From the NCBI GenBank assembly GCA_016180525.1, contig JACPBB010000001.1, positions 11,320 to 75,319 of the forward strand: a DNA stretch of 64,000 nucleotides. Reading direction: 5' to 3'. Source of the DNA: Parcubacteria group bacterium (GTDB lineage Bacteria > Patescibacteriota > Minisyncoccia > Phycocordibacterales > UBA2135). Positions within the stretch are counted from its first letter, which is position 1. The number at the start of each line of letters is the position of its first letter. Below, in pieces: positions 1-64,000 of the stretch. Under the pieces are notes generated by a model. It saw nothing but the letters and a program-made list of their open reading frames with translations. It did no database searches and was not told the origin of the DNA. Both the position numbers and the translations under genes were made by a program.

Positions 1-1
1 T

Positions 2-577
2 ATTAAGTTTCCAAATATAAAGGGGAGGCGCATTGATGAGCAAATTTCAAATATTGACATATTACCCACTCTTCTAGAGACGCTTGGCATTCCAATACCA
101 AATCAGGTTGAAGGTAAAAGTTTTTTTTCGTTTCTTTTTAAAGAAGATGTTTCACCTCCTCGCGAATATGCTTTTATCGAACGTACTCCATTGTGGGAAA
201 ATATCATTATAAACAACGTAACAACGTTACCCACCGAAGAGAAAGAGTGGCTTAACGAATTTAAGATCCTAGATGATAAAAATTCTTTTAAGGATATTGC
301 CGTTAGAACAAAAGATTGGAAACTTATTTATAGAAAAAGTTTTGATATACAAAAAAGATTCTCTTGGTGGCAACATTTATCTGGAAAATCCACGCTTTTT
401 ACCGAATACGAACTTTATAATCTTATTGAAGACCCCAACGAAAAGAAAAATGTGTTTGATCAATATCCTGAAATCGGCCTTGTGTTAAAAGAGGTATTGT
501 TAACCTGGGATAAACAAATTAATAAAAAGGGGGCAAGCATTCAACAAATAAATGGTCCATTACAGCCATATTTTTAA
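2..577 (+). CDS. sulfatase-family protein, C-terminal fragment (5' end lies outside the window)
   Basis: Frame 2 is open from nt 2. The translation IKFPNIKGRRIDEQISNIDILPTLLETLGIPIPNQVEGKSF...ELYNLIEDPNEKKNV matches the conserved C-terminal motifs of arylsulfatase/LtaS-type sulfatases. Confidence 0.6.
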   Translation: MKFPNIKGRRIDEQISNIDILPTLLETLGIPIPNQVEGKSFFSFLFKEDVSPPREYAFIERTPLWENIIINNVTTLPTEEKEWLNEFKILDDKNSFKDIAVRTKDWKLIYRKSFDIQKRFSWWQHLSGKSTLFTEYELYNLIEDPNEKKNVFDQYPEIGLVLKEVLLTWDKQINKKGASIQQINGPLQPYF

Positions 578-642
578 AAGAGCACGGGCTTGTTTTTTGA
601 AGGAAATGTGATATTTTAAATTCGCCTCACTTTATCTTTTAT

Positions 643-1485
643 ATGTCTCCCGATACACAAAAAAAAATATATTCTATATTGCAGTTTGTCAGAAACAACA
701 AGCATAGCTCGTTGTATAAAAATATCCCCAAAATAAAAAAGGGGGGGCTAGAGTTAATGTTTAATCGTATTCCCCGGACTACAATAAATAACCTGCAGGA
801 ATATTCAAAAAATTTATTTCATTATCCTGAAAAAGATATTCGTTATCTTGTTTCAGAGTTTGACCCTAATAATCTCAAATCCTTATTTCTTCTGCCGCAG
901 AGAGTTGATTATGAATGGAGTTTATTAAAGGAGGAAGTAGAAAAAAAAGATCCTATTGTTGCAATTCTTGTGGTGCCCACCTTCTGGCAAATGGGGCCGA
1001 TGTTTTACCGTACCTGCAGGAAAAGCAAGATTCCGGTATCTGTTTTATCCCATAGAAATCTCCCGCTTACCGTACAGGTTATAAAAGAAATAAAAGCACG
1101 GCTGGTGGTGACAACGCCAGATATTGCAATTGGAATCCAAAAAATGCTCTCTGACGAAGGGTATGAAAATCAGGTTAAAAGATGGCATTTGATTGTTCCT
1201 GTGGGGCCTCTTCCGCGCATTCCATGGCTTTCAGGAGAAATAAATATAGAATTCCATATATTTCCTGGAATTCCAGTCGGGTATCTTCCTTACAAATTTT
1301 TGAAAGAAAAAATAAACGGCTTTTTGCCAAACCCAGAATATTTTTTTGAAATAGAGAACAGTACATGCTTTATCACGAGTCTTATTTCACACGCGTTACC
1401 GCTCATAAGACTGCAAATCTCAAAAAAAGCAAAAAAAAATATTCATAAAGGAAAAGAAATTATCACAATCTATGAACCCGCCTGA
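643..1485 (+). CDS. hypothetical protein (280 aa), overlaps the downstream adenylate-forming enzyme gene by 14 nt
   Basis: Long ORF with host-like codon usage. Co-directional with the next gene and overlapping it. No recognisable motif. Confidence 0.4.
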   Translation: MSPDTQKKIYSILQFVRNNKHSSLYKNIPKIKKGGLELMFNRIPRTTINNLQEYSKNLFHYPEKDIRYLVSEFDPNNLKSLFLLPQRVDYEWSLLKEEVEKKDPIVAILVVPTFWQMGPMFYRTCRKSKIPVSVLSHRNLPLTVQVIKEIKARLVVTTPDIAIGIQKMLSDEGYENQVKRWHLIVPVGPLPRIPWLSGEINIEFHIFPGIPVGYLPYKFLKEKINGFLPNPEYFFEIENSTCFITSLISHALPLIRLQISKKAKKNIHKGKEIITIYEPA

Positions 1486-2731
1486 AGCACAAAAAGAGGC
1501 GTTAGCTGTTTTGAATGGTGTTTTGGAAAGTAACTATAGTAATTTTTATAGAAAAAAATATAAACACTGCACCAAGTTTGATGATTGGGTCTCTATACCA
1601 TTTTTAACACGGAGCGAAATGCAGAGGACTTCGTTTTTTGACAGGTTGTTTATTCCTTTAGGAGATATGGACATGGTACGTCCGACCTCGGGGACATCCG
1701 GTCGTGGGATATTGCTAATGCCTAAATGGGGGAAAAAACCTCAGAGCTATAAGCCGCCCCTTCACGTTAAATACATAAAACAAAAATCCCTTAATCGTGC
1801 AGTTACGTTTAGCGGTGCGCATAGTTATTATGCCAACGATGTAAGGAACAGACTGGGAATTGATTATTTATATCTTGACCCTGGAGATATGCAGACTTCG
1901 GCACGTCTGTTTAATCTATATAAACCAGAAATCATTTACGGATTTCCATACGCTATCGCATCGCTTGTTTCATCTCTTTCTGAAAAATCTTTGGCACAAA
2001 AAGTTCAAGCAATAATTTTTTTTGGCGAACGATGTTCAGATACACAATGGCGATTTATTCAGAAATATTTTGCAAATGCCGTTATTTTTTCAGAATACGC
2101 GAGCATAGAAACACAAGCGACGATAGCTGGACCGTGTACAGAAATTGTGCGAAAAAAAGAAAAGTACGTGCATCCGTTACCGGATTATGTTTTTTTTGAA
2201 ATTATTGACTCATCCGGTGAGACCCTTACAAAGGAAGGAGCTTCGGGTGAACTGGTTATTACTACCATATCGCCGGTTGTGTTTCCTCTTATTAGATATC
2301 GAACAGGGGATTCGGCGACAATAATTTATTCCTCTTGCCCTTGTAGTATAAAAACTCCCGTTATTTCAATAGACGGAAGAATCGAAATTGACAGACTTAG
2401 AATACCAGGAGGAGAGTTGAATTTGGCTGAAATAGAGAGAGTAGTATCGCAATGCCAAGAATACGTGACTGGTGGAGATTTTCTTGTGCAATACATTGAA
2501 ATAAAAGACAGATATGGAGTGCTCAAACCAAAGGTAACAATAGAGCTCTCGTGGAATAAGAAGAAGAAGGCAGATTCCACCGTGTTGGCTAAAATATTTG
2601 CCCAAACTCTTCGCGTTGCTCCGCAGTACACATACGCCGACGGGGTTAGAGAAGGAAAATACGAACCACTTACTATTCAATTTCTGCCGCAAGACACGAA
2701 CATGGGAAAGAGAAGGATTATCAGAAATTGA
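1472..2731 (+). CDS. adenylate-forming enzyme, phenylacetate-CoA ligase (PaaK)/coenzyme F390 synthetase-like
   Basis: AMP-binding P-loop-like motif TSGTSGRG. Downstream RYRTGD motif typical of the PaaK/ANL superfamily. ~419 aa. Confidence 0.6.
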   Translation: MNPPEAQKEALAVLNGVLESNYSNFYRKKYKHCTKFDDWVSIPFLTRSEMQRTSFFDRLFIPLGDMDMVRPTSGTSGRGILLMPKWGKKPQSYKPPLHVKYIKQKSLNRAVTFSGAHSYYANDVRNRLGIDYLYLDPGDMQTSARLFNLYKPEIIYGFPYAIASLVSSLSEKSLAQKVQAIIFFGERCSDTQWRFIQKYFANAVIFSEYASIETQATIAGPCTEIVRKKEKYVHPLPDYVFFEIIDSSGETLTKEGASGELVITTISPVVFPLIRYRTGDSATIIYSSCPCSIKTPVISIDGRIEIDRLRIPGGELNLAEIERVVSQCQEYVTGGDFLVQYIEIKDRYGVLKPKVTIELSWNKKKKADSTVLAKIFAQTLRVAPQYTYADGVREGKYEPLTIQFLPQDTNMGKRRIIRN

Positions 2732-2765
2732 TTTTCTTTTTTAAGCGTGATAGTGTTCTTTCAGA

Positions 2766-3338
2766 ATGAAACAAAAAGAGACGGTACTCATGCGACTTCT
2801 GGGCAAAAAAGTTTATCTGCGACCCATGACCGCAGAAGATGTCCACACTCTCAAGAAATGGCTAAATGACCCGGATGTAACAAAATATCTTGATATGACG
2901 ACTCCGTTTATGCGCGGAATACAACAAGATATTATCGGTAATAATTCCCTTCTTTTACAACATACCTTTATCACTGTTGTTAAAGACACCGAGGAGCCGA
3001 TTGGTTTTGGGCGCTTGCAAGAAATAAGTGAAGTTGATAAAAATGCTAAATTTCTGCAGGTTATCGGAGAAAAAAAATATTGGGGTTGTGGATTTGCTTT
3101 CGACGCCCGAATGCTTTTACTGTATTACGCGTTTAACACTTTAAAGTTAATAAAAGTTTACGGAAGAGTATATCGGGAAAATGCTCGTATGTTAAATCAA
3201 GCAAAAAAAGCCGGAGCACGGATAGAGGGTGTTTTAGAAAAGCACAAATTTAGAGACGGAAAATTTCATGACCTTGTCTTAACCGCAACATTTAAAGAAG
3301 GCTGGGAACAAATTTTTGAAAATTATCAAAACTCATGA
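2766..3338 (+). CDS. GNAT family N-acetyltransferase (RimJ/RimL-like)
   Basis: N-terminus VYLRPMTAEDVHTLKKWLNDPDVTKYL and overall length fit the RimL-type GNAT fold. Confidence 0.55.
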   Translation: MKQKETVLMRLLGKKVYLRPMTAEDVHTLKKWLNDPDVTKYLDMTTPFMRGIQQDIIGNNSLLLQHTFITVVKDTEEPIGFGRLQEISEVDKNAKFLQVIGEKKYWGCGFAFDARMLLLYYAFNTLKLIKVYGRVYRENARMLNQAKKAGARIEGVLEKHKFRDGKFHDLVLTATFKEGWEQIFENYQNS

Positions 3339-3386
3339 ACTATTATCCTGTTGAAACCGTTATTTAAAATTATAAATAGCGGTTTT

Positions 3387-4715
3387 TTAATTAACATTTT
3401 GAAACCACATTTCTTGATACGCAGTTGTCGTACATTTATCAGTTAGTATTGGATTTCCGACAAAATTACATAGTTCTTTCATTTCTGCCTTAGTTTGTGC
3501 TGAATGTGCTATTAAAGCGCCGATACCCTGAACACAACCGGTTTTTAAATCTGCCCCTGGCGCCGAAGTACACAGTGCCTTAGTTTGAGAAAAATCCATT
3601 TCCAGTATCTGTCTTGTAAGTGATGGCTGAAAATACGCACATCGTTCTCGGTGCTCTTTCGGAAGAGTCGCGCAGGTCCGCCATATATTATTTTTATCTA
3701 GTTGGTCTTGCTTTGCAAAAAAGGCATATTCTATAAAGACACCGTCATAGCAATATTGTCTATTGCCTACAGACAGTCCATCGCATAACAAAAGAGTATT
3801 TTTAATATTAAAATCGGTTTCAATAAGAAGCGGGTGTGCAATGCCTTGCAAGCAAGCGATAGCAGAAAAACTTAAGTTGCCAATAGTCTCTGAAAACATC
3901 TTAACGCATTCGTTTTCCACAGTAACGATATCATTTTTGTGTTCCAACAAAAACCCGGTAATAACGCCGTGTTGGCATCCATAGGTAAATTCATGAGTAC
4001 AATAGTTTAAACTCCCGATACCATATTTTTTAAAAAGAGAATTTCCGATAATATGTGCTAATGAATGGGTGTCGACAATTTGTTTCCCATTTTCAAACCC
4101 AACAAAAGTCAAATATTTTAGAGCAATGCTGGGGAATTTGTTGCTTAGCCGGATAATGTGATTTTTTTGCTCGTAAGAATAAAGGGATGCAAATTTTCCT
4201 TTGTTTAGATAAACTAAAATATCATTTATTTTTTTAGAATCAAATGGAGAACTAAACGCAAGTTTATTTTTAAAATCAACTAAACGGGTATGTCTATCTT
4301 CCTCTGCTTCTACATATACTGTTCCGACCATTTCAGGAAATAAATGATCATGATAACTCCACGCCCCTTCAAATGCATAAATAAATGACCATTGTTCGTT
4401 TGGATTGAGTCCGCGACACGCGTCAAATAAGCTTCCCAAGCAATCTCTTGGAGATGTTTGCGGGTAATTGCTGTGAGTTACGTGCTCATCTGACGCTGGC
4501 CAGTGCTTCCGTGTTCCTTTGTTTATAAAAGTAATCGTTTCTCCGGTTTGTACATATGTGTTTTGTGGTATAAATTTAGAGTCGGTTATAACAACCACGC
4601 TTGGGTGACTTTCATATTTGCTCGGAATGAGGAGCGCCATTATAATGAGGGCAATTACTGCGACGCTATATTCTATATATTTTTTCATAATATATTGTGT
4701 TATATATGATAACAA
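3387..4715 (-). CDS. secreted/membrane-anchored Cys/His-rich family protein with N-terminal Cys-less cupredoxin-like domain
   Basis: N-terminal TM helix. Cupredoxin-like block (WPASDEHVTHSNYPQ ... AWSYHDHLFPEMVGTVYV). Family motifs AHIIGNSLF and CTHEFTYGCQHGV. Many Cys. Paralog of 4697..5668 and 12342..19883. Confidence 0.55.
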   Translation of the reverse strand: MLSYITQYIMKKYIEYSVAVIALIIMALLIPSKYESHPSVVVITDSKFIPQNTYVQTGETITFINKGTRKHWPASDEHVTHSNYPQTSPRDCLGSLFDACRGLNPNEQWSFIYAFEGAWSYHDHLFPEMVGTVYVEAEEDRHTRLVDFKNKLAFSSPFDSKKINDILVYLNKGKFASLYSYEQKNHIIRLSNKFPSIALKYLTFVGFENGKQIVDTHSLAHIIGNSLFKKYGIGSLNYCTHEFTYGCQHGVITGFLLEHKNDIVTVENECVKMFSETIGNLSFSAIACLQGIAHPLLIETDFNIKNTLLLCDGLSVGNRQYCYDGVFIEYAFFAKQDQLDKNNIWRTCATLPKEHRERCAYFQPSLTRQILEMDFSQTKALCTSAPGADLKTGCVQGIGALIAHSAQTKAEMKELCNFVGNPILTDKCTTTAYQEMWFQNVN

Positions 4716-5668
4716 AATATTTTCAAAATAAAAAAAGATTTCCTATTTTACTATTGTGCTTTATATTTGTGGTCTTAATTTTTTCATATACGCAATTGTT
4801 TCATCCGTGTCTATATTTTGATGAAAATAATATAAAAACCCAAACAGAACGTTGGGGGGACTGTATTGATGTGTGGGGTGGAAAAGTGGCACATGCCTTC
4901 TTTAAACAGACAAACAAAGTGGTTCCTAATCAATACAAACATATTAACGCGCATATGTTTGGCAATGCCCTTTACAACAATTACAGCCTTGAAAAAGCCC
5001 TTCTCTTTTGCGATTACGCGTATTGGGAAGGATGTTTCCATGAGCTTTTGTCTCGAGCATTTTTAGACGGGGGATATTCCACTTTAAAAAATATTGCCGA
5101 AACATGCAAAAAAATACTCTCTAGCACTTATTCTACAACTTGTCTGCATGGTTTTGGACATGGCCTTATTGCTCTTGGGAAATATACAACTGATGACTTG
5201 CGCGAAGCTCTTGATTTTTGTTCTTTACATTTTTCTGATACAGAAGGGAAAAAAGATGCTTCAAGGCGAGGGTCAGATTATTTTGGAAACGAATGTTACC
5301 ATGGTGTATTTATGGAATATAATGAACGTAATATGTTACCGGAGTTAGGTCCCCGAGAATTAGATTTTAAAAATATATATACGCCATGTGATACATTGGA
5401 TTCTGAATACAAGGCAACGTGCTATCACAGGCTCGCTTTTAATCTGTGGCCTCACAACATATCAAACATAAATATTACTGTTAAGTATAATACACTGATA
5501 TCGTGGTGTCGTGACATTCCCCAAAAAGAATACCATTATTCTTGCGTAAGTGGAGTTCGTACTTCGATGTTTTTTGTCCCAGAAATATCCGCAAAAGAAA
5601 AAAAGAAGGTTTTAAACTTAGTAGATGAGGTCCTCCGAGAAGTACGGGCCTTTTCTGCCCCGATCTAA
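4697..5668 (+). CDS. secreted Cys/His-rich family protein (CxHGxGHG motif)
   Basis: N-terminal hydrophobic segment. Motifs CFHELL and TCLHGFGHGLIALG shared with the paralog family. Confidence 0.5.
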   Translation: MLYMITKYFQNKKRFPILLLCFIFVVLIFSYTQLFHPCLYFDENNIKTQTERWGDCIDVWGGKVAHAFFKQTNKVVPNQYKHINAHMFGNALYNNYSLEKALLFCDYAYWEGCFHELLSRAFLDGGYSTLKNIAETCKKILSSTYSTTCLHGFGHGLIALGKYTTDDLREALDFCSLHFSDTEGKKDASRRGSDYFGNECYHGVFMEYNERNMLPELGPRELDFKNIYTPCDTLDSEYKATCYHRLAFNLWPHNISNINITVKYNTLISWCRDIPQKEYHYSCVSGVRTSMFFVPEISAKEKKKVLNLVDEVLREVRAFSAPI

Positions 5669-5688
5669 CCATCTCAAAAATAAGTACT

Positions 5689-7401
5689 TTATTTAGGAAT
5701 TTGCCTTGTATAGATTATCAAATCGCTCTTTTTAATAATATCTATAATTGCTTGACGCGAATATGTATCTTGTAAATCATTTTTAAGAGATATTAACCCG
5801 TTTTTCTCCAGATTTTTTTCTTTATGAGTAATGAGAAATGGAGTGTCTGTAACAATGCTCTTATTAAAACTCAAAAAGGCTGATGATGGTGCGGCGTAGA
5901 AAAGAAACAAATCATGAAAATCAACCTTTACCCCCAATAACGCAAGTGTTGATAAAAATTTGCTATATCCGGTAACGGCAAAGATAAGCTGGTCCACGTA
6001 TGCTGTTTTTGTGCGATAGAGCGTCAACAACCGTTCAATAAACAATAATTCATTTGTATTGAAATTTGTTTTTAAATCTTTTGCTCCATACAAAAAAGAA
6101 AGGGTGTTTAAAAAAATGACGACGTCATCTTGATACACAATCGGAAAAGCTGTTATTTTTTCCTGGAGTTCAGTAATTGTTTTATTGCCCAAAAACCAAT
6201 CATGTTCGGAGAGCAGGGACCGAATTTTAAGAATTGCCATTATCTTTACAAAATCAGTGCCATAATCCGGACAAGAATAGGAAGTTGGTATTGGTTGATA
6301 CAAAAGAGGAAAGGCCGCATTCGTTTTTTCCTGAAGAGCACGCTGAAGCGGCTTTTCTGTATTTTTTGAAATATGAAAATATAGGTCATTTAAAAGAACT
6401 ATTCTCGGGCTGAATTCACTACCGTATTTCTGCGGCATGACAGTGTAATATGCGGGGGTATCTTCAAGAGCACAGGCGCTGCTCCCGAGAACAATGACCG
6501 GCATGGATTCATACCATTGTTTCTCTGTCTCATTAGATACACTGAGTATTGAGTAGTAATTACGAATTAAAGACGCGTTGCTTTTGATAATTTCAGGAAT
6601 ACTATAAAAATTTTCTTGTTCAGATACTTCTTGTGAATTTAAAAAGGGCTGAAAAGAAGCTGATGCTAAAGAACATTTTTTTATATTCCCATTAAAACAC
6701 TTCATTCTATTGTTTCTTTTTTCGTCAATATCGTATGAAGCATTAATCAGAGTATTTAAAAATGTTACATATGTTTCATTTGAAATAGTTCCTGTTGGAA
6801 GAAAAAAATTTTTCTGGTCATGCTCAGCATATATGTGTTTCATTTTTTCAGCGTTTTTGCGATATATCTTAACCGTTCTCTCCAGTAACGCATCGTATGT
6901 TTTGATGTTTTCGACTGAAGGACGTTCCACTACGTCTCTGCGTGCCTTCTCAAGGTCGGCAATTGAATATAAAAAATCAGTCGGGTATAGATTTGACCTT
7001 AAAATTTTTTCCTCTCGTGGATAATAATACCCCGCAAAATTATCAAAAGATTGTTCCATACGAGCGATAGAGTTCCTCAATGTTTCTATGTCAGTTTCCG
7101 GAATAGCAAGAAACGGCTCTACGCGGGTCAAAAGTGAGTAATATCCTGCGCGAAGCGCCACAACTTCGCGCTTAAGAGTAGGAGGCGCCTCAACAAAAAC
7201 AATGCTGCCTTCAGAAATAGTATAGTGTTTCTCGTCTATAACAATTTCAGGAAGAATAAATTGGGCAAGCTCTTTTGAAAAAAACTTTTTTTCTTTTTCC
7301 AACTGAACTGTATTTTTAAATACGCTGACATAAAAAACCAATAATATAAAAAAACTTAGAATTATCGGTATACATACTCGGCGCTTTAACTGATACTTCA
7401 T
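5689..7401 (-). CDS. hypothetical membrane-anchored protein (570 aa)
   Basis: Long ORF with N-terminal TM helix. Last gene of a 4-gene minus-strand string (8738->5689). Confidence 0.45.
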   Translation of the reverse strand: MKYQLKRRVCIPIILSFFILLVFYVSVFKNTVQLEKEKKFFSKELAQFILPEIVIDEKHYTISEGSIVFVEAPPTLKREVVALRAGYYSLLTRVEPFLAIPETDIETLRNSIARMEQSFDNFAGYYYPREEKILRSNLYPTDFLYSIADLEKARRDVVERPSVENIKTYDALLERTVKIYRKNAEKMKHIYAEHDQKNFFLPTGTISNETYVTFLNTLINASYDIDEKRNNRMKCFNGNIKKCSLASASFQPFLNSQEVSEQENFYSIPEIIKSNASLIRNYYSILSVSNETEKQWYESMPVIVLGSSACALEDTPAYYTVMPQKYGSEFSPRIVLLNDLYFHISKNTEKPLQRALQEKTNAAFPLLYQPIPTSYSCPDYGTDFVKIMAILKIRSLLSEHDWFLGNKTITELQEKITAFPIVYQDDVVIFLNTLSFLYGAKDLKTNFNTNELLFIERLLTLYRTKTAYVDQLIFAVTGYSKFLSTLALLGVKVDFHDLFLFYAAPSSAFLSFNKSIVTDTPFLITHKEKNLEKNGLISLKNDLQDTYSRQAIIDIIKKSDLIIYTRQIPK

Positions 7402-7405
7402 GCTA

Positions 7406-7834
7406 TTATAGCGGGTTTACGGCTATAACCTCCGCAACAAAATACCCGTCTTGAATATCATATAAAATTTGAACTTTGTCGCCAGCATATAGATCACTTA
7501 TTGTTGTGTCTTTTATATCTAAAAAGACCAGTGCATTATTCTCAAAATGAGGGATATTTTTTACCACGCGTGTTTCTTCATTAAACACAATTTTAATTTT
7601 TTGATTTTCACGGGTCGGATGATAGTGATTGTTGATTTTCACAATCATATATTTTTCTTCTGGGTTAATGAAAAAAATATTTCCGCCCCTGAAGACTTCT
7701 TCTGATGAGAACGGCGTATAAAGCACTGGTTTATTTTTTTCAGCCATCAAAAATAAAAAAAATAATAAACTCAAACAAAAAACCATGATAATGACAAAAA
7801 AATAACATATTCTTCTTTTTGTTAAAGGAGGCAT
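7406..7834 (-). CDS. hypothetical small membrane-anchored protein
   Basis: ORF with N-terminal TM helix. Only a 4-nt gap to the downstream gene. Confidence 0.4.
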   Translation of the reverse strand: MPPLTKRRICYFFVIIMVFCLSLLFFLFLMAEKNKPVLYTPFSSEEVFRGGNIFFINPEEKYMIVKINNHYHPTRENQKIKIVFNEETRVVKNIPHFENNALVFLDIKDTTISDLYAGDKVQILYDIQDGYFVAEVIAVNPL

Positions 7835-7849
7835 TTGTTTAACATAGTT

Positions 7850-8347
7850 TTACTTTTTATACGTTTTATATTGAATGATTTGTGTTGCGTAAAATCTTTC
7901 TTTATTTCTCTGTACGTAGATAACCAATAAATCTCCCGAAGAAAGTTCATTTAAAAATGATATATCTTTATCATAATAAAAAAACTTATTTGAAATAGTA
8001 TAGCCTTCACGAACAGAGACGCGTGTAGAATCATCAAAATAAACTTTTGTTTTACCGGACACTTGAAAAAATGGATTTGCAATTTGACTCAAAATAATAG
8101 ACTGTTCTTCAAAATTTACCAAATCCAGAGTGACCCACAGCTTCTCTGTTTTTGATTTCATCTGGCTTAATTTGATATCAGAATTTCTTTCATTCACAAG
8201 CGCGGTCTGTTCATTGGTATTTGTTGAAAAAAGAAAGACATGCCCCAAAATAATGCCTAAACTAAAACTGGCAAAAAACAACAATAAGCAGTATTTAAAA
8301 TAAATATTCTCCATGGAGTATAAAGGGCGTGTACTTGGAATTATCAT
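7850..8347 (-). CDS. hypothetical small membrane-anchored protein (true start probably the Met at ~8314)
   Basis: ORF with N-terminal TM helix after an internal Met. Co-directional string. Confidence 0.4.
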   Translation of the reverse strand: MIIPSTRPLYSMENIYFKYCLLLFFASFSLGIILGHVFLFSTNTNEQTALVNERNSDIKLSQMKSKTEKLWVTLDLVNFEEQSIILSQIANPFFQVSGKTKVYFDDSTRVSVREGYTISNKFFYYDKDISFLNELSSGDLLVIYVQRNKERFYATQIIQYKTYKK

Positions 8348-8738
8348 TTAACGAACTATAAACAATGACATACTCACCGGGACGAATATTTTCAATAGAG
8401 CTCTCAATAGTGTCTTTTATGCTATACACTATATCGTCTTTTGAAAAAATAAGAGCTCTTTGAACAATAGTATTTTTATCAAAATAAATTTCATTGATGA
8501 CCCTTTTTTCCGGTGAAAATCGACTTCGTTCTTCAAATTTAATCGTATTTTTTTTAAGATCAACAGACTGAAGAATTCCATATTGCCTTCCGATATATGT
8601 TATTATTCCAGTCTTAATATTTTTATTAACTTGATGTTGCAATACAAAGGATACAGCCAAAAAACCAATTAAAAATCCTGATAATAAAAAAAGGAGGAGC
8701 CCCCAGAAATTGATTCTATTTTTAAACATAATACACAA
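8295..8738 (-). CDS. hypothetical small membrane-anchored protein
   Basis: ORF with N-terminal TM helix. First gene of the string. Confidence 0.4.
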   Translation of the reverse strand: MCIMFKNRINFWGLLLFLLSGFLIGFLAVSFVLQHQVNKNIKTGIITYIGRQYGILQSVDLKKNTIKFEERSRFSPEKRVINEIYFDKNTIVQRALIFSKDDIVYSIKDTIESSIENIRPGEYVIVYSSLNDNSKYTPFILHGEYLF

Positions 8739-8769
8739 TCTATATTCTATACTATACTATAATTAACAC

Positions 8770-10437
8770 ATGATTTCGTCTCAAAGGACAGTGGCTATTT
8801 TTATTTTTTTTATAGGCTCTTTTTTATTGCCGCTTTTTTTAATTCCCGGATACTCTTATCTATTCTCAGAAGCGGGTAAATTCGTACTTTTTTTTATTAC
8901 CATACATGTATCGGCGGGGTTTTTATTATATTCATGGTGGAAAAACAACTCTATTGACCTGCCCGCCCATCCTCTTTTTGCATCTCTATACTGTATCTTT
9001 CTTTTTATTTTTCTTTCATCGCTTTTTTCAAAGTCATATTATGTTTCATGGATATACTTTATAAATCATGAAAACACATTTTTCTTTTTTTATCTTTTGT
9101 TTCTCGTACTGTTTTTGTCTATATATTTTTTAAAATATAAGCAAGTAATTTTATATATATATGAGATTATTCTTTTCTCCTTCGTAACCCTCATCCCATT
9201 AAGTGGGGCAATGAATTTTTTTAATAAATTGGGCTTCATTAAAAATATAGAATCATTTCTTGACACAACAACTAATGTCATTATATTTTCAGGACTTGTT
9301 GCCGTTGTTTCATTGCTTTTATATATATTTTCAGAAAGTAAGATGATGCGCGTGTTTCCAATTATTACACTTGTCCTTTCATCACTGATTCTCTTTTGCG
9401 CATTTAAAGAAGAGGCAAAACTTGCCCTTTCTTTTCCCGTTGAAAATATGGCTGTCTTACAAGAAACAATAAAAGAATCTCCCCTGCGAGCACTTTTAGG
9501 AAGTGGGCCTGGAACTGTTCAATATCAATACGATCTATACGCACCTGAAGAAACTCCCACACGATCGTGGAGTAGCAGTCTTTTAATCCAATTTGGACTT
9601 TTAGGTGGATTTGCGTGGATTGTATTTTTTATTTTATTTTTGTATTTTGGCATATGGTCATTTTTGGAAAAAAATGCTTTGGCAATTGGAAATTTTATTG
9701 TTGCTCTATACTTGTGGATTTTTGCCCTTCTATATCCAGTAAATTTTACCCTCGTTGCCTTTACATTTTTATTTACAGGCATTTGTATCACACTCCAAAT
9801 CATTAAAGATTCTGAAAACAAGATCATTATTCCATTACAAAAAAGAAGCTCTCGCGTTGTGTTTGCATGTTTGGTGGGCATTGTACTTTTTACAAGCACG
9901 CTTGGTATTATAGTTTATACAAAAAAATCAATTTCATATGCTTTTTATCAGAATGCTCTTGTGATTGAAAGTAAAGAATTATTTTTAGACACCGTGAAGC
10001 GGGCATTGCAGATTTCAAAAGAGGACATATATTACAGAAAGCTCGCGGATTTTTATATTAAAAAAACAGAGATGGCACAGGGCCTTGTTCTCTTTACTGA
10101 ACAGAATAAAAAAATAGTTGAATATGGCGGAAACGCCGTTTCTTATGCCAATGAAGCCGTTCGTATAAATCCGAGCGATTACAGAAATTGGGGGACGCTC
10201 GGAAACATATACCTTGTATTTGAAAGGTTGGGCGTACGCGGAGGATACGAGCTTGGAAAAAATGCTTATTCAGAAGCACAAAAACTAAGTCCCAAAAATG
10301 AAATATTGCTCTTGGAGCGCGCGGAGTTGGCGTTTCTTGCCAAAGATATTCATTTTAGGGAACTATTGAAAGAATTACTGCAATATAATCCACATAACAT
10401 AGAGGCTCAAAAAAGATTGCGTGAGTGGGGATTGTAA
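8770..10437 (+). CDS. polytopic membrane protein, O-antigen ligase (Wzy_C)/O-oligosaccharyltransferase-like, with C-terminal TPR repeats
   Basis: >=10 hydrophobic helices. Central loop GSGPGTVQYQYDLYAPEE...RSWSSSLLIQFGLLGG resembles a Wzy_C loop. The C-terminal ~150 aa has TPR-like repeats. Confidence 0.4.
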   Translation: MISSQRTVAIFIFFIGSFLLPLFLIPGYSYLFSEAGKFVLFFITIHVSAGFLLYSWWKNNSIDLPAHPLFASLYCIFLFIFLSSLFSKSYYVSWIYFINHENTFFFFYLLFLVLFLSIYFLKYKQVILYIYEIILFSFVTLIPLSGAMNFFNKLGFIKNIESFLDTTTNVIIFSGLVAVVSLLLYIFSESKMMRVFPIITLVLSSLILFCAFKEEAKLALSFPVENMAVLQETIKESPLRALLGSGPGTVQYQYDLYAPEETPTRSWSSSLLIQFGLLGGFAWIVFFILFLYFGIWSFLEKNALAIGNFIVALYLWIFALLYPVNFTLVAFTFLFTGICITLQIIKDSENKIIIPLQKRSSRVVFACLVGIVLFTSTLGIIVYTKKSISYAFYQNALVIESKELFLDTVKRALQISKEDIYYRKLADFYIKKTEMAQGLVLFTEQNKKIVEYGGNAVSYANEAVRINPSDYRNWGTLGNIYLVFERLGVRGGYELGKNAYSEAQKLSPKNEILLLERAELAFLAKDIHFRELLKELLQYNPHNIEAQKRLREWGL

Positions 10438-10489
10438 GGGTATCCACAGTTGTCGACGATTAGATTAGCATGTATAATGATATGCAAAT

Positions 10490-11056
10490 ATGAAAAGTGC
10501 TGAAAAAATGTCATTGTTCATCGGAGGATTATTTTTAATGCTCATTCCATTTTTGGCGTCTGGTCAATCCGGGTCAACAAAATTAACTGATTCAGTAACA
10601 ATTGGAGGTAGTATAAATATTACCGGCTCTATTGCAAAAGGAAGCGGTACGCTTGTCATAGATCATCCGCTTGATCCAGCGAATAAACTGCTCTATCATT
10701 CGTTCGTTGAATCTCCGGATGTTAAAAATATTTACGATGGTGTTGTGAAATTAAATAGAAACGGAGAGGCAAAAGTAAAACTACCAAAATATTTTGAAGC
10801 GCTTAATAAAGATTACCGGTATCTTGTGACCCCAATTGGAAAACCATCTCCCAATCTTTACATTAAACAAGGTGTTGAAAATAATATGTTTATTATTGCT
10901 GGAGGGGAAGCGGGAATAAAAGTCTCCTGGCAAGTAACGGGTATCCGCCGTGACCCACATATTATTGCAAACCCAATTATTCCTGAAATTGAGAAGGGGA
11001 CCAGTGCGTTAGTAGATAAAGGAGTTTATATATTACCTGAAATATATGGAAACTAG
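10490..11056 (+). CDS. small secreted protein, tandem family member 1
   Basis: Signal peptide MSLFIGGLFLMLIPFLASG. Shares a near-identical block GSG(T/S)(L/F)VIDHPLDPANKLLYHSFVESPDVKNIY with the two downstream copies. Confidence 0.55.
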   Translation: MKSAEKMSLFIGGLFLMLIPFLASGQSGSTKLTDSVTIGGSINITGSIAKGSGTLVIDHPLDPANKLLYHSFVESPDVKNIYDGVVKLNRNGEAKVKLPKYFEALNKDYRYLVTPIGKPSPNLYIKQGVENNMFIIAGGEAGIKVSWQVTGIRRDPHIIANPIIPEIEKGTSALVDKGVYILPEIYGN

Positions 11057-11534
11057 ACAAACACCTGTTGTTATAATTATCACATCCGGAATTATGGGGG
11101 CAATTTTTCTTTTCCCGTATATTGCGTCGGCAATCTCTCGTATTAATGAAAGTGTTACGGTGCGAGGAAACGTGGTTGTTACCGGCGCGCTTGCAAAAGG
11201 TTCCGGCTCATTCGTCATAGACCATCCACTTGATCCTGCTAATAAATTACTCTATCATTCGTTCGTTGAATCTCCGGATGTTAAAAATATTTATTTTAGA
11301 TATCAATTCTCCTCTCTTGAAAAACCTTCTCCTAATCTTTATATAAAACAAGAAATACGAAATAATAGATTTGTAATCTCCGGAGGTGAACCAAAAATTA
11401 GAGTATCGTGGCAAGTAACAGGCGTGAGACATGACCCGTATATTCTTAAAAATCCGATTATACCAGAGGTAGAAAAAGGGTCTAATGAGTTGGTAAATAA
11501 GGGAGAATATGTATTTCCTGAATTATATGACTAA
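11046..11534 (+). CDS. small secreted protein, tandem family member 2 (internal ~25-aa deletion relative to member 1)
   Basis: Same conserved block. The middle segment DGVVKLNRNGEAKVKLPKYFEALNKD is absent. Confidence 0.5.
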   Translation: METRQTPVVIIITSGIMGAIFLFPYIASAISRINESVTVRGNVVVTGALAKGSGSFVIDHPLDPANKLLYHSFVESPDVKNIYFRYQFSSLEKPSPNLYIKQEIRNNRFVISGGEPKIRVSWQVTGVRHDPYILKNPIIPEVEKGSNELVNKGEYVFPELYD

Positions 11535-12265
11535 AACAACATTTAAAAAAAAGAATAACACTAACAAACTATTTTTTCTCTTTTTGATAGGTTTTTTGTT
11601 TTATTTTCAATTACCATCTATAGCAAAAGCTGCTTATAGTCAGGGTTATTACTATGCTCAAGGTTACTACTATGGCGAGGGTTATTACTATGCAGAAGGC
11701 TATTACTATGCTCAAGGAACATATAGAACAACTTTTACTACTAATACCACATTTACCCAAAATTTAACGATTACCGGAGAATTAAAAAAAGGTTCCGGCT
11801 CATTCGTCATAGACCATCCACTTGATCCTGCTAATAAATTACTCTATCATTCGTTCGTTGAATCTCCGGATGTTAAAAATATTTAGAGTTGTAACGCTTG
11901 ATGAAAAAGGTGAAGCAGTAGTCGAGCTTCCTGCGTATTTTGAAGCACTCAATAAAGATTTTAGATATCAGGTTAAGCCAATAAATAAATCGTCTCCTAG
12001 TTTGTATATAAAAAGCGAAATAAAGGATAATCAATTTATGATTGCCGGAGGTGAACCAAAAATTAGAGTATCATGGCAAGTAACAGGCGTGAGACATGAC
12101 CCGTATATTCGCGCAAACCCAATTATTCCCGAGACAAGAAAGGGGCGAAATGAAATAGTAAACAGGGGAGAGTATTTGTTTCCCGAGCTGGCAGGAAAAT
12201 ATATTGAAACCCAAATATCTTTATGGGAAAAAATGGTATTCTTCTTTAACTCTCTTTTCAAGTAA
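11509..12265 (+). pseudogene. tandem family member 3, interrupted by an apparent 1-nt deletion (ORFs 11509..11886 and 11822..12265)
   Basis: Copy 1 reads NIYDGVVKLNRNGEA. Copy 3 reads NI* in frame, then continues as RVVTLDEKGEAVVELPAYFEALNKDFRYQVKP in the +1 frame. The N-terminal part carries a Tyr-rich (GYYYA)x4 repeat. Confidence 0.45.
11641..11720 (+). repeat. 15-nt tandem repeat encoding (GYYYA)x4-5 within tandem-family copy 3
   Basis: cagggttattactatgctcaaggttactactatggcgagggttattactatgcagaaggctattactatgctcaagga translates to QGYYYAQGYYYGEGYYYAEGYYYAQG. Confidence 0.7.
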
Positions 12266-12289
12266 GATTATATAGATTTTAAAAACAAA

Positions 12290-12322
12290 ACAGTATATTG
12301 TATATGCAATATACTGTTTTTT
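12290..12322 (+). terminator. intrinsic terminator after the tandem secreted-protein genes
   Basis: Perfect palindrome acagtatattg-tatatg-caatatactgt followed by tttttt. Confidence 0.65.
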
Positions 12323-12341
12323 GTGTCATGCATATCTAAAT

Positions 12342-13367
12342 ATGAAATTGTTACCATATCAAAATATATTATTTATAGCTGTAATTATCATAGGAGGTGT
12401 TTTGCTCCATAAAAATCTGTCGTCGGAATCATTTTTAGGATTTTCTCTAAAAAAAGAACAAAAATATTGGTCTGAACACATGAGCACTAAAAACGCCGAA
12501 CAGATTTCTGAAATATTCCAAAAGAAATATAAGAAGCTCAATCCCGCTGAACAACATGCCGCAGCCCACATCGTTGGCGAAGCTATTTATAAAAAACAAA
12601 GTTATTCGGGAATTGTGTTTTGTGATTACGTAATTGGAGACGCTGGATGCGTTCATGAGTTGATGACGTTGGCAATTTTAGAAAATGGACTTAATATAAT
12701 ACCATCAATAAATAAAGAATGCTTGAATTTGCCAAGCAACAAAAGAACAGCCTCGTGCCAACACGGCGTGGGCCATGGAATATTGTTTTATTTGGGATAC
12801 GATTATAAAAGTTTACTCAAAGGGCTTGAACAATGTTCCCTAATTACCGCTCCATATCTTAGAGAGAGTGTCCGCTACGTGGAAGGATGCGTTGGGGGTG
12901 TGCTTATGGAATATAATTCAAACCCGTCATTAAATAAAAGCCAAAAACCAAGAGTTTTTGCGCTAGATTCCGTATACGTTCCGTGTACTTCTCTGGGAGA
13001 AGAGATGCGCTCAGTTTGTTATTTTTGGCAAACTCAGTGGTGGAATGCAAATTTAAAAGATTATAATACTATAGGAAAATATAAAAAAATGGGAGAACTA
13101 TGCACTGTTATAGTTAATGCGAATGAAAAAACATGGTGTTTCCGTGGAATCGCGCATGCAATGATCCCAGACACTAAGTGGATAGTAAAAAAAGCATTAC
13201 ATTTTTGCAATTCCATAACATTAGACGCGGGAAGACAGGAATGCCAGGCATACGCCGCTTTTCTTTTTAAAGATGAGGGGTTAGAATCCGTATGTAATTT
13301 TGTAAATGATGAAGAAAAAAAAGAGTGTGTTGAAATATCGTCTTCTCTTCTTGCAAGCGAGAGTTAA
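12342..13367 (+). CDS. secreted Cys/His-rich family protein
   Basis: Signal/TM MKLLPYQNILFIAVIIIGGVLL. Motifs AAAHIVGEAIY, GCVHEL, SCQHGVGHGILFYLG. ~18 Cys in repeated C-x(8-12)-C units. Confidence 0.55.
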   Translation: MKLLPYQNILFIAVIIIGGVLLHKNLSSESFLGFSLKKEQKYWSEHMSTKNAEQISEIFQKKYKKLNPAEQHAAAHIVGEAIYKKQSYSGIVFCDYVIGDAGCVHELMTLAILENGLNIIPSINKECLNLPSNKRTASCQHGVGHGILFYLGYDYKSLLKGLEQCSLITAPYLRESVRYVEGCVGGVLMEYNSNPSLNKSQKPRVFALDSVYVPCTSLGEEMRSVCYFWQTQWWNANLKDYNTIGKYKKMGELCTVIVNANEKTWCFRGIAHAMIPDTKWIVKKALHFCNSITLDAGRQECQAYAAFLFKDEGLESVCNFVNDEEKKECVEISSSLLASES

Positions 13368-13373
13368 ATTATC

Positions 13374-14444
13374 ATGAAATTTCAATCTGAAAAAAACATA
13401 ATAATTTTTCTTGTGATTATTTCCGGAATCTTTTTTTTATATAACAAAAATATTCCGGAGTTTTTTGTAGGTACACCTCTAGGCCCTCAGCTCTCAAATA
13501 TTGGCAATAGTCGTGAAGATCTTCAAATTAAAAGGGATCATTGGAAAAGCCGTATAAACGAAATTGGTCCAGAGAGCGCCTACTCTGAATTCTTACAAAC
13601 ATACAACCATATGAATTTTGAGAAACAGCATACTTTTGCGCATATCATGGGTGAGCTTCTTTATGAAAAAGTAGGAGTTAATGGTTTAGCAATATGCGAT
13701 AAGTCATTCGCGTTTGGCTGTTTCCACGGTTTTTTTACGGGAGCAATTAGCAAAGAGGGAATTGGAGTTATAGCTAAGCTCGACAATGCCTGTCTTAAAA
13801 AATTTGGACCATATGGAACAGGGTGTCAACACGGTATTGGGCACGGTATTTTAGAGCACGTAGGACCGGATTCACTGGTTAAAGGGCTTGAGGCATGTAG
13901 ATTCACTACTCAGATAGAATCATCGCATTTTGGTTGCACCTCCGGTGTTTTTATGGAATATAATACACAAACTATTTTTACTAGAGATAATGTCTATCAA
14001 AAAGTGAGAGACTTAAAAGAACAAAACCCTTTTGAGCCCTGTAATACACTAGTACCAAGCAAATTTAAAAACTCTTGTTATTTTGAAATAAGCGCATGGT
14101 GGATGCAGGTATTTAACAAAGATCATATAAAAGTAGGCCAACTCTGCCAAATGATACAAGGGGAAGAATATAGAAAGTCGTGTTATTTGGGATTTGGTAC
14201 GGTAAGCGCACATCTTGCTCAATATAATGTTTCAGATGCAATAAAAATATGTAAAGAAACGTCAGGCGGAAACATAGAAGCTGAATTATTATGCCGAGCA
14301 AGCGCTTCATGGTCTTTTTGGGCGATGCCGGGGCATAAACAAGAGTCTCTTGCCCTGTGTGATAATTTTGAAGATGAAGAAGTTGAATTTCGTTGTGTGA
14401 GCGAATCTGACCTTATCGGAACAGGAGAAAAATTCAATAAATAA
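13374..14444 (+). CDS. secreted Cys/His-rich family protein
   Basis: N-terminal TM. Motifs FAHIMGELLY, GCFHGFFTG, GCQHGIGHGILEHVG. Confidence 0.55.
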   Translation: MKFQSEKNIIIFLVIISGIFFLYNKNIPEFFVGTPLGPQLSNIGNSREDLQIKRDHWKSRINEIGPESAYSEFLQTYNHMNFEKQHTFAHIMGELLYEKVGVNGLAICDKSFAFGCFHGFFTGAISKEGIGVIAKLDNACLKKFGPYGTGCQHGIGHGILEHVGPDSLVKGLEACRFTTQIESSHFGCTSGVFMEYNTQTIFTRDNVYQKVRDLKEQNPFEPCNTLVPSKFKNSCYFEISAWWMQVFNKDHIKVGQLCQMIQGEEYRKSCYLGFGTVSAHLAQYNVSDAIKICKETSGGNIEAELLCRASASWSFWAMPGHKQESLALCDNFEDEEVEFRCVSESDLIGTGEKFNK

Positions 14445-14456
14445 TTTTGTATATCA

Positions 14457-15932
14457 ATGGGAAAAAAAACTTTACGCATATTAATTATAGTAATTTTTTT
14501 AATTGTATTGTCGGGAATATACTATACTCTTTTTGAGACCCAAAAAAATAAAAATCATATCATTGAGCTTCGTGAAACCGGTTTTTATCCAAAAACAATT
14601 ACGATAATTCAAGATGATGCTGTCTTGTTTAGAACAAAACTTAATGAAACATTCTGGCCGGCAAGCGATCCGCATCCAATTCATAATTATTACCCTGAAG
14701 AAAATTTTGACCCCCAAAGAGCCCTTGGGCCCGATGAAGAATGGCAGTTTACATTTACACAAGCCGGCACGTGGAGATATCATGACCATTTAAATCCATC
14801 TTTACGGGGAGAAATTACAGTACTTCCAAATAAAAGCTATACTGCGTATTTACCGTGTAAAAAAGAAACCGGACAATGTTTTGACGAACTTATACGAAAA
14901 ACAGTTTCTGAAAAAGGAATAGCCGCTGCGTACGCGCTTTTTACCGAAACATACGCAAAAGGAGAGTTACCGCGTGCATGCCACTGGACAGCGCACCAGA
15001 TAGGGGAAGAAGCGTATGAGTTATTTAAGGGCGGGGAAACATTTCCCATAACAGGCGAGACATCATATTGCGGATATGGATTTTTTCACGGTTTTCTTGA
15101 GAGCTTGTTGCGGGAAAATCCCGATGTTAAATTTGCTCTTTCTTTTTGCGATGAGGCTGAAAGGCAATTGGGTATATTAGGACTTCAGAACTGCTATCAT
15201 GGCATAGGGCATGGATTTACCGAAGACCCTCCGGATCCATCCGTATGGGGCAATTTTGAAGGAATGGTAGCACCTGGCATAGAGATATGCGAATATTTAT
15301 TTAAAAATTCATTTACAAACCTTAATTTATGCCTTACGGGCGTATTTACCGTCCCTGTCGGATTTGCGGAAAAGAAAGAGTATGGGTTGTCGCTAAGCCC
15401 CAGTGACCCATTTGCCATATGCAGAGAGCAGCCATACAAATACCAAAAAGCCTGCTATGGAGAAATTACACCAAAACTGGACTCTATTTTAGAAGGTGAT
15501 TTTTCTCAATTTCCAAAACACCTTGCCGGTATTACTGATGAAAAAATAAGAAATTTAATTATTTGGGTTGCTCCATCTGTCATGGTCGCGCGTGAGATTC
15601 TTAAAGACGATTATGGTGGGTTTATAGAAGTGTGCAGAAACAACTTTGTCGGTATTGAAAGAGAAATTTGCTGGGGCGGAATAATACTCGGATTTTTTAC
15701 GCATGGAGAGCCTGAAAAACAATATAAAAAAGGAATTTCATTCTGTAAATCACAGCTGTTTAATGCTTCGGAAAAAAAATTCTGCTATAAACAATTATTT
15801 CACAGAATGCACGCTGAATACACAGAGGATAAAATAAAAAATATTTGCACTAATGAAGTTTCGGAAACATATCGCTCTTCATGCTTATCAAAAAATCAAC
15901 AATCCATATACAAAGACCCTGTTTTTGAATAA
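14457..15932 (+). CDS. secreted Cys/His-rich family protein with N-terminal Cys-less cupredoxin-like domain
   Basis: N-terminal TM. Cupredoxin-like block (TITIIQDDAVLFRTKLNETFWPASDPHPIHNYYPE ... AGTWRYHDHLNPSLRGEITV). Motifs CHWTAHQIGEEAY, YCGYGFFHGF, NCYHGIGHGF. Confidence 0.55.
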   Translation: MGKKTLRILIIVIFLIVLSGIYYTLFETQKNKNHIIELRETGFYPKTITIIQDDAVLFRTKLNETFWPASDPHPIHNYYPEENFDPQRALGPDEEWQFTFTQAGTWRYHDHLNPSLRGEITVLPNKSYTAYLPCKKETGQCFDELIRKTVSEKGIAAAYALFTETYAKGELPRACHWTAHQIGEEAYELFKGGETFPITGETSYCGYGFFHGFLESLLRENPDVKFALSFCDEAERQLGILGLQNCYHGIGHGFTEDPPDPSVWGNFEGMVAPGIEICEYLFKNSFTNLNLCLTGVFTVPVGFAEKKEYGLSLSPSDPFAICREQPYKYQKACYGEITPKLDSILEGDFSQFPKHLAGITDEKIRNLIIWVAPSVMVAREILKDDYGGFIEVCRNNFVGIEREICWGGIILGFFTHGEPEKQYKKGISFCKSQLFNASEKKFCYKQLFHRMHAEYTEDKIKNICTNEVSETYRSSCLSKNQQSIYKDPVFE

Positions 15933-15933
15933 C

Positions 15934-17409
15934 ATGCAAAAATTTAAAATAAAAAAATATCTTTTCGGACTTTTCATTATCATTCCGATTGTCGGACTAA
16001 GCGGGTATCACGCATATCAAAAATCAACCCCTGCAAATGTTATATTCTCAGAAATTGGAACATACGGAGCAACATTAACGGAGCAAGGTTTTATGCCAAA
16101 AGAAATTACTATTCCAATTGGCTCAACTATCGTTTTTTCCACAACACTAGATAAATTTTTCTGGCCAGCATCAAATTTTCATCCATCTCATGCAATATAT
16201 CCTGAATTTGACGCTAAAAATCCAGTTCCATCCGGAGAAAGTTGGAAATTTCAATTTAAAGAAGCTGGAACATGGGAATATCATGACCATCTATCTCCTT
16301 ACTTTGGAGGAACGATAAGAGTAACGGATGAAATAAATACAACATTAAAAGAAAACCTATGTGAAAATAACAAAAAACAATCAGCATGCTGGCGGTCCCT
16401 TTTATTTTCTCAATTAAAAAATAATGGTATTGACACAACATTTTCTATCCTTGAGAGCCTGTACAAAACAGAGTTAGGATTTAGAGAAACGTGCCATGGA
16501 ATTACCCACGATCTTGGGATTGAGTCATACCAGTATTTTTTAAAAAACAAAGATTTAATTTTAACTACAAAATCATCGGCATGCGCGTATGGATTTTATC
16601 ATGGATTTATGGAGGCGCTTCTTACTCATACGGGTGACATACAACAAGCGCGTGAATTTTGTCTTTTTATTGATAAAAAAATAACCCCAGATATACCAGA
16701 TGCGACACTGCAGTGTTTCCATGGCATTGGACACGGAATTATTGACATGCAGGTCACTTTCAACGGTCGTCAACAGGACAAAGAAATGCTTATAAAAGAT
16801 GCGTTGTCATTTTGTGAAAGCGCTTCTCGGACAGACGAGGAGCTCTATCGATGTGCTTCTGGGATATACAATAGCGTTGCAAACATATACATACTTGAAA
16901 AAAACTGGTCCTTAAAACAAGATGAGATTATCTCTCTTTGTACGCATCAGCCAGAAAAATACAAAGAGAGTTGTTACGGGAATATGAACTCTCTTATGTT
17001 TCGCGCCGCGGATAACAATTTAGGAAAATCACTCATTTTTATAAACGAAATAGAGGAACAATATAGAGAATCTGCTGTCCGCTATCTTTCAAATTTAAGC
17101 GTTATATATACAATTCTGCAGGATAAAGATTACGACGAGGAGGTGGGGGCATGCCGTTCTTTGCCGGACATTCTTTATACAGCATGCCTTGAAGGTCTTG
17201 TACACGGGCTTCTAGAGCATGGACAGCCCAGAGAGGAATATAAAAAAGTAATTGATTTCTGCGAGGCTCCAATCCTTACCATGTCCGAAACGGAGAAATG
17301 CTTTGAATATGGACTTTCAAATCTTGGAGGCTGGTATTTAAAAGAAAAATCGCAAGAAATTTGTAATGAAATACCCGAAACGTATAAACAATATTGTAAG
17401 CAAGTTTAA
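15934..17409 (+). CDS. secreted Cys/His-rich family protein with N-terminal Cys-less cupredoxin-like domain
   Basis: Start moved to the ATG at 15934 (MQKFKIKKYLFGLFIIIPIV TM segment), which removes an 80-nt overlap. Cupredoxin-like block (FWPASNFHPSHAIYPEF ... AGTWEYHDHLSPYFGGTIRV). Motifs CHGITHDLGIESY, CAYGFYHGF, QCFHGIGHGII. Confidence 0.55.
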   Translation: MQKFKIKKYLFGLFIIIPIVGLSGYHAYQKSTPANVIFSEIGTYGATLTEQGFMPKEITIPIGSTIVFSTTLDKFFWPASNFHPSHAIYPEFDAKNPVPSGESWKFQFKEAGTWEYHDHLSPYFGGTIRVTDEINTTLKENLCENNKKQSACWRSLLFSQLKNNGIDTTFSILESLYKTELGFRETCHGITHDLGIESYQYFLKNKDLILTTKSSACAYGFYHGFMEALLTHTGDIQQAREFCLFIDKKITPDIPDATLQCFHGIGHGIIDMQVTFNGRQQDKEMLIKDALSFCESASRTDEELYRCASGIYNSVANIYILEKNWSLKQDEIISLCTHQPEKYKESCYGNMNSLMFRAADNNLGKSLIFINEIEEQYRESAVRYLSNLSVIYTILQDKDYDEEVGACRSLPDILYTACLEGLVHGLLEHGQPREEYKKVIDFCEAPILTMSETEKCFEYGLSNLGGWYLKEKSQEICNEIPETYKQYCKQV

Positions 17410-17414
17410 TTTTT

Positions 17415-18593
17415 ATGGAATCAATATATAAAAAAAATGTTCTGTTGCCTTTTCTCTTTTTGTTCGTGGTAGCGATGATTATTTTTTACATTAAACCAAA
17501 CTCTTCACTTGCACATCACGCAGCATCTATTTTGCAAATATGCGCAACAGAAGAATATAAACCAGCTTGCTACGATAGAGAAATACCCAAATTGATGGAC
17601 ACCGAGCTTTCAATGGAAAATGCGTTTGCTGTTACGAAACTGATTCAACAAAAAGATGATTCATATTTTTACTGCCATGTATTGGGACACAACTTGAGCG
17701 CGAAAGAAACTGCCAAAGACCCTTCAAGGTGGAAAGAAGTTATTGCTCGCACTCCAAGCGGTATGTGTTCAAACGGAGGCATCCATGGTGCTTTTCAGGA
17801 AAGGTTTAGAGCTGAAGCACTGCCAGAGGCAAGTGTTGCTGAATTAGAGCCCATTCTTACTGATATTTGCAATAAACGAGAAAACTGGAACCCGACACGA
17901 CTGGAACAGGCAACGTGCACGCACGCCGTGGGACATCTAGTGATGTACGTTACAGGCGGGGATATTCATAAATCTCTGGCACTCTGTGAAAAAGTCGCAT
18001 TTAACGAAGAGGGGTATGATTTTAAACAAATTTGTTTTGACGGAGCGTTTATGCAAATATTCCAGCCGCTTGAGCCGGAAGATTACGTACTCATAAAAGG
18101 GAGGGAACAGACACGAGAGACCGTTAATTCATTTTGTGAAAAATTTACGGGAGCACGCTATGGATCATGTCGTTCGGAAAGCTGGCCACTTTTTCACGAA
18201 GAAATAAAAACAGCTCCAGGTCTTACTCGTTTTTGCTCTTTTCAAAAAGATTTTGAACAAAAAGAGCGCTGTTATTCAGGAATGTTTTACGTATTAACGG
18301 CAGAATTTAATTTAGACCCCATTAAAATTGAAAATCTTTGCGAAGCATTTCCTCAAGAGTTGAAAAATAAATGTTTTGCAAATGCCGCATCTCGGATGAT
18401 TGAAACTGATTGGAGCAAAATTCCTGACGCAATTTCTTTGTGCGCTATTTCAGAAAAACACGGAGCAGGAGATGCGTGCTATAGAGAATTATTGCTATAT
18501 TCTAACTATAATTTTCACCCAAGATCTAAAGAATTCTATTCGCTATGTCGGCATTTACCTAATGGGTGGGAAGGAAAGTGTCTTTCAGGGTAA
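17415..18593 (+). CDS. secreted Cys/His-rich family protein
   Basis: N-terminal TM. Motifs YCHVLGHNLS, CSNGGIHGAF, TCTHAVGHLVMY. Confidence 0.5.
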   Translation: MESIYKKNVLLPFLFLFVVAMIIFYIKPNSSLAHHAASILQICATEEYKPACYDREIPKLMDTELSMENAFAVTKLIQQKDDSYFYCHVLGHNLSAKETAKDPSRWKEVIARTPSGMCSNGGIHGAFQERFRAEALPEASVAELEPILTDICNKRENWNPTRLEQATCTHAVGHLVMYVTGGDIHKSLALCEKVAFNEEGYDFKQICFDGAFMQIFQPLEPEDYVLIKGREQTRETVNSFCEKFTGARYGSCRSESWPLFHEEIKTAPGLTRFCSFQKDFEQKERCYSGMFYVLTAEFNLDPIKIENLCEAFPQELKNKCFANAASRMIETDWSKIPDAISLCAISEKHGAGDACYRELLLYSNYNFHPRSKEFYSLCRHLPNGWEGKCLSG

Positions 18594-19883
18594 TTGTGTT
18601 AATTTTCCGCACTCATTTCGTATATCTTTAGGAAATTGTTTACAAATCTTTCCAATATCTTCTGGTTCAAAAAGTATGGGGATTTTTTTTATAACCTCTC
18701 CATAACAAAAATTACGAAGCCCTTTTTCTTCTAAGGTTGGATTAGAGCAAAAAACAATTGGGTGTTTGTAAGTTTTTCCTGGTATACCAAACTCGTATAA
18801 TGCGTGCACAATTCCTTTAACGCACCCCTCGTATACTTCCTGTTCAAAAAACTCACACTGCGCAAGAATTCTTTGATATTGGCTTTCTTTCTCGTGTTCT
18901 AGATATATTACATTGTTTAAAACATTATAAAGCATGACTTTTTTAAATTGCCAGTCACCTTCAATTGATTGAATTTTATTAATTACGGGAAAAGTATTTT
19001 TATCGGACAATGTATACATTGTATAAAGTGAGTGAGCCATAATTTTATTGCAAGTAGCATATGCGTTGATTTTTAATCCTTCGCATATTGAAAACGGGTC
19101 TTCTGCGCTCAAGGAAATATCATAACCATTTTTATTACCGTGACCATCAGAATCTTCTTGTATAAAGCGAAGCATCGCTCCGAGTACGCCGGTTTTGCAA
19201 GCTTCTTTTTCATCTTCATTCGCAAGCAAGAGTGCTTCACATTGTTCCACTGGTTTTTCAACGAATACATTTAAATTGCCCCATTTACTTCTTGGTGTTT
19301 GTTCAATGTTTGAATACAAAAGCCCGTGTCCGGCACCAAGGTAACAAATATTACCGATGGATCTGATTTTATTGTTGTAGCGTGTTTTTACGTTTTCACA
19401 TATTTCTGTTACAAATTTTGAACTTGCGTTATCTTGTACTAGGTGACCTACAACAGCATGAGAAAAACCGTAGCCGCACGCTAACATTGATGGTGAAAAA
19501 TCAATAAGAGATATATCCTTTGTATTAAGATAAAGATTATAATATGTGAAATCACCTAAAGAATGCATTAACCGATGGCATCCGTCTTCATAAAAAATCG
19601 CTTTTTTAAAAAAATCTGACACATATGCAGCGCTTACTATGCGCAAGCCAGCACGAGGACCGTCACGCAGTGTTTCATTTTCCATAATTGTATACAGACA
19701 ATCAATTTTTTTATCGTTATCTTTAATAATCTTGCAATTATTAAGTAAGGCGACTGCCCTTATGTCAGATAGCATGTCTGTTTTAAATATTAAAAAAGCT
19801 ACAGCAAGCAATAAAACTATTACAAAAAATGCAAAAGGTGCATTCATCACTTTTTCGGCATAAAGTCTATTAATTATGTTCAT
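18585..19883 (-). CDS. secreted Cys/His-rich family protein (convergent, 9-nt overlap with upstream paralog)
   Basis: N-terminal TM. Motifs CHRLMHSLGDFTY, ACGYGFSHAVVGHL, ICYLGAGHGLLYS. Confidence 0.5.
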   Translation of the reverse strand: MNIINRLYAEKVMNAPFAFFVIVLLLAVAFLIFKTDMLSDIRAVALLNNCKIIKDNDKKIDCLYTIMENETLRDGPRAGLRIVSAAYVSDFFKKAIFYEDGCHRLMHSLGDFTYYNLYLNTKDISLIDFSPSMLACGYGFSHAVVGHLVQDNASSKFVTEICENVKTRYNNKIRSIGNICYLGAGHGLLYSNIEQTPRSKWGNLNVFVEKPVEQCEALLLANEDEKEACKTGVLGAMLRFIQEDSDGHGNKNGYDISLSAEDPFSICEGLKINAYATCNKIMAHSLYTMYTLSDKNTFPVINKIQSIEGDWQFKKVMLYNVLNNVIYLEHEKESQYQRILAQCEFFEQEVYEGCVKGIVHALYEFGIPGKTYKHPIVFCSNPTLEEKGLRNFCYGEVIKKIPILFEPEDIGKICKQFPKDIRNECGKLTQLP

Positions 19884-19958
19884 AAGGGTTATTAACAGGT
19901 ATTTGTGTCAAAGTAGTATAAAAGTCAGTATAATGATTATATAAAAAAATAGTACTCT

Positions 19959-21032
19959 ATGCTTCAAAAAATTACCACTTTTATCAAATACCACAATGCG
20001 CTGCCATTTGGTGCGCTGGTTCTTTTTTTAGGGTTTGGGGCAGCATTTGCGGCAAATGAAGATTTGCGGGAAACAGCAGCAGCGGCGATACTTTCAAGCA
20101 CCCAAACTGTCGTAAAAGTTGATAATTCGCTTATTTTGAGCGTAAACCTTGAGCAGTTTACTCCTTCCGCACAAATTAATACCGTTACTGAAGACGCCGA
20201 AAATTATTACGTTTCGTACACGCTTTACACAATTGATCTCCAAAACGGGGTCTGGAACACGGTTTCTCGTGGAGAGAATGTAACTGTTTCTAAGACCTTG
20301 CTCGGCAACAACGATCTCGGACTCTTTGTTGCAAAACAAATAAAAGAGGTTACTGATAGACAAGTCCAATATTTAAAAGAAGTACAAGATATAGAACAGG
20401 GGAAAGGAGTAACAGAGAAAACTATCGCAACCACATACAGCGGACTCATTGGAAAGTTTCTTGACCCAAAAGAAGAAACATTCCCGGGATACCAGCCAGT
20501 TATTCCTCCTGAGGTAAAGACAGTAGTGAATACTGATTCACAAGAAACACCTACCGTCGCATCCGCACCTGTGTCTGCACCGGTACCAACGCCGACAACC
20601 TCAACGGTAAACACAGCAAACACAAGCAGCGACACTGTTCCGCCAACAGTTACTATAAATGGAAATAATCCGGCAACTATTGAAATCAGAAAAGGATATT
20701 CTGACAATGGGGTAACGGTTACCGACAATGTAGACCAGAATCTAGGTGTTTCTGTAACAGTAGACGGGGTCTCCGTATCTGAAATACAAATTAACACTTC
20801 TATAGCAGGCGAACATACGATTGTGTATACTGCTACAGATTCAGCGGGAAATAGCACCTCTGCAACAAGAACAGTGATTATAGAAGACCCAAATCCGCCC
20901 ATACAACCGCCGCAAGAAATAACCGCAACAACAACTGAAGAAATAGCGGCAACAACAGAAACAGTATCATCAACAACAACCGATACATCAACTGTTTCAC
21001 CAGAAAGCGGAACATCAACGCCAACAGAATAA
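19959..21032 (+). CDS. secreted surface protein with Thr/Ser/Pro-rich linkers and a bacterial Ig-like (DUF5011-type) domain
   Basis: Signal peptide. The segment PPTVTINGNNPATIEIRKGYSDNGVTVTDNVDQNLGVSVTVDGV...GEHTIVYTATDSAGNSTSATRTVII fits the Ig-like surface-domain pattern. T-rich low-complexity tails. Confidence 0.5.
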   Translation: MLQKITTFIKYHNALPFGALVLFLGFGAAFAANEDLRETAAAAILSSTQTVVKVDNSLILSVNLEQFTPSAQINTVTEDAENYYVSYTLYTIDLQNGVWNTVSRGENVTVSKTLLGNNDLGLFVAKQIKEVTDRQVQYLKEVQDIEQGKGVTEKTIATTYSGLIGKFLDPKEETFPGYQPVIPPEVKTVVNTDSQETPTVASAPVSAPVPTPTTSTVNTANTSSDTVPPTVTINGNNPATIEIRKGYSDNGVTVTDNVDQNLGVSVTVDGVSVSEIQINTSIAGEHTIVYTATDSAGNSTSATRTVIIEDPNPPIQPPQEITATTTEEIAATTETVSSTTTDTSTVSPESGTSTPTE

Positions 21033-21037
21033 AAAAA

Positions 21038-21067
21038 TAATCCCGAGTATTCGGGATTATTTTTTTG
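21038..21067. terminator. bidirectional hairpin terminator between 19959..21032 and cysS
   Basis: aatcccgag-tat-tcgggatt flanked by an A-run and a T-run. Overlaps the last codons of cysS. Confidence 0.55.
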
Positions 21068-22403
21068 TTATGCGTGGACCTTGTTCAGTATCTTTAATTT
21101 CAAATCCCAAGTTTTCTATTTCTTTTCGGAGCGTATCCGCAACTGCCCAGTCTTCTTTTTTACGCGCTTCTTCACGTCTTTCTGCGATTTCTAGAACCTC
21201 TGCAGGTATCTCTTCTTTTTTTAGAACTTCAAGACCCAAACCCAATACTGCATCAAACAAAATAAGTGTTTTTTTCTTATCTTTTGGCGCGACAGTTTTA
21301 TCTTTAAGAATATCCCAAACAAGCGCAAGCGCTCGCGGAGTGTCTAGGTTGTCGCCTATATATTGTTTAAATTTTTTAACATGTTTGGCGGATTCTTCTC
21401 CAATATCTTCTCCTAATGCTCTATATTGCTCATAGAGCTTTTTTAGGGCATGTTCACTTGCTTCAAGTGCTTCCCACGTAAAATTAACCTGGGTTCTGTA
21501 ATGGACCTGCAAGAGAAAATATCGATAGGATAGGGGAGTAAACTCTTTTTTTACGATATCGGTAAGTGTCATAATATTTCCTTCCGATTTCGCCATTTTT
21601 TTTCCATCAACAAGTACAAATTCGTTGTGGAGCCAATAACGCGCAAGCGATTTCTCCGTTGCGCCCTCTGATTGCGCGATTTCATTTTCATGGTGGGGGA
21701 ATATGAGGTCTTTGCCGCCCGTGTGAATATCAAATCCTTCTCCGAGATATTTCATAGACATCGCAGAGCATTCAATGTGCCAGCCTGGACGTCCTTTTCC
21801 CAGAGAGGTTTCCCAAAACACATTCCCATCATCCTTGTTCCATGCCTTCCAAAGAACAAAATCTTGCGCGTCTTCCTTTTCATATTCATCATGTACAATG
21901 CGCGCGCCTTGTTTTAATTGAATATTTTTAAGTCCCGCAAGCTCCCCGTATTTTTTAAACGCAGAAATTTTAAAATATACAGAATTATCTTCTCCTTTAT
22001 ACGCAAGCCCACGGCGAAGTAAGGTTTCAATGAGTTCTACCATTTCGTCAATGTGATCAGTTGCTCGAACCAACTTGTGAGGAGTTAAAATGTTTAGCGT
22101 AGCAATATCTTCTTCAAAAAATTTTGTATATCTGTCAGTAAGAGCTCTCAATGAAACACCTTCTTCTTGAGAACGTTTAATTGTTTTGTCATCCACATCG
22201 GTAACATTCATTACTTGTGTAACTTTATAGCCATTCAAAACTAAGGCACGCCTTAAAAGATCCCATGTTGTAAATGAGCGCAAATTGCCAATGTGTGCTC
22301 TCCCATAAACCGTTGGCCCGCAATGATACATTGAAACATGCCCCTTTTTGAGGGGTTTAAACAGCTCTTTTTTTCTGGAGAGTGTGTTGTAGAGATGAAT
22401 CAT
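21057..22403 (-). CDS. cysS: cysteinyl-tRNA synthetase
   Basis: HIGH-type motif HIGNLRSF. KMSKS-type KMAKSEGN. Zinc-binding Cys residues. ~448 aa. Confidence 0.9.
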   Translation of the reverse strand: MIHLYNTLSRKKELFKPLKKGHVSMYHCGPTVYGRAHIGNLRSFTTWDLLRRALVLNGYKVTQVMNVTDVDDKTIKRSQEEGVSLRALTDRYTKFFEEDIATLNILTPHKLVRATDHIDEMVELIETLLRRGLAYKGEDNSVYFKISAFKKYGELAGLKNIQLKQGARIVHDEYEKEDAQDFVLWKAWNKDDGNVFWETSLGKGRPGWHIECSAMSMKYLGEGFDIHTGGKDLIFPHHENEIAQSEGATEKSLARYWLHNEFVLVDGKKMAKSEGNIMTLTDIVKKEFTPLSYRYFLLQVHYRTQVNFTWEALEASEHALKKLYEQYRALGEDIGEESAKHVKKFKQYIGDNLDTPRALALVWDILKDKTVAPKDKKKTLILFDAVLGLGLEVLKKEEIPAEVLEIAERREEARKKEDWAVADTLRKEIENLGFEIKDTEQGPRITKK

Positions 22404-22485
22404 AGGCGTTAGGCGTTAGGCGTTAGGCGTTAGGCAATCTCAATATTATTCCTAGTGCCTAATGCCTAGCTGCCAGTGCCTAAAC
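22404..22485. repeat. intergenic 7-nt-periodic palindromic element (ggcgtta x4 ... cctagtg/cctaatg arm)
   Basis: Tandem heptamers ggcgttaggcgttaggcgttaggc followed by cctagtgcctaatgcctagctgccagtgcctaa, between cysS and the corA-like gene. Confidence 0.6.
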
Positions 22486-23406
22486 TTAAAACCATTTCTT
22501 ATGTTTAAAATATAAAAAGAAAACTCCGGCTAAAACAATCATTGCGCCAACGATAAGCCAAAACCCGTTTTCCTCCTCAACAAGCGGCAAATATTCTGTA
22601 TTCATACTAAACAAGGAAGAAAAAAGCGTTAGAGGCAACATAATAAACGCCATAATCGTCAAAACCTTCATAATGTCGTTCGTTTTTGTTGTAAGCAACG
22701 AGTCGTTTGTTGCTTTCAGCTCTCCAAGGATGTCTTTGTCCGCTTCAAACAGAGATGATACTTTATAATATTCTCCCGTAATTGCATGTAAATAATAGTT
22801 AAATTCTTTTCCAAAAAACCCTTCTCCCTCTCGTTCCAATGATTCCAGCACTTGTTTGTGCTGACTTGTTGCTTTTTTAAAATGAAGAAGTTTTCTGTTC
22901 ATTCTTGAAATATGCGGGACCATTTTATGCTCCTTTCCGTTAAAAATATTATTTTCAATTTTATCCAATTCGCTTTGTACATATTCAAGTTCACCCATTA
23001 AATTTTCATATAATTCTTTCATGAGAAAAAAGAAAAGGTACCCCGCATGAGCGCCAACGTTACATTTTTTAAGTACTGCGTTGACACTAAAGAGCCGATT
23101 TGATTTTTCAAGCGAATCAATACTGCTATAGTGCACGGTAACAAAAAAACTTTTACCGATAATAAAGTCTATTTCCTGCTCTATTTCATCGCCGTGGGAA
23201 TGAGAAATGGTTGGGAAATGAAGGATTAAATAAACCAAATTTTTATACACATCCACCTTGGGACGCGCAGAAGGAGAGAGAAGCTCGTCGGCAACAAGAG
23301 GATGAATCGCGTACTCCTCAACAAGCGAACGTACTTCTTCGTGCGTAGGAGACTCCATGTCAATCCATACGAGATCTCCGCATTTTTCTTTGGTAACCAT
23401 ATACAT
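22486..23406 (-). CDS. CorA-family divalent cation transporter (variant SMN in place of the GMN signature)
   Basis: Soluble N-domain plus two C-terminal TM helices with LFSMNTEYLPL at the CorA YGMNFEYMPEL position. Confidence 0.55.
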   Translation of the reverse strand: MYMVTKEKCGDLVWIDMESPTHEEVRSLVEEYAIHPLVADELLSPSARPKVDVYKNLVYLILHFPTISHSHGDEIEQEIDFIIGKSFFVTVHYSSIDSLEKSNRLFSVNAVLKKCNVGAHAGYLFFFLMKELYENLMGELEYVQSELDKIENNIFNGKEHKMVPHISRMNRKLLHFKKATSQHKQVLESLEREGEGFFGKEFNYYLHAITGEYYKVSSLFEADKDILGELKATNDSLLTTKTNDIMKVLTIMAFIMLPLTLFSSLFSMNTEYLPLVEEENGFWLIVGAMIVLAGVFFLYFKHKKWF

Positions 23407-23464
23407 AGTATAGGGTATAACGTATAAAGTATAAAGTATATTTTACCCACATAAATTAAAAAAT

Positions 23465-23493
23465 TTGACCACATAAGTATATGTGCGATAATG
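23465..23493 (+). promoter_or_regulatory. sigma70-like promoter for the ctpA-like gene (leaderless-type spacing)
   Basis: TTGACC - 17 nt - GATAAT, ending 7 nt before the ATG at 23500. Confidence 0.35.
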
Positions 23494-23499
23494 GACTAA

Positions 23500-24738
23500 A
23501 TGCATAATAATAATTGGAAATTCTTTTTTCTGCTTATGCTCCTTGTTTTTTCTGGGGCAACTTTTGTATTGGGTATATTCGTAGGATATGAAAATAGGCC
23601 CGAAATCTTAAAAGTTATCTCGCTTGCGAATAAAGAGGCCGCGGTAGTGAGTACTGAATCAACTCTTGTAGACTTTTCTCCTTTTTGGAAATCGTGGAAT
23701 ATTATTGATGAAAAGTTTGTGGGCGTTGCAACAACGACAGGAGAACAAGAGCGTGTCTGGGGAGCAATTAAGGGACTTATAGAGTCGCTTGAAGACCCGT
23801 ATTCGGTCTTTTTCCCTCCAGCAGATGCGGAAACTTTTGCCGAAAACATAGCTGGTAATTTTGGCGGTGTGGGAATGGAAATCGGAATGCGTAACAACAT
23901 ATTAACCGTTATAGCTCCTATTAAAAACACTCCCGCGGAAAAAGCGGGAATAAAAGCGGGGGACAGAATCATTTTTATAGATGAAACGCCAACCTCAGAT
24001 TTAAATATTGAGGAGGCAGTTCGCCTTATCCGAGGCCCCGTCGGAACGTCGGTGGAAATTTCCATAGAGCGTGACAATGTTCAGGATCTCATTGAAATAT
24101 CAGTAGAGCGGGCGGTAATTTCAATTCCAACAATTGATACCGAGGAGCGTACGGATGGAATCTTTGTAATCAAATTATATAATTTTTCAGGAACATCACC
24201 TCAATTATTTAGAGAGGCGCTCCGGGAATTTGTTCTTTCAGGCAAAGATAAACTCCTTATTGACGTAAGAGGAAACGTCGGGGGATTCCTTGAGGCGGCA
24301 GTTGATATTACAAGCTGGTTCTTGCCCCCGGGAAAAATTATCGTAACGGAGGATTTTGGCGGAAAAACAGAGAATACCGTGTATAGAAGCAGGGGGTACG
24401 ATATTTTTAATGAAAACTTAAAATTAGTTATTCTAGTAGACAAAGGTTCTGCTTCGGCAACCGAGATTTTTGCAGGAGCACTTTCTGAACATGGTATTGC
24501 GACACTCGTCGGTGAAAAAACATTTGGGAAAGGGTCTGTCCAGGAATTAATCAATATAACAAGCGATACATCGCTTAAAATAACCGTTGCTCACTGGCTT
24601 ACTCCCAAAGGTAATTCTATTTCTAAAAATGGTATCGTGCCTGATGTGGAAATCCTTATAACACAAAAGGACATTGACTCAAAAAAAGACCCCCAGCTTG
24701 AAAAGGCAGTAGAAATATTAAATAATATAAGGCGCTAG
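23500..24738 (+). CDS. ctpA: carboxyl-terminal processing protease, peptidase S41 with PDZ domain
   Basis: N-terminal TM. PDZ block GGVGMEIGMRNNILTVIAPIKNTPAEKAGIKAGDRII. Catalytic-region motif GSASATEIFAGAL. Confidence 0.8.
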   Translation: MHNNNWKFFFLLMLLVFSGATFVLGIFVGYENRPEILKVISLANKEAAVVSTESTLVDFSPFWKSWNIIDEKFVGVATTTGEQERVWGAIKGLIESLEDPYSVFFPPADAETFAENIAGNFGGVGMEIGMRNNILTVIAPIKNTPAEKAGIKAGDRIIFIDETPTSDLNIEEAVRLIRGPVGTSVEISIERDNVQDLIEISVERAVISIPTIDTEERTDGIFVIKLYNFSGTSPQLFREALREFVLSGKDKLLIDVRGNVGGFLEAAVDITSWFLPPGKIIVTEDFGGKTENTVYRSRGYDIFNENLKLVILVDKGSASATEIFAGALSEHGIATLVGEKTFGKGSVQELINITSDTSLKITVAHWLTPKGNSISKNGIVPDVEILITQKDIDSKKDPQLEKAVEILNNIRR

Positions 24739-24811
24739 CCTTTAGGCACTAGGCTCTAGGAAAAATTAAAAAACCTAACGCCTAAAGTCTGACGCCTAAA
24801 GCCTAAAACCT
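24739..24811. repeat. intergenic 7-nt-periodic palindromic element
   Basis: gcctttaggcactaggctctagg - A-rich spacer - cctaacgcctaaagtctgacgcctaaagcctaaaacc, between the ctpA-like gene and rplI. Confidence 0.55.
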
Positions 24812-25255
24812 ATGAAAGTTATCTTATTACAAGATGTCCCTAAGGTGGGAAAAAAATATGAAGTGAAGGAGGTAAAAAACGGCCTTGCCCGTAATTTTCT
24901 TATTCCTAAAAAACTCGTGGAAATAGCAACCGCCGGAACTCTGAAAAAACTAGAAATTTTTAAAGAAAAAAATAAACAGGAGGAAGAAGAAAAAAATAAA
25001 GCACTACGTGACACACTCTCTGCATTAAGCAATAAAACAATTACCATAACCGTACGCGCGGGAGATATGGGGAGCCTTTTTGCTAAAATTACAGCAAAAG
25101 ATATAGCGAACGCAATTAAAAAAGAATATAACGTTAACCTTCCGGAAGAATTAATTATCTTGGAGGAGCCAATTAAAAAAATAGGGGAGTACGATATTGT
25201 GGCGGAAGTAGGGGAGAAAAAAGAAAAATTAAAAGTTGTTATAAAGGCGATATAA
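24812..25255 (+). CDS. rplI: 50S ribosomal protein L9
   Basis: MKVILLQDVPKVGKKYEVKEVKNGLARNFLIPKKLV matches the L9 N-domain consensus. 147 aa. Confidence 0.85.
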   Translation: MKVILLQDVPKVGKKYEVKEVKNGLARNFLIPKKLVEIATAGTLKKLEIFKEKNKQEEEEKNKALRDTLSALSNKTITITVRAGDMGSLFAKITAKDIANAIKKEYNVNLPEELIILEEPIKKIGEYDIVAEVGEKKEKLKVVIKAI

Positions 25256-25267
25256 AAAAGAAGCGTT

Positions 25268-25302
25268 ACAATAAAAACTTCCCGCACGGGAAGTTTTTAT
25301 TG
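25268..25302. terminator. bidirectional terminator between rplI and rpmA
   Basis: aaaaacttcccg-cac-gggaagttttt with flanking caataaaaa / tttattg. Confidence 0.65.
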
Positions 25303-25575
25303 TAATACAACGTCAATTATTTTTTTCCGAATACTATCTCCGTTAAATTTAATTTTTTTCCTGCTTCTGAATTTTACCACTCCTTCTTTGAGCGCAAAGA
25401 GTGTATGATCTTTTCCCATAGAAACATTTTTCCCTGGAAGTACGCGGGTGCCACGCTGGCGTACAAGAACAAAGCCTGCTTTCGCGGACTGACCATCTTG
25501 GATTTTTATACCGAGATATTTAGGATTTGAATCTCGAAGATTTTTTGCTGAACCTCCTGCTTTTTTATGTGCCAT
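25297..25575 (-). CDS. rpmA: 50S ribosomal protein L27
   Basis: [24 protein letters not shown]...[24 protein letters not shown] is the canonical L27 sequence. Confidence 0.85.
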
Positions 25576-25650
25576 ATGTTAGAAGATTAGGCTTTAGGCA
25601 CTAAGCTCTAGGAAAATAATTCCTAAAAGCCCAACCCAACGCCCACCACG
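25576..25650. repeat. intergenic 7-nt-periodic element (degenerate second arm)
   Basis: ggctttaggcactaagctctagg - spacer - cctaaaagcccaacccaacgccc, upstream of rpmA. Confidence 0.4.
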
Positions 25651-25732
25651 CCTACTTGATACCTTATACTCTATACTTATACTGTAATATATGAAAGAGA
25701 GTATACTGAAAATTATATTAAAAGGCAAGCGA

Positions 25733-26068
25733 ATGGCGAAAAACAGAGAGTTTTTGATAGCTCTCCTTATATTGCTTGTCGGTTTCGGCAGTTTCGGCTT
25801 GGGCAGACTTTCCGCATTAGAAAATAATAAAACCCCTGTTTTTATTGAGTATGAAGAAAAAGAAAATGGCAGATTAGAGGCCGCGGCAGGCCTTTCTGAT
25901 ACGGTGGGGGATAAAAAGTTTGTTGCGTCAAAAAACGGCACAAAATATCATCACCCATGGTGCGCGGGAGCGCAGAGAATAAGCGAGGAAAACAAAATCT
26001 GGTTTGCTTCAAAAGAAGATGCAGAAAAGGCAGGGTATACTCCTGCAGCTAACTGTAAAGGACTTTAG
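25733..26068 (+). CDS. membrane-anchored protein with Ada-like metal-binding (sunset-type) C-terminal domain
   Basis: TM helix REFLIALLILLVGFGSFGL. C-terminus KYHHPWCAGAQRISEENKIWFASKEDAEKAGYTPAANC resembles the Ada Zn-binding/sunset domain. Confidence 0.4.
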   Translation: MAKNREFLIALLILLVGFGSFGLGRLSALENNKTPVFIEYEEKENGRLEAAAGLSDTVGDKKFVASKNGTKYHHPWCAGAQRISEENKIWFASKEDAEKAGYTPAANCKGL

Positions 26069-26070
26069 TT

Positions 26071-27276
26071 ATGCGTTATTTTGACGGAAATATTGAAAAA
26101 GGATTTACCGCGCTCCTTTCAATGCGTGCGATACAAACTCTGGCCGGGGGATTGTTGGGAGTATTCCTACCAATATTTTTATATAATCTTTTTGAAGAAA
26201 ACATACGACCAGTAATTTATTTTTTCCTTGCTTCTTCTTTTGTGTACGTCGTATTGCTTGGAATAGGCGCCCAATTTTTAAACACGTTCGGTTTTAGACG
26301 CGCTCTTGCACTAAGTATTTTATTTGGAGTTTCATTTTACGGACTTTTTTCTTTTGTCACCGAAGAAAATGTTTTATATATAATACCGATATTGCTTTTA
26401 CTTTTAACGCTTGATCGATTGTTATATTGGATTCCATACCATGTTGATTTCGCAAAATTTACTGATAAAGAAAACCGGGGGAGGGAAGTGAGTCTTTTGT
26501 TTGCCTCAATTGAATTTTTAGGAGCCTTAGGCCCAGTTGTTGCTGGGTATCTTCTTGATATTTTAAATTTCAAAGTGTTGTTTATTGTTGCAACAGTTTT
26601 ATATTCTTTCATGTTAATCCCTATCTTTAAAATTCCCAAAACAAATGAGTCCTTTAGCTGGTCATATGGAAAAACATGGAAAGAATTTTTTTCAAAAGAA
26701 CGACGAGCGGCTCTTATTGCCCTTGGGGCAATCGGGGCAGAGAACACGGTTGCGGTGGTCATCTGGCCAATTTTCATTTTTGAGATTCTGCATGGAAATT
26801 ATCTCCAAATCGGAGCACTTTCAACAATCGTAGTGGGCCTCACAATCGCTTTACAGCTCGGAACGGGCAAATATATTGATTTTGGTTCAATGGCAAAACA
26901 AAAGACGCTACGTATTGGGAGCCTTTTTTATGCCGTAGGCTGGATTATCAAAATTTTCGTCGCCACCGCGTTTCAAATCTTTATTGTGGGGTTTTACCAC
27001 GGGCTCACTAAAATATTCACTATGACGCCATTTGACACCCTTATTTACGAAATAGCAGCAGATTCAGGGCATTATGTGGACGAATTTACCGTATTACGGG
27101 AAATGGCAATACATACGGGCAGAGTTTTAACCCTAATCCTTATACTCGGGTTTTTGTTTTTCTTTAACCTCGAATCAACGTTTATAATTGCCGCGACAGC
27201 ATCACTACTCCTTAATGCAGTGTATTTTATACGCAAACCGGAGCTTCGTGGAAATATAATGCATAAGCATGTATAA
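26071..27276 (+). CDS. MFS-type transporter
   Basis: ~12 predicted TM helices over 401 aa. Typical MFS hydropathy. Confidence 0.55.
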   Translation: MRYFDGNIEKGFTALLSMRAIQTLAGGLLGVFLPIFLYNLFEENIRPVIYFFLASSFVYVVLLGIGAQFLNTFGFRRALALSILFGVSFYGLFSFVTEENVLYIIPILLLLLTLDRLLYWIPYHVDFAKFTDKENRGREVSLLFASIEFLGALGPVVAGYLLDILNFKVLFIVATVLYSFMLIPIFKIPKTNESFSWSYGKTWKEFFSKERRAALIALGAIGAENTVAVVIWPIFIFEILHGNYLQIGALSTIVVGLTIALQLGTGKYIDFGSMAKQKTLRIGSLFYAVGWIIKIFVATAFQIFIVGFYHGLTKIFTMTPFDTLIYEIAADSGHYVDEFTVLREMAIHTGRVLTLILILGFLFFFNLESTFIIAATASLLLNAVYFIRKPELRGNIMHKHV

Positions 27277-27329
27277 GAAGGGCTAAAGCGCTTTTTGCAC
27301 AGCAAAAACGCTTGCCCAAACATCCCACC

Positions 27330-27540
27330 ATATTATAGGCGGGAGTGTTTTAGGGGATAGCGGTTTTTGAGTGTTTTTGAGATAGAAACAATGTCGCACA
27401 ATATACATTTTCCGACACTAATACAGTGTCGGAACAATGTACTCGCCATTGTGCGACTAAACTGTGTTTTGTCGCACAATGGCTCTTTGCGACGTATATT
27501 CTAATAAAGGGTCGTAAAAGATAAGAAAGGTTGTGCAATG
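27330..27540. repeat. motif-rich convergent intergenic region related to the 57.26/60.45 kb element
   Basis: Shares ttttgagtg and the palindrome ttccgaca..tgtcggaaca. Carries three or more copies of TGTCGCACAATGG / CCATTGTGCGAC in both orientations. Confidence 0.4.
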
Positions 27541-27601
27541 TTTCTCAATTATGAACTATCATGGCTCTTGCGAACTATATTTTCATTTTATATAGATCAA
27601 A

Positions 27602-28117
27602 CTATAAAGATGAGAACTTGTTTTCGATTTCTTTGACTACAAATGGAATTACCATCTCGTTTGTGAGTTGAGTATCGTCTGGTTGAAGTACTTCAATATT
27701 ATATTCATAGTCACCGGGCTCAGTAAGTTTAAATCCTGTAAATATAGCCCTATGCCTGCAGTTAATTTTGTGGGGTTTAAATTCAATTTTCGTAAGAAAT
27801 TCCATTAAAGCTTTACCTTTGGGATTGATCAACGAAATTTTAATATTTGTTTTTATTTCATTATCAAATAATTCATAATTTCCCATTCTTCGAAACATTG
27901 TTACTACTTCGTGTTGTACTGGTACTAGAAGAGCTTCTTTTTTTTGTTGTTTCATTCCTTCAAAATCTATTTTTTGAACATTTACCTGATTGATTAGATT
28001 AAAAAGAGAAATATTATTTTTTTCCTGATCTATAGAAGACATGCTGCAGATCAGACCCCAGACCCCTCTTATCTGTTTTGTAATACTGCTTTTTTTCCCT
28101 ATCGTTTCCTTTGACAT
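27602..28117 (-). CDS. hypothetical protein (171 aa)
   Basis: ORF with host-like composition, directly downstream of the putative toxin-antitoxin pair. Confidence 0.35.
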   Translation of the reverse strand: MSKETIGKKSSITKQIRGVWGLICSMSSIDQEKNNISLFNLINQVNVQKIDFEGMKQQKKEALLVPVQHEVVTMFRRMGNYELFDNEIKTNIKISLINPKGKALMEFLTKIEFKPHKINCRHRAIFTGFKLTEPGDYEYNIEVLQPDDTQLTNEMVIPFVVKEIENKFSSL

Positions 28118-28121
28118 CTAA

Positions 28122-28418
28122 TTAAACCCCAACAAAAGCACTTTTTGCTGTATAAATGGGGTAGTCTTTTTTAAATTCAATAGATTTTGGCTTTTTTGAA
28201 TCTAAATCTGATAATGCTCTTATCACAAGAATATCTCCGTCAATTAAAATAATCACATCATTTTTTGATGAATCTAATATTTCAATTCCAAGCACCTCAC
28301 CCTCTTTATTTACGTCGTAAAAAATGCTTTCATTCAAGGACTTAGTTTTGAATACTTTACCCTTTTTTATAGATACATATTTTGCATCTACTTTTTTATC
28401 GTAAGTTATCTTCATCAT
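28122..28418 (-). CDS. DUF2283-like putative antitoxin
   Basis: MMKITYDKKVDAKYVSIKKGKV...EGEVLGIEILDSS matches the DUF2283 pattern (MKITYDpeaDalYI...GIEIL). 4-nt overlap with the upstream DUF4258-like gene. Confidence 0.5.
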   Translation of the reverse strand: MMKITYDKKVDAKYVSIKKGKVFKTKSLNESIFYDVNKEGEVLGIEILDSSKNDVIILIDGDILVIRALSDLDSKKPKSIEFKKDYPIYTAKSAFVGV

Positions 28419-28624
28419 ATTATTGTAATAATAACAAATTTACCTTTCTCCTTCTTATAAATTACTGTAATATTTCGTCCATCAATTTTTTTTTCTACCT
28501 TAATCCTGCCCTCAAATTGATTAACTTTTGTTGTAGGATTTGAAATTGTTTTTTTAATCTTGTCTGTGTCAATAAAACGCTCCATGGCACGATATTTCGC
28601 ATGGTTTGACATGACTATTTTCAT
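28415..28624 (-). CDS. DUF4258-like putative toxin
   Basis: 69 aa. SNHAKYRAMERFID resembles the DUF4258 signature (HAxxRMxERgI). Translationally coupled to the DUF2283-like gene. Confidence 0.45.
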   Translation of the reverse strand: MKIVMSNHAKYRAMERFIDTDKIKKTISNPTTKVNQFEGRIKVEKKIDGRNITVIYKKEKGKFVIITII

Positions 28625-28722
28625 ATCTAATTATGATACATTTAAACAAAAATTCATAGTTCTGTCGAGATCTTAAAAATAACTTACTCCCCTCTCTGTT
28701 TAGTCGGTAATTTTATTATTTT

Positions 28723-29286
28723 TTATATTATCGTAATCTCCTTATGTGGAAGTTTCCCACTTCTTATCCAATTTTCACGCTCACCAAATTTTAATTTTTT
28801 GGGTATACGCCCATAAGGAGTTTCAAAATAATAATAAATTCTTAAAATTCCTCTATCAAAGTTTCCTCCTATTCTTAAAAAAAGAGTCTTGGCATCTGGG
28901 TGTACGGGCAAACTAGCAACACCTCTATATAAGTAATAATCCTTGCCATCTATAGAATATATCGGTTTTGCACGAGTATCGACTTTCCATAATTTTTCAC
29001 CCTCAAGCGTTATTAGATGTAATTCCTTTTTTTCTATAAAATCTACGGGGAAAAGTAAACCAAATGCAACATCTCCACTAGAAAATCCGAGCCTTGATTT
29101 TGAATTGAATATAGATAAATCTAATATTGGCACCTTATAACCTTTTGTAATTGTTTCCCCTGGTATAAAATTTAAATCTAGTTCTAATTTTGGTATTCTG
29201 TCGAAATGTAACCATAAAGAAAAAACAATTGATGCAATAAGGCTTGATAGTATTCCGATACTAAATGTTTCAATTAGAAACTTCAT
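28723..29286 (-). CDS. hypothetical membrane-anchored protein (187 aa)
   Basis: ORF with N-terminal TM helix. Confidence 0.35.
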   Translation of the reverse strand: MKFLIETFSIGILSSLIASIVFSLWLHFDRIPKLELDLNFIPGETITKGYKVPILDLSIFNSKSRLGFSSGDVAFGLLFPVDFIEKKELHLITLEGEKLWKVDTRAKPIYSIDGKDYYLYRGVASLPVHPDAKTLFLRIGGNFDRGILRIYYYFETPYGRIPKKLKFGERENWIRSGKLPHKEITII

Positions 29287-29493
29287 AGAATTTAGTTTTA
29301 AGTCATTAAGTACTTAAACCATTTTTAGCATTTTACGCTCCCCTGTTTATAAATCAAGCATAAAATTTAAAATTATTTTATCTCGTAAAAACTACTTTTT
29401 TCTCCCTCGCTTTATGTCTCATTAATATATTGACATTTATATACTTTGGTGTTATTTTATTTTTAGTTTTTAATTTGAAAAAAGATTAAGACC

Positions 29494-29964
29494 ATGATCG
29501 TTATTAGCATCAGACATGCCGCAGAAGATATTTCAACCAAAAATTTAAATGAAGAAGGACTTAGGTCCGCCTCACAGCTTGCAGAAATTATTGAAATAGA
29601 ACTTGAAAGACTTGTTCCCCCGATAAAAAATGGTCAAATCATGTTAGTAAGCTCCCCTGTCGCACGTGCATTGCAGACAGCTGAACCTATAGCAAAAATC
29701 CTCGACATTACTACGAATGAGTCTGCGTGCCTTGGTGAAGACTGGATGAAGGAAGAAAAAAGGCTTCAAATGCTTTTTGAGCTTCTTGGAGAAAATTTGC
29801 CCAAAGTGCTTATTATAGTTACGCATTTACATGAGGCAAGTTATATGCCTATTTTAATATCTGAAAAATTATCGGGTATCACACCAAGAAAATTTGAGTT
29901 CAAGAAAGGTAATGCAACCTTACTCAACACTGAAACAGGTCAAAATCGCTGGATCTACCTGTAG
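29494..29964 (+). CDS. histidine phosphatase superfamily protein (SixA-like)
   Basis: N-terminal RHA(A) motif (ISIRHAAED) and SSPVARALQTAEPIA, matching the RHG/SPLxRAxQTA signatures of branch-1 histidine phosphatases. Followed by tandem hairpin terminators. Confidence 0.5.
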   Translation: MIVISIRHAAEDISTKNLNEEGLRSASQLAEIIEIELERLVPPIKNGQIMLVSSPVARALQTAEPIAKILDITTNESACLGEDWMKEEKRLQMLFELLGENLPKVLIIVTHLHEASYMPILISEKLSGITPRKFEFKKGNATLLNTETGQNRWIYL

Positions 29965-29974
29965 CGCCAACAAA

Positions 29975-30075
29975 ACCGCACTCTACGAGCGGTTTTCTTT
30001 TTTCCCAAAAAGACCTACCCCAAGGAAAACAACCGTGCATCCGCCACATAGTCATGTGTGGCGGACTTTTTTATC
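29975..30075 (+). terminator. tandem intrinsic terminators after 29494..29964
   Basis: aaaccgcactctacgagcggttttctttttt, then ccgccacatagtcatgtgtggcggactttttta. Confidence 0.6.
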
Positions 30076-30171
30076 TTCAAACTACTAAATTTTTACAAAA
30101 ACACCTATTGGCTTGAATAGGTGTTTTATTTGTATCATCTTGGAAAATTTACACAGAAACGGAGATATGTA

Positions 30172-30471
30172 TTAATAACTCCATCCTGACAGAAAAAAAT
30201 GTATATATGAATGAGATTCATCACAGAAGTAAAAAACGTCTCCGGAATGCACCTCAACTTTTATTTTATCTGGCTTGTTTGAAATATCTTGCGCGCACAG
30301 TGAACACTTTATTTTTCCGTCATCGTGGCTCAATATATGACTTACTTTCTTAAAAAAATATATGGGGTACGATACCATTCCGTAAAAAAGTATCCACAGA
30401 GCCTCAATGAGCGCATATAACAATGAAAGAAAAAATTTAAGGGCATTCATCTCTAAAGCTCCTATAAACAT
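30172..30471 (-). CDS. hypothetical small membrane protein (99 aa)
   Basis: ORF with N-terminal TM helix. Weak. Confidence 0.3.
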   Translation of the reverse strand: MFIGALEMNALKFFLSLLYALIEALWILFYGMVSYPIYFFKKVSHILSHDDGKIKCSLCAQDISNKPDKIKVEVHSGDVFYFCDESHSYIHFFLSGWSY

Positions 30472-30614
30472 CTGTTGCGCTATTCTCTATTCATTAAAGC
30501 AAATAAATACCGCAAGGCAAGCCCTGCGGTATTAAACCGACACGAGCTCCTCAGCTTCTACTTCGCCAATAAAAAAATATTTTACAAAAACACTCACTGT
30601 AAAAAATGAGTGTT

Positions 30615-31034
30615 TTACTCCCCTGTTTCTCCAATAACCGCTTTTTGGAGTTCATGCAGTCCTATGCGCAATTGTTCGCTTTCTTTCTCTTCTTGCGTTT
30701 CCGGCTGCAGTGGCGGAGTGCGAACCGGAACGATCTTTGAAAATAGCATATTCCACAGAGATGCCGCAAAATACCACATTTTTCCGATTGGAACAGTAGA
30801 TATATGCGGCTCCGGCTCAATAATACGATTTTTTGTATAACCTTCCACAATATCAAGCACAATACGGGAATGTCCTCGTACTTCAGTTTGAAAATGGAAT
30901 AATCGCATTTCAACGTTAGAGAGAACGGCTATATATAAGTCGTTGCCACCATTCATCCACCTCAGCTCGCTAGATTTTGTTTTTTGTAATAGAATTTTTA
31001 CCTGCTCGTACGACTTTAGCGCTCTGCCTTTCAT
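30615..31034 (-). CDS. hypothetical protein (139 aa)
   Basis: ORF only. Confidence 0.3.
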   Translation of the reverse strand: MKGRALKSYEQVKILLQKTKSSELRWMNGGNDLYIAVLSNVEMRLFHFQTEVRGHSRIVLDIVEGYTKNRIIEPEPHISTVPIGKMWYFAASLWNMLFSKIVPVRTPPLQPETQEEKESEQLRIGLHELQKAVIGETGE

Positions 31035-31144
31035 TAACCCACCCCCGCAAAGAATCTTCTTTTTGTATTATACCACGTCGCTTGTTTTTAATTTAAAAGA
31101 GTAGTAGATATAAAACAGAGAAGTAAATAAAGGATTTATGCAAA

Positions 31145-31393
31145 ATGAACAGAAAAGAGTTCACGGATGAGGAGCGAGAAGAAATTGAGGGCTGGGCACG
31201 AGAATTGGCTGACTTAATGGGAAAACATTTTCTTAAACCTCCAAATCCTGCCATTCAAGATAAAGTTAAAAAATTAAGAAAAAAGATTGAAGGTAAAGGA
31301 CTCTATATAACATGGGAAATGTCTATAACTGACCTCCAAAAACTTGAAGGAAAAGCGGATGTGCATCTCTGGGTTCCCAAGCATCTAATGTAG
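31145..31393 (+). CDS. hypothetical small protein (82 aa)
   Basis: ORF followed by a strong intrinsic terminator at 31406..31440. Confidence 0.4.
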   Translation: MNRKEFTDEEREEIEGWARELADLMGKHFLKPPNPAIQDKVKKLRKKIEGKGLYITWEMSITDLQKLEGKADVHLWVPKHLM

Positions 31394-31405
31394 ATCAATA
31401 AAAAT

Positions 31406-31440
31406 CCCCTGCCGAAAAGGCAAGGGGGTTTTATTTTTTT
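31406..31440 (+). terminator. intrinsic terminator after 31145..31393
   Basis: cccctgccgaaaaggcaagggggttttattttttt. Confidence 0.7.
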
Positions 31441-31526
31441 AACAGAACAAAATTATCAAAAAGTCAATTGAATTGAAATATATATATATATATAATCTCT
31501 AAATAGAAGTAAGGAGGAACATTTTT

Positions 31527-32213
31527 ATGCCATACGTTCCGAGCGAAAAAACAACTCCGCCCGCCGAAGATCGCACTGTTCTTGATCCGGCCGTTAATGC
31601 AGTTGCTGAAAAAATTGCTAAAAACGTAACGAACAATTTTTCTCTTTTACAGGAATATAAAAGAGTGTTTATGGCTATTTCTGCTGGAATTGTGTACTTT
31701 GTTTTAGGTGGAAAGAAAAATTCTGAAAATCCTCATCCAGAATATTTACTTGCCTATACTATCTTTAACGTCGCAGAAAAATACGGTTACGAAGGCGCAT
31801 TCCTCGGCGAGCTGAATTATGCGATTACTCGTCTTATCCAGCGTGTCCCGCAAGTCATGGTTAAAAACGGCACATGGAAAGATACGGATGAGTTGCGCTA
31901 TTGGTTGTATGCCTGTACTGCCTCTGCATTGCGATATGCTGCCACACACACTGAAGATTTGAATTTAGGAATTGACGGCGTCTTTGAAGACATCAAAGAC
32001 GAGTATAAATGGCGTGTTAACAGGCCGTACGAAATCGCTCAAATTCTGAAAAGCGGCGACTGCTATGACGCTCCGTATTATTCACGCGTCATTGAAGTTG
32101 TCGATGAAGACGGAAAACTTATTGGGCATCAAGAAATTATGCTGAAGCGCAGTGATGAAACTTTAAAAATAGACTTACTTCCTTTGCAAATTGTTGTTAA
32201 GAAAAAAAAGTAG
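31527..32213 (+). CDS. hypothetical protein (228 aa)
   Basis: Preceded by the Shine-Dalgarno-like sequence aggaggaacatttttATG. Followed by a bidirectional hairpin. Confidence 0.45.
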   Translation: MPYVPSEKTTPPAEDRTVLDPAVNAVAEKIAKNVTNNFSLLQEYKRVFMAISAGIVYFVLGGKKNSENPHPEYLLAYTIFNVAEKYGYEGAFLGELNYAITRLIQRVPQVMVKNGTWKDTDELRYWLYACTASALRYAATHTEDLNLGIDGVFEDIKDEYKWRVNRPYEIAQILKSGDCYDAPYYSRVIEVVDEDGKLIGHQEIMLKRSDETLKIDLLPLQIVVKKKK

Positions 32214-32216
32214 AGA

Positions 32217-32246
32217 AAATCCGCCTTACCGGCGGATTTTAATTAA
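32217..32246. terminator. bidirectional hairpin between convergent genes 31527..32213 and 32239..32817
   Basis: aatccgccttaccggcggatttt. Confidence 0.5.
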
Positions 32247-32817
32247 CGCGATGCGACGTCTGTGGAACAACATGAGAAATCTTTAACACCCCACTCTCGG
32301 TTGCTTTTATTACGCACACATTTTCAATCCAAACTTTAGGCATAATAGCAATAACGCCTAGAATCAAATCTTCGGTGATATTTTCATCAAAATCTTTTAG
32401 AGCAAAAGTTTCTTTTTTAACTTCCGCAAGAAGGCAAACGAGAAATCCGGTAAGCAAAACCCATAGCGCATCTCTTCGTATAAACGAAGGGCCGGAATGT
32501 ACAGAAAAAAGTTTTTGCGCTTCTCTAATACCGGAGAGAACTTTATATATGGCCCGCACGTGTTCACGAGCCGTTATGTGCTCATCTCCATCCCTCAGAA
32601 ACCACAGGAAACTTGTATAGAATGCCATCAAATCGGTATTTAAAACACTGACCAACTCTTTGCTTTTGTCGGGAAACAATTGAGCGTTTGGGGCGTCCTT
32701 AGTAATCCAATCTAAAATAAAGAATGTATTGCTCTTAAGAGCTTCAAGATTTTCTTTTTCTTCCGTCGTATTAGTCATGGCAACTCTATTAGATGCTTCT
32801 GTTAAATAGCATGTCAT
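32239..32817 (-). CDS. hypothetical protein (192 aa)
   Basis: ORF convergent on the 32217..32246 hairpin. Confidence 0.4.
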   Translation of the reverse strand: MTCYLTEASNRVAMTNTTEEKENLEALKSNTFFILDWITKDAPNAQLFPDKSKELVSVLNTDLMAFYTSFLWFLRDGDEHITAREHVRAIYKVLSGIREAQKLFSVHSGPSFIRRDALWVLLTGFLVCLLAEVKKETFALKDFDENITEDLILGVIAIMPKVWIENVCVIKATESGVLKISHVVPQTSHRVN

Positions 32818-32924
32818 AAAAAAATATTAAGTCAACTTTAATTTGGCGGACATTAGATGTCCGCCAAATACATCAAAAACTCCCCGCAGGAGGAGTTTTT
32901 GATTCATAATTCCTGATTCTTTGT

Positions 32925-33251
32925 TTATGGCACTTGCGGAGCGTTCAATTCAAAATCATGAGACTGGCCAGCCTTGATACGCTCCAAGTTGCTTACAAAA
33001 GATTCCCACAATAAATTTATGAAAATATTGTTCCAAAAATATAAGACGGGGCTTCTCAAGTATTCCTGCCATACTGTTACTGTAAAACCCCACACATATT
33101 GTAAATTTGATTGCGTTTGCGGCGCTTCTATAATGCCCCGAATATCAATATTGAAATAGCTTAAGACGATAATAACAATAATGATGAGCAGAATGAGACG
33201 CAAAAATCCTTTTTGATTACGTATGTAAAGCATGAATGTATTATAACACAA
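32925..33251 (-). CDS. hypothetical small membrane protein (108 aa)
   Basis: ORF with TM helix. Weak. Confidence 0.3.
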   Translation of the reverse strand: MCYNTFMLYIRNQKGFLRLILLIIIVIIVLSYFNIDIRGIIEAPQTQSNLQYVWGFTVTVWQEYLRSPVLYFWNNIFINLLWESFVSNLERIKAGQSHDFELNAPQVP

Positions 33252-33328
33252 ACGAGGCTTTAGGTGCTAGGCATTAGGCTTTAGGGTTTTGTTTATTGCC
33301 CTAGCGCCTAGTGCCTAACGCTTAGAGC
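33252..33328. repeat. intergenic 7-nt-periodic palindromic element
   Basis: aggctttaggtgctaggcattaggctttaggg - spacer - cctagcgcctagtgcctaacgcttagagcc. Confidence 0.55.
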
Positions 33329-34603
33329 CTACAAGTAAGACAATGGATTTAAGTACGCCTCTGTCGGCGCAATGGGAATATCAACATTTTTACAATTTTT
33401 ACTATTAACAAACCGCTCAACACGAACCCCTTGTGACGCATATACCGTAAAGTGCAAATGAGGGCCTGTGGCATATCCGGTTTTTCCGCTATATCCGATT
33501 ATCTCCCCTACAGATACCTCTTGGCCAGGAACAACTTTTATAAGAGAAAGATGCGCGTACAAAGTTGCGAGACCATTAAAATGTCGTATAAGAACCCATT
33601 TGCCGTATGAATAGCATCCTCTAACCGCATCGGTATTACCAACATCCATCACTGTTCCGTTTGCGGCACTCAAGACGACTGTTCCTACTGACGCTCTTAA
33701 ATCAATTCCGTTATGACCCCGATTGTTGTACACTTGGGGATTTTGGTTCGCAAAAGAAGTATTCCCAAAATATTGTGTGATTTTTATAGAATTAAGCGGC
33801 CAGCGCAAAATACCCTTACCCGGTTTTGGAAGACTTGTTGGATCAATTTCAATTCGTAATTGAGCTTCAAACTCCCGTAACTCTTCTTCAAGTGCCTCCC
33901 GTTTTTGCAACTGTTCAGCAAGAATTTTCTTATAATCGGATTCTCTGTTTTTTGTCTCTTTAAGCAGCGCGCTCTGGTTTGCTTTGTTTTGCCTCACAAT
34001 TTCCTTTTGGTCGGCAAGGCGGGCGTTAAATGCGACCAGGTTCCGTTTCTCTTTTTCTGACGCCGCCTTTGCTTCCTCGTGGTCAATTTTTAATTCCTGC
34101 AGTGTATTTACTTTTTCATGTACTTCATTTTGAAATTGCTGCAAACCTTGCACGCCATTCCAAAATCCGGCAAATCCAAATTCTGAAAAAATAATTTCAA
34201 TAAAACTATGTGATTCAAGCTCGTTTATTTTACGTATTGACTGACCAAGCGCCGCGTCTCCATTTTTAATTCTTTTTTCTTTATCTACAATTAAAAGCGC
34301 GAGCTCTGCTATCGTCGCATTCGCTTTTCCGATTCTTTGTTCTGTGAGCCGAATATCAGCGGTTAATTTTTTATCAGTAAGCTCGAGCTGTTTAATCGCA
34401 CTTTCAAGTGTCTGCGCTTCGTTTCCGACAGATTCTATTTGAGAATCTAGTTTGTCAATCTCCGCTTGAATTTCCTGAATTTTAGCATTTCGATCTTCTA
34501 TTTTTGACTGCAACTCATCAACAATCTGCGCGTGAACAAGAAAAAGAGGAGTTGCAAATAGCAGAACAAGGCAGAATATAATTTGATTATGTTTAGCAAA
34601 CAT
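33329..34603 (-). CDS. M23 family peptidoglycan metalloendopeptidase with N-terminal coiled-coil
   Basis: Signal peptide. Long coiled-coil. C-terminal M23 motifs HNGIDL...YAHLS...GYSGKTGYATGPHLHFTVY. Confidence 0.75.
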   Translation of the reverse strand: MFAKHNQIIFCLVLLFATPLFLVHAQIVDELQSKIEDRNAKIQEIQAEIDKLDSQIESVGNEAQTLESAIKQLELTDKKLTADIRLTEQRIGKANATIAELALLIVDKEKRIKNGDAALGQSIRKINELESHSFIEIIFSEFGFAGFWNGVQGLQQFQNEVHEKVNTLQELKIDHEEAKAASEKEKRNLVAFNARLADQKEIVRQNKANQSALLKETKNRESDYKKILAEQLQKREALEEELREFEAQLRIEIDPTSLPKPGKGILRWPLNSIKITQYFGNTSFANQNPQVYNNRGHNGIDLRASVGTVVLSAANGTVMDVGNTDAVRGCYSYGKWVLIRHFNGLATLYAHLSLIKVVPGQEVSVGEIIGYSGKTGYATGPHLHFTVYASQGVRVERFVNSKNCKNVDIPIAPTEAYLNPLSYL

Positions 34604-34728
34604 GCCTATATAAAATTTTAATTTCTAATTTTAAATTTTGAATGAATTTTAAATGATTTAATGTTTCAAAATTAATACATTAGAATTTCATTCAAAATTC
34701 AGAATTCAAAATTGAAAATTTATCATAT

Positions 34729-36054
34729 TTAAATTAACTTCTTCGCGTGCTCAAGCCTCCGCAGGGTTTCTTCTTTTCCAAGGACTTCGGCTATCGCAAA
34801 CGGATCAGATGATTTTTCTTTTCCCGAAAGAGCGAATCGAAACGGCCACAAGACGCTTCCCCGTCCCATTTCCGTCGCATACTCCCACACGCCTTCTTTT
34901 ACGCGCAAAGCCGTAAATTCTTTCTCCCCCACCTGGGAGAGTATGCTCATTAATTCAGAGAGATATTTTTTTACAACTGATAAATCAGTCTCATTCTTCC
35001 ACAAAAGCCCTTTTTTTTCATACGCGGGCTGTTCCCAAAAATAAGTAAGTTCTCCAGCATCATAAAGACCACGAATATCGCCGAAAACATCAATTTTTTC
35101 GGTCAAAATAGCTATAAGTGCCGCAAGGGATGCTTCGCTCATATTCTGCGCTTCTAGGGGCAAAAATGGCTTAATTTCATCGTGTAAACGTTCCCTGGAA
35201 AGCCGTTTAATATGTTCCCGGTTTATCCATTTTAATTTATCAATGTTAAATACTGCTCCGCTTTTTTGAATCCCCTCAATTGAAAAAACGTTAATAAGTT
35301 CTTCGGTTGAAAATACTTCATTATTATCTTTACCATGCTGAGGAGACCATCCCAAAAGAACCATAAAGTTAATGAGCGCTTCCGGCAAATAGCCTTCTTT
35401 GCGATATTCTAATACAGACATAGCACCATGCCGCTTTGATAATTTGGAACGATCTGGAGAGAGAATGAGCGGAATATGAATATAGAGAGGGCGAGGAGCA
35501 CCGATTGCTTCTTGAATAAGAATTTGCCGGGGCGTGTTTGAAACATGGTCTTCTCCGCGGATGATGTGCGTTACATTCATCTCATAATCATCTATAACCA
35601 CGGCAAGGTGATAGAGCGGGTCACTTTCGTTCCGCGCAATAACAAAATCATGAAGTTCCGTCGTATCAAATATGATGTCACCCCGCACAAGATCGGTAAA
35701 AATAATTTTTTTATTGGGATTTTTAAAACGAATAACACTGTCCTCGGCAACATATGCATGTCCGTTGCGTATAAGAGCCGCGATGTGTTTTTGATATATC
35801 TCCTTCCTCTCAGATTGCCGAAAAAACGCAGGGTGAGTAATCCCAAGCCACTTTAAACTTTCTAAAATATCTGTTTCGTATTCTTTTTTAGAACGTTCCC
35901 TATCCGTATCTTCAATCCGTAAAATCATCTCTCCGTTTTTCTGTTTCGAAAAAAGAAAATTAAAAAGCGCAGTGCGCGCGGCACCAACGTGAAGTGTCCC
36001 GGTTGGTGACGGAGCAAAGCGTGTAATAATTTTATTTTTCATGTTTAAGTGCAA
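34729..36054 (-). CDS. gltX: glutamyl-tRNA synthetase
   Basis: RFAPSPTGTLHVGAARTALFNFLF (class I HIGH region). KLSKRHG (KMSKS-like). ~441 aa. Confidence 0.85.
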   Translation of the reverse strand: MHLNMKNKIITRFAPSPTGTLHVGAARTALFNFLFSKQKNGEMILRIEDTDRERSKKEYETDILESLKWLGITHPAFFRQSERKEIYQKHIAALIRNGHAYVAEDSVIRFKNPNKKIIFTDLVRGDIIFDTTELHDFVIARNESDPLYHLAVVIDDYEMNVTHIIRGEDHVSNTPRQILIQEAIGAPRPLYIHIPLILSPDRSKLSKRHGAMSVLEYRKEGYLPEALINFMVLLGWSPQHGKDNNEVFSTEELINVFSIEGIQKSGAVFNIDKLKWINREHIKRLSRERLHDEIKPFLPLEAQNMSEASLAALIAILTEKIDVFGDIRGLYDAGELTYFWEQPAYEKKGLLWKNETDLSVVKKYLSELMSILSQVGEKEFTALRVKEGVWEYATEMGRGSVLWPFRFALSGKEKSSDPFAIAEVLGKEETLRRLEHAKKLI

Positions 36055-37162
36055 TCCGAATTGCCTCTCGAGCGATTTTTAAAGCCGCGTCTTTTCTAAA
36101 AAACCCCTGTGCTTGTTTTTTCATTTCCTCCTGAAGGGCGCTGTTTTCCATAATCCGATTTATTTCCGAAAGTAACAAATGGGGAGTTAAATTTTTTTCT
36201 TCCATGACAATCGCCGCCCCAGAGCGAGCATAATTAAAAGCATTCTTCCGCTGATGGTCTCCATTCGATTTTGTTATTGGAACAATGATAGACGGAAGCC
36301 CCCATGAAGCAATTTCAAAAATAGTTGAGCCGGCACGTGATATAACGAGAGAAGCAACCCCAGCGGACATCCGAAGAGCAAGGGTGTGTAAATATCCAAA
36401 TGGTTTGTAGCGCCCAGTTTCGAGCCCCCCTTCTTTTAGAATCGCGAATGACATTTGCTCAGCGTTTTTTATATGAGCAACTCCTGTTTGATGAATTAGT
36501 TGATATTTTCCTATAAGCTGTGGGAGAGCATCCAGTATGACATTATTTATAATTTCAGCGCCCTGTGAACCGCCGAGAACAAGTATAACGGGAATATGTT
36601 CTTCAAGTTTGAGATATTCATATGCCCCTTCTTTAATTGGATTAGCAATATCTCTCCGTACAGGCTGCCCCACAACTGCAGTTTTTTCCTTTGGAAAGAA
36701 AGATGCCGCGCTATCCCACGAAACAGCAATCCGCTCTGCGAATTTACCGGCCCATATATTGCTCCTTCCTGGAATAGCGTCTGACTCATGGATGATAATT
36801 GGAATCCGAAAGATACGCGCCGCAAAAACGACGGGAACGCTCGCATATCCGCCCTTGCTGATTACGACGTCAGGATACAGATTGAATAATTTAAAAAGCG
36901 CCTGAATTGTACCAAGACAAAGTATAAACACGTCTATAATATTGAGCACGGAAAGATAACGTCTTAATTTACCGGAAAAAACGTGTTTAAAAGTGATGTT
37001 ATTTTCAAACAATGCTTTTTTATCAAACGGAGAAACCGACATATAAAAAATTTCCGGGTGCAAGAGTTTTTCCGTTTCAGCAATCTTATGTAACTCTTCC
37101 GCAATGGCGATAAGAGGGTAGAAATGTCCGGCAGTGCCTCCGCCGGTTAAAACAATTTTCAT
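36032..37162 (-). CDS. murG: UDP-N-acetylglucosamine--N-acetylmuramyl-(pentapeptide) pyrophosphoryl-undecaprenol N-acetylglucosamine transferase
   Basis: MKIVLTGGGTAGHFYPLIAIAEEL N-terminal G-loop plus the characteristic GT-B C-domain. Located in the dcw cluster context. Confidence 0.8.
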   Translation of the reverse strand: MKIVLTGGGTAGHFYPLIAIAEELHKIAETEKLLHPEIFYMSVSPFDKKALFENNITFKHVFSGKLRRYLSVLNIIDVFILCLGTIQALFKLFNLYPDVVISKGGYASVPVVFAARIFRIPIIIHESDAIPGRSNIWAGKFAERIAVSWDSAASFFPKEKTAVVGQPVRRDIANPIKEGAYEYLKLEEHIPVILVLGGSQGAEIINNVILDALPQLIGKYQLIHQTGVAHIKNAEQMSFAILKEGGLETGRYKPFGYLHTLALRMSAGVASLVISRAGSTIFEIASWGLPSIIVPITKSNGDHQRKNAFNYARSGAAIVMEEKNLTPHLLLSEINRIMENSALQEEMKKQAQGFFRKDAALKIAREAIRIALKHEK

Positions 37163-37230
37163 AGGCTTTAGGCTTTAGGCTTTAGGGATTAGGGATTACA
37201 TATTTTTCCTAACGCCTAGCGCCTAGTGCC
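37163..37230. repeat. intergenic 7-nt-periodic palindromic element between ftsW and murG
   Basis: ggctttaggctttaggctttagggattaggg - spacer - cctaacgcctagcgcctagtgcc. The arm ends 1 nt from the murG start codon. Confidence 0.6.
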
Positions 37231-38325
37231 TTAATTTTTACAATATCGAGATATATTCAAAATAATTCCCGAGCCAATAAACGTGAGAAGTAATGCTGTT
37301 CCTCCATGACTTATGAACGGAAGCGGTAGACCGGTGAGAGGAAAAATGGCGAGCATTGACCCAATGTTTAAAAACGCTTGGCCTGTTATAAGTATAACAA
37401 TTCCCACAACAGCGAGTCTAGAAAAATAATCAGGAGCTCTGTTCGCAATTTGAAATCCTCGTATCGCAAAAAACACAAATAGCAAAATGATAACGAGGGC
37501 GCCAATAAGACCGAATTCTTCCGCGGCGACTGCAAAAATTGAGTCGGAAATAGGCTCCGGTAAATACGTAAATTTTTGAACTCCATGCCCAAATCCCCTA
37601 CCCCATAATCCTCCGGAGCCAACAGCGATGAGTGCTTGCCCTATCTGCCAGCCAGCCCCCTGCACGTCGCTCCATGGGTTTATAAAAGTCAAAATACGCT
37701 CCGCCACATACGGCCGCGTATAAGCAAGCACGGTAAGTCCGACAATTGCCATAACGACAAGCGCGGCGATGTCCCGGAGACGAGCTCCGCTTGCAAAAAA
37801 TATTCCCACTGCGGCGGCAAGCATGACCGCAAGTGTTCCTGTATCCGGCTGTTTTAATAATATAAAACACACAATTCCCAAAAAAATAAAAAGTGGCAAA
37901 AGTCCGTAGGCAATTGTTTGTACCTTGAGACGAACGCCTGAAAACCACGCGGCAAGATAAAGCACCAATCCTAACTTTAATAACTCCGCTGGCTGAAACG
38001 AAAACGAACCAATCTCTACCCACCGAGACGCTCCTTTTAAGGTAAGCCCAATATCGGGAACAAAAACTAAAAGAGTCAGAATAATAGATGCAAGAAAAAT
38101 ATAGAATGAGTATTTTTTCCAAATTTTATAATTAATTTTTGAAACCAAAAAAAGCAGCGCGAGACCTGGTAAAAGCCCCAAAAAAACCTGATTAAAAATA
38201 ATTGATGACATCTTCGCTCCTTCTTCACGCGCAAGAAGGCCAAACGACGCAGAGAGAAAAATAAGAAATCCCCCTCCGGCAAGAAGCAATACGAGTGACA
38301 GAAACCATAGGTCAATTTTGTTCAT
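37231..38325 (-). CDS. ftsW: SEDS family peptidoglycan polymerase (FtsW/RodA)
   Basis: ~10 TM helices. Conserved SEDS segments. Position between murG and mraY. Confidence 0.7.
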   Translation of the reverse strand: MNKIDLWFLSLVLLLAGGGFLIFLSASFGLLAREEGAKMSSIIFNQVFLGLLPGLALLFLVSKINYKIWKKYSFYIFLASIILTLLVFVPDIGLTLKGASRWVEIGSFSFQPAELLKLGLVLYLAAWFSGVRLKVQTIAYGLLPLFIFLGIVCFILLKQPDTGTLAVMLAAAVGIFFASGARLRDIAALVVMAIVGLTVLAYTRPYVAERILTFINPWSDVQGAGWQIGQALIAVGSGGLWGRGFGHGVQKFTYLPEPISDSIFAVAAEEFGLIGALVIILLFVFFAIRGFQIANRAPDYFSRLAVVGIVILITGQAFLNIGSMLAIFPLTGLPLPFISHGGTALLLTFIGSGIILNISRYCKN

Positions 38326-38406
38326 AGGCGTTAGGCGTTAGGCGTTAGGCGTTAGGCGTTTTAGGATTTTAATTTTCCTAGAGCCTAGTGTCCTAGTGCC
38401 TAGAGC
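38326..38406. repeat. intergenic 7-nt-periodic palindromic element between mraY and ftsW
   Basis: ggcgttagg x5 - spacer - cctagagcctagtgtcctagtgcctagagcc. Confidence 0.6.
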
Positions 38407-39459
38407 CTAAATTAAAGCGATCACCATCCCTAAAATCGCGAGCACTCCGCTTAAAATCCAAAAGCGCATGGTAACCTTATACGCGGGCCATCCCAAAGCT
38501 TCAAAATGATGATGAATGGGCGCGATAAGAAATACTTTTCTACCAAATATTTTTTTTCCTATGAGTTGTACAATAACAGATGCCGGAGCGGCAAAGAGAA
38601 AAAAGGCAATGAGCGGCAAAACAATAACAGCCTTTGTAAGAAAGGCGACAACGGCAAGGGTCGTGGTAAGCCCTAAAATCCCCGTCTCTGACATATAGAA
38701 TCGCGCGGGAGGAATATTAAACCACAAAAACGCAAAGGTGCCTCCGGCAATGACACTGCAAAACGCCGCAAGGTCAATTTGGTTTTGAAAAAACGCGATT
38801 CCGGCATACGCGGCAAACGCAGTCGCAAGAATGCCCCCCGCAAGCCCGTCAAGCCCGTCAATAACCCCACCCGAAAAAAGAGCAAGCATGACAAGCATAA
38901 AGAAAGGTATAAAAAAAATCCCTAGAGAAATTTCCCCGAGAAACGGTATCGCGATAGTACTCACGCCCAATTTAACAAAAAACCACCATGCACCGATTGC
39001 CCCAATCCCTAAAACAGTAGCGATACGAAAAGACAATGGAAGCCCCCCGGCAACATATCCGCCTCGCCCAAACACAACTAAAAAATCATCAAATAATCCG
39101 ACACACGATGCCGCAAGAAGCGTAAAAAGGGGTAGCCAAGTTTGACTTCTGCTTAAAAAATTAAATTTTTCAGCTGCTTCCCCGGAAAATAGCTTTGATA
39201 GTAAAAAAAAGAATAAAACAGTAATAAGCGTTGAAAGCCAAATAATAATACCTCCCATACGCGGAGTGTTCGTTTCTTTTTCTTTATGAAGCGCGTTGAA
39301 AAGCGGCGTCTCCCCTCCTCCGAGCGCTTCATTCCGCGCTTTTTTTTTCCAAAGTTTATATTTATAGAGATAGTGCGTAACAAACGGAGTTATTGAAATG
39401 CCAATAGCAAACGCGACTGTCGCAGGAATAAATACTTTTAAGACGTTGATGATTTCCAT
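38407..39459 (-). CDS. mraY: phospho-N-acetylmuramoyl-pentapeptide transferase
   Basis: Polytopic membrane protein with MraY-type conserved loops (DD...DGLDGLAGG). dcw context. Confidence 0.8.
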   Translation of the reverse strand: MEIINVLKVFIPATVAFAIGISITPFVTHYLYKYKLWKKKARNEALGGGETPLFNALHKEKETNTPRMGGIIIWLSTLITVLFFFLLSKLFSGEAAEKFNFLSRSQTWLPLFTLLAASCVGLFDDFLVVFGRGGYVAGGLPLSFRIATVLGIGAIGAWWFFVKLGVSTIAIPFLGEISLGIFFIPFFMLVMLALFSGGVIDGLDGLAGGILATAFAAYAGIAFFQNQIDLAAFCSVIAGGTFAFLWFNIPPARFYMSETGILGLTTTLAVVAFLTKAVIVLPLIAFFLFAAPASVIVQLIGKKIFGRKVFLIAPIHHHFEALGWPAYKVTMRFWILSGVLAILGMVIALI

Positions 39460-39530
39460 GATACTAGGCTTTAGGCTTTAGGCTTTAGGAATTTCGTTTT
39501 TTCTAATGCCTAGCGCCTAGTGCCTCAATA
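39460..39530. repeat. intergenic 7-nt-periodic palindromic element immediately upstream of mraY, at the host-side edge of the GC-rich cassette
   Basis: ctaggctttaggctttaggctttagg - aatttcgttttttc - taatgcctagcgcctagtgcc. Confidence 0.6.
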
Positions 39531-39603
39531 ATATTATAACACTAAATAGACCTCGCTCAGAAGTTCGCCTCGTTAGAAATTCAGCCATTATTGTTTTTTA
39601 AAA

Positions 39604-39648
39604 TAAAAAAAGCCCCCCGAGCTACCGCGTAAGCAGTAGCATCGGGGG
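39604..39648 (-). terminator. intrinsic terminator downstream of the 566-aa GC-rich gene
   Basis: Minus-strand reading: cccccgatgctactgcttacgcggtagctcggggggc followed by ttttttt. Confidence 0.6.
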
Positions 39649-39717
39649 ACGTAGTTTGCTCTCCTCAAGAGTATTTCTCAACTAAAGAGGAGAAAAGAAC
39701 ATTGCCTTGTCGGACCG

Positions 39718-41418
39718 TTAGGCGTGGGCGTGGACCGTTGCGGCCTTCTTCGCCTTGGCCTTGCCCTTCTTGGCCTTCGGCTTGGGCGCGTCGGCGACCG
39801 CTTCGGTGGGAACTTCCTCGGGCTTCGAGGGAGTCTCCGGCGTGGCGGTCTTCTCGGCGGAGCGCCTGGCGATCTTGCCGAGCTCCCGAACGATCTTCTT
39901 GAACTCGTTCGGGTCCGTGAGAAGCGCCTTGTGCTTCTCCGGATACTCGACGGCCGTGATATCGCCGCCAGCTTCCGCGCGCGAGGCGAGGAAGTGGACC
40001 TGGAAGTGCTTCTTGCCCTTGCTGTCCCTCCAGGGGAACTTGATGAAGGAGTAGGACATGCCGGCCTTCGCGGGTTCGCCGAAGAAGTCCCCGAAGGAAA
40101 CGTTGGCCTTGCTGTTGTAGTTGTCCTTCTCCGTCTTGTACGCTTCATGTGCGTCTTCCTGCTTCTGGGCGCACTTGAACGCCCAGGAAAGCCGGCGGTA
40201 CAAGTCCTTCAAATTGCCGAACTCGTGCTGGTTGGGCACGAAGTAAGGCAACTCGAGATAGAACTTGTCCAGATCCTGGAGGGACTCCAGGGGAATCGCC
40301 CACGGGGCGATGCGGTGGCCGCGGTCGGAAACCGGCGAAGCGAGCGACGTCAAGGCCTCGGAGAGGGTCTGATAGACGACCTTTTCATAGCCTTCGCCGT
40401 CGTTCGGATACTCCATCGCCTTGCCGTCGACGACCTGAGGACCTTCGCGGGTAGGCGGTACAAGCGAGACGAAGATGCCCGTGTAGGGAACCTTGTTCCC
40501 GTCCTTGTCCTTCGACATGCGCGTGTCTTCAAACGCGCAGAGAAGGGCGCCGCCTTCGTGGGTCACGAATCGGACTTTCTTGTCCTGTGTGCCCCCCTTT
40601 TGCCGCGGGAACCAAACGTAGCAGGTTGCCGCTGGCACTTGCCGTGGCTTGCCGTCCTTGTCTCGACGTATGACGGTGGTCGTGAGATCTTTCTTGGTCA
40701 CCGAGCGGAACTCGGAGACCCACTTGACCGTCGCCTGGTTGCGAAACGCTGCGGACCCATCCTTGGTGTCGGCGCGGGAGACGAAGTATGCCCCGCGCGC
40801 CTTCTCCGAGAGGAGCATGAGAATGTTGAGGTCATAGACCTCGTTCTCGTACTCCTTGGTCGCGCCGATCCACGTGCCGTTGACCAAGGCGCCGATCGGG
40901 AGCTTCTCCTTGGAGGCGAAGATGATGTTTCGCTCCAAGCCGAACTGATTCATCCGTTCCGCCACGCTCGCAAGAGCACCATCCGGAACGATTTGGCCGA
41001 GCATCGCGGCGAGAAAATGAACTCCCGCCGTATGCATGAACCGGTCCTTCTGATCCCCAACGAAATTCTTGGCGTCGGGGAAAACGTCGACGTCGGCGTC
41101 ACAGAAGCGCTCGGCGGTCTTGACCATCTCCTCGGCGGAATGTCCCGCCTGAAGAAGCGCTGCCGCCTTCGTGGCGTACAGCGCGACGAATTCGGGAACC
41201 TGCGTCATGAGGGTGTTGAAAGCGCCCTCGTTTGCCGCTTGTTCCTCGGGCGTGGACTGGATCGTTGGCAGCGTGAAGCCGCCTGTCTTGGTGGTCTGCA
41301 TGGCTTTCGCCTCCTTGTGGTTGCCGTTTGGTTTTGACTCGTCAGGACGCCGAGTCACCTTGATGCCCTTTGCCTCCAGCGCTTGCTGGGTTTGGGGGTT
41401 GATGATCTCACCAGTCAT
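39718..41418 (-). CDS. hypothetical protein (566 aa) with C-terminal Lys/Ala/Pro-rich histone-H1-like tail; GC-rich, foreign composition
   Basis: ~60% GC, AAG/GCC codons. C-terminus PKPKAKKGKAKAKKAATVHAHA. Own -10-like TATAAT upstream and a hairpin + T-tract terminator downstream (39604..39648). Confidence 0.55.
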   Translation of the reverse strand: MTGEIINPQTQQALEAKGIKVTRRPDESKPNGNHKEAKAMQTTKTGGFTLPTIQSTPEEQAANEGAFNTLMTQVPEFVALYATKAAALLQAGHSAEEMVKTAERFCDADVDVFPDAKNFVGDQKDRFMHTAGVHFLAAMLGQIVPDGALASVAERMNQFGLERNIIFASKEKLPIGALVNGTWIGATKEYENEVYDLNILMLLSEKARGAYFVSRADTKDGSAAFRNQATVKWVSEFRSVTKKDLTTTVIRRDKDGKPRQVPAATCYVWFPRQKGGTQDKKVRFVTHEGGALLCAFEDTRMSKDKDGNKVPYTGIFVSLVPPTREGPQVVDGKAMEYPNDGEGYEKVVYQTLSEALTSLASPVSDRGHRIAPWAIPLESLQDLDKFYLELPYFVPNQHEFGNLKDLYRRLSWAFKCAQKQEDAHEAYKTEKDNYNSKANVSFGDFFGEPAKAGMSYSFIKFPWRDSKGKKHFQVHFLASRAEAGGDITAVEYPEKHKALLTDPNEFKKIVRELGKIARRSAEKTATPETPSKPEEVPTEAVADAPKPKAKKGKAKAKKAATVHAHA

Positions 41419-41509
41419 GGTGATTTCCTTTCTTTCTGTCTGTAGTTGTCAAGGTCTTAAAGGGTTTTTCCGTACAAAAAACGTACACCCTCTTCGTACT
41501 AATTGTTAT

Positions 41510-41563
41510 TATAGCAAAAAAGAAAGGCCCTGTCAAGTACCTTTCTAGGTTCCTGACAGGGCC
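41510..41563 (-). terminator. hairpin + T-tract after the 211-aa cassette gene, also containing a -10-like element for the 566-aa gene
   Basis: Minus-strand reading: ggccctgtcaggaacctagaaaggtacttgacagggcc tttctttttt gctataataacaa. Confidence 0.5.
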
Positions 41564-41588
41564 GCAAAAAACTCTTTACCTGTGAGCT

Positions 41589-42224
41589 TTAATCATCCCA
41601 CCGTCGCCGGGGATCAGCTTCCAACTTAGACATGTGCTCGGGAAGAAAAGACAGGCTTCCGACTTCACGAACGGAGACAACGATATCTCCGTCCTCATCT
41701 TTTGCTTCAATGAACATTGCGCGATGCTCGTCACCCAACTGTATTTTCACAAAAACAGGATTGAAAATGCCATCTTTGCCAGGATAGGCAAGGGGCTGAA
41801 GCGTTTCTGTCGCCCATCCTTTCTTACTTGTCCTTACCATATCGTGCATTGAGAAGCCGAACGGAAATCGCTCTGTTGCTCCTTTTCGTCCGCAGATCAT
41901 GAAGTGACGCGGGTTCTTCCGCTGTAACAACAGCCAATGAAGCGGCTGTGCGAGAGCGCGGCGTGCCCCTGGAAAAGTGATATTCGTTTCCTCTCCGCTG
42001 AACACACGCCCCGGTATGTATGAATATGCAGGAAGCGCGACGTGCACAACCGGCTTACCCTTGTTGCTTCCATGCACTACTAAGTTTGTTTTGAGTGCTT
42101 CAAGTTCCTTGGTCCAATCTGAAAGTTCTGAAGAGAGCGGAAGGTCAAAATTAAGTTGAAAAGCGATTCTCAAAAACGGTGCATCCACCCCAATGGGGTA
42201 GAATTTCCGAGTTTCATTCGTCAT
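41589..42224 (-). CDS. hypothetical protein (211 aa), middle gene of the GC-rich cassette
   Basis: ORF with ~50% GC. Start overlaps the stop of the upstream nuclease gene (ATGA). Followed by a hairpin terminator at 41510..41563. Confidence 0.45.
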   Translation of the reverse strand: MTNETRKFYPIGVDAPFLRIAFQLNFDLPLSSELSDWTKELEALKTNLVVHGSNKGKPVVHVALPAYSYIPGRVFSGEETNITFPGARRALAQPLHWLLLQRKNPRHFMICGRKGATERFPFGFSMHDMVRTSKKGWATETLQPLAYPGKDGIFNPVFVKIQLGDEHRAMFIEAKDEDGDIVVSVREVGSLSFLPEHMSKLEADPRRRWDD

Positions 42225-43690
42225 ATTCCGACCTCCGTTCCATGCTTGGGATAGGCAAACCGTTCGCTGTCCTTGCCCGTAAGATATCGCGTTGCTTGCG
42301 AGAACTCGGCGTGAACAACAACGATTCGTTTGGGAGAGAGCATGTCCACCATGCGCTCAAACTCCCCCTCTTCCTGGTGAGAAGAGGTCGCGAGTCGGTG
42401 CACCTCGCACCGCACTTCATATGTGTCATGCCCGATTTCTATCGTGCATGGATCCGAACTAGCTCCAATACTAACCTCTTCAGCGGCACCATGACGATGC
42501 GCAAGTAAGGCTGTACCGGGCGAACAGGGGTCTTGCCAATTATTGATGACAAACGAGACGTCTGCGTGTTCCACGCCACGAGTAAGCCACCAATGAGCGG
42601 GGCTTCGGTCGGGAAACATGCCTCCGGCAGCAACAACAATCGCATGCCGGCTGCGAAGCACTTCTTCACGCTCCCGCTTGCCGTGGATAAACGTGAGGTT
42701 CTCAAGCAGATGCTGCTGCTCCGGTTCTAAACACTCTTTGAATATTTGAAGCGCCCTGTCTCCGCCATCAATATAGAGCTTTGCGACCTTTTCAAGGCCG
42801 GCATTGCGAATCCGTGCAATGTTGTCCGGCTCACGATGGATGGAAAGCGACGGTACCACCACAATCCCTCCACGGTTAAGTGTCCCGAGAAAACTGTCGC
42901 TCTCAAGGAAACCCTCAACGGGAGTTTCAAGCGGATCCGGAATTTTGCCCAAATTGGTACCATCCGGAATCAACATGTCTATTTTAATGTCAGGACGCAC
43001 TGCGCCCCTGATGAAAATCTGGTCTTTATCGGACGTGTCCCCTGTCGCAAGCACACGGGCCTCTCCGCCATTTGAAAGCTTCTGGCAGAAAAGAAACGAA
43101 GCCGCGCCAAGAATATGCCCTGCCGGAATTACAACCATTGTGAGGGTGGGATTCAACTCAATCATCTCACCAAAGTGTATAATTCGCACATACTCTTCAA
43201 GCGTATCAATATCGTGTTCATCAAAAAGCGGCTGATGACCTTTCCAGTCAGGATTCCGCTTCATTGAATTAACTGTCTGGGTTAACTGATGTTTCGTAAA
43301 TCGCCACGCGGGCCCCGTCATCCAAATACGCAACGAGTCTGGCGTAAGAGACGGGTTTGCCGCGAGCATTAACTTAAACTGAAGCGCAAGCGCTCCGATA
43401 TGGTCAAGATGAGCGTGGGTAATTACAATATCTCGTATCCCCATAAGTGCACCGATGTTTTTGTACAAAACATGGGGAAGTGCTTTCTTGTATGTCTCTG
43501 GTGCCCACGAAACGCGTGGCCGAGTTCCAGATTCAAGCTGAACTTCATATCCTAAAAAGTTCAGAACATATAAAGCTGCTCCAATTTCACGAACTGCGCC
43601 GTACCCAGTGAAAGAAATATCACGCGGGGAGGGAGCCCGAGTTCGGTTCATTTTGTACATCTTTCGTTTAGCTATTCTGTGTGGTGTCAT
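42221..43690 (-). CDS. metallo-beta-lactamase fold nuclease of the beta-CASP family (RNase J/CPSF73/SNM1-like)
   Basis: N-terminal GYGAVREIGAALYVLNFLGYEVQLESG. Motif 2 VITHAHLDHIGAL. Beta-CASP-like AGHILGAASF. C-terminal VVVHAE. First gene of the GC-rich cassette. Confidence 0.6.
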   Translation of the reverse strand: MTPHRIAKRKMYKMNRTRAPSPRDISFTGYGAVREIGAALYVLNFLGYEVQLESGTRPRVSWAPETYKKALPHVLYKNIGALMGIRDIVITHAHLDHIGALALQFKLMLAANPSLTPDSLRIWMTGPAWRFTKHQLTQTVNSMKRNPDWKGHQPLFDEHDIDTLEEYVRIIHFGEMIELNPTLTMVVIPAGHILGAASFLFCQKLSNGGEARVLATGDTSDKDQIFIRGAVRPDIKIDMLIPDGTNLGKIPDPLETPVEGFLESDSFLGTLNRGGIVVVPSLSIHREPDNIARIRNAGLEKVAKLYIDGGDRALQIFKECLEPEQQHLLENLTFIHGKREREEVLRSRHAIVVAAGGMFPDRSPAHWWLTRGVEHADVSFVINNWQDPCSPGTALLAHRHGAAEEVSIGASSDPCTIEIGHDTYEVRCEVHRLATSSHQEEGEFERMVDMLSPKRIVVVHAEFSQATRYLTGKDSERFAYPKHGTEVGI

Positions 43691-43866
43691 TTCGTCCTTC
43701 CTGCTGTTGTTTTAAGCCAGAATTGGCCTAATTTTTTTCAATGTTCCATTCAATGCTTATAATACTACATTACTATAAAAAAGTCAACCCCGATAATATT
43801 ATCAGCAAGGACGATCGTCAGGCTTCTAAAGAAGTCTCAACACCATCGAAGTGTCCATTTCACATT

Positions 43867-44799
43867 TTAAAGTTGCAATGTTTTAAGTGCCGCGAATATA
43901 AGCTGTTCGGCGTCTGAAAAACGTTCGTCAGGAGTTGACCCGAGCACGACAACCGCAATCGGCCGCATAGGCCCTGCATCAAAAATGAGCGCGAAATTTC
44001 CTCCGGCAAGATCAGTTGTCCCCGTCTTTGAGGCGACAATTCCCGGAAATGTTTCAACAAACTTATTCGTATTTTCAAGATTGTGTACTGCCCCATCAAG
44101 AGAGTGCGTCGTAAGCAAAAGATGTGTCGTTGCTTCCATTAAATGCGGATGCTCTCTCTCTACGTATCCAAGAAGACGCGCGAAGTCCTGCGCCGAGCCG
44201 TATGCGCCGCTTACTCCGAGATTTATATCAAACCCCGTTTCATTGATAAAAAATGTTTGACTGAGTCCTATTTGTTTTGCTTTTTGGTTTAACGCTTCTG
44301 TAAGTGGACTCTGTCCAGACGCAAATGAATCTCTGCCGCCAGAAGTGATTACAGACGCAAGCGCATGAGCTCCATCATTTGACGAAGTCAAGAGTGTTGC
44401 GTCAATTAAATCTTTTAAGCGCCAGCGCTCTCCGACGAGAAATCCATGGTCCCCTTCTTCTAAAATTGCTTCCTTGCTTACTATGGCAATACCGTCTTCT
44501 CCCTGTTCCTCAAGAGCGATGAGCGCGGTCATAATTTTAGTAAGGGAAGCGAGAGGAAGTTGTGCTTCTCCGTTTAATGAATATAAAGGCTTCTTTTTTT
44601 CTATATCAAAAACAAATGCCGCTTTTGCTTTAAGGTGTATGAGTGAAAACGGGTCAGGGACTAAAAGTTGTTTTATGTGCTCTTCTTCCGGAGACGTAAG
44701 AATATTCGTTTGTATTAACACCATGCGCCCAAATAAAAAAAGAAAAAAGACGAGCGCAAGCCCGGAAACAATAATGTGGTCTTTGTTCTTAAAATTCAT
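43867..44799 (-). CDS. D-alanyl-D-alanine carboxypeptidase, serine peptidase S11 (PBP5-like)
   Basis: N-terminal TM. SxxK (SLTK), SxN (SSN) and KTG (KTGTT) active-site motifs in the correct order. Confidence 0.75.
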   Translation of the reverse strand: MNFKNKDHIIVSGLALVFFLFLFGRMVLIQTNILTSPEEEHIKQLLVPDPFSLIHLKAKAAFVFDIEKKKPLYSLNGEAQLPLASLTKIMTALIALEEQGEDGIAIVSKEAILEEGDHGFLVGERWRLKDLIDATLLTSSNDGAHALASVITSGGRDSFASGQSPLTEALNQKAKQIGLSQTFFINETGFDINLGVSGAYGSAQDFARLLGYVEREHPHLMEATTHLLLTTHSLDGAVHNLENTNKFVETFPGIVASKTGTTDLAGGNFALIFDAGPMRPIAVVVLGSTPDERFSDAEQLIFAALKTLQL

Positions 44800-44865
44800 A
44801 AAAATTTAGGGTTTAGCGGATAGCGTTTAGACGAAACTGAACCCTAAACGCTGTACGCTAAACGC
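44800..44865. repeat. intergenic palindromic element, sequence variant (gggtttagcg / cgctaaacgc arms)
   Basis: gggtttagcggatagcgtttag - spacer - ccctaaacgctgtacgctaaacgc. Same architecture with different heptamers. Confidence 0.45.
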
Positions 44866-45411
44866 TTATTCTTCTTGATTTTGAAATGTTTCTTCAAATA
44901 CTTTTACTTCGTTCTGAACTGTTTCATATTCAGGCAGCTGTGAAATACGGGTTATGCCCAAATATTGAAGTAATTCAAACGCAGGTCGGTATAACAAAAT
45001 TCGCTTGTCTTTTTCATCTACGATCCTTTCAATTAAACCACGAACAAGCAAGTTTCTCAAAATAAATTGCGAGTTTACGCCACGAATAAAATCAATATTA
45101 CTTTTATTGATCGGGCCACGATAGAGAATGAGCGTAAGTGTTTCAAGAGCCGCGCGAGAAAGCTCCGCGGTAAGCTCTGCTTTTGTTATCTCGGCAAGAA
45201 GCTCTCCGTGTTCAGGCGCGCTCCCCAGCATAACGGTATCTTCTTTAAATAGCAACCTCACACCGCGCCCTTCCAAATTTTTTTCAAGCAACAAAAGAGC
45301 CTCTTTGACTTCTTCTTCCGCAACTTTTAAATGCTTAGCTAAAAAAGCTATACGCACAGGTTCTGCTTTTAAGAAAAGAATCGCTTCAATTTTTTGCTCT
45401 AGGTTAGACAT
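44866..45411 (-). CDS. scpB: segregation and condensation protein B
   Basis: Tandem winged-helix pattern (IEAILFL...EPVRIAFLAKHL...; LETLTLILYRGPINKSNIDFIRGV) typical of ScpB. Adjacent to scpA. Confidence 0.7.
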   Translation of the reverse strand: MSNLEQKIEAILFLKAEPVRIAFLAKHLKVAEEEVKEALLLLEKNLEGRGVRLLFKEDTVMLGSAPEHGELLAEITKAELTAELSRAALETLTLILYRGPINKSNIDFIRGVNSQFILRNLLVRGLIERIVDEKDKRILLYRPAFELLQYLGITRISQLPEYETVQNEVKVFEETFQNQEE

Positions 45412-45444
45412 AGTATGAAGAAATAATTGCTTGACGTTTAGAAA

Positions 45445-46269
45445 TTAGGAATTAGGTGAATTAGAAATTGTATTCTGTTCTATATGAATATCGCCAAATT
45501 GCGTATGCTGGCTTACCAAGACGCTGCCCCTTTTTACTAATTCAAGCACCGCGAGAAAACTGACAATAACATTTATTTTGTCCGCAACTTGAATCTGACT
45601 AAAATCTCCAAATCGCACCTTCATATCTCTCTTGACGCGCTCAAGAAGCGTCGCGATGGTTTCTTCAACGCTCACCATTTTTTTAACGAATGCCTGTGGG
45701 ATTATTTCTTTTGTGGGAAGATACGAGAGTATGTGTCGTATATATTCATGCATCGCGGCCAGTGTAATTTTTTTTGTCGGAGAAAAAACGGGAGGAGTGC
45801 GGCTAATAATGTGTGCGGGGATAAAAATGGGGGTTGTATTAAATTGCTCTTGTACGCGCACGCTTAATTCCTTTATTCTTTGGTACTCTTTAAGCCGCCG
45901 TTCCAAATCCCGTATATCTCCCTCTTCTTCCTCTGTAAGCGTGAGGTTCGGCAAGAGCGAGCGGGATTTTATGAGCACAAGTGTTGATGCTATAAGAATA
46001 AAGTGGGCCGCCTCTTTAAGCGGAAAAGATTCCAACCCTTCAATGTGCGCAAGGTAGTCATCAGTAATTTGGGCGAGCGAGATATCGTTAATATGAAGTT
46101 TCCGTTTTTCTATAAGCTGTAAAAGCAAATCAAGCGGCCCTTCAAACCCTCGCGTGGTCACGGTAAATTCTTTTTTTTCTTCTAACATTATTCTATTGTA
46201 TAGCATAAATCCCGTTCCCGAAAGAAAACATTTCAACGTTCTGGAACAAGATAACAAGCGAGACCCCAA
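45445..46269 (-). CDS. scpA: segregation and condensation protein A (kleisin)
   Basis: FEGPLDLLLQLIEKRKLHINDISLAQITDDYL matches the ScpA N-terminal signature. Confidence 0.7.
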   Translation of the reverse strand: MGSRLLSCSRTLKCFLSGTGFMLYNRIMLEEKKEFTVTTRGFEGPLDLLLQLIEKRKLHINDISLAQITDDYLAHIEGLESFPLKEAAHFILIASTLVLIKSRSLLPNLTLTEEEEGDIRDLERRLKEYQRIKELSVRVQEQFNTTPIFIPAHIISRTPPVFSPTKKITLAAMHEYIRHILSYLPTKEIIPQAFVKKMVSVEETIATLLERVKRDMKVRFGDFSQIQVADKINVIVSFLAVLELVKRGSVLVSQHTQFGDIHIEQNTISNSPNS

Positions 46270-46281
46270 GGACCCGCTTGT

Positions 46282-46500
46282 TCAAAATTTTCCACTCCGG
46301 ACTTTATCAAAACAAGAGTCACAGAGTTGCCCAGAGCCATCCACATAGTGACTCCCTATATGAACGTTTAATGTATCGTTTCGGCGAGGATCATATATAT
46401 GCAGACTGCAAGGAATTTTGGTACCCTTTCCGCAAAGAATACAAGTTTCTGTTTTTCTTTTCTTTTTAAAGTCGGAAAAATTAATAATGTTCGCGGACAT
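46282..46500 (-). CDS. small Cys-rich zinc-ribbon-like protein (72 aa)
   Basis: CxxC...C...CxxC arrangement (CILCGKG...CDSCFDK). Compact intergenic placement between scpA and aspS. Confidence 0.35.
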   Translation of the reverse strand: MSANIINFSDFKKKRKTETCILCGKGTKIPCSLHIYDPRRNDTLNVHIGSHYVDGSGQLCDSCFDKVRSGKF

Positions 46501-46571
46501 TATATTCTCTCCTAATAAAAGTCTTATTATAGTATACGATGAAGTAACCTAAACCTAAAACAGTGTGTGTA

Positions 46572-47903
46572 TTATTCCGACAAAAGTGTGTCTATGCGAT
46601 TTATCTCCCGCGGAAAGAGGGTTGCTTCTTTGACATTTTCCAAATTCAAAAGCCGGGCTGTAATACGCTCAAGCCCTGTTGAACAGCCACCGTGCGGAGG
46701 CATGCCGTATTTAAACGCCTGAAGGTAAAAGCTGAACGTATCAGGGTCAAGCCCCTTTTCGCGGATTCTTCGCACCAGTTCATCAAAATCATGCACCCGC
46801 TGGCTGCCGCTGTTTATTTCAAGTCCGCGAAATAGTAAATCAAAACTCTTTGAATACGCCTTATCTTTTTCATCAATGTATGTATAAAAAGGCCGCTTTG
46901 CTGTTGGAAAATGCGTTATAAACACAAAATCAGAGCCGTGTTTTTCTTTTGCCCACCTGCATATTTCTCGTTCTTCTTCTGGGTTGATGTCAGGTTCATT
47001 ATTACACTGCATTCCTCGCTCGTTTTCCAATATCTTCTGCGCTTCCCGCAACGTAAGGCGGGGAAATCGCTCCGGCATAAGCGGGGCGTCTGTTTTAAAG
47101 CGAGAAAAAATGGAGGCATGTTTTTCAGAAACAGAAGAAACAATGCTGCGGATTGTTTTTTCAAGAACATTCATCACGTCTTCGTGGTCTTTAATAAAAC
47201 CCATTTCAAAATCCATCTGCACCACTTCGCTTAAATGTCGGGTCGTTGCATGTTTCTCTGCTCTGAATATTTTTGCTGTCGTAAACACCCGTTCAAAAAC
47301 GCCCACCATCATTTGTTTGTAAAGCTGTGGGCTTGTCGCAAGAAATGCCTTTTTGTCATTAAAATAATCTACCTGAAACGCGGATGCTCCTCCCTCGGCA
47401 TCGCCTCCAACAATAACAGGGTTTTGATACTCAATAAACCCCTCTTCGGACATTGCGTTACGAAAAGCAGCAATTACGGAGGCCTGAAGAGTAAAGATGT
47501 CACGGGCCCTCTCTGTGCGAAGCGTAAGCGGCAAATGGTTTAAATATGTGTCTAAATTAAGTTCTGCGTTTTTTTCAAAAGGCAGTTCGTGAGCCTGGCT
47601 TAATACCACAACCTCTTTTGCCTCTAACTCAATATCCCCAGTATCAATATCGGGATTTATCATATTGTCAGGACGCTTTTTGACCGCGCCTCCTATCCGC
47701 ACTACCCATTCAGGGCGGCATTCTTTAAGCGCCTCATACGCCTTCTCTTGTTTGGGAGAAACAACGACCTGCACAATACCCGTCTTGTCCCGCAGATCAA
47801 TAAAAATGAGTTTTCCGTGGTCACGGCGAACATCAACCCATCCAGCAACAGTTGCCTCCTTCCCAACATAGTTTTTTAATTCATTTATATAAATTCGTTC
47901 CAT
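46572..47903 (-). CDS. aspS: aspartyl-tRNA synthetase, archaeal/short type (possibly non-discriminating; an AsnRS call cannot be excluded)
   Basis: N-terminal OB anticodon-binding domain (VAGWVDVRRDHGKLIFIDLRD). Class II motifs including FRGLEINSGSQR and GMPPHGGCSTGLERI. 443 aa. Confidence 0.7.
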   Translation of the reverse strand: MERIYINELKNYVGKEATVAGWVDVRRDHGKLIFIDLRDKTGIVQVVVSPKQEKAYEALKECRPEWVVRIGGAVKKRPDNMINPDIDTGDIELEAKEVVVLSQAHELPFEKNAELNLDTYLNHLPLTLRTERARDIFTLQASVIAAFRNAMSEEGFIEYQNPVIVGGDAEGGASAFQVDYFNDKKAFLATSPQLYKQMMVGVFERVFTTAKIFRAEKHATTRHLSEVVQMDFEMGFIKDHEDVMNVLEKTIRSIVSSVSEKHASIFSRFKTDAPLMPERFPRLTLREAQKILENERGMQCNNEPDINPEEEREICRWAKEKHGSDFVFITHFPTAKRPFYTYIDEKDKAYSKSFDLLFRGLEINSGSQRVHDFDELVRRIREKGLDPDTFSFYLQAFKYGMPPHGGCSTGLERITARLLNLENVKEATLFPREINRIDTLLSE

Positions 47904-47975
47904 AGCTATTGTATTTATAGTATCTCGTATTTGGTATCTGGTATTTAGTATGTTTAAAATTATACGAGATACTGT
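47904..47975. repeat. intergenic palindromic element, sequence variant (gtatctcgta / tacgagatac)
   Basis: agtatctcgtatttggtatctggtatttagtatg ... tacgagatact: inverted arms flanking short direct repeats. Between trpS and aspS. Confidence 0.4.
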
Positions 47976-48947
47976 TTAAAAAGTTATTCCAACTTTTTCC
48001 CTCACCTCTTTCATCTTTGCGCGAGCTCTTTTTTGAGCGCGCGCTCTTCCATTTTCAATAACATCAAAAATATTTTTGTTATCACGAGCTATTTTATTTC
48101 TTCTCTCGCGCAACGGACCAATAAATGATGTTATATTTTTAATAAGAATTTCTTTTGACTCTTTATACCCTATGGTGCCATTTTTATATCGCTCGGCAAG
48201 TTCCGCCAATTTCGTTTCGCTGAAAAGCCGATGAAGCGCAAATACCGTATCGGCCTCTACATCCTTTTTTTCTTTTTCTCCTTTTGAGTCGGTCACGATG
48301 CTCATAACGAGTTTTTTAATTTCTTCGTCCGTGGCAAACAAAGGAATCGTATTTTTGTAACTCTTGCTCATTTTTTGCCCGTCAATGCCGGGAACAGTGG
48401 CAACCTCGCGCATGATGTGCGCTTTTGGCAATTTAAACGTCTCTCCGTATCTATTATTAAATTTTTCCGCAATATCTCTTGCAATTTCAACATGTTGCTT
48501 TTGGTCCTGCCCCACCGGAACAACATCCGCGTCCATTATCAAAATATCCGCTGCCATAAGCGCAGGATAATCAAAAAGCCCCACGGTCGCCTCCAATCCT
48601 TTTTCCACCTTTTCTTTATACGCAACGGCACGAGAGAGATATGGAACAGTGATGAGCGTATTAAAAATCCACGCAAGTTCTGTTACTTCCGGAATGTCCG
48701 ACTGAGGAAATAAATTCTCAGGCGTAAGGCCGATTGCTAAATAATCAAGAATCACATTTCTAGTATTCTCGGCAAGAATATTTGCATCTGACACTGAAGT
48801 AAGCGCATGATAATTCGCAACAAAAATAAAACTCTCAAATTCATCTTGAAGTTCAACAAAACGCTTCATCGCGCCAAAATAATTGCCGATATGAAGCGTC
48901 CCCGACGGCTGTATGCCCGAAACTAATATTTTTTTACCTCCAGTCAT
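47976..48947 (-). CDS. trpS: tryptophanyl-tRNA synthetase
   Basis: VSGIQPSGTLHIGNYFG (HIGH region). KMSKS present. ~323 aa. Confidence 0.85.
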   Translation of the reverse strand: MTGGKKILVSGIQPSGTLHIGNYFGAMKRFVELQDEFESFIFVANYHALTSVSDANILAENTRNVILDYLAIGLTPENLFPQSDIPEVTELAWIFNTLITVPYLSRAVAYKEKVEKGLEATVGLFDYPALMAADILIMDADVVPVGQDQKQHVEIARDIAEKFNNRYGETFKLPKAHIMREVATVPGIDGQKMSKSYKNTIPLFATDEEIKKLVMSIVTDSKGEKEKKDVEADTVFALHRLFSETKLAELAERYKNGTIGYKESKEILIKNITSFIGPLRERRNKIARDNKNIFDVIENGRARAQKRARAKMKEVREKVGITF

Positions 48948-49109
48948 TTATCATATAATATCAAAAAAGCCGCTATCTGCATATATTTTAACGATACAAA
49001 GGCTTGACAATGAATGAGGGTATTATGCACATTCGCGATTCGTTGCATAAAAATTGTACCTATATTATACTCTCTCCTAGTTGTACTTTGGACATGGGAA
49101 CCCCCCAGC

Positions 49110-50141
49110 ATGGCACGATTCCTCTCTGCGATCCGCTCTGTTTCTTTCATTACCGCATTTGCGTTTGCTTTGTTTGGATTCCTTTCTGTAAGTGCACAGC
49201 AAAGCTTCGCTGCGACAGGAGAATCTGTGGCAGTTGAGCAAAAAAGTGAAACATCGTCTGCGACACCAGAAGCGAATTCACAAGAAACAATGGTGACAGT
49301 GCTGCGCACTCAAAGATATGTCATTTCAATCCCCGGAGATAGCCTCACAAAACTTTCGGGTCGTTTCGGCGTCAGCAGAAAGATGGTTTTGGATGCAAAT
49401 CCGCAGATTGCTTCCCGCACAGACCCAAAGCGACTCTATTGGCTCTACCTCGGAGAAGAAGTGGCCGTTCCTGTTTTTGTTACCGAACTTAGGAAATTGC
49501 ACGCAGTCGGCGCGGAAGAGTTGATAGCAGTTCCTGCACGAACCCTTATCGAACACAGCAGCACAAAAGGAAAACTTGAAGCCGCATCTGCCGCTCTTGC
49601 GTCAGCGGAGACCAAAAATACCGACCTCACAAACAAAAATATAGCGCTTGGTGCAACGGTTACTGAAATGAGAAAAGCTATGAGGGAGTTTGAGAGAACC
49701 GTTAAAATCCTTTGGACTGGGCTCGTTGCTACTCTTGCGTTGCTAGTAGTTGCATTAGTTGTAGCTATTATGAAGAAACCCGAGCTTCCACTCACCGGTA
49801 ATCGTAATGAGCCCACTCCACCCAAGGCCCCAGGCAAAGATGACTCCGCCTCACTTCAATCAGCAGAAGCCCCGCACCAGACCGGAGAGAAAGGCCAGCT
49901 GGCTGCGCCAGATGTAATGAAATACTTGCAAAGCCTTACAGGAGCAGAACTGAAACGTTTGGCAAATACGCCCCTTGCTGTTGATGAAGCCGGGAATCCA
50001 TCTCCAACCATTAAAAAAGTTTCGGATTTCATGGAAAATCGTCCCGATCTGGATTTAGAAAATCACCCGCTCTCCGAGTGGCCCGAGTTAATTGAGCGTA
50101 AGAAGCGCGAAAGCGCAGAAAAAACGCCAGCCGCGGCATAA
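49110..50141 (+). CDS. LysM-domain protein with internal TM helix and coiled-coil; elevated GC (~47-56%)
   Basis: Start set at MARFLSAIRS (signal-like). LysM-like YVISIPGDSLTKLSGRFGVSRKMVLDANP. TM helix ILWTGLVATLALLVVALVVAIM. Plus-strand gene inside a minus-strand run. Confidence 0.5.
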   Translation: MARFLSAIRSVSFITAFAFALFGFLSVSAQQSFAATGESVAVEQKSETSSATPEANSQETMVTVLRTQRYVISIPGDSLTKLSGRFGVSRKMVLDANPQIASRTDPKRLYWLYLGEEVAVPVFVTELRKLHAVGAEELIAVPARTLIEHSSTKGKLEAASAALASAETKNTDLTNKNIALGATVTEMRKAMREFERTVKILWTGLVATLALLVVALVVAIMKKPELPLTGNRNEPTPPKAPGKDDSASLQSAEAPHQTGEKGQLAAPDVMKYLQSLTGAELKRLANTPLAVDEAGNPSPTIKKVSDFMENRPDLDLENHPLSEWPELIERKKRESAEKTPAAA

Positions 50142-50291
50142 AGCTAACGTTTTCCAATTATAATATTCAGTCTTGATTAAACTAGCGAAAGTTCTGATGA
50201 CAACATCGGAATAGACAAAGGTTTAGCACAAGGCTGTAGCCGTTCCTTCAAAGGGGCGGCTTTTTAATTAAAATTTTGTCTGTCTGATTAG

Positions 50292-51371
50292 TTATATACC
50301 TTCTTTTTTAAGCTCTTCAAATAGTTTTTGTGCTTTTTTAGAAAGATTTTTGGGAAGCCGAATATTTATTTTTACAAGCAAATCACCTCTTTTGCCAGGA
50401 CCAGTAGGAATTCCTTTGTTTCTAATGCGCAATATCTCTCCAAAAGACGCGTTTGCGGGAACTTTAAACGTAATGGGCCCGTCAAGAGTCTCTAGCGCGT
50501 ATTCTGTGCCTAAAAGCGCGTCGGTGAGTTTTATATCAAGAGTTGTAACAATATTTTTTCCCTCCCGCTTAAAGATGGGGTGTTTACTGACGTGTACTCG
50601 AACATAGAGGTCTCCCGAGATGCCTCCAGAAATCGCCTCGCCCATTTGAGAAAGCCGTATCACCTCTCCGTCTTGCATGCCGGGAGGTATTTTAATTGCT
50701 ATTTCCTCTTGCTTTCTCACAACTCCCGCGCCGCGACAAACGGCACATACCTGTTTTGGCACCTCACCTTTCCCGCGGCAAACACTGCATTCTTTCACGT
50801 TAGTAAAAGTGCCAAAAAAAGAATTTCGTGTTTCTTGCACCCTTCCTTGCCCGTTGCAAGTGACACATTTTGTAAATGTCGTACCGGTTGCCGCACCGGT
50901 TCCAATACACGAATCGCACGGGGATGTCTTCGTAAGGAGTACTGAGCGGTCGGTCCCAAACACTCCATCTTTAAATGAAACTTCTAAATCAATTGAAATA
51001 TCACGTCCCCGCTTTGTCCGCTCTCGCCCACCGCCTCCTCCAAAAATATCTCCAAAAATATCTCCGATATCAAATTCCACCCCGCCAAATCCTTGACCAT
51101 TAAAACCACTAAAATCAAAACCGGCAAATCCCGGCCCACCCCCAAACCCGCTTCCCGCGAACGCCTGTCCATATGTGTCGTACTCCGCCCTCCTCTTTTC
51201 ATTAGAAAGAACCTGATACGCCTCATTTATTTCTTTGAATTTTTTTTCATCTCCGCCGGCCTTATTATCCGGATGATATTTGCGGGCAAGTTTATGAAAT
51301 GCTTTTTTAATTTCGTCTTTGGAAGCATTTTTCTCAACCCCTAACGTAGCGTAGTAGTTCTGATGTGGCAT
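50292..51371 (-). CDS. dnaJ: chaperone DnaJ
   Basis: J-domain with HPD (YHPDNKAG). G/F-rich linker. Four CxxCxGxG zinc-finger repeats. Confidence 0.9.
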   Translation of the reverse strand: MPHQNYYATLGVEKNASKDEIKKAFHKLARKYHPDNKAGGDEKKFKEINEAYQVLSNEKRRAEYDTYGQAFAGSGFGGGPGFAGFDFSGFNGQGFGGVEFDIGDIFGDIFGGGGGRERTKRGRDISIDLEVSFKDGVFGTDRSVLLTKTSPCDSCIGTGAATGTTFTKCVTCNGQGRVQETRNSFFGTFTNVKECSVCRGKGEVPKQVCAVCRGAGVVRKQEEIAIKIPPGMQDGEVIRLSQMGEAISGGISGDLYVRVHVSKHPIFKREGKNIVTTLDIKLTDALLGTEYALETLDGPITFKVPANASFGEILRIRNKGIPTGPGKRGDLLVKINIRLPKNLSKKAQKLFEELKKEGI

Positions 51372-51407
51372 ATATTAATTGTAAGACGCAAATTTAAAAT
51401 TTGCAAT

Positions 51408-53300
51408 TTACTTATCTTTTTTATTAGGGTCATCTCCCTCTTTGTAGTCCGTATCTTTTATAGTATCATCTTTTTTCTCCGATTGCGGAGGAGTCTGTGC
51501 CTGCTTTGAAAGTGTCTCACCGATTTTTTGCATTTCCGCTCCTAACGCTTCTGTCGCTGATTTAATTAGAACAGCATCTGTGCCACTGAGCACTTTTTTA
51601 AGAGCTTCAATTTTTTCCTCAACGCTCTTTTTAATATCCGCCGGCACCTTATCGCCAGCATCCTTCAGCGCCTTTTCTGCTATGTGCACGGTCGTCTCTC
51701 CTTGGTTTTTTATGTCTGCTACTTCTTTTTTCTTCTTGTCTTCCTCCGCATGCACTTCCGCGTCTTTTTTCATTTTTTCAATGTCTTCCTTTGAGAGCCC
51801 GGAGCTTGCTTCAATACGAATTGACTGTTCTTTTCCGGAAGATTTATCTTTTGCTTTCACGTTTAAAATACCATTTGCGTCAATATCAAATGAAACTTCA
51901 ATTTGCGGCAACCCACGAGGAGATGGCGGAATGCCATCTAAAATAAATCTGCCAAGCGTTTTATTGTCAGAAGCCATAGGACGCTCTCCTTGCACAACGT
52001 GGATTTCAACAGATGTTTGGTTATCTGCCGCCGTTGAAAAAATTTGCGTTTTTGCCGTTGGAATAGTCGTATTGCGTTCAATAAGTTTTGTCGCGACACT
52101 CCCCAGCGTCTCAATGCCGAGTGAAAGAGGGGTCACGTCAAGAAGGAGTACGTCTTTAACATCCCCTTGTAGAATCCCCGCCTGAATCGCGGCCCCTACC
52201 GCAACCACCTCATCCGGATTAATTGATTTGTTTGGCTCTTTGCCGAATAATTCTCGCACTTTATTTACCATAAGCGGCATTCGTGTTTGCCCACCAACAA
52301 GAATTACCTCATCAATATCTTCCATCTTAAAACCAGAGGCAACAACCGCCTTTTTGGTAATTTCAATAGCCCTCTCAATAAATGAAAGAGATAATTTTTC
52401 AACAGTTGCCCGCGTCAGTTTCATAAGCAAGTGCTTTGGTCCTGAAGCATCTGACGTGATAAACGGAATATTTATTTCAGTCTCCGTCACTTCGGAAAGT
52501 TCATGCTTTGCTTTTTCAGCCGCCTCTTTAAGGCGTTGGAACGCAAGCGGGTCTTTTGTAACATCAATGCCACTTTCTTTCTTAAATTCAGCGCCAATCC
52601 AACTAATAATTTCGCGGTCTATATCTTCTCCGCCCATGTGTGAATCTCCGTCAGTTGCCTTAACATCAACCACCTCCGCGCTAATATCAAGAACGGTTAC
52701 GTCAAATGTTCCACCACCAAAATCAAAAACTACGATTTGCTCGTCTTTCTTTTTATTAAAACCATAGGCAAGCGCTGCTGCTGTCGGTTCATTAATGATG
52801 CGCTTAACCGTAAAGCCGGCGATTTCCCCGGCATCTTTAGTAGCTTTCCTTTGAGAGTCGTCAAAATAGGCAGGAACGGTAATGACTGCTTCGGTGATTT
52901 TCTCTCCAATTTTTGCTTCCGCATCCCGTTTCATTTTCTGCAAAATCAGTGCGGAAATTTCTTCTGGGGAATGAAACTTATCGCCCATTTTAACGCGCGC
53001 CCCCCCATTGTCCGCTTTTTCTACAGCAAACGAAACGGCTTTTTTTTCTTTTTGAATAATGGGGTCATCAAACCGGTGTCCCATCAACCGCTTTATTCCA
53101 GAAATAGTGTTCTGAGGATTTGTGACCGCTTGTCGCTTGGCGAGCTGCCCCACAAGTCGTTCATTGTTTCGCGCGATAGCAACAACAGATGGAGTTGTTC
53201 GCCCGCCCTCGGCGTTTTCAATAATTTTTGGCTCCCCGCCCTCCACAATTGCCATCGCGGAGTTGGTTGTGCCGAGGTCAATGCCCAATATTTTACTCAT
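51408..53300 (-). CDS. dnaK: chaperone DnaK (Hsp70)
   Basis: [39 protein letters not shown]. 630 aa. Confidence 0.95.
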
Positions 53301-53354
53301 AATATTATTAAATTAAGACTTGTAATCTGTAACTTGTAACCCACGATTTTATTT

Positions 53355-53381
53355 TTAGCACATGCACCGCGTGAGTTACAT
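53355..53381. promoter_or_regulatory. degenerate CIRCE-like inverted repeat between grpE and dnaK
   Basis: TTAGCACat-gcaccgcgt-gagttacat versus consensus TTAGCACTC-N9-GAGTGCTAA: 7/9 matches on the left arm, 5/9 on the right. Confidence 0.2.
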
Positions 53382-53404
53382 GTTTCATGCTACCAGTTTC
53401 ATGA

Positions 53405-53959
53405 TTACTCTTTATATTTTCCTACCTTGACTTGAGCAGTGCGAATCACCCTACCTTCTATAACATATCCTTTTTGTATAACTTGTATAACCATTCCTTC
53501 CATATTTTTGTTTTTTGTATCAACTGTTCCAATAGATGTGTGCACATGCGGGTCAAACATCATGTCTTTTGGCTCAATTGTCTCAAGTCCATAATTTTTA
53601 AGAACAGTGCATAACTGCGAGTGGATATATTCTACACCCTTACGCCAGTTTTCATCAACCCTCTCCCATGCCTCTTTATTATTAAATGCTAACTCAAAAC
53701 TATCTAAAACGGGCAAGAGCTGTTCTAGCATATCCTCTTTTACAAACCCCGCAAGTTCTTTGCGTTTTTTTTCTTCTTCTTTTTTGAGGTTAATACTATC
53801 GGCCTTCATTCTCTGCCATCCATCCAAATACTCTTTTCTCTCTTCCAAGCATTTTTGCAGTTTCTCTTTCAGTTTTTTTACCTTATTGACTTCTGTCCCC
53901 TCGTCGTCTGTTTCAACAATATCAATATCATCTTTTTTCTTTTGCTCGTTTTTTGACAT
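53405..53959 (-). CDS. grpE: nucleotide exchange factor GrpE
   Basis: Coiled-coil N-terminus and GrpE C-terminal beta-domain (YVIEGRVIRTAQVKVG). Position upstream of dnaK. Confidence 0.85.
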   Translation of the reverse strand: MSKNEQKKKDDIDIVETDDEGTEVNKVKKLKEKLQKCLEERKEYLDGWQRMKADSINLKKEEEKKRKELAGFVKEDMLEQLLPVLDSFELAFNNKEAWERVDENWRKGVEYIHSQLCTVLKNYGLETIEPKDMMFDPHVHTSIGTVDTKNKNMEGMVIQVIQKGYVIEGRVIRTAQVKVGKYKE

Positions 53960-53964
53960 GAAGG

Positions 53965-53993
53965 TACTATAATCAAGTATTTTACATATGTCA
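53965..53993 (-). promoter_or_regulatory. sigma70-like promoter for grpE (leaderless-type spacing)
   Basis: Minus strand: TTGACA - 17 nt - TATAGT - accttc - ATG. Confidence 0.35.
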
Positions 53994-54001
53994 AGAAAAG
54001 C

Positions 54002-54029
54002 TTGACAAAAAAATAATTTTTAGTATACT
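54002..54029 (+). promoter_or_regulatory. sigma70-like promoter for the 49-aa ORF
   Basis: TTGACA - 16 nt - TATACT, ~40 nt upstream of the ATG with the SD gaaggag. Confidence 0.35.
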
Positions 54030-54069
54030 TTACGAAGTAAATTTGTCCCTTTTGTTGAAGGAGAAAATT

Positions 54070-54219
54070 ATGCAGGGGGAACACGGCTGGCCACAAATTG
54101 GGCGCTCAAGCCCACCTGATGTTAACCTTCGACCAAAAACAGACTGGTCTTTAATCATGTTTTTCTGCTTCTTCGTAGGAGCTGGAATAGTTAGCATCTA
54201 TTCACTTTTCTTTCGATAA
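54070..54219 (+). CDS. small hydrophobic protein (49 aa), divergent from grpE
   Basis: Shine-Dalgarno gaaggag 6 nt upstream of ATG. sigma70-like promoter TTGACA-16-TATACT at 54002..54029. Single TM helix FFCFFVGAGIVSIYSLFF. Confidence 0.35.
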   Translation: MQGEHGWPQIGRSSPPDVNLRPKTDWSLIMFFCFFVGAGIVSIYSLFFR

Positions 54220-54292
54220 CAGAATTAAGTAGCCGTTTTTATTACTGAAAGAGTTATAAAATGGCGAGCATTGGATGCTCGCCATTTTTCTA

Positions 54293-54721
54293 TTATCGCT
54301 TAGACCACTGTGGAGCTTTACGAGCTTTCTTAAGCCCGAATTTACGGCGTTCTTTTGCCCGCGGGTCACGCTTGAGAAACCCGGCCTTTTTCAATCGATC
54401 ACGCCATTCTCCTTCAAATACAACAAGCGCCCGCGAAAGACCATGTCTCACAGCTTCCGCTTGAGACATTGCTCCGCCACCGCGCACCAGCACGGAAACA
54501 TTAAATTTGTTTGTTCCCTTAACCTTCGCGAGCGCTTCTCCTGCCGTAAGCTGAGTCCGTTTAATTTTAAAATAATCAGTAAAGGGTTTTTTATTCACAA
54601 CAATAGCCCCTTTTCCACTTTTGTTTTCTTCAATGCGAACTCGCGCGATAGAAGTTTTACGACGCCCCACCGCTTCAATATATCTTCCTTCGGGTATTTT
54701 TTTTATAACTGTTTCAGTCAT
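54293..54721 (-). CDS. rpsI: 30S ribosomal protein S9
   Basis: C-terminus RDPRAKERRKFGLKKARKAPQWSKR. GGG...QAEAV block. Confidence 0.9.
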   Translation of the reverse strand: MTETVIKKIPEGRYIEAVGRRKTSIARVRIEENKSGKGAIVVNKKPFTDYFKIKRTQLTAGEALAKVKGTNKFNVSVLVRGGGAMSQAEAVRHGLSRALVVFEGEWRDRLKKAGFLKRDPRAKERRKFGLKKARKAPQWSKR

Positions 54722-54731
54722 AGATAATGTT

Positions 54732-55103
54732 TTAATCGGATATGGATAAATTTTTCATCCGTATTACTCTTAATTTATTTGATGGAAGCATACCATAGAC
54801 GGCATTTCTGATTGCTTCTTTATATCCCCGTCTCTTCACCAGATGCCCCAGAGATTCCTTTTTAAGCCCTCCCGGATAGCCGGTGTATCGCACATACTCT
54901 TTTGTACGTAACTTTTTTTGATCTAAAAAAAGTTTTGCCGCATTTACTACCTCTACCTTAACGGCAGCGGGAGTGTTGCGCTTAAAAGTTGCTTTATTTT
55001 TTCCCATAAGAAAAGTTGCTATCTCGGAAGCCACACGTCCAAGTTTTTTCCCTTCCGCATCGACAGTATATAGTACTGTATTTTCTTTTGTTATAGGTGT
55101 CAT
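54732..55103 (-). CDS. rplM: 50S ribosomal protein L13
   Basis: YTVDAEGKKLGRVASEIATFLMGKNKATF matches the L13 N-terminal consensus. Confidence 0.85.
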   Translation of the reverse strand: MTPITKENTVLYTVDAEGKKLGRVASEIATFLMGKNKATFKRNTPAAVKVEVVNAAKLFLDQKKLRTKEYVRYTGYPGGLKKESLGHLVKRRGYKEAIRNAVYGMLPSNKLRVIRMKNLSISD

Positions 55104-55106
55104 ATT

Positions 55107-55457
55107 TTATACAAATTCAATGATTGCCATTTTGCTGGCATCTCCTAAGCGACGAGGCAGTTTGGTAATTCTTGTGTACCCTCCAGCTCGTTCTTTATAG
55201 CGAGGCGCAATATCAGCGATAAGCTTCTTGGCGCCCACCCTGTTACCAAGACGTGCCACCAAAAGTCTGTGTGTAGAAAGTGAACTATTTTTTCCTCTTG
55301 TCACCAATTTTTCAACAAAGGGCCGTAATTCCTTCGCCTTTGCTTCAGTTGTTTTAATTTTTCCTCTAGTGACAAGAGAAAGTGCTAAACCACGAAGAAG
55401 CGCCCTCCTTTGGTCTCTTTCTCTTCCAAATTTTCTGTTTTTGTTATGATGCCTCAT
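55107..55457 (-). CDS. rplQ: 50S ribosomal protein L17
   Basis: MRHHNKNRKFGRERDQRRALLRGLALSLV is the L17 consensus. Confidence 0.9.
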   Translation of the reverse strand: MRHHNKNRKFGRERDQRRALLRGLALSLVTRGKIKTTEAKAKELRPFVEKLVTRGKNSSLSTHRLLVARLGNRVGAKKLIADIAPRYKERAGGYTRITKLPRRLGDASKMAIIEFV

Positions 55458-55538
55458 GTTACTAGGCTTTAGGCTTTAGGCTTTAGGCTTTAGGAATCGT
55501 TGTTTTTTCCTAGTGCCTAGCGCCTTAACGCCTAGTGC
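55458..55538. repeat. intergenic 7-nt-periodic palindromic element between rpoA and rplQ
   Basis: ctaggctttagg x4 - aatcgttgttttttc - ctagtgcctagcgccttaacgcctagtgcc. Confidence 0.6.
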
Positions 55539-56504
55539 CTATTTTAAAGTTATTCCAAAATTTCCAAGCGTCCGTTTAATTTCTTGAACACCTTTCTCGC
55601 CAAGACCTGATACATTCGATAAATCATCCGCGCTTTTTCGTATTAAACCACCTACTGTTCGTATATTTGCCCCTGAGAGTGCATTCGCTGTTCTCGTAGA
55701 AAACCCCAAAGTGTCAATCCGTGTTTTAAGAAAGTCCTTATCAATATTTTCATTCTCTCCTACACCCGCTTCTCCGTCTTCCGATACTGCTTGTTTTATT
55801 TTCTCTTCCGTATCCTGAAAGCCGACAATCGCTTTCAATTGCTTTATCATAATATCAATTGAGTTTTCAAGCGCTTCGCGCGGGGAAAGAGTGCCATCAG
55901 TTTCTATAAAAATACGCAACTTGTTGTAATCAGTTCTGTCGCCAACACGCATATTTTCAACTTCATAATTGACTCGACGAATCGGTGTAAATACCGCATC
56001 AAGTACAATAGTGCCAATTTCAACTTTTTCTTTTTGTAAAACTTCCTTAGGAACATACCCGAGTCCACGTTCAAGCCGAATGCTCGCGTTAAGCGAAGTC
56101 TTTTTATTAGTAATTTCACCAATATATTGTTCGGGGTTTAAAACTTCAACCTGTCCAGGCACTTTTATATCAGCACCTGTAATTTTTTTCATCCCCGAAA
56201 CAGAAAGAGAGACTTCTTGTGATTCATCGGTAACCATTTTAAATCTAACTTTTTTTAAATTTAAAATAAGAGTAATAATATCTTCCTTTATTCCATCTAG
56301 GGTTGAAAACTCATGCTGAACTCCATCAATTTTAATAGACGTAATCGCAGTCCCCGGCAAAGAAGAAAGAATAATGCGCCGTAATGAATTTCCAAGCGTA
56401 TGTCCGTACCCGGGATACAAACTATCAATCTCATACATACCCCTGAATCCATCTTCAGAAATTACTTTTGGTTTTGACGGAAGAATTATAGTATAGTCAG
56501 GCAC
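55539..56504 (-). CDS. rpoA: DNA-directed RNA polymerase alpha subunit
   Basis: YGHTLGNSLRRIILSSLPGTAITSIKIDGVQHEFS N-terminal-domain signature. C-terminal helix-hairpin-helix region. Confidence 0.9.
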   Translation of the reverse strand: MPDYTIILPSKPKVISEDGFRGMYEIDSLYPGYGHTLGNSLRRIILSSLPGTAITSIKIDGVQHEFSTLDGIKEDIITLILNLKKVRFKMVTDESQEVSLSVSGMKKITGADIKVPGQVEVLNPEQYIGEITNKKTSLNASIRLERGLGYVPKEVLQKEKVEIGTIVLDAVFTPIRRVNYEVENMRVGDRTDYNKLRIFIETDGTLSPREALENSIDIMIKQLKAIVGFQDTEEKIKQAVSEDGEAGVGENENIDKDFLKTRIDTLGFSTRTANALSGANIRTVGGLIRKSADDLSNVSGLGEKGVQEIKRTLGNFGITLK

Positions 56505-56636
56505 AATTTTTTGATTCGTTTAATTAAATTTTAAAATTCAAGATAAAAATTTAAAATAATTAAACGAGATATTTATTAATAATAATTTTATTAAACTTTT
56601 AAAAAATAATACAAAATACTTAATACGTTATAATGT

Positions 56637-57242
56637 TTATCTGCTATAAAATCCTATAACTGCGGGTATGCTAAACACATCTCCAGAAATCATTTCTAAT
56701 TTTGGAATCCCGATAACATTTCCTTCCATTTTTTTAGGATCAAGCGAGAGCCATGCGGGAGTAATATGAGTATTGAGAGATTCCGAAATATTCATAAACA
56801 GCTTACTTTCTCTGCTTCCGGGTCGTATTTCTATACGATCCTTACCTCCGACGGTAAAAGATGGAATATTCACCCTTCTACCGTTCACCATAATATGTCC
56901 ATGGGACACCATCTGACGAGCAAGAGGACGTGTTTTTGCAAAACCAAGTCTAAATACTACATTGTCGAGTCTTAATTCAAGATTTTTATATAAATGTTCA
57001 GCTGGATTTACCCCTTTTTTAAGTGTTGCTTTTTTCACATATGTCGCAAACTGCCGTTCGTTTAAATTATACGTCAAACGCATTTTTTGTTTTTCAAGAA
57101 GTTGAATTCCGAATTCGGTAATCGGCGATGGATGTTTCCGTGCGACTGTCTTTTTCGTCAAAATAAATTTTGGGTTTTGTGTTTTAGAAAAAATTCGTGC
57201 CCCTAGACGACGTGCTGTTTTGTATTGTTTTAGTTTTGCCAT
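56637..57242 (-). CDS. rpsD: 30S ribosomal protein S4
   Basis: Start reset to the internal Met (MAKLKQYKTARRLGARIF), the canonical S4 N-terminus. The upstream part of the ORF track overlaps a repeat element. Confidence 0.85.
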   Translation of the reverse strand: MAKLKQYKTARRLGARIFSKTQNPKFILTKKTVARKHPSPITEFGIQLLEKQKMRLTYNLNERQFATYVKKATLKKGVNPAEHLYKNLELRLDNVVFRLGFAKTRPLARQMVSHGHIMVNGRRVNIPSFTVGGKDRIEIRPGSRESKLFMNISESLNTHITPAWLSLDPKKMEGNVIGIPKLEMISGDVFSIPAVIGFYSR

Positions 57243-57260
57243 AAAAATAATGAATGAAAT

Positions 57261-57383
57261 GAATATATTTTTTGAGCACCCCCTTCTTTTCGCGCAAGCG
57301 CGCAAAAGGAGGGGGTAAAGGTTTGGCATCCACAGTTTTTGTTCCGACATGTCGGAACAAAAACTGTGGGCCAATTCACTTTA
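57261..57383. ncRNA. duplicated structured intergenic element, copy A (two hairpins) between rpsK and rpsD
   Basis: gaatatattttttgagcaccccc. Hairpin 1: cccccttcttttcgcgcaagcgcgcaaaaggaggggg. Hairpin 2: ccacagtttttgttccgacatgtcggaacaaaaactgtgg with a 19-bp stem. Ends at ccaattcacttta, abutting the rpsK stop. Confidence 0.45.
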
Positions 57384-57815
57384 CACTCTTCTTGGTTTCT
57401 TTGGCTTAGGACCATTATGTGGAATAGGCGTTTCATCCCGAATCACTTTTAGTTCCACCCCGCGGGAAGCAAAAGAGCGTAGAGATGATTCACGTCCTGG
57501 GCCAACTCCAGATAATACTACAACAACCTCTTTTATTCCTATAGTTTTCGCTTTTTCCCCGATAAGTTCCCCTACTTTCGCGGCGGCAAACGGGGTTCCT
57601 TTTTTTGTTCCTTTAAATCCTAAGGAACCGCTTGACGACCAACAAAGCGTGTTACCTTTTTTATCGGAAAGTAAAAGGTGCGTATTGTTGTATGTTGACT
57701 GGATATGAAGTATTCCATCGGAAACTTTTTTCTTGGGAGATTTACCCAAAGACCTGGTGCGTAATTCCGCATCAAATCCGCCACCGCTTTTTTGTACTGT
57801 TCGTTTTTTTCCCAT
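57381..57815 (-). CDS. rpsK: 30S ribosomal protein S11
   Basis: GILHIQSTYNNTHLLLSDKKGNTLCWSSSGSLGFKG...KVGELIGEKA is the S11 consensus. Confidence 0.9.
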   Translation of the reverse strand: MGKKRTVQKSGGGFDAELRTRSLGKSPKKKVSDGILHIQSTYNNTHLLLSDKKGNTLCWSSSGSLGFKGTKKGTPFAAAKVGELIGEKAKTIGIKEVVVVLSGVGPGRESSLRSFASRGVELKVIRDETPIPHNGPKPKKPRRV

Positions 57816-57902
57816 GATACTAGGCTTTAGGCTTTAGGCTTTAGGCTTTAGGAATATTATTATTTCTTCCTAGTGCCTAGTGCCTAATGTCTAGTCCCTG
57901 AA
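57816..57902. repeat. intergenic 7-nt-periodic palindromic element between rpsM and rpsK
   Basis: ctaggctttagg x4 - aatattattatttcttc - ctagtgcctagtgcctaatgtctagtccc. Confidence 0.6.
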
Positions 57903-58283
57903 TTATGTCTTTTCCAACTTCCGCTTACCGGATCCCATTGTTTTTCTCACATTGCCACGAACCGTTCTTGAATTCGACTTTGTCTGCTGGCCACGAACCG
58001 GCAAATTTTTAGCATGACGAATTCCGCGATATGCCTTTATGTCTTTAAGACGTTTAATATTCCCCGCAACTTCTCTTTTCAACTCCCCTTCAATTACATA
58101 TTCTTCTACTAATTTTCGAATCTTGTTTTCATCCTCTGCTTTTAGGTCAGTTGATTTTAGAGTTTTATCAACGTGCGCTTTCTCTAAAATAGTTAGAGCT
58201 CGTGACCGACCAATGCCATAAACAGCCATGAGTGCAAACTCAAGGCGTTTCTGTTCTGGAATTGTAATACCTGCGATACGCAT
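57903..58283 (-). CDS. rpsM: 30S ribosomal protein S13
   Basis: MRIAGITIPEQKRLEFALMAVYGIGRSRA is the S13 consensus. Confidence 0.9.
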   Translation of the reverse strand: MRIAGITIPEQKRLEFALMAVYGIGRSRALTILEKAHVDKTLKSTDLKAEDENKIRKLVEEYVIEGELKREVAGNIKRLKDIKAYRGIRHAKNLPVRGQQTKSNSRTVRGNVRKTMGSGKRKLEKT

Positions 58284-58374
58284 GATACTAGGCTTTAGGC
58301 TTTAGGCTTTAGGCTTTAGGAATATCATTGCTTTCTCCCTAGCGCCTAGTGCCTAATGTCTAGTGCCTGAATTA
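58284..58374. repeat. intergenic 7-nt-periodic palindromic element between rpmJ and rpsM
   Basis: ctaggctttagg x4 - aatatcattgctttctcc - ctagcgcctagtgcctaatgtctagtgcc. Near-identical to the 57816 copy. Confidence 0.6.
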
Positions 58375-58488
58375 TTATCCTTGTTTTTGTTTATGTTTAG
58401 GATTTCTACAAATAATATACAAGCGACCTCTGCGCCTAACCATTTGACAATTGGGACAAATTTTTTTTACAGAAGCACGTACTTTCAT
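58375..58488 (-). CDS. rpmJ: 50S ribosomal protein L36 (not in the ORF track, <60 aa)
   Basis: The reverse strand translates to [37 protein letters not shown], a clear L36 with its C-x2-C...C...H Zn ribbon. Sits between rpsM and infA as expected. Confidence 0.85.
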
Positions 58489-58588
58489 AAAATAATACTT
58501 AGTATGCGAATTGTACTAATGATGCAAGTAATGCTAATACGGGATATTCGTATCCATTCGTATCATTCGTACATATTTGTATTGTTCT

Positions 58589-58801
58589 TTATATCCTCTT
58601 CACTATTCTACCCCTCCCACCATATGGATCTGTTTCAATCTCAACCCTGTCGCCAACTAAAACTTTTATACGGAACTTGCGCATTTTGCCCGACAAATAT
58701 GCGAGCATAGTTTCTTTGTTCCCAAGCTCTATACGAAATAAGGTGCTGGGCAGCGCTTCTGTCACAACACCAATTACTTTCTCTTGTTTTTTTTCTCTCA
58801 T
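58589..58801 (-). CDS. infA: translation initiation factor IF-1
   Basis: KVIGVVTEALPSTLFRIELGNKETMLAYLSGKMRKFRIKVLVGDRVEIETDPYGGRGRIVKR is a near-canonical IF-1 S1 fold. Confidence 0.9.
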   Translation of the reverse strand: MREKKQEKVIGVVTEALPSTLFRIELGNKETMLAYLSGKMRKFRIKVLVGDRVEIETDPYGGRGRIVKRI

Positions 58802-59012
58802 TCGTTTATATAACGATAGTCACCATCCTAACAAAAAGATAAAAACGTGTCAACCCTGTTAGAAGCTTTTGTCATATTTTCACACATTGCTATATATAGC
58901 TATAAGCCAATTCGTTTTGTCAGACCCCACAAAACCTACATTTCAGATGAACTTTTTAACAAAGGCAACTTCATCGCTCAAAAGCGACAGATCCAAGCCT
59001 TTGTTTTCGGCA

Positions 59013-60365
59013 TTATTCCTCAATGATAGTCTCTATATCTATGTCTTTTGGATCATCAGGGAACGACCCTCTCCAAAACGGACGAAGTACGACCTCTGCT
59101 TTTTGAATGCTGGGGTATTGAGTAAGTACCTGTTTAAATTCCTCTTTAGATTTTTTTGCAGTATCTATTTGTAGTTTATTTGGGTCAAATTCCCAAACAA
59201 CATGAGGATTCCCTTGAACAACAAAAGAAAGAACGGTGTCTTCGGTCGGAGAAAATAATTCTTTGTTTGATACTGCAAATGTGAGACTATCCAAATTTTT
59301 TATCATAATTTTTTCTTGCGTGCCCAGGCCTGGGACAAGTATTTTCCCTAAAAATTGAGAGAGACCATTTTCATTAAAAATAAGTCCGTGAAGCGTCCCT
59401 GAAACAATTACATCAACTTCATTTTTATCAACGTTCGTTTGTATAGCGCGAACCTGTCCTTCGTCAAGAGTAAAGAAAACGGCATCATTGTATAAAATAA
59501 ATTCATCCGGTTTTTGTGAATGGGCTTTTTGAAGTAATTTTGAACGCAGAGAAGCTCCAAGTTCATTTTTTGCTTTTTCCAACTGTTCATTTGAGACAGT
59601 TTTAACAATCCCCGAAAATCCTCCGGTCATAGGAGTTTGCGAGCGGGCATAAAACCCAGGAAACCGAGCAGTGCCCTTAAATCCTGGAATGGTAAAATCA
59701 GTTAACGGAATGTTGTATTTCTCTCCTGGAGCATCAGCATATACCGTAACTTCAACAGAGCCTGGAATTTTTTCTCCACTCACGGTCTTCTGTCCTGGAA
59801 TAACTACCGGCTCGCGAATCCGATAGATGAGGCCTTCGGGAGTTTCAAATCGAGTTCGCACCACTAATTGTTGATTCTTTGAATCAAAATTATTGTAGAT
59901 TATTATTTTCCCCGAGGCTTCTTTGTCAACACGCTCCACTTGCGTTGCTGGCAACGTTTTTTTCTCTTCTCCCGAAAGAGTCATTATCTCAAAAGCCAAG
60001 CTGCCCGATACAGCCACACCCCGCTCTGCGGTAAGAGATTCATTTAACGAGAGAACCTGCTGTTTGGGCGTAATTTTTATGGTTGCTTTCTCAAAAAGAG
60101 AAAAAATCGCAAATAAAACAACCACAATGGATAACGCGGCAATGCCCCATACTATAAGCCGTGAATTGCCTTTCCAATTAAAACCGCTTTTTTGAGAAGA
60201 GGCTCTCGCGTATTCTCCAAAGGGCCGCCGTTCTTTTTTCTCAGCCTTAAAACCGACATCTTTCATATTTATAGATGAAGGCTTCTTGAGAGGTTCTTTT
60301 GGAGGGACAATAATATCCTGTAATATTTGTTTTGCCATGCTAAAAAATAATGACCGAGCACTCAA
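59013..60365 (-). CDS. hypothetical bitopic membrane protein (450 aa)
   Basis: Single TM helix (LIVWGIAALSIVVVLFAIFSLF) followed by a ~380-aa extracytoplasmic domain. Upstream repeat element at 60452..60579. Confidence 0.45.
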   Translation of the reverse strand: MSARSLFFSMAKQILQDIIVPPKEPLKKPSSINMKDVGFKAEKKERRPFGEYARASSQKSGFNWKGNSRLIVWGIAALSIVVVLFAIFSLFEKATIKITPKQQVLSLNESLTAERGVAVSGSLAFEIMTLSGEEKKTLPATQVERVDKEASGKIIIYNNFDSKNQQLVVRTRFETPEGLIYRIREPVVIPGQKTVSGEKIPGSVEVTVYADAPGEKYNIPLTDFTIPGFKGTARFPGFYARSQTPMTGGFSGIVKTVSNEQLEKAKNELGASLRSKLLQKAHSQKPDEFILYNDAVFFTLDEGQVRAIQTNVDKNEVDVIVSGTLHGLIFNENGLSQFLGKILVPGLGTQEKIMIKNLDSLTFAVSNKELFSPTEDTVLSFVVQGNPHVVWEFDPNKLQIDTAKKSKEEFKQVLTQYPSIQKAEVVLRPFWRGSFPDDPKDIDIETIIEE

Positions 60366-60451
60366 ATAAATCTGAGCAATCTGATGTCTATATTGATTAT
60401 TTTATAAAAATTTTTCATAAATATTCTGATGTTATATATTTTGAGTGTTCG

Positions 60452-60579
60452 GGAATATATTTTTTGAGCACCCCCTTCTTTTCGCGCAAGCGCTCAAAAG
60501 GAGGGGGTAAAGGTTTGGCAGCCGCAGTTTTTGAGTTTTTCTCTTCAAAAACTTAAAAACTGCGGGCCAATTCACTTTA
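60452..60579. ncRNA. duplicated structured intergenic element, copy B, upstream of 59013..60365
   Basis: Same flanks and hairpin 1. Hairpin 2 stem is ccgcag...ctgcgg (compensatory relative to copy A) with a different loop. Confidence 0.45.
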
Positions 60580-61854
60580 TTATACCACACCTGCTTTCTT
60601 GTTCAAAAACAAAGATTCCACAATTAAAAATGGATCCTTATAAACACCTAAACCTATGTCACAGTAAGGAGCAAGAGTTTTTTCATCAAATAACGTTACC
60701 TGAAAAGACTTTTCCGCTCCCGTAACGTTTAAAAGTTTGTTTCTAGTAATAATACTCAAAAACCACCCGCGAAGCGGCTCATCAACTGTTAAAAAAATAT
60801 CACGAGGGAATAAAACATTCGAAGAAATATTTTTTAGCTCTTTTGCAAACAAACGAAGCCATTCTGTTTCTGCGTTTGCCAATATTTTTTTTAACCTGTG
60901 CATTTCAAAATCTCCAAGATGCTTTTTCTCGTACATACTAAGCAGTGACTCAGCTTCCCGTATTGAAAGATTAAGTTCAGAGACAACCTGACGAACAACA
61001 GTATTTTTCCCGAAAGGAAACGACACCGTATCATAGAGCACGCCATTTTTGACAATAGACAAATCTGAAATCTCCCCGCTTATATCAAGAAGTAAATAAT
61101 TTTGCTTTTCGTGCCAGATATCACGAACTGCGTTGAAAAAAGCAAATGTGAATGTTGCAAATTGAATTTCAACTCCAGAAAATATTTCTCGCCCGAGGGA
61201 TTCAATTTTTTCTATTGTCGTGGTAAGCATGGAGCTAGCAAATATCGTCATTTCAAGCTCATCGGTCACTTTCCCGATTGGATGGTACGTCGGGTATTTG
61301 TTTAAACGAATATCCAGAACATCTCCTTCAATAATTTCATATTTTTGTTCTACGCGATTCCGAACGTGCGAGGCGTGCATTTTTCGAAATTCATTTAGTT
61401 CTCGCAAAATTAGTTTCCGCATTAAATCTCTCTCAACTAAAAAGGAGTGGTCTTCTTTTTTCTTGATAGTTCTAATCTGCGAGATATGCCATGGACTTGA
61501 GAGTGTAAAGAGGATAAGTACCGGCTTTAATGTATTAAAAAAGGTAAAACGTACATGTGGCAACCCCTCTCGTACAATAAGAAAAGCAACTTCTTGTAAC
61601 GCTTTCGTCATTTTTAAGGTAAGGCCTTCGGGAGTAAGTTTTTTAGATACCTTAATTTCTCTTCGAGATGAATAAAATATTTTAGGGCTGTTGTTTTTAG
61701 AAATACCTACAAGTGCGGCACCAACGGAGGCATTTCCAATGTCAAAAACCACGGCAAGTTTTTCCGTTTTTTTTTTAAACCAAAAAGCTGTCATTACAGT
61801 TATTATATCATGAGATACCATGCTGACGCGCAACCCATTTCCCCACTTTTTCAC
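60580..61854 (-). CDS. actin-like ATPase fold protein (FtsA/PilM family candidate)
   Basis: KLAVVFDIGNASVGAALVGI phosphate-1-like motif near the N-terminus. ~420 aa. Adjacent to a bitopic membrane protein. Confidence 0.35.
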   Translation of the reverse strand: MKKWGNGLRVSMVSHDIITVMTAFWFKKKTEKLAVVFDIGNASVGAALVGISKNNSPKIFYSSRREIKVSKKLTPEGLTLKMTKALQEVAFLIVREGLPHVRFTFFNTLKPVLILFTLSSPWHISQIRTIKKKEDHSFLVERDLMRKLILRELNEFRKMHASHVRNRVEQKYEIIEGDVLDIRLNKYPTYHPIGKVTDELEMTIFASSMLTTTIEKIESLGREIFSGVEIQFATFTFAFFNAVRDIWHEKQNYLLLDISGEISDLSIVKNGVLYDTVSFPFGKNTVVRQVVSELNLSIREAESLLSMYEKKHLGDFEMHRLKKILANAETEWLRLFAKELKNISSNVLFPRDIFLTVDEPLRGWFLSIITRNKLLNVTGAEKSFQVTLFDEKTLAPYCDIGLGVYKDPFLIVESLFLNKKAGVV

Positions 61855-61900
61855 TACATTTTTTACATAAAAAGCGGAGCATTGCTCCGCTTTTAACTTA

Positions 61901-62386
61901 TTAATCTTTCCAACTAATATTCATGCGCATATGACGATGTTCCGTGCGATTATGTGAACATAACGGATGAGCTGGAAAAAATTCGCAGCCATCATGCACG
62001 GAATCTTGCCATGCCCACTCTACTGTATAGCCTTTTGCCACAAGGGGTTGAGCTATCAGCTCATTTACCATTTGAGCAAGCCGCTCCCTCAATTTCACAT
62101 TTTTGTAATTAATATCATGTAGAGCCAAGTCAGTTCCCTCGCAAGAATATTGCCCTTCAAGAGCGCCATCCTGTATCCATCTTAAGGTTTCTTTTAGCGC
62201 GCTCTTACATTGTGTTTCAAAATCTTTCAAAAGATGTGATTCATACCTCTTTTGTGCCTCTTCTTTTAAAGTCGGTTTTTCTTGGTTAATTTTTTGAGCT
62301 ACCTTTTGAAAAAACGACGCAGGTGGAACGCTAACCGGACGCCTGCCAAACAAAATAGCAGAGAGGCCCATCTGACACTTCCTCAC
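61901..62386 (-). CDS. hypothetical protein (161 aa); weak resemblance of the C-terminus to M15-type peptidase Zn site
   Basis: ORF only. C-terminal EWAWQDSVHDGCEF...HxH pattern. Confidence 0.3.
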   Translation of the reverse strand: MRKCQMGLSAILFGRRPVSVPPASFFQKVAQKINQEKPTLKEEAQKRYESHLLKDFETQCKSALKETLRWIQDGALEGQYSCEGTDLALHDINYKNVKLRERLAQMVNELIAQPLVAKGYTVEWAWQDSVHDGCEFFPAHPLCSHNRTEHRHMRMNISWKD

Positions 62387-62463
62387 AAATAAGAAATCTG
62401 TACCTAAAATTAGACTATGTTAGAATAAAAGTCAAGAAAAATAGTTGACAAATTAAATAATAT

Positions 62464-63531
62464 ATGCTAATTTCGTTAAGGCTAAAACAACAGGAGTTAC
62501 GAGCAATGGACAACAGGGTTTTGGTACGTTTTTGGGGAGTGCGCGGCAGCGTCCCCTCACCCTTAACCGCACACGACGTTGCGAGAAAGAAGCTTAAAAT
62601 TCTTGAGGATTATGTTGCTGCAATGAGGTCAGGACGTTACAGCCCAATGCCGACACCGCAAAGCTTTCTTGCGGAGCAGGAACGAGAGACCCCTTCAACA
62701 TACGGCGGTAACACATCTTGCGTTGAGGTGCGATATGAAAACGATATCGTAATTCTTGATATGGGTACGGGGCTTCGGCCACTTGGTAACACGCTTTTCC
62801 CGGAAATGTTCGCACGCAAGGGTTTGGAAGCATACTTTGTTCTTTCCCATGTTCACTGGGACCATATTCAGGGTTTGCCGTTTTTCGGGCCACTATACGT
62901 AAATAAAGCAATTGGTATTTCTAACCGCTGGACATTCCTCGGAGGAGTGGGGTGGCAAAGTACTGCTGAAATATGTCTTAAAGGACAGATGGATCCGCCC
63001 ACATTTCCCGTTGCGTGGAAAGAAATTGAAAAAATGACTGACAATATTACTTATGACGACATGTGGGATGGAAAAAGTGTAAAACTCGGTCAGGCAACAG
63101 CCAGATTTGGAAAACTCAACCATCCGCAGGAAACATACGGCTCCCGCCTACTCTTTCCAAATGGAAAAATTGTTGTATACGCAACCGATCATGAGCCGCA
63201 TGATCCGGCCTGTCCTTATCCACGTTTGGTGTCTCTCGCTCGTGACGCGGATGTGGTTATCACTGATTGCCAATATACAAAAGGACAATATGAGGGCGCT
63301 AAAGAAGAGGGTGGAGTGCCGCGCCACGGATGGGGTCACTCATATCCCGAAGCGATTGCGGCAATGGCGTGTGAGGCAAATGTGAAAACGATTGTTTTGT
63401 TTCACCACGATCCAGCATCGTCAGATGAAAAAATTAAACAGATGGAACAGTATACTCAAAAACTCATTTCTAGCAAAGGGGGAAAAAGCAAGGTTGTTGC
63501 GGCATGGGAAGGTCTTGAGCTTAATCTATAA
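62464..63531 (+). CDS. MBL-fold metallo-hydrolase (true start possibly the Met at ~62506)
   Basis: HxHxDH motif LSHVHWDHIQGLPFFGP. Downstream His/Asp residues (ATDHEPHD, FHHD). Confidence 0.6.
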   Translation: MLISLRLKQQELRAMDNRVLVRFWGVRGSVPSPLTAHDVARKKLKILEDYVAAMRSGRYSPMPTPQSFLAEQERETPSTYGGNTSCVEVRYENDIVILDMGTGLRPLGNTLFPEMFARKGLEAYFVLSHVHWDHIQGLPFFGPLYVNKAIGISNRWTFLGGVGWQSTAEICLKGQMDPPTFPVAWKEIEKMTDNITYDDMWDGKSVKLGQATARFGKLNHPQETYGSRLLFPNGKIVVYATDHEPHDPACPYPRLVSLARDADVVITDCQYTKGQYEGAKEEGGVPRHGWGHSYPEAIAAMACEANVKTIVLFHHDPASSDEKIKQMEQYTQKLISSKGGKSKVVAAWEGLELNL

Positions 63532-63607
63532 ATATTGCGCAATAAAAGTTAAAGAGTCCGGGGAACGGGCTCTTTTTTAAAAAATATATGATACTGTAAA
63601 AATATTT

Positions 63608-64000
63608 TTATTTTTTATCTGACAGGTCTTCAATTATTTGTTCGAGACCTCCCGCGAAAATAGTTTCTATGTTGTGCCAACTTTTTTTAATGCGGTGGTC
63701 GGTAACTCTATCCTGCAGAATATTATATGTCCGTATTTTTTCAGATCTATCCCCCGTGCCAATTTGGTCTTTCCGTTCTTTGGCAAGACTTTTGTTTTCT
63801 TCATCTTCCTTCATTTGCTGCAATTTTGCCGCAAGAACAGAAAGGGCCCGAACTCTATTTTGCTGTTGATTGCGTTCGTTTGTAGAGCGTACGACAATAC
63901 CGCTCGGTTTGTGCAAAATGCGCACCGCGCTTTCAACTTTGTTGACATTTTGCCCCCCAGGACCCCCTCCGCGTGAAAACGCAACTTCAATATCACCTGG
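63608..64000 (-). CDS. peptide chain release factor (class I), C-terminal part; gene continues beyond window end
   Basis: Reverse translation from the window end reads [48 protein letters not shown], including the universal GGQ peptidyl-hydrolysis motif. Confidence 0.8.

Follow-up and report, generated by a model that had tools for sequence, protein, structure and literature searches.

The Hcp proteins of Helicobacter (Sel1-like) are secreted solenoids built from alpha/alpha repeats, with one disulfide per repeat of ~35-36 residues. In EfeO and EfeM, of the EfeUOB iron uptake system, a cupredoxin is combined with a helical, metal-binding imelysin/M75 domain, and the LanC-like proteins are alpha/alpha toroids with GxxG and CHG zinc motifs. 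CPR and DPANN make up a large share of microbial diversity, yet next to nothing is known of the biology of their surfaces.

We have analyzed a 64,000-nucleotide stretch of DNA from a Parcubacteria group bacterium (the window), in which eight genes encode proteins predicted to share with Hcp the secreted alpha/alpha solenoid, the single disulfide per repeat and the occurrence of paralogs within one genome. Membership of the Sel1-like/Hcp family was rejected, since neither a match to the SLR (PF08238) or TPR profiles nor an SLR-type structure was found. EfeO/Peptidase_M75 was rejected on the lack of an M75 Pfam match and on motifs of the forms HxxxH, GxxHG and CxHGxGHG rather than HxxE; no EfeU or DyP neighbors were found around the family loci scanned. 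A LanC-like assignment, prompted by the CxHG element, was set aside in the same way, as neither a LANC_like Pfam match nor the double alpha-barrel fold was found.

A sequence-only reading of the window could assign the proteins to no named family, and profile searches with Pfam, NCBIfam, PHROGs (neighbors), PADLOC and PDB, which covered the window copies and less divergent non-CPR members, bore this out by giving only weak matches to Cupredoxin_1. None of the eight copies matched a PADLOC anti-phage model at E <= 0.01, Rfam gave no match in the window, neither a Pfam/NCBIfam model nor a solved relative was found for the helical domain, and the literature search yielded no description of the family.

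The eight genes and their family

All eight ORFs of the sequence-only reading were present where it had placed them:

3387..4715, minus strand: paralog 1, A type; anchor helix followed by a cupredoxin (KHWPASDEHVTH...YHDHL, plus a further Cys pair, C92/C100) and the helical domain
4697..5668, plus strand: paralog 2, alpha-like, without cupredoxin; divergent from paralog 1
12342..13367, plus strand: paralog 3, alpha-like, without cupredoxin; opens the five-gene co-directional array
13374..14444, plus strand: paralog 4, alpha type, without cupredoxin; AF2 pLDDT 89.2
13629..13844, plus strand: codons of paralog 4 over its five-His constellation (H86, H90, H118, H153, H157)
14457..15932, plus strand: paralog 5, beta type, with cupredoxin; AF2 pLDDT 88.9
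15934..17409, plus strand: paralog 6, beta type, with cupredoxin (FFWPASNFHPSH...YHDHL)
17415..18593, plus strand: paralog 7, gamma type, without cupredoxin, 18 Cys; the most divergent of the eight
18585..19883, minus strand: paralog 8, delta type, without cupredoxin; convergent with paralog 7, with a 9-bp overlap

Six of the eight starts agree with GenBank (HYT93_00130 to 00155), but those of the divergent pair differ: the GenBank products of 433 aa (P0002) and 320 aa (P0094) imply starts at 4688 and 4706 in place of 4715 and 4697, and the GenBank starts of paralogs 1 and 2 are thus probably 4688 and 4706, respectively. The tight packing that had been described was confirmed, with gaps of 1-12 bp among the five co-directional genes (12342 to 18593). 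On the other hand, an investment of 20 kb in the family was an overestimate, as the coding total is 9,828 nt (9.8 kb, or 15% of this window of a reduced genome) and the 16.5-kb span contains 6.6 kb of unrelated genes.

The paralogy of the eight proteins was well supported: an HMM built from them matches exactly those eight within the window and nothing else, and when one copy at a time was left out, each was recovered by the HMM of the other seven (E from 8e-19 to 6e-50). Pairwise identity is low, as had been noted (14-31%), and the proposed motifs do align as conserved columns, a MAFFT alignment of the eight having 15 invariant columns. These include the second His and the Gly of HxxG, the G..H of the GxxHG block, and the Cys and second His of CxHGxGHG, plus eight further Cys. 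The first motif exists, but its true form is H-x3-H-x2-G with an upstream His that had been overlooked, and in the 17415 copy Ser replaces the Gly and the Tyr is absent. The third motif is exact in five of the eight copies but altered in three, reading CTHAVGHL in the 17415 copy and having the first His changed to Q in 3387-4715 and to L in 18585-19883. The description as Cys/His-rich applies to Cys (3.9% versus a background of 0.7%) but not really to His (2.9% versus 2.0%).

The family is widespread, comprising 6,621 clusters at 50% identity, and is enriched in episymbiotic lineages; a single locus can hold as many as 13 family genes, and a single polypeptide as many as 7 domains. That the duplications are old, as had been suggested, is supported by comparison across genomes, in which each copy finds a relative elsewhere at 40-56% identity, as against 22-31% within the window, and orthologous subfamilies are 40-72% identical between genomes. 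The order of subfamilies is also kept: genes 13374-14457-15934-17415 of the window correspond to 14770-15717-17484-18656 of another locus (L001), the Saccharibacteria cassette runs A(Cup)-gamma-alpha, orthologs of paralog 7 are the last gene of cassettes in other genomes, and fusions of gamma with alpha and of A with alpha occur. The apparent eight-copy expansion is a set of ancient subfamilies in conserved order, sometimes fused, and no lineage-specific burst. Conserved order and fusions are evidence of functional linkage, not of physical assembly.

Fusions to electron-transfer domains were also observed, with a cupredoxin in many members and, rarely, a cytochrome c in its place (P0079). Other fusion partners are GH3, an alpha/beta-hydrolase (esterase), FG-GAP repeats and a PMT_2 glycosyltransferase (a GT-C membrane enzyme), and these are as compatible with a role in binding or scaffolding as with one in redox chemistry.

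Related loci were sought with a degenerate DNA pattern for CYDGVFME[NK]. Among the neighbors are genes for type IV pili and for other surface proteins; no conserved non-family partner was found in the CPR, Methylocystis, Longimicrobium, Solirubrobacterales and "Gammaproteobacteria" MAG neighborhoods, and no metal transporter, chaperone or redox partner was conserved beside the family genes in the neighborhoods scanned. The "Gammaproteobacteria" MAG loci share 64-72% identity with other proteins in the database, and their named relatives (52-57%) are Patescibacteria; these loci may be mislabeled.

Fold of the helical domain and its conserved histidines

The extracytoplasmic location proposed earlier was supported by a single N-terminal hydrophobic helix with no further TM segment; this helix was found in 321 of 336 family members. 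The AF2 model of paralog 4 consists of an anchor helix (residues 5-26) and an all-alpha solenoid (47-350), and that of paralog 5 of an anchor helix (3-30), a cupredoxin beta-sandwich (34-123, nt 14556-14825) and a helical solenoid (139-484, nt 14871-15908). The two models contain 14-17 helices, and the internal repeats R1-R7 are homologous to one another (hhalign probability up to 94%). Every repeat contains a single Cys pair, which bridges from where the short helix ends to where the long one begins. Repeated Cys pairs had been seen previously, but their spacing is C-x(7-15)-C with a period of ~35 residues, rather than C-x(8-12)-C.

Of 336 proteins, 327 have an even number of Cys (p = 2e-84), and variable Cys are gained and lost pairwise. 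Given the even counts and the single pair in every helical hairpin, the Cys residues are almost certainly structural disulfide staples, with a connectivity deduced from this pattern, and not part of a joint Cys/His metal site as had been considered. CPR genomes are enriched in an MdbA-like oxidoreductase and VKOR, which make extracytoplasmic disulfides (PMC6744442); no thioredoxin-like CxxC oxidoreductase was found in the window. From the models, the domain appears to be a previously undescribed alpha-solenoid of about seven helical hairpins of ~35 residues with one disulfide each. Its tandem helical hairpins and elongated all-alpha shape place it in the alpha-solenoid fold class, which is not a homologous family, and its structural neighbors are ARM, HEAT, TOG, TPR or designed solenoids only, all with low scores.

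Five His are 98-99% conserved and their flanking Gly 85-100% conserved (about 390 domain copies). They are borne by the first three repeats, in an H-x3-H helix, in G-x-x-H-G of the next long helix and in C-x-H-G-x-G-H-G of the following one; in paralog 5 they are H176, H180, H211, H248 and H252, and paralog 2 likewise retains all five (KHINAH, GCFHE, CLHGFGHG). Two of the five share the position Cys+2 in adjacent repeats and should, by solenoid geometry, be neighbors on one face, and all five may converge in space. Direct-coupling analysis of 434 domain copies for contacts between the His helices returned indel and register artefacts only. Judged by its conservation, the constellation is a candidate metal or active site. 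Two observations count against a metal-site explanation: conservation among acidic residues is limited to the Glu of GVFME, which reaches only 50%, and the fourth conserved His is missing in two of the eight window copies (CLQGIAHP in paralog 1, CYLGAGHG in paralog 8).

Many members have HExxH as their first motif (NAHEFAHIIGN), which raised the question of a zincin-like metallohydrolase, i.e., a secreted zinc peptidase or amidase with a further His or Glu as third ligand. HEFAH is the majority form of the motif in the cupredoxin-bearing A subfamily, and the GVFME Glu lies downstream of it. However, other subfamilies have Q, D, T, N, K or G at the Glu position of HExxH, the window copies have W, G, S, T, A, I, V or R there (Glu in none of the eight), the GVFME Glu is only half-conserved, and no peptidase family was matched in Pfam or NCBIfam. 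Membership was therefore rejected, HxxxH being invariant and the catalytic Glu confined to some subfamilies, and we regard a zincin as very unlikely.

Alternatively, the proteins could be non-catalytic surface scaffolds or adhesins, disulfide-hardened solenoids that bind host-cell or cell-wall ligands, with paralogs that would have diversified toward separate targets in the episymbiotic CPR and DPANN and the His serving ligand binding or structure. The fold class is typical of binding proteins, and the arrayed paralogs, the multi-domain polypeptides, the non-redox fusions, the enrichment in episymbionts and the surface and pilus genes nearby all fit such a role. On the other hand, the five His and several Gly are 98-100% conserved despite 14-30% identity between subfamilies, a pattern typical of a chemical active site and unlike that of binding surfaces under diversification, the identity of orthologous subfamilies gives no sign of rapid antigen-like diversification, and the recurrent association with cupredoxin or cytochrome c is left unexplained. 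We consider scaffolds improbable, albeit by no means far-fetched.

A putative surface metalloprotein system

A huge unannotated family in conserved multi-paralog cassettes is, in our interpretation of the sequences, probably an unrecognized cell-surface metalloprotein system. The eight genes would encode subunits of a membrane-anchored extracytoplasmic system built on one new domain, in which the His cluster would bind one or two transition-metal ions (Cu, Fe or Zn) as the functional site and the paralogous subfamilies (A/beta with cupredoxin, gamma and alpha) would form a hetero-oligomer at the cell surface. The cupredoxin, in which the type-1 Cys is replaced by Asp within H-D-H, is proposed to supply an accessory non-blue metal or electron-transfer site. 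The absence of the cupredoxin from five of the eight window copies, and of a conserved metal transporter, chaperone or redox partner from the neighborhoods scanned, counts against this explanation. Metal binding, hetero-oligomerization and any redox or metal-handling role are what we infer, and the explanation as a whole has, in our estimate, slightly less than an even chance of being right.

A more specific possibility, unlikely in our view yet worth keeping in mind, is a new extracytoplasmic multi-subunit metalloenzyme, typical of CPR and DPANN, with a mono- or binuclear His-ligated Cu or Fe center that sits in the stapled solenoid and is served by non-blue cupredoxin or cytochrome c modules in a redox reaction at the surface. 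If so, the reactions could be, e.g., removal of O2 or ROS, oxidation or capture of metals, or oxidative changes to polymers of the host envelope.

The family makes a well-defined target, with models of high confidence, ectodomains that are small and soluble, and point mutants that are clear to choose, and it is suited to work on episymbiont surfaces, on disulfide-dependent extracellular folding in CPR and possibly on a new metal site.

The cupredoxin domain and known copper proteins

The sequence-only reading had overlooked that three of the eight copies contain a true cupredoxin domain, whose H-D-H site is of a non-blue kind. The domain is a beta-sandwich homologous in fold and sequence to amicyanin and plastocyanin, and about a dozen members are called "plastocyanin" in JGI annotation. 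The cupredoxin-bearing members might thus be taken for plastocyanin-type blue-copper carriers, e.g., donors to NirK, an electron transfer that has been proposed for CPR (PMC5581439; PMC12931201), and CPR "plastocyanins" figure as NirK donors in metabolic reconstructions.

In contrast to amicyanin and plastocyanin, whose ligand set is His-Cys-His-Met (or Gln), the family has Asp of an invariant H-D-H in place of the Cys ligand, without exception among the 70 sequences with a cupredoxin that were examined. Of the three window copies with the domain, two carry Phe at the position of the N-terminal His ligand, and in the C-terminal ligand loop neither the His nor the Met is conserved. A WPAS-x2-H-P-x-H insertion adds new invariant His residues. 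The cupredoxin is moreover membrane-tethered and always joined to a large helical domain (330 residues), which would be superfluous in a soluble carrier, and no nirK was found among the ORFs scanned. Judged from its ligand residues, the domain cannot be a blue copper site, the label "plastocyanin" is wrong for this family because the Cys ligand is missing, and a role as blue-copper carrier is hardly credible.

His-only cupredoxin copper sites do exist, such as CuB of PmoB/AmoB (His plus HxH), and in multicopper oxidases (MCOs) the two His that flank the Cys of H-C-H ligate copper at the domain interface. The family, by comparison, has no T1 Cys, no extra HxH motifs and no MCO Pfam match, and its cupredoxin domain is single. 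In a profile alignment (9cck), however, its H-D-H aligns with the H-C-H of MCOs, and by this likeness one idea is that the H-D-H might form an interface copper site.

The eight genes and their surroundings

All eight paralogous genes proposed by the sequence-only reading were found at the coordinates it had assigned to them:

3387..4715 (-), subfamily A, with cupredoxin domain
4697..5668 (+), alpha-like
12342..13367 (+), alpha-like
13374..14444 (+), alpha
14457..15932 (+), beta, with cupredoxin domain
15934..17409 (+), beta, with cupredoxin domain
17415..18593 (+), gamma
18585..19883 (-), delta

Together they comprise 9,828 nt, not the 20 kb of coding investment that had been claimed. GenBank holds six genes with identical coordinates (HYT93_00130 to 00155, product "hypothetical protein", on a 344,533 bp contig of a Parcubacteria group bacterium), and gives the divergent pair product lengths of 433 aa (3387..4715) and 320 aa (4697..5668), implying starts at 4688 and 4706. 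With these GenBank start codons about 17 bp apart, and the longest ORFs overlapping by 19 bp, both promoters must fall inside the neighbouring coding region.

The shared motifs do align as conserved columns. A MAFFT alignment of the eight copies has 15 invariant columns, including the second His and the Gly of motif (i), the G..H of motif (ii) (the GxxHG block), the Cys and second His of motif (iii) (CxHGxGHG), and eight further Cys. Motif (i) is a real block, but its correct form is H-x3-H-x2-G, and motif (iii) is complete in five copies and variant in one; in the two genes at the outer ends, both on the minus strand, its first His is missing. The description "Cys/His-rich" applies to Cys (3.9% versus 0.7% in other window ORFs) but hardly to His (2.9% versus 2.0%).

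Directly upstream of the first paralog (643-3338, +) lie two adjacent genes (643-1485, no Pfam match; 1472-2731, AMP-binding match) and then a GNAT acetyltransferase, with no evident link to the family. Between the two family arrays, 7406-8738 (-) encodes three small proteins in tandem (142, 165 and 147 aa), each anchored at its N-terminus; the two that were scanned (7406-7834 and 7850-8347; 8295-8738 lay outside the scan) had no Pfam match. The trio's neighbours are 5689-7401, whose 570-aa product matches no family, and 8770-10437, which encodes a multi-TM protein ending in a TPR region. At 10490-12265 (+) four small secreted proteins, paralogs in tandem without a Pfam or PHROG family match, have in common [quoted passage not shown]; the second (11046-11534) is without the middle segment, and either a frameshift or an assembly error divides the third between two ORFs that overlap (11509-11886 and 11822-12265). 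At about 39700-41420 a GC island (0.56 versus about 0.37 around it), which may be foreign DNA, holds one ORF (39718-41418, -) whose 566-aa product has no Pfam match and ends in a tail rich in Lys and Ala. The ORF is flanked by an MraY-like glycosyltransferase gene and a metallo-beta-lactamase/RMMBL gene, possibly RNase J-like.

Distribution and subfamilies

The family could not be given a name from the sequence, and it still cannot: Pfam and NCBIfam hold no curated family matching the helical domain of the window copies or of less divergent non-CPR members, and the best match of a PDB sequence-profile search was no stronger than E 0.02. When all 1.84 billion cluster representatives were scanned with an HMM, 6,621 proteins matched at E <= 1e-3 (5,164 at E <= 1e-10), with up to seven domain copies per polypeptide. 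Named sources were overwhelmingly CPR (Parcubacteria/Paceibacterota, Nomurabacteria, Kaiserbacteria, Levybacteria, Daviesbacteria, Saccharibacteria). A degenerate DNA pattern for CYDGVFME[NK], with about 0.1 chance matches expected, found 30 loci, all HMM-confirmed, among them the non-CPR Aenigmatarchaeota (DPANN), a Methanosarcinales MAG, Methylocystis rosea SV97, Longimicrobium, Solirubrobacterales and Chitinophagaceae.

The member from the cultured methanotroph M. rosea (2849-4120 of its locus, L002) is a single alpha-type copy that ends in a tail of (T/E)PYP repeats. No signal sequence is obvious in its reading frame, a different frame has a TM-like segment further upstream, and the gene may be a pseudogene or have been acquired horizontally. 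Three MAG loci (L012, L013, L017) are labelled "uncultured Gammaproteobacteria", and these labels may be wrong; the low-GC member in L013 is 64-72% identical to unnamed database proteins and 52-57% to its named relatives (Patescibacteria, Levybacteria).

Every window copy is closer to a protein of another genome (40-56% identity) than to its own paralogs (22-31%), in line with the old duplications proposed earlier, and by this measure the paralogs are ancient subfamilies. Their order is conserved too. In L001, an unrelated 77-kb metagenome contig with 13 members in one array, the segment 14770, 15717 (with cupredoxin), 17484, 18656 follows the same order as 13374 (alpha), 14457 (beta, cupredoxin), 15934 (beta, cupredoxin), 17415 (gamma) in the window. 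A second cassette, A type with cupredoxin followed by gamma and alpha, recurs in Saccharibacteria loci. Subfamilies are also fused, gamma to alpha (753 aa, L022) and A to alpha (about 810-970 aa, in CPR and archaea). Conserved order and fusions speak for joint action of the subfamilies and against redundancy, and we infer that they may assemble physically. No non-family gene was consistently adjacent in the window or the related loci. Members are also fused to cupredoxin (N- or C-terminal), to cytochrome c (P0079), to GH3 plus HEAT/LRV (P0082), to FG-GAP (P0090), to an alpha/beta-hydrolase (P0171) and to a PMT_2 GT-C membrane domain (L012).

A predicted disulfide-stapled solenoid

As anticipated, each of the eight products has one N-terminal hydrophobic helix, with no further TM segment. 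Two structures were predicted by AlphaFold2 on a 79-sequence alignment: the 14457-15932 product (pLDDT 88.9) has a TM helix (3-30), a beta-sandwich (34-123) and about 17 helices (139-484), and the cupredoxin-free 13374-14444 product (pLDDT 89.2, pTM 0.83) an anchor helix followed by at least 14 helices. The reported Cys pairs are real, but their spacing is C-x(7-15)-C rather than C-x(8-12)-C, and the pairs recur about every 35 residues. By sequence and predicted helices, each pair bridges the end of a short helix and the start of the next long helix, which begins C-x-x-G. Since seven slices of about 35 residues are mutually homologous (profile-profile probabilities up to 94%) and each hairpin has one Cys pair, the domain is a solenoid built from repeated Cys-stapled hairpins. 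The main rival reading of its function, possible but doubtful in our view, is that the solenoid is non-catalytic and serves for binding or as a scaffold.

Outside the anchor the Cys count is even in 327 of 336 family proteins (p = 2e-84), and 321 of the 336 have an N-terminal hydrophobic segment. Variable Cys are gained or lost pairwise (Cys116 accompanies Cys108 in 275 of the 276 copies that have the latter), a count confounded by subfamily phylogeny. Cys parity, Cys pairing and the N-terminal segment point to an ectodomain that would be extracytoplasmic and fully disulfide-bonded. CPR genomes are enriched in MdbA-like oxidoreductase and VKOR (PMC6744442), which could make such disulfides; the 64-kb window encodes neither.

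Candidate metal sites and related systems

In profile alignments of the cupredoxin domain, amicyanin His53 corresponds to the His preceding WPAS (Phe in two window copies), the Cys92 ligand to the Asp of an invariant H-D-H, and His95 and Met98 to nothing conserved; H-D-H itself aligns to the multicopper-oxidase H-C-H motif. The fold is, on these alignments, homologous to blue copper proteins with the type-1 site gone and an invariant His/Asp set in its place, consisting of WPAS-x2-H (often with another H three residues on) and H-D-H. This ligand set contradicts a plastocyanin-type carrier, which we consider highly improbable. About a dozen members are labelled "plastocyanin" by JGI, and CPR metabolism papers take "plastocyanin" genes to supply NirK with electrons (PMC5581439; PMC12931201). 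Because the type-1 ligands are gone, the label is, judged from sequence, unjustified for this family, which corrects an annotation used in metabolic models.

In about 390 domain copies (150 library representatives, 81 word-search matches and all fetched loci), five His are 98%, 99%, 99%, 98% and 98% conserved, the Gly beside them 85-100%, six Cys pairs 94-100%, and the Glu of GVFME just 50%. The five are H86, H90, H118, H153 and H157 in the 13374-14444 product, and H176, H180, H211, H248 and H252 in the 14457-15932 product. All five are present in six of the eight window copies; the fourth has been lost from the 3387-4715 and 18585-19883 products. In the 13374-14444 product, H118 and H153 sit at equivalent points (Cys+2) on the long helices of neighbouring repeats, H157 lies one turn beyond H153, and H86 and H90 form, with G93 and Y97, an H-x3-H stripe on the preceding helix. 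Solenoid geometry would place the five on a single face at the domain's N-terminal end; direct-coupling analysis for contacts between the His helices returned alignment artefacts only. A zincin-like hydrolase is improbable, since the Glu of HExxH is not conserved and is missing from all eight window copies.

The function that we infer, our leading though tentative reading, is that of a membrane-tethered, disulfide-stapled, probably heteromeric surface module, in which the five-His cluster would be a His-ligated metal centre and the functional site, and the non-blue cupredoxin, rarely cytochrome c, would serve as accessory metal or electron-transfer domain. Probability not taken up by this reading and its rivals falls to other functions. 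[quoted passage not shown] What is new about the domain family is that it has neither an annotation nor a structural match, but its ingredients are of known kinds: an alpha-solenoid, per-repeat disulfides as in Helicobacter Hcp proteins, and the cupredoxin-plus-helical-domain logic of EfeO.

What the first reader, a model, noticed from the sequence alone, without database searches (positions are those of the whole stretch)
10490..12265. Tandem triplet of small secreted proteins with identical nucleotide blocks, an internal deletion and a frameshifted copy
Three consecutive plus-strand genes share an identical ~60-nt block encoding VIDHPLDPANKLLYHSFVESPDVKNIY. The stretch gatcatccgcttgatcc... 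/ ctctatcattcgttcgttgaatctccggatgttaaaaatattta recurs verbatim. Copy 2 lacks the ~25-aa segment DGVVKLNRNGEAKVKLPKYFEALNKD found in copy 1. Copy 3 has the segment but loses frame by an apparent 1-nt deletion right after ...aatattta, and continues in +1 as RVVTLDEKGEAVVELPAYFEALNKDFRYQVKP. Identical DNA blocks among otherwise diverged paralogs indicate ongoing gene conversion or recombination between the copies. That would fit a phase/antigenic-variation-like secreted protein cassette. The adjacent upstream gene (8770..10437) is an O-antigen-ligase/oligosaccharyltransferase-like membrane protein that could modify them.
Basis: seen in the sequence. Interest (0 to 1): 0.55.

Follow-up and report, generated by a model that had tools for sequence, protein, structure and literature searches.

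The report
Gene-converted triplet of secreted tail-fibre-like proteins
Three neighbouring genes of an uncultured groundwater-type bacterium (Parcubacteria) encode small secreted proteins built on a domain related to phage tail-fibre tips. The copies keep overwriting each other's DNA, and in this genome two of the three look broken, so this is ordinary gene-family evolution in an unstudied but very widespread protein family, not an antigenic-variation switch.

Summary
Three co-oriented, overlapping genes (10490-12265) share a 44-nt exact block, and copies 2 and 3 share 99 nt exactly. Copy 2 lacks 26 codons. Copy 3 changes frame exactly where the shared block ends, through a net 5-nt loss, not 1 nt, which removes the family-invariant Y-D-G.

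The genes belong to a large family with no Pfam, NCBIfam or PDB sequence match (12,938 clusters at 50% identity, many phyla). Its ~150-aa domain is homologous to the C-terminal part of a few phage tail proteins. In other phyla it ends long repeat-rich proteins.

In Patescibacteria it occurs as a conserved tandem triplet. Type A is short, type B is short, and type C has a Tyr-rich N-terminus and an amphipathic tail. Ten of 11 fully flanked loci have three copies.

Within-genome identity at synonymous sites is 0.72-1.00, against 0.28-0.38 between orthologues. A type-specific stretch is nevertheless preserved across genomes. This shows concerted evolution by gene conversion.

The phase/antigenic-variation and O-antigen-ligase ideas are not. 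Whether the frame break is real could not be tested without reads. Function (probably a trimeric surface knob) is inferred only.

The parts
10450..10478 (+). Promoter-like site (TTGTCG, 17-nt spacer, TATAAT) 12 nt upstream of the copy 1 start
   Evidence: 10 of 12 consensus matches, tied for best in the region and the only such site in the intergenic gap upstream of copy 1. This is a consensus match only.
10490..11056 (+). Copy 1 (type A, 'YRYLVTPIG'): intact 188-aa protein with a signal-peptide-like N-terminus, a short neck and the conserved domain
   Evidence: identical to NCBI HYT93_00110; 3324 homologues. AF2 mean pLDDT 78.5, with the 10-residue blocks covering residues 81-150 averaging 91-98. 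HMM positions 10-193, 308 bits.
11046..11534 (+). Copy 2 (type B, 'FRYQFSSLE'): 162 aa with an in-frame 78-nt internal deletion (junction at 11293/11294). Its start overlaps the copy 1 stop by 11 nt.
   Evidence: HMM match split into 12-89 and 116-193; the deletion removes the invariant residues G84, G92, L98, P99, Y101, F102, L105, N106. AF2 mean pLDDT 67, only 11 residues at 90 or above, and residues 67-84 below 50.
11509..11886 (+). Copy 3, 5' part (type C): signal-peptide-like N-terminus, Tyr-rich repeats, neck and first conserved block. It ends at TAG 11884-11886.
   Evidence: HMM 10-88. The orthologue L001 6020-6757 is one intact 245-aa ORF.
11640..11717 (+). 18-nt tandem repeat, 4.3 copies, encoding (Q/E)GYYYA units of the type C N-terminus
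   Evidence: Comparable Tyr-rich repeats occur in type C (sometimes type B) copies of other genomes.
11787..11885 (+). 99-nt tract exactly identical to 11195-11293 in copy 2. Its 3' end coincides with both the copy 2 deletion junction and the copy 3 frame break.
11885..12265 (+). Copy 3, 3' part, in the +1 coordinate frame: remainder of the domain ('RVVTLDEKGEAVVELP...FRYQVKPINKS...') plus a C-terminal amphipathic tail (ISLWEKMVFFFNSLFK). It has no signal peptide of its own.
   Evidence: HMM 92-215, 186 bits; 68% identity to L001 copy 3 residues 120-243.
12045..12110 (+). Second near-identical tract (65/66 nt) shared with copy 2 at 11380-11445, lying after a diverged type-specific stretch
12287..12320 (.). 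14-bp perfect palindromic hairpin flanked by A and T runs. It looks like a terminator and closes the three-gene unit.
   Evidence: I1.

Best explanation
The region is one operon (promoter-like site, three overlapping genes, terminator-like hairpin). It encodes the Patescibacteria-typical A-B-C triplet of small proteins, each with a signal-peptide-like N-terminus. Each protein is a short neck plus a ~150-aa domain homologous to the C-terminal part of some phage tail-fibre or minor-tail proteins.

In other phyla the same domain terminates long repeat-rich, fibre-like proteins. It is therefore most likely a trimer-forming terminal knob displayed on the cell surface (inferred).

Recurrent gene conversion between the tandem copies homogenises most of the domain within each genome. 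Selection appears to preserve a type-specific stretch (HMM positions 113-136), the neck, and the type C extras (Tyr-rich N-terminus, amphipathic C-terminal tail).

In this particular genome two of the three copies are damaged. Type B carries a 78-nt in-frame deletion between the imperfect direct repeats AATATTTA and AATAAAGA. Type C carries a 5-nt frame-breaking loss at exactly the same left boundary, which is also where the 99-nt tract identical between B and C ends. The most economical reading is that a conversion tract copied from the deleted B copy into C ended imprecisely at the heterology (inferred, not shown). Copy A is the only clearly intact member.

This is concerted evolution with local decay, not a programmed variation system.
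For: - Operon anatomy.
- Family size and lack of annotation. No Pfam, NCBIfam or PDB sequence match, and only marginal PHROG matches (E > 0.03). 3324 hits in one search. 12,938 50%-identity clusters at E <= 1e-3, mostly as the C-terminus of 200-1200-aa proteins. At least 589 loci across many phyla.
- Phage homology. Foldseek against BFVD gives E 1.9e-10 to the Arthrobacter phage Mufasa8 minor tail protein, and also hits the P-SSM2 tail fiber-like protein and collagen-repeat phage proteins at 26-33% identity. tblastn gives 33-35% identity at E 4e-7 to 1e-6. The family HMM gives iE 1.4e-13 and 4.4e-15 on those phage genes. Mufasa8 gp19 is the last tail gene after the tape measure gene. Weak PDB fold hits go to tailspike and tail-fibre tips.
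- Fibre context. YadA_head, Gly-rich and lectin N-terminal parts, and 'GVYG' repeats directly upstream of the domain.
- The triplet is conserved. Three tandem copies in L002, L003, L004, L005, L007, L009, L010, L011, L012 and L016, plus the window and L001. A/B/C types and their order are given.
- Concerted evolution.
- Damage. The L001 orthologue of copy 3 is intact. Invariant residues are lost. The copy 2 model loses confidence: mean pLDDT 67 versus 78.5, and 11 versus 66 residues at 90 or above. No other listed homologue of copy 2 shows the deletion.
Against: - The function is not shown. No member of the family has been characterised, and no paper mentioning the motif was found.
- Trimer formation and surface location are inferred from homology and domain context only. 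No signal-peptide predictor was run.
- The PDB fold matches are all weaker than E 1e-3.
- The frame break lies at the edge of a 99-nt exact repeat in a short-read metagenome-assembled genome (MAG). An assembly artefact therefore cannot be excluded, and no independent assembly was found.
- Copy 2 and its L001 counterpart both keep their reading frame. That is weakly compatible with retained function, although chance alone gives about 1 in 9.
- The link between the conversion tract and the two lesions is an inference from coincident breakpoints.
Confidence: 0.68

Rival explanations
1. Phase- or antigenic-variation cassette. On this view the conserved blocks serve as recombination substrates to shuffle a variable segment among copies or to switch copies on and off, so that the cell changes a surface antigen.
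For: Conserved blocks flank a variable stretch, and conversion tracts are demonstrably exchanged between copies. The products have signal-peptide-like N-termini, so they would be exposed. One copy is out of frame.
Against: - The variable stretch falls into three types conserved across genomes, and same-type identity between genomes exceeds within-genome identity there.
- All copies have starts and signal-peptide-like N-termini in one operon, and there are no silent cassettes.
- The frame break is a 5-nt loss outside any repeat tract and is not readily reversible.
- There are no invertible-element-like inverted repeats.
- Other genomes carry three intact copies.
Confidence: 0.06
2. The copy 3 frame break is an assembly or consensus artefact at the boundary of the 99-nt exact repeat. 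On this view the real genome has an intact type C gene. Gene conversion and the copy 2 deletion would still stand.
For: The break lies exactly at the end of a repeat that is longer than many assembler k-mers. The sequence is a short-read MAG (names). The orthologue is intact in the closest relative.
Against: Repeat-induced misassembly normally collapses or swaps segments rather than removing 5 nt. Both repeat copies and their distinct flanks are present and collinear with L001. A 5-nt loss is not a typical Illumina error. Frame-broken copies also occur elsewhere, for example L040.
Confidence: 0.2
3. The shortened copy 2 (and the L001 copy 2) is a functional short isoform, for example a capping or regulatory subunit, rather than a decaying gene.
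For: Both deletions are in frame and keep the signal-peptide-like N-terminus, the most conserved N-terminal block and the C-terminal block. The type B slot is affected in both sister genomes.
Against: The two deletions differ in extent (26 aa versus about 63 aa). Eight invariant core residues are lost. The AF2 model loses confidence in the core. No such short form appears among the other 119 listed relatives of copy 2 or in 10 other triplets.
Confidence: 0.08
4. The genes are remnants of a prophage tail-fibre module.
For: The domain is homologous to phage tail proteins.
Against: No phage genes are nearby, and the neighbours are uncharacterised membrane or Cys-rich proteins. The triplet and its neighbours are syntenic in many Patescibacteria. 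The proteins carry signal-peptide-like N-termini. Only 5 of 50,697 phage records contain the domain, against thousands of cellular genes. PHROGs gave only marginal matches.
Confidence: 0.03

Closest known systems
C-terminal domains of phage tail-fibre / minor tail proteins (Arthrobacter phage Mufasa8 and Sonali gp19; cyanophage S-TIM54 hypothetical protein between virion structural genes; Prochlorococcus phage P-SSM2 tail fiber-like protein)
   Same: There is detectable sequence and predicted-fold homology over family HMM positions ~45-166. The domain sits in the C-terminal part of the protein, after fibrous or collagen-like parts.
   Different: The window proteins are cellular, have signal-peptide-like N-termini, and are almost domain-only (neck plus knob). 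They are far more conserved (50-60% identity across phyla) than receptor-binding tips usually are. They also carry about 30 extra C-terminal residues not matched in the phage proteins. None of the phage homologues has a solved structure or a known function.
Concerted evolution of bacterial paralogues by gene conversion (for example tufA/tufB or rRNA operons; from general knowledge)
   Same: Paralogues are more alike within a genome than orthologues are between genomes, including at synonymous sites. The tracts are mosaic with sharp borders.
   Different: Here conversion acts on three tandem genes that nevertheless keep three distinct, cross-genome-conserved segments. In this genome it is also associated with two lesions at a tract border.
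Gene-conversion antigenic variation systems (Neisseria pilE/pilS, Borrelia vlsE, Anaplasma msp2; from general knowledge)
   Same: Conserved blocks flank a variable segment, and there is recombination between tandem copies of a surface protein gene.
   Different: There is no expression-site versus silent-cassette asymmetry and no hypervariability. The variable segment has only three conserved states.
Trimeric autotransporter adhesins (the label JGI gives to some long relatives)
   Same: Some long relatives carry YadA_head repeats upstream of the domain (P0200; names).
   Different: No YadA anchor or any other Pfam domain is found in the window proteins. Here the C-terminal domain is the tail-fibre-like knob, not a beta-barrel anchor. 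Patescibacteria are generally considered to lack an outer membrane (general knowledge).

Membership tests
Phage tail-fibre C-terminal (knob) domain superfamily | Significant sequence or profile similarity to bona fide phage tail proteins | tested here: met
   tblastn E 4e-7 to 1e-6 at 33-35% identity. Family HMM iE 1.4e-13 (Mufasa8 gp19) and 4.4e-15 (S-TIM54). Foldseek BFVD E 1.9e-10.
Phage tail-fibre C-terminal (knob) domain superfamily | Fold match to experimentally solved fibre or tailspike tips | tested here: inconclusive
Phage tail-fibre C-terminal (knob) domain superfamily | Homotrimeric (or trimeric) assembly | not testable with these tools
   Only monomer AF2 was available. The most conserved block (residues 50-80) is the least confident part of the monomer model, which is compatible with an inter-chain role but proves nothing.
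Phage tail-fibre C-terminal (knob) domain superfamily | Encoded in a virion or tail gene module | tested here: not met
   The neighbours are non-phage and syntenic across Patescibacteria. PHROGs gave only marginal matches for the window proteins.
Concerted evolution by gene conversion | Within-genome paralogue identity exceeds between-genome orthologue identity at synonymous sites | tested here: met
   Third-position identity is 0.72-1.00 within genomes and 0.28-0.38 between them in block KGSG..VKNI. Exact runs are 44-100 nt versus at most 15 nt.
Concerted evolution by gene conversion | Mosaic tracts, recurrent in independent genomes | tested here: met
   Tract map of copies 2 and 3. Exact tracts of 74-186 nt occur in L002, L003, L004, L007 and L012, and are absent in L005, L010 and L016. 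Position profile over 10 genomes.
Phase/antigenic variation cassette system | One expressed copy plus promoterless or truncated silent donor cassettes | tested here: not met
   Each copy has a start codon and a signal-peptide-like N-terminus. All lie in one operon between one promoter-like site and one terminator-like hairpin.
Phase/antigenic variation cassette system | Hypervariable segment that differs freely among copies and strains | tested here: not met
   The variable stretch has three states conserved across genomes. Same-type identity between genomes is 0.53-0.64, against 0.41-0.56 within a genome.
Phase/antigenic variation cassette system | Reversible switch (repeat tract at the frameshift, or an invertible element) | tested here: not met
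   The frame break is a 5-nt non-repeat loss. The only tandem repeat is an in-frame 18-mer elsewhere. No flanking inverted repeats apart from the terminator palindrome.
Phase/antigenic variation cassette system | Within-population heterogeneity of the arrangement | not testable with these tools
   No reads are available. Exact look-ups of three window proteins and two metagenome DNA scans found no independent assembly.
Programmed ribosomal frameshift (copy 3) | The frameshift is conserved in orthologues and the product keeps conserved residues | tested here: not met
   Type C genes are single intact ORFs in L001-L005, L009, L010 and L016. Any fused product would lack Y82 and G84 (invariant) and D83 (at least 90% conserved).
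O-antigen ligase / O-oligosaccharyltransferase (upstream gene 8770-10437) | Wzy_C (PF04932) or another glycosyltransferase family match | tested here: not met
   Pfam at E <= 1 gives only Holin_SPP1 (below cut-off) and weak TPR matches. NCBIfam gives nothing. Homologues carry only TPR families.
O-antigen ligase / O-oligosaccharyltransferase (upstream gene 8770-10437) | Conserved genetic linkage to its supposed substrates | tested here: not met
   Adjacent to the triplet only in the window and L001. In L002 a weak homologue lies about 4 kb downstream of the triplet. Seven loci have a different large protein upstream.
Trimeric autotransporter adhesin | C-terminal YadA-type membrane anchor | tested here: not met
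   No Pfam match in any window copy. Long relatives show YadA_head at most, and no anchor.

The most novel reading that the evidence does not exclude
The A, B and C proteins may be the three different chains of an obligate heterotrimeric knob. This would be a Sec-exported cellular relative of a phage tail-fibre tip.

On this reading the invariant D-H-P...H-S-F-V-E-S-P-D block would form a shared inter-chain (possibly metal-binding) core, and gene conversion would keep it identical in all three chains. The short type-specific stretch and the type C Tyr-rich arm and amphipathic tail would give each chain its position and anchor the complex on the cell.

In episymbiotic Patescibacteria this could be a host-attachment organelle. 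The same unannotated domain would be a universal terminal module of bacterial surface fibres in more than 15 phyla. The window genome would then be a natural near-knockout, with only A intact.
Probability: 0.15. Interest if true: 0.7.

Novelty: new variant of a known kind. Interest (0 to 1): 0.42.

Why it matters
As a genome feature, this is a clean natural example of gene conversion homogenising tandem paralogues while selection holds three short type-specific segments apart. It also shows a conversion tract border coinciding with two disruptive lesions.

As biology, it points to a very large family that none of the libraries searched here annotates. There are about 13,000 50%-identity clusters with 50-60% identity across phyla, no Pfam, NCBIfam or PDB sequence match, and only marginal PHROG matches. 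The family is related to phage tail-fibre termini and, in Patescibacteria, is organised as a conserved three-gene set beside other uncharacterised secreted protein families.

If the products form surface knobs or adhesins, they are candidates for the still poorly understood cell-to-cell attachment of these ultra-small bacteria.

The specific claim of an antigenic-variation switch should be dropped.

Tried and rejected
- Family libraries. Pfam, NCBIfam, PHROGs and a PDB sequence search on the three copies gave nothing significant. Pfam on the phage homologues and on 20 long relatives gave only occasional N-terminal domains and none for the shared domain.
- Independent assemblies to check the frame break. 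Exact-protein look-ups of copy 1, copy 2 and the 5' part of copy 3 were 'not on record'. Two exact DNA scans of metagenome contigs, one allowing 0-6 nt at the junction, found nothing.
- Programmed +1 frameshift at AUU-UAG-A. Rejected because orthologues are unshifted and the product would lack conserved residues.
- Invertible promoter or site-specific inversion. Rejected because there are no suitable inverted repeats.
- Prophage remnant. Rejected on gene context.
- O-antigen ligase reading of the upstream gene. No support.
- Literature. No paper contains the motif strings, and two keyword searches on Patescibacteria, tail fibres and gene conversion returned nothing relevant.
- A precise molecular mechanism for the 5-nt loss (microhomology or template switch). 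No convincing microhomology was found. Only the copy 2 deletion has flanking imperfect repeats, AATATTTA and AATAAAGA ([D4], 66).
Full report
**1. What is in the sequence**

Between 10490 and 12265 there are three co-oriented genes.
- Copy 1 (10490-11056, 188 aa) is intact.
- Copy 2 (11046-11534, 162 aa) starts 11 nt before the copy 1 stop.
- Copy 3 starts at 11509 or 11527, overlapping the end of copy 2. It runs to a TAG at 11884-11886 and continues in the next coordinate frame to 12265.

A promoter-like site (TTGTCG, 17-nt spacer, TATAAT; 10450-10478) precedes copy 1. A 14-bp perfect palindrome with flanking A and T runs (12287-12320) follows copy 3. The three genes therefore look like one transcription unit.

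All three N-termini have a charged start, a hydrophobic stretch and an A-x-A-like site (LAS|GQ, ASA|IS, AKA|AY). This was read from the sequence, and no predictor was run. AF2 models an N-terminal helix there.

**2. The repeated blocks**

- A 44-nt run is exactly shared by all three copies.
- A 99-nt run (11195-11293 = 11787-11885) is exactly shared by copies 2 and 3.
- After a diverged stretch, copies 2 and 3 are again 65/66 identical (11380-11445 versus 12045-12110).
- Copy 2 lacks 78 nt (26 codons, D83-D108 of copy 1).
- The copy 2 deletion lies between two imperfect direct repeats, AATATTTA and AATAAAGA (family D4). This suggests a slippage or short-homology deletion (inference).

**3. The frame break**

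The closest relative found is a Kaiserbacteria MAG contig (L001). It has the same gene order, and its copy 3 is one intact 245-aa ORF reading ...VKNIYDGVVTLNEGGEAVVELPSYFEALNKDFRYQVKP....

Codon-by-codon comparison shows that the window has 'TA..GA' where L001 and copy 1 have 'TAC GAT GGN'. This is a net loss of 5 nt, not 1. It deletes Y82 and G84, which are invariant, and D83, which is at least 90% conserved, in a 44-sequence family alignment.

A programmed frameshift is therefore unlikely, and a single-base sequencing error cannot be the cause.

The left edge of this loss, the left edge of the copy 2 deletion and the end of the 99-nt identity tract all fall after the same nucleotide (...AATATTTA). 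I infer that a conversion tract copied from the already-deleted copy 2 into copy 3 ended imprecisely at the heterology. This is not shown.

An assembly artefact at the repeat edge cannot be excluded. I could not find any independent assembly.

**4. The family**

- The copies have no significant match in Pfam, NCBIfam, PHROGs or PDB sequences.
- Copy 1 nevertheless has 3324 homologues in the word-indexed search. All are unnamed or 'hypothetical', and the top hits come from Parcubacteria, Kaiserbacteria and Paceibacterota.
- Copy 1 is identical to NCBI HYT93_00110 from a 'Parcubacteria group bacterium' MAG (344,533-bp contig).
- An exhaustive phmmer search of 1.84 billion cluster representatives found 12,938 proteins at E <= 1e-3 and 4,876 at E <= 1e-30. 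In nearly all of the best 150 the match is the C-terminal ~150 residues of a 200-1200-aa protein.
- A scan of species-representative genomes found at least 589 loci at 50-60% identity. The phyla include Chloroflexota, Acidobacteriota, Bacteroidota, Planctomycetota, Verrucomicrobiota, Ignavibacteria, Desulfobacterales, Nitrospiraceae and Trueperaceae.
- In those phyla the domain ends single large proteins. It is directly preceded by Gly/Val/Tyr-rich short repeats ('GVYG...'). N-terminal parts occasionally match YadA_head, Laminin_G_3, LVIVD or Gly-rich families.

**5. Relation to phage tail fibres**

- The AF2 model of copy 1 has mean pLDDT 78.5. The 10-residue blocks covering residues 81-150 average 91-98 and form a beta-sandwich.
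- It gave only weak PDB matches, though they recur among tailspike and tail-fibre tips.
- It gave 28 matches at E <= 1e-3 in the viral predicted-structure library. The best was the Arthrobacter phage Mufasa8 minor tail protein (E 1.9e-10, 29% identity). Others were the P-SSM2 tail fiber-like protein and collagen-repeat phage proteins.
- tblastn against 50,697 phage records found five records. These were gp19 of Mufasa8 and Sonali and a hypothetical protein of cyanophage S-TIM54, at 33-35% identity.
- The family HMM scores those genes at iE 1.4e-13 and 4.4e-15.
- Mufasa8 gp19 is the last tail gene after the tape measure gene. The S-TIM54 gene lies between virion structural genes.

The domain is therefore homologous to the C-terminal part of some phage tail-fibre-like proteins. 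It is overwhelmingly cellular, and here it sits in a non-phage, syntenic chromosomal context.

**6. The triplet is ancient and conserved**

In Patescibacteria loci with enough flanking sequence, three tandem copies are the rule. This holds for L002, L003, L004, L005, L007, L009, L010, L011, L012 and L016. L006 has one copy, and L008 and L014 are cut by contig ends.

A short stretch after '...YFEALNxD' defines three types.

| Type | Signature stretch | Other features | Window copy |
|---|---|---|---|
| A | RYLATPIG-like | short | copy 1 |
| B | RYQFFP- or RYQYTA-like | short | copy 2 |
| C | RYQ[VLTM]KPI-like | usually Tyr-rich N-terminal repeats and a ~20-aa amphipathic C-terminal tail | copy 3 |

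The usual order is A-B-C.

Among the Patescibacteria loci, only the window and L001 have damaged copies. In L001 copy 2 has an even larger in-frame deletion, NIY|AWQVTG. Among the 120 best listed hits of a search with copy 2, every protein other than copy 2 itself is at least 172 aa. The deleted form is therefore sporadic.

An AF2 model of copy 2 loses most of its confidence. Mean pLDDT is 67, 11 residues are at 90 or above (66 in copy 1), and residues 67-84 are below 50. This is weak evidence, but it is consistent with a compromised fold.

**7. Concerted evolution**

- In the block KGSG...VKNI, third-codon-position identity is 0.72-1.00 among copies of one genome. Between window and L001 orthologues it is 0.28-0.38.
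- All window copies read PANK where all L001 copies read PKNK.
- Long exact tracts between copies recur in L002 (179-186 nt), L003 (170 nt), L004 (119-128 nt), L007 (74-134 nt) and L012 (89 nt). They are absent in L005, L010 and L016. Matches at identical coordinates in that output are overlapping segments and were ignored.
- Over 10 genomes, within-genome/different-type identity exceeds between-genome/same-type identity at HMM positions 89-112 and 145-184.
- The reverse holds at positions 113-136 and in the neck at 41-56.

Conversion therefore homogenises most of the domain while three type-specific segments are maintained.

**8.

Gene conversion is supported.

A phase- or antigenic-variation cassette is not supported.
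- There is no asymmetry between an expression site and silent cassettes.
- There is no hypervariability and no reversible switch motif.
- Other genomes carry three intact genes.

The upstream 555-aa multi-pass membrane protein has only weak C-terminal TPR matches and no Wzy_C or glycosyltransferase match. Its few homologues carry only TPR families. It is adjacent to the triplet only in the window and L001. Its architecture does not exclude a glycosyltransferase-like role, but nothing tested here supports one.

**9. Most likely working model**

Shown:
- an operon of three paralogous genes with signal-peptide-like N-termini;
- homology of the domain to phage tail-fibre termini;
- concerted evolution with preserved type-specific segments;
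- two damaged copies in this genome.

Inferred:
- The domain forms a trimeric terminal knob on the cell surface. The basis is its position after collagen-like, YadA-head-like or beta-solenoid-like repeats in relatives, together with the phage homology.
- The conserved A-B-C set with overlapping genes suggests stoichiometric co-production, possibly a heterotrimer.
- The His/Asp/Glu-rich invariant block could be an inter-chain or metal site, as in several phage fibres. This comes from my own knowledge and was not tested.
- In this genome only type A is likely functional.

**10. Novelty and score**

The phenomenon (gene conversion plus pseudogenisation in tandem paralogues) is ordinary. I found no description of the family or of its conserved triplet organisation in Patescibacteria in the libraries and papers searched. 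I rate it a new variant of a known kind, with moderate interest.

Noticed in passing
window 3387-4715(-), 4697-5668(+), 12321-13367, 13374-14444, 14457-15932, 15853-17409 (+), 18585-19883(-): There is an expanded family of at least 7 Cys-rich paralogues with an N-terminal hydrophobic segment and a recurring 'GC.HG.GHG' motif. None has a Pfam match, apart from a weak Cupredoxin_1 hit at the N-terminus of 14457-15932. Homologues flank the triplet in 10 other Patescibacteria loci, so the two families form a conserved neighbourhood.
   Followed up: partly
L002 2923-6393, L003 2607-6929, L004 1782-5585 (also L005, L010, L012, L016): In seven other Patescibacteria loci a 1156-1440-aa protein lies immediately upstream of the triplet. 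It has a conserved ~330-aa C-terminal region and no Pfam match. It is absent from the window and L001, where the 555-aa TPR membrane protein takes that position.
   Followed up: partly
window 17415-18593: This 392-aa protein has no Pfam match. Its homologues lie close to the triplet in L001 and L005-L009.
   Followed up: no
window 7406-8738 (- strand): Three consecutive small genes (142, 165 and 147 aa) have N-terminal hydrophobic segments. Two of them have weak homologues in the same relative position in L001.
   Followed up: no
window 11640-11717; L001 6118-6190: An in-frame 18-nt tandem repeat encodes the Tyr-rich hexapeptides (Q/E)GYYYA. The L001 orthologue has four exact YGQSYY units. Other genomes have up to about 35 Tyr in this arm, so its length varies strongly between genomes.
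   Followed up: partly
window 8770-10437: NCBI annotates this gene as a 408-aa protein (HYT93_00105), whereas the ORF from the first ATG is 555 aa. In L001 the orthologous region is split into two ORFs of 424 and 186 aa.
   Followed up: no
window 1-64000: No tRNA gene and no Rfam family reached threshold anywhere in the 64 kb.
   Followed up: yes
L040 754-1209 (Candidatus Sumerlaeia MAG): A second example of a frame-broken copy of the same domain. The HMM match is split into 44-124 and 127-198 in different frames, next to an intact long family member.
   Followed up: no
window 39718-41418(-) / 39724-41337(+): Two very long ORFs (566 and 537 aa) overlap almost completely on opposite strands, so one of them is presumably spurious.
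   Followed up: no

What the first reader, a model, noticed from the sequence alone, without database searches (positions are those of the whole stretch)
14530..16330. Cys-less cupredoxin-like N-terminal domains (WPASDxHP...YHDHL) fused to three members of the Cys/His family
Three members carry a ~100-aa N-terminal domain with the Cupredoxin_1-type beta-sandwich pattern: 14457..15932, 15934..17409 and 3387..4715. The pattern reads F-P-x-[TE]-I-T-[IV]-x-x-G-x-x-[IV]-x-F-x-[NT] ... W-P-A-S-[DN]-x-H-[PV]-x-H-x-x-Y-P ... W-x-F-x-F-x-x-A-G-T-W-x-Y-H-D-H-L-x-P-x-x-x-G-x-I-x-V. At the position where blue-copper proteins have the Cys ligand (Y-x-C-x-x-H), all three copies have Asp (YHDHL). The flanking His residues are conserved, and two extra His are invariant in WPASDxHPxH. 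This suggests a remodelled, Cys-free metal site (His/Asp) rather than a type-1 copper site, fused to a second metal-rich domain.
Basis: partly seen in the sequence, partly recalled or inferred. Interest (0 to 1): 0.65.

Follow-up and report, generated by a model that had tools for sequence, protein, structure and literature searches.

The report
Cysteine-free four-histidine cupredoxin domains
Three membrane-anchored surface proteins of this Parcubacteria genome begin with a genuine cupredoxin-fold domain that has lost the blue-copper ligand set and carries four invariant histidines plus an Asp/Asn instead; this marks a large uncharacterised family of ultra-small CPR bacteria and DPANN archaea that databases label "plastocyanin".

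Summary
ORFs 14457-15932(+), 15934-17409(+) and 3387-4688(-) each encode a TM helix, a ~95-aa domain with WPAS[DN]xH[PV]xH...YHDHL, and an all-alpha Cys/His-rich domain. That last domain is shared with five further paralogs in the window.

The N-domain is a cupredoxin: AF2 pLDDT 91, Foldseek TM 0.70-0.77 to amicyanin/plastocyanin, family profile vs amicyanin E=1e-11. Three independent alignments put Asp at the Cys-ligand position, including one to a canonical T1 paralog encoded next to a family member.

The other three T1 positions are not kept either: the C-terminal His is Asn/Ser/Phe, Met is variable, and the N-terminal His is His in only 20% of relatives. The Asp is Asn in 11% of 288 relatives and never Cys. 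The invariant residues are four His: HPxH in a family-specific inserted loop, and HxH flanking the former Cys.

I infer a new His-rich, probably type-2-like copper site on the face where NirK and multicopper oxidases hold their non-blue coppers. No coordinates were available to verify this.

The family has at least 3,174 clusters (50% identity), essentially all CPR/DPANN, with no curated model. Rare fusions and operons (T1 cupredoxin, TlpA-like redoxin, CopG/CopB) hint at copper. Verdict: new variant of a known fold; function unproven.

The parts
14457..15932 (+). Fused gene, copy 1 (491 aa; identical to NCBI MAG protein HYT93_00140, Parcubacteria group bacterium). Layout: TM helix, then four-His cupredoxin domain, then all-alpha Cys/His domain.
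   Evidence: full-length AF2 model pLDDT 93.7, pTM 0.87
14463..14534 (+). N-terminal transmembrane anchor of copy 1 (residues 3-26)
   Evidence: helix 3-26 in the AF2 model; hydrophobic sequence
14553..14825 (+). Cupredoxin-fold N-domain of copy 1 (residues 33-123)
   Evidence: AF2 pLDDT 91.4; Foldseek hits to amicyanin/plastocyanin/NirK, TM 0.70-0.77; profile vs amicyanin E=1.4e-11
14655..14684 (+). WPASDPHPIH of copy 1. His73 and His76 are the invariant HPxH pair, in a loop that canonical cupredoxins lack. Phe66, just upstream, occupies the N-terminal T1 His position.
14778..14792 (+). YHDHL of copy 1. Asp110 is at the T1 Cys position, and His109/His111 flank it. Asn113 (T1 His position) and Leu116 (T1 Met position) follow.
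   Evidence: HMMER and hhalign alignments to amicyanin; alignment to a canonical T1 paralog; calibration on canonical repeats
14874..15887 (+). All-alpha Cys/His-rich C-domain of copy 1 (residues 140-477). His176, His180, His211, His248 and His252 are invariant, Glu336 is 96% conserved, and 15 Cys are at least 96% conserved.
   Evidence: no Pfam, NCBIfam or PDB relative
15934..17409 (+). Fused gene, copy 2 (491 aa). N-domain 16066-16326; WPASNFHPSH 16162-16191; YHDHL 16279-16293.
3387..4688 (-). Fused gene, copy 3 (433 aa from Met 4688). N-domain 4308-4601; HWPASDEHVTH, of which WPASDEHVTH is 4473-4502; YHDHL 4341-4355. It keeps His at the N-terminal T1 position and Met at the Met position, and has a two-Cys loop insertion.
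12321..14444 (+). Two paralogs of the C-domain family without the cupredoxin domain (12321-13367 and 13374-14444)
17415..18593 (+). Paralog without the cupredoxin domain (392 aa). It is conserved downstream of the fused genes in Kaiserbacteria (L006).
4697..5668 (+). More divergent paralog of the C-domain family (323 aa)
   Evidence: HMM E=1.3e-34
18585..19883 (-). More divergent paralog of the C-domain family (432 aa)
   Evidence: HMM E=1.4e-24

Best explanation
The three N-terminal domains are true cupredoxin-fold domains descended from amicyanin/plastocyanin-like type-1 copper proteins. The blue-copper site has been abolished:
- Cys is replaced by Asp (Asn in some relatives).
- The loop His is replaced by Asn/Ser/Phe.
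- The Met position is variable.
- The N-terminal His position is variable.

Four invariant histidines have taken over as the family's defining feature. Two come from HPxH in an inserted loop after strand 4. Two come from HxH flanking the former Cys.

I propose, as an inference, that these four His form a solvent- or interface-facing nitrogen-ligand metal site, most probably type-2-like Cu(II). It would lie on the face of the domain where nitrite reductase NirK and multicopper oxidases hold their non-blue coppers. The Asp/Asn would be a second-sphere or structural residue in the former T1 pocket.

The proteins are anchored by one TM helix on the outside of a wall-less-periplasm (monoderm-type) CPR cell. 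There the domain would work as a copper-handling or redox module together with the disulfide-rich all-alpha domain, which carries its own His5-Glu constellation.

Shown here: the fold, the ligand-position mapping, the conservation, the family size and taxonomic range, and the fusion architectures. Inferred: that a metal is bound, which metal, the geometry of the site, and the redox role.
For: Fold:
- AF2 model pLDDT 91.4.
- Foldseek probability 1.0, TM 0.70-0.77 to amicyanin, plastocyanin and the NirK cupredoxin domain.
- Family profile vs PDB: amicyanin E=1.4e-11.
- 107 of 108 members match Pfam Cupredoxin_1.

Ligand mapping:
- HMMER aligns GtWsYHDHLnpsltG with amicyanin GTYDYHCTPHPFMRG.
- hhalign gives probability 97.9% for the same register.
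- Canonical cupredoxin repeats aligned to the same profile show H/C/H/M at positions 37/81/84/87, with positions 42-47 deleted.
- A canonical T1 gene lies in the same gene cluster as a family member in a nanoarchaeon (L078). It is 31% identical (E=3e-16) and aligns YHCSIHPGMRG to YHDHLNPNLHG without gaps.

Conservation in 288 domains selected for having all four His:
- Position 81 is D 255, N 32, C 0.
- The T1 His position is His in 20%, the loop-His position in 2%, and the Met position is Met in 8%.
- In the 108-sequence alignment the four His are 107-108 of 108.

Outward orientation of HxH:
- Positions 77 and 79 (Trp, Tyr) are conserved core residues, while 76 and 78 are variable and polar.
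- The motif aligns with H104-G-H106 of ascorbate oxidase domain 1, which are type-3 copper ligands (probability 85%; 1aoz residues 82-124).
- 18 members hit Pfam Cu-oxidase_3.

Copper and redox hints:
- Aenigmatarchaeota operon: four-His gene, DUF411/CopG (CGCC), CPH-type P1B ATPase, peroxiredoxin.
- A CPC-type P1B ATPase lies 2 kb away in a Woesearchaeota locus.
- Fusions with a canonical T1 cupredoxin in both orders (P0273, P0277).
- Fusion with a TlpA/Redoxin-like domain (P0387, 79.8 bits).
- Fusion with a CHRD-like domain that in P0473 pairs with a T1 cupredoxin instead.

Link to the C-domain:
- 53 of the 120 best C-domain hits are fused.
- The arrangement is syntenic in Kaiserbacteria.
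- Stand-alone four-His genes lie beside unfused C-domain paralogs in Taylorbacteria and in two further loci.
- Double N-C-N-C proteins exist.
Against: - The tools return no atomic coordinates. The clustering of the four His and their separation from the Asp are inferred, not measured.
- The HPxH loop is the least confident part of both models (pLDDT blocks 75-87).
- HMMER and hhalign disagree on whether His73 or Phe66 matches the N-terminal T1 His of amicyanin (vs 61). The alignments with real canonical paralogs favour Phe66.
- Copper-related neighbours are the exception. Only 2 of about 85 loci have a P1B ATPase, and most neighbourhoods are housekeeping genes.
- T1 + four-His fusions are rare. 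A search with P0273 found no second example.
- All 57 relatives with His at the N-terminal T1 position have Asp, never Asn. This could mean that in a subset the Asp and that His still cooperate in the old pocket.
- His-rich sites of this kind also bind Zn, Ni or Fe.
Confidence: 0.5

Rival explanations
1. A single mononuclear His/Asp metal site is rebuilt in or next to the old type-1 pocket, with the Asp as a true ligand. It would resemble type-2 or 'type-zero' copper in engineered azurin C112D, or the Asp/His Cu(II) site proposed for the Cys-less cupredoxin FtrB.
For: - Asp sits exactly at the Cys position.
- It is conserved in 89% of relatives.
- All 57 relatives that keep the N-terminal T1 His also keep Asp.
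- His111 lies in the turn after the strand, where its orientation is less constrained (DSSP).
- FtrB needs D118 for Cu(II) binding (PMC11966278).
Against: - Asn replaces Asp in 32 of 288 relatives, while the four His never vary.
- The loop-His and Met positions are lost.
- The N-terminal T1 His is Phe in two of the three window copies.
- Residues i-1 and i+1 of a strand face away from residue i. This is an inference from the in/out conservation pattern.
Confidence: 0.2
2. The four-His cluster binds a metal other than copper (Zn, Ni, Fe or Mn). It would act as a structural site, as a metal-scavenging or hand-over site for the C-domain, or as a hydrolytic centre, with no redox role.
For: - HxH plus further His is also the pattern of zinc sites such as carbonic anhydrase (own knowledge).
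- Most neighbourhoods show no copper genes.
- One locus places the gene 28 nt after an Fe/Mn superoxide dismutase gene.
- A ZIP-like permease lies beside the ATPase in L033 (ZIP assignment by eye only).
Against: - The fold's ancestry is copper-specific, and a canonical T1 paralog lies in the same cluster.
- The informative partners are copper- or redox-related: CopG/CopB, T1 cupredoxin, TlpA-like redoxin.
Confidence: 0.15
3. No metal is bound. The domain is a degenerate cupredoxin reused as a structural, adhesion or protein-protein module on the cell surface. The conserved His would serve contacts, pH sensing or catalysis without metal.
For: - Cupredoxin folds that have lost their metal are known, for example early-nodulin-like phytocyanins (own knowledge).
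- Some relatives are fused to fn3, Ig-like and peptidoglycan-binding domains typical of surface proteins.
Against: - Four invariant His in HxH and HxxH spacing across at least 3,174 clusters is a much stronger constraint than a scaffold needs.
- Stand-alone ~130-aa versions have nothing else to scaffold.
Confidence: 0.1

Closest known systems
Amicyanin / plastocyanin (single-domain type-1 'blue' cupredoxins; Pfam PF00127, TIGR02657/TIGR02656)
   Same: Same Greek-key beta-sandwich. Same length of C-terminal ligand loop as amicyanin (C-x2-H-x2-M vs D-x2-N-x2-L). Detectable sequence homology: profile E=1e-11, and 31% identity to a canonical paralog in L078. Many relatives share the TM-anchored or secreted small-protein format.
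   Different: The Cys ligand position is lost in every relative. The C-terminal His (2%) and Met (8%) positions are lost in almost all, and the N-terminal His is retained in only 20%. Four new invariant His appear, two of them in an inserted loop. Scores lie far below the curated cut-offs, for example 31 vs 110 bits. The domain cannot be a blue-copper electron carrier.
Domain 1 of multicopper oxidases (HxH 'L2' motif) and the type-2 site of copper nitrite reductase NirK
   Same: G-T-[WF]-x-Y-H-x-H-L, with a non-Cys residue between two His, aligns with GTFFYHGHL of ascorbate oxidase, whose His104 and His106 bind type-3 copper. The His at Cys-1 is the residue that links T1 to T2 in NirK (own knowledge). 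Rare fusions and gene clusters with a T1 cupredoxin recall the T1-to-T2 wiring.
   Different: Only one HxH is present. The HWH motif is reduced to [H/F/M]-W-P, and an HPxH loop replaces it. It is a single domain, and no evidence for the trimeric or multi-domain interface was obtained.
FtrB, the 'Cup-II' cupredoxin of the FtrABCD iron transporter (PDB 8VUK; PMC11966278)
   Same: A natural Cys-less cupredoxin on the extracytoplasmic side, with a carboxylate (D118) required for Cu(II) binding and a proposed ferroxidase role. It is a precedent for Asp-containing non-blue copper in this fold.
   Different: FtrB's motif is D-x2-H near the C-terminus plus a Glu triad for iron. The window family has H-D-H-L-N (no His at +3), and its invariant residues are four His. 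FtrB is not among the 60 best PDB matches of the family profile, all of which have E<=0.15. No Ftr/Efe permease was seen nearby.
EfeO (N-terminal Cup-I cupredoxin + C-terminal M75 helical metal-binding domain; PDB 7WGU)
   Same: Same overall logic: an extracytoplasmic cupredoxin-like domain followed by a helical domain with metal-ligand residues. It is the top Foldseek hit for the full-length model.
   Different: Only the cupredoxin part superposes (TM 0.16-0.22, rmsd 23 A). hhalign of the family profile against the E. coli EfeO N-domain gives probability 7%. The C-domain has no M75/HxxE signature and no Pfam hit.
Engineered azurin C112D and C112D/M121L ('type-2' and 'type-zero' copper)
   Same: Cys to Asp at the same position, with Leu or Phe at the Met position in window copies 1 and 2 (own knowledge of the azurin work; its existence in the literature was seen).
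   Different: The azurin variants keep both equatorial His ligands. Here those positions are Phe/Asn, Phe/Ser and His/Phe in the three window copies.

Membership tests
Type-1 blue copper proteins (plastocyanin/amicyanin/azurin family) | Cupredoxin Greek-key beta-sandwich | tested here: met
   AF2 pLDDT 91.4 with 8 strands; Foldseek probability 1.0, TM 0.70-0.77
Type-1 blue copper proteins (plastocyanin/amicyanin/azurin family) | His...Cys-xn-His-xn-Met copper ligand set | tested here: not met
   The ligand positions read F/F/H, D, N/S/F and L/F/M in the three copies. Cys is found in 0 of 288 relatives.
Type-1 blue copper proteins (plastocyanin/amicyanin/azurin family) | Score above the curated cut-off of PF00127, TIGR02656 or TIGR02657 | tested here: not met
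   The window copies have no PF00127 hit and score 12 bits against amicyanin. Stand-alone relatives score 18-33 bits against cut-offs of 88-110.
Pfam Cupredoxin_1 (PF13473) | Score at or above the gathering cut-off (27 bits) | tested here: inconclusive
   The window copies score 16.6, 12.7 and 14.9 bits, below the cut-off. 107 of 108 relatives match at E<=1 (best 8.8e-12), and some exceed the cut-off, for example P0232 at 67.5 bits. The family sits at the edge of this model.
EfeO (Cup-I + peptidase-M75 domain) | EfeO-type Cup domain followed by an M75/HxxE helical domain | tested here: not met
   hhalign vs the E. coli EfeO N-domain gives probability 7%. There is no M75 Pfam hit. Foldseek TM is 0.16-0.22.
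FtrB / Cup-II cupredoxins | Conserved D-x2-H copper residues and a Glu triad for iron; encoded with the FtrA/C/D genes | tested here: not met
   The motif here is D-H-L-N, with His at the +3 position in only 2% of relatives. No Ftr genes appear in the window or in 79 loci. 8VUK is not among the 60 best PDB profile hits. No direct pairwise alignment with FtrB was made.
Multicopper oxidase domain 1 / NirK type-2 site | HxH flanking the (ex-)Cys position | tested here: met
   HDH aligns with H104-G-H106 of ascorbate oxidase (1aoz residues 82-124). 18 members hit Cu-oxidase_3.
Multicopper oxidase domain 1 / NirK type-2 site | Second HxH (HWH) motif, and a partner domain or subunit supplying the remaining His | tested here: not met
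   Position 37 is His in only 20% of relatives, and the next-but-one residue is Pro. Oligomeric state is not testable with these tools.
Metal-binding protein in general | Conserved ligands clustered in space around a metal | not testable with these tools

The most novel reading that the evidence does not exclude
The four-His domain may be the catalytic (type-2-like) half of a minimal copper oxidoreductase. This enzyme would be a NirK/laccase-type T1-to-T2 wiring split over small separate modules. Electrons would come from a canonical T1 cupredoxin encoded nearby or fused (L078, P0273, P0277).

In the window's proteins the four His may instead face the His5-Glu constellation of the all-alpha domain. 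Together they would build an inter-domain multi-copper centre. That would be a new class of extracellular copper enzyme specific to ultra-small episymbiotic bacteria and archaea. Possible activities include a superoxide, oxygen or metal oxidoreductase.
Probability: 0.15. Interest if true: 0.85.

Novelty: new variant of a known kind. Interest (0 to 1): 0.6.

Why it matters
1. **Annotation.** JGI calls many of these proteins 'plastocyanin' and NCBI calls them 'cupredoxin domain-containing protein'. Metabolic reconstructions of CPR bacteria have used annotated cupredoxins or plastocyanins as electron donors to NirK (PMC5581439, PMC12931201). Members of this family lack the Cys and cannot be blue-copper carriers. 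Canonical T1 cupredoxins do also exist in CPR, so each case has to be checked at the ligand positions.

2. **Copper-protein chemistry.** This would be a natural, very large family in which the cupredoxin scaffold carries an all-nitrogen His4 constellation. It is relevant to how type-2 and trinuclear sites arose from single-domain ancestors.

3. **CPR/DPANN biology.** The family, together with the eight-fold expanded Cys/His-rich partner family in this window, belongs to the poorly understood surface proteome of organisms that live attached to hosts.

Tried and rejected
- **Coordinates.** The models' coordinates are not exposed, so His-His distances could not be measured.
- **C-domain.** It has no Pfam or NCBIfam family. 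It has no PDB sequence relative even with a 64-sequence profile. Foldseek found no helical-domain match beyond an architecture-level EfeO hit.
- **EfeO-type Cup relationship.** Rejected at sequence level.
- **Neighbour enrichment over 79 genome loci.** No dominant partner emerged. The recurring neighbours were:
  - a ~175-aa Ig-like protein with a predicted mature N-terminal His (6-7 loci);
  - DsbA-like proteins (3 loci);
  - one P1B ATPase.
- **NosZ link.** A DPANN paper mentions a short cupredoxin-like protein with five conserved His upstream of a nosZ-like gene (PMC10936187). No CuA motif (CxExCxxxH) was found in any of the 79 loci. Identity with that protein remains a lead only.
- **Cys-retaining intermediates.** None were found.
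- **Further T1 + four-His fusions.** None were found beyond P0273 and P0277.
- **RNA families.** Rfam found nothing in the window.
- **Independent fusion events.** The three window N-domains have different nearest relatives. This cannot be read as independent fusions, because many 'stand-alone' hits come from contigs under 1 kb and may be truncated.


Full report
**What is there**

The window is low-GC (0.32-0.45 over most of its length). It comes from a Parcubacteria-group MAG: the protein of 14457-15932 is identical to NCBI HYT93_00140 on a 344-kb contig.

Three ORFs share one architecture: 14457-15932(+), 15934-17409(+) and 3387-4688(-). Each has an N-terminal hydrophobic helix, a ~95-aa domain, and a ~340-aa Cys/His-rich domain.

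Five more ORFs in the window have only the helix and the Cys/His-rich domain, giving eight paralogs in total:
- 12321-13367
- 13374-14444
- 17415-18593
- 4697-5668
- 18585-19883(-)

**Fold**

Each window copy alone gives only sub-threshold Pfam Cupredoxin_1 hits (E=0.008-0.13). The family signal is decisive:
- A profile of 108 relatives matches amicyanin at E=1.4e-11, and also plastocyanin and the extra cupredoxin domain of a NirK.
- 107 of 108 relatives hit Cupredoxin_1, 79 hit Copper-bind and 18 hit Cu-oxidase_3.
- An AlphaFold2 model of residues 30-128 of copy 1 has pLDDT 91.4 and eight strands.
- Foldseek matches it to amicyanin, plastocyanin, pseudoazurin and NirK with probability 1.0 and TM 0.70-0.77.

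**Where the conserved residues fall**

HMMER aligns the family consensus GtWsYHDHLnpsltG to amicyanin GTYDYHCTPHPFMRG without gaps. In this register:
- Asp corresponds to Cys92.
- The two flanking His correspond to His91 and Thr93.
- Asn corresponds to the ligand His95.
- Leu corresponds to the ligand Met98.

Two checks that do not depend on memory confirm this:
- Canonical cupredoxin repeats in multi-repeat proteins, aligned to the same profile, show H, C, H, M at profile positions 37, 81, 84, 87. They have a deletion across positions 42-47.
- In a nanoarchaeal contig (L078) a family member and a canonical amicyanin-like gene lie in one same-strand cluster. They are 31% identical (E=3e-16). 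NNDVMQHTVTSD aligns with NKDTETHWPASA, and YHCSIHPGMRG aligns with YHDHLNPNLHG.

But the other three type-1 positions are not kept either, and the SDxHPxH segment is a family-specific insertion.

I collected 288 domains defined by having all four His. Their other key positions are:

| Position | Residues found |
|---|---|
| 81 (T1 Cys) | Asp 255, Asn 32, His 1, Cys 0 |
| N-terminal T1 His | His in 20% |
| Loop T1 His | His in 2% |
| T1 Met | Met in 8% |

The four His themselves are 107-108 of 108 in the alignment.

I also ran a metagenome scan with a Cys-substituted query. The tool chose WPAS[DN]xHP[TS]H as its search pattern, which is neutral with respect to position 81. Of 76 motif-bearing hits, 72 had Asp, 4 had Asn and none had Cys.

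**Likely site**

On strand 7 the conserved aromatics (positions 77 and 79) alternate with variable polar positions (76 and 78). The residue at the Cys position therefore points toward the core and the old copper pocket. The two flanking His point to the outer face.

That is the geometry of the H-C-H motif of multicopper oxidases and of His-Cys in NirK, where the His bind the non-blue coppers (established knowledge). Consistent with this:
- The motif aligns with GTFFYHGHL of ascorbate oxidase domain 1, with probability 85%.
- PDB hits to 1aoz, 4jhu, 2zwn and 4kns cover the matching residues.

The segment directly after strand 4 carries HPxH. In plastocyanin this segment forms the acidic patch around the residue preceding the Cys (established knowledge). 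HPxH is therefore expected to lie next to the HxH pair.

I conclude, as an inference, that the four His form a new site on that face. Asp/Asn would be a second-sphere or structural residue. The tools give no coordinates, so this is not verified. The HPxH loop is also the least confident part of the models.

**Family and distribution**

- A word-index-free search of 1.84 billion cluster representatives gives 3,174 proteins at E<=1e-30.
- In one genome per species, 366 stretches carry the motif. The best 79 are mostly titled as Patescibacteria/CPR or DPANN MAGs. Some carry other or generic automatic titles, such as 'uncultured Gammaproteobacteria' or 'Actinomycetes', which were not checked.
- Most members are stand-alone ~120-180-aa proteins with a TM anchor. 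This was verified on long contigs.
- The fusion to the Cys/His-rich domain is common in Parcubacteria-type lineages: 53 of the 120 best C-domain hits are fused. The arrangement is syntenic in Kaiserbacteria.
- No NCBIfam model covers the family.
- I found no paper describing it.

**Functional hints**

Most neighbourhoods are uninformative. The exceptions point to copper or redox chemistry:
- An Aenigmatarchaeota operon reads: four-His gene, small membrane protein, DUF411/CopG-like (CGCC), membrane proteins, CPH-type P1B ATPase, peroxiredoxin.
- A CPC-type ATPase lies 2 kb away in a Woesearchaeota locus.
- The T1 paralog lies in the same cluster in L078.
- Natural fusions exist with a canonical T1 cupredoxin in both orders (P0273, P0277).
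- There is a fusion with a TlpA/Redoxin-like domain (P0387).
- There are fusions with a CHRD-like domain, which in P0473 is fused to a T1 cupredoxin instead.
- A ~175-aa Ig-like neighbour whose signal peptide ends right before a His recurs in 6-7 loci.

Other relatives are fused to fn3, Ig-like and peptidoglycan-binding domains, which fits a cell-surface location.

**The partner domain**

The full-length model (pLDDT 93.7, pTM 0.87) shows an all-alpha domain. Across 126 sequences it has the following conserved residues:
- five invariant His: 176 and 180 on one helix, 211 on a second, 248 and 252 on a third;
- Glu336, 96% conserved;
- 15 Cys, each at least 96% conserved.

This is compatible with an extracellular, disulfide-stabilised metal centre. 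The domain has no Pfam, NCBIfam or PDB relative, and Foldseek gives only an architecture-level EfeO match. What it does remains open.

**Comparison with known systems**

- **FtrB ('Cup-II').** This is the closest precedent for a natural Cys-less, Asp-containing copper cupredoxin. Its D118 is required for Cu(II) binding (PMC11966278). Its motif and gene context differ from this family.
- **EfeO.** It shares the cupredoxin-plus-helical-domain logic but is not detectably related.
- **Classification.** The family is best described as a new variant of the cupredoxin fold, derived from amicyanin-like ancestors and carrying a His4(Asp/Asn) signature.

**Verdict**

The fold and the Asp-for-Cys replacement are right. 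'Remodelled T1 site' is probably the wrong picture. Metal binding is plausible but untested.
- Interest is moderate to high. The family is large, conserved, uncharacterised and routinely mislabelled.

Noticed in passing
window 3387-4715(-), 4697-5668, 12321-13367, 13374-14444, 14457-15932, 15934-17409, 17415-18593, 18585-19883(-): Eight paralogs of one uncharacterised all-alpha family lie within 17 kb. The family has five invariant His, one Glu and 15 conserved Cys. Clusters of up to nine paralogs occur in other CPR genomes.
   Followed up: partly
window 10490-12265: Tandem small secreted ORFs share the module GSGSFVIDHPLDPANKLLYHSFVESPDVKNIY. One has YYY[AG][QE]G repeats. ORFs 11046-11534, 11509-11886 and 11822-12265 overlap like frameshifted copies. 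The same module occurs in the syntenic Kaiserbacteria locus L010.
   Followed up: no
window 39700-42000: GC content jumps to 0.56, against 0.32-0.45 elsewhere. The region holds a 566-aa ORF (39718-41418, -) and a long antisense ORF. It may be foreign or mobile DNA.
   Followed up: no
window 4380-4440 (copy 3, residues 83-91); P0003, P0034 and others: Copy 3 and about 30 of 267 relatives carry a loop insertion with two Cys (C-x6-14-C-[RK]-G) after HPxH. This is probably a disulfide-stapled loop next to the His cluster.
   Followed up: partly
L007 2844-3338(-); L012, L022, L028, L034, L055, L066: A ~175-aa Ig-like protein recurs as a neighbour. Its signal peptide ends immediately before a His, so the mature N-terminus would be His, as in histidine-brace copper proteins. 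It also has a C-terminal TM anchor. Pfam gives only weak YtkA-like and DUF6727 hits.
   Followed up: partly
L078 1202-1675 and 2546-3013: A nanoarchaeal cluster encodes a four-His cupredoxin and a canonical amicyanin-like T1 cupredoxin (YHCSIHPGMRG), separated by two small membrane proteins. The two are 31% identical.
   Followed up: yes
L008 2277-7784: A tightly packed Aenigmatarchaeota operon contains, in order: a four-His cupredoxin, DUF411/CopG-like (CGCC), membrane proteins, a CPH-type P1B ATPase and a peroxiredoxin.
   Followed up: partly
proteins P0235, P0237, P0259 and others: Proteins of 700-1,170 aa contain 7-11 tandem canonical cupredoxin repeats (H...C-x-x-H-x-x-M). They top the representative search only because the scores of their repeats add up.
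   Followed up: partly
288 family domains: All 57 domains that keep His at the N-terminal T1 position have Asp, never Asn, at the Cys position. About 6 Asn would be expected by chance. This may reflect functional coupling in a subset, or simply shared ancestry.
   Followed up: no
L001 5356-6504: In one 618-kb CPR contig the stand-alone four-His gene starts 28 nt after an Fe/Mn superoxide dismutase gene, with an FMN reductase upstream. A motif scan of the 79 genome loci found no other SOD neighbour.
   Followed up: partly
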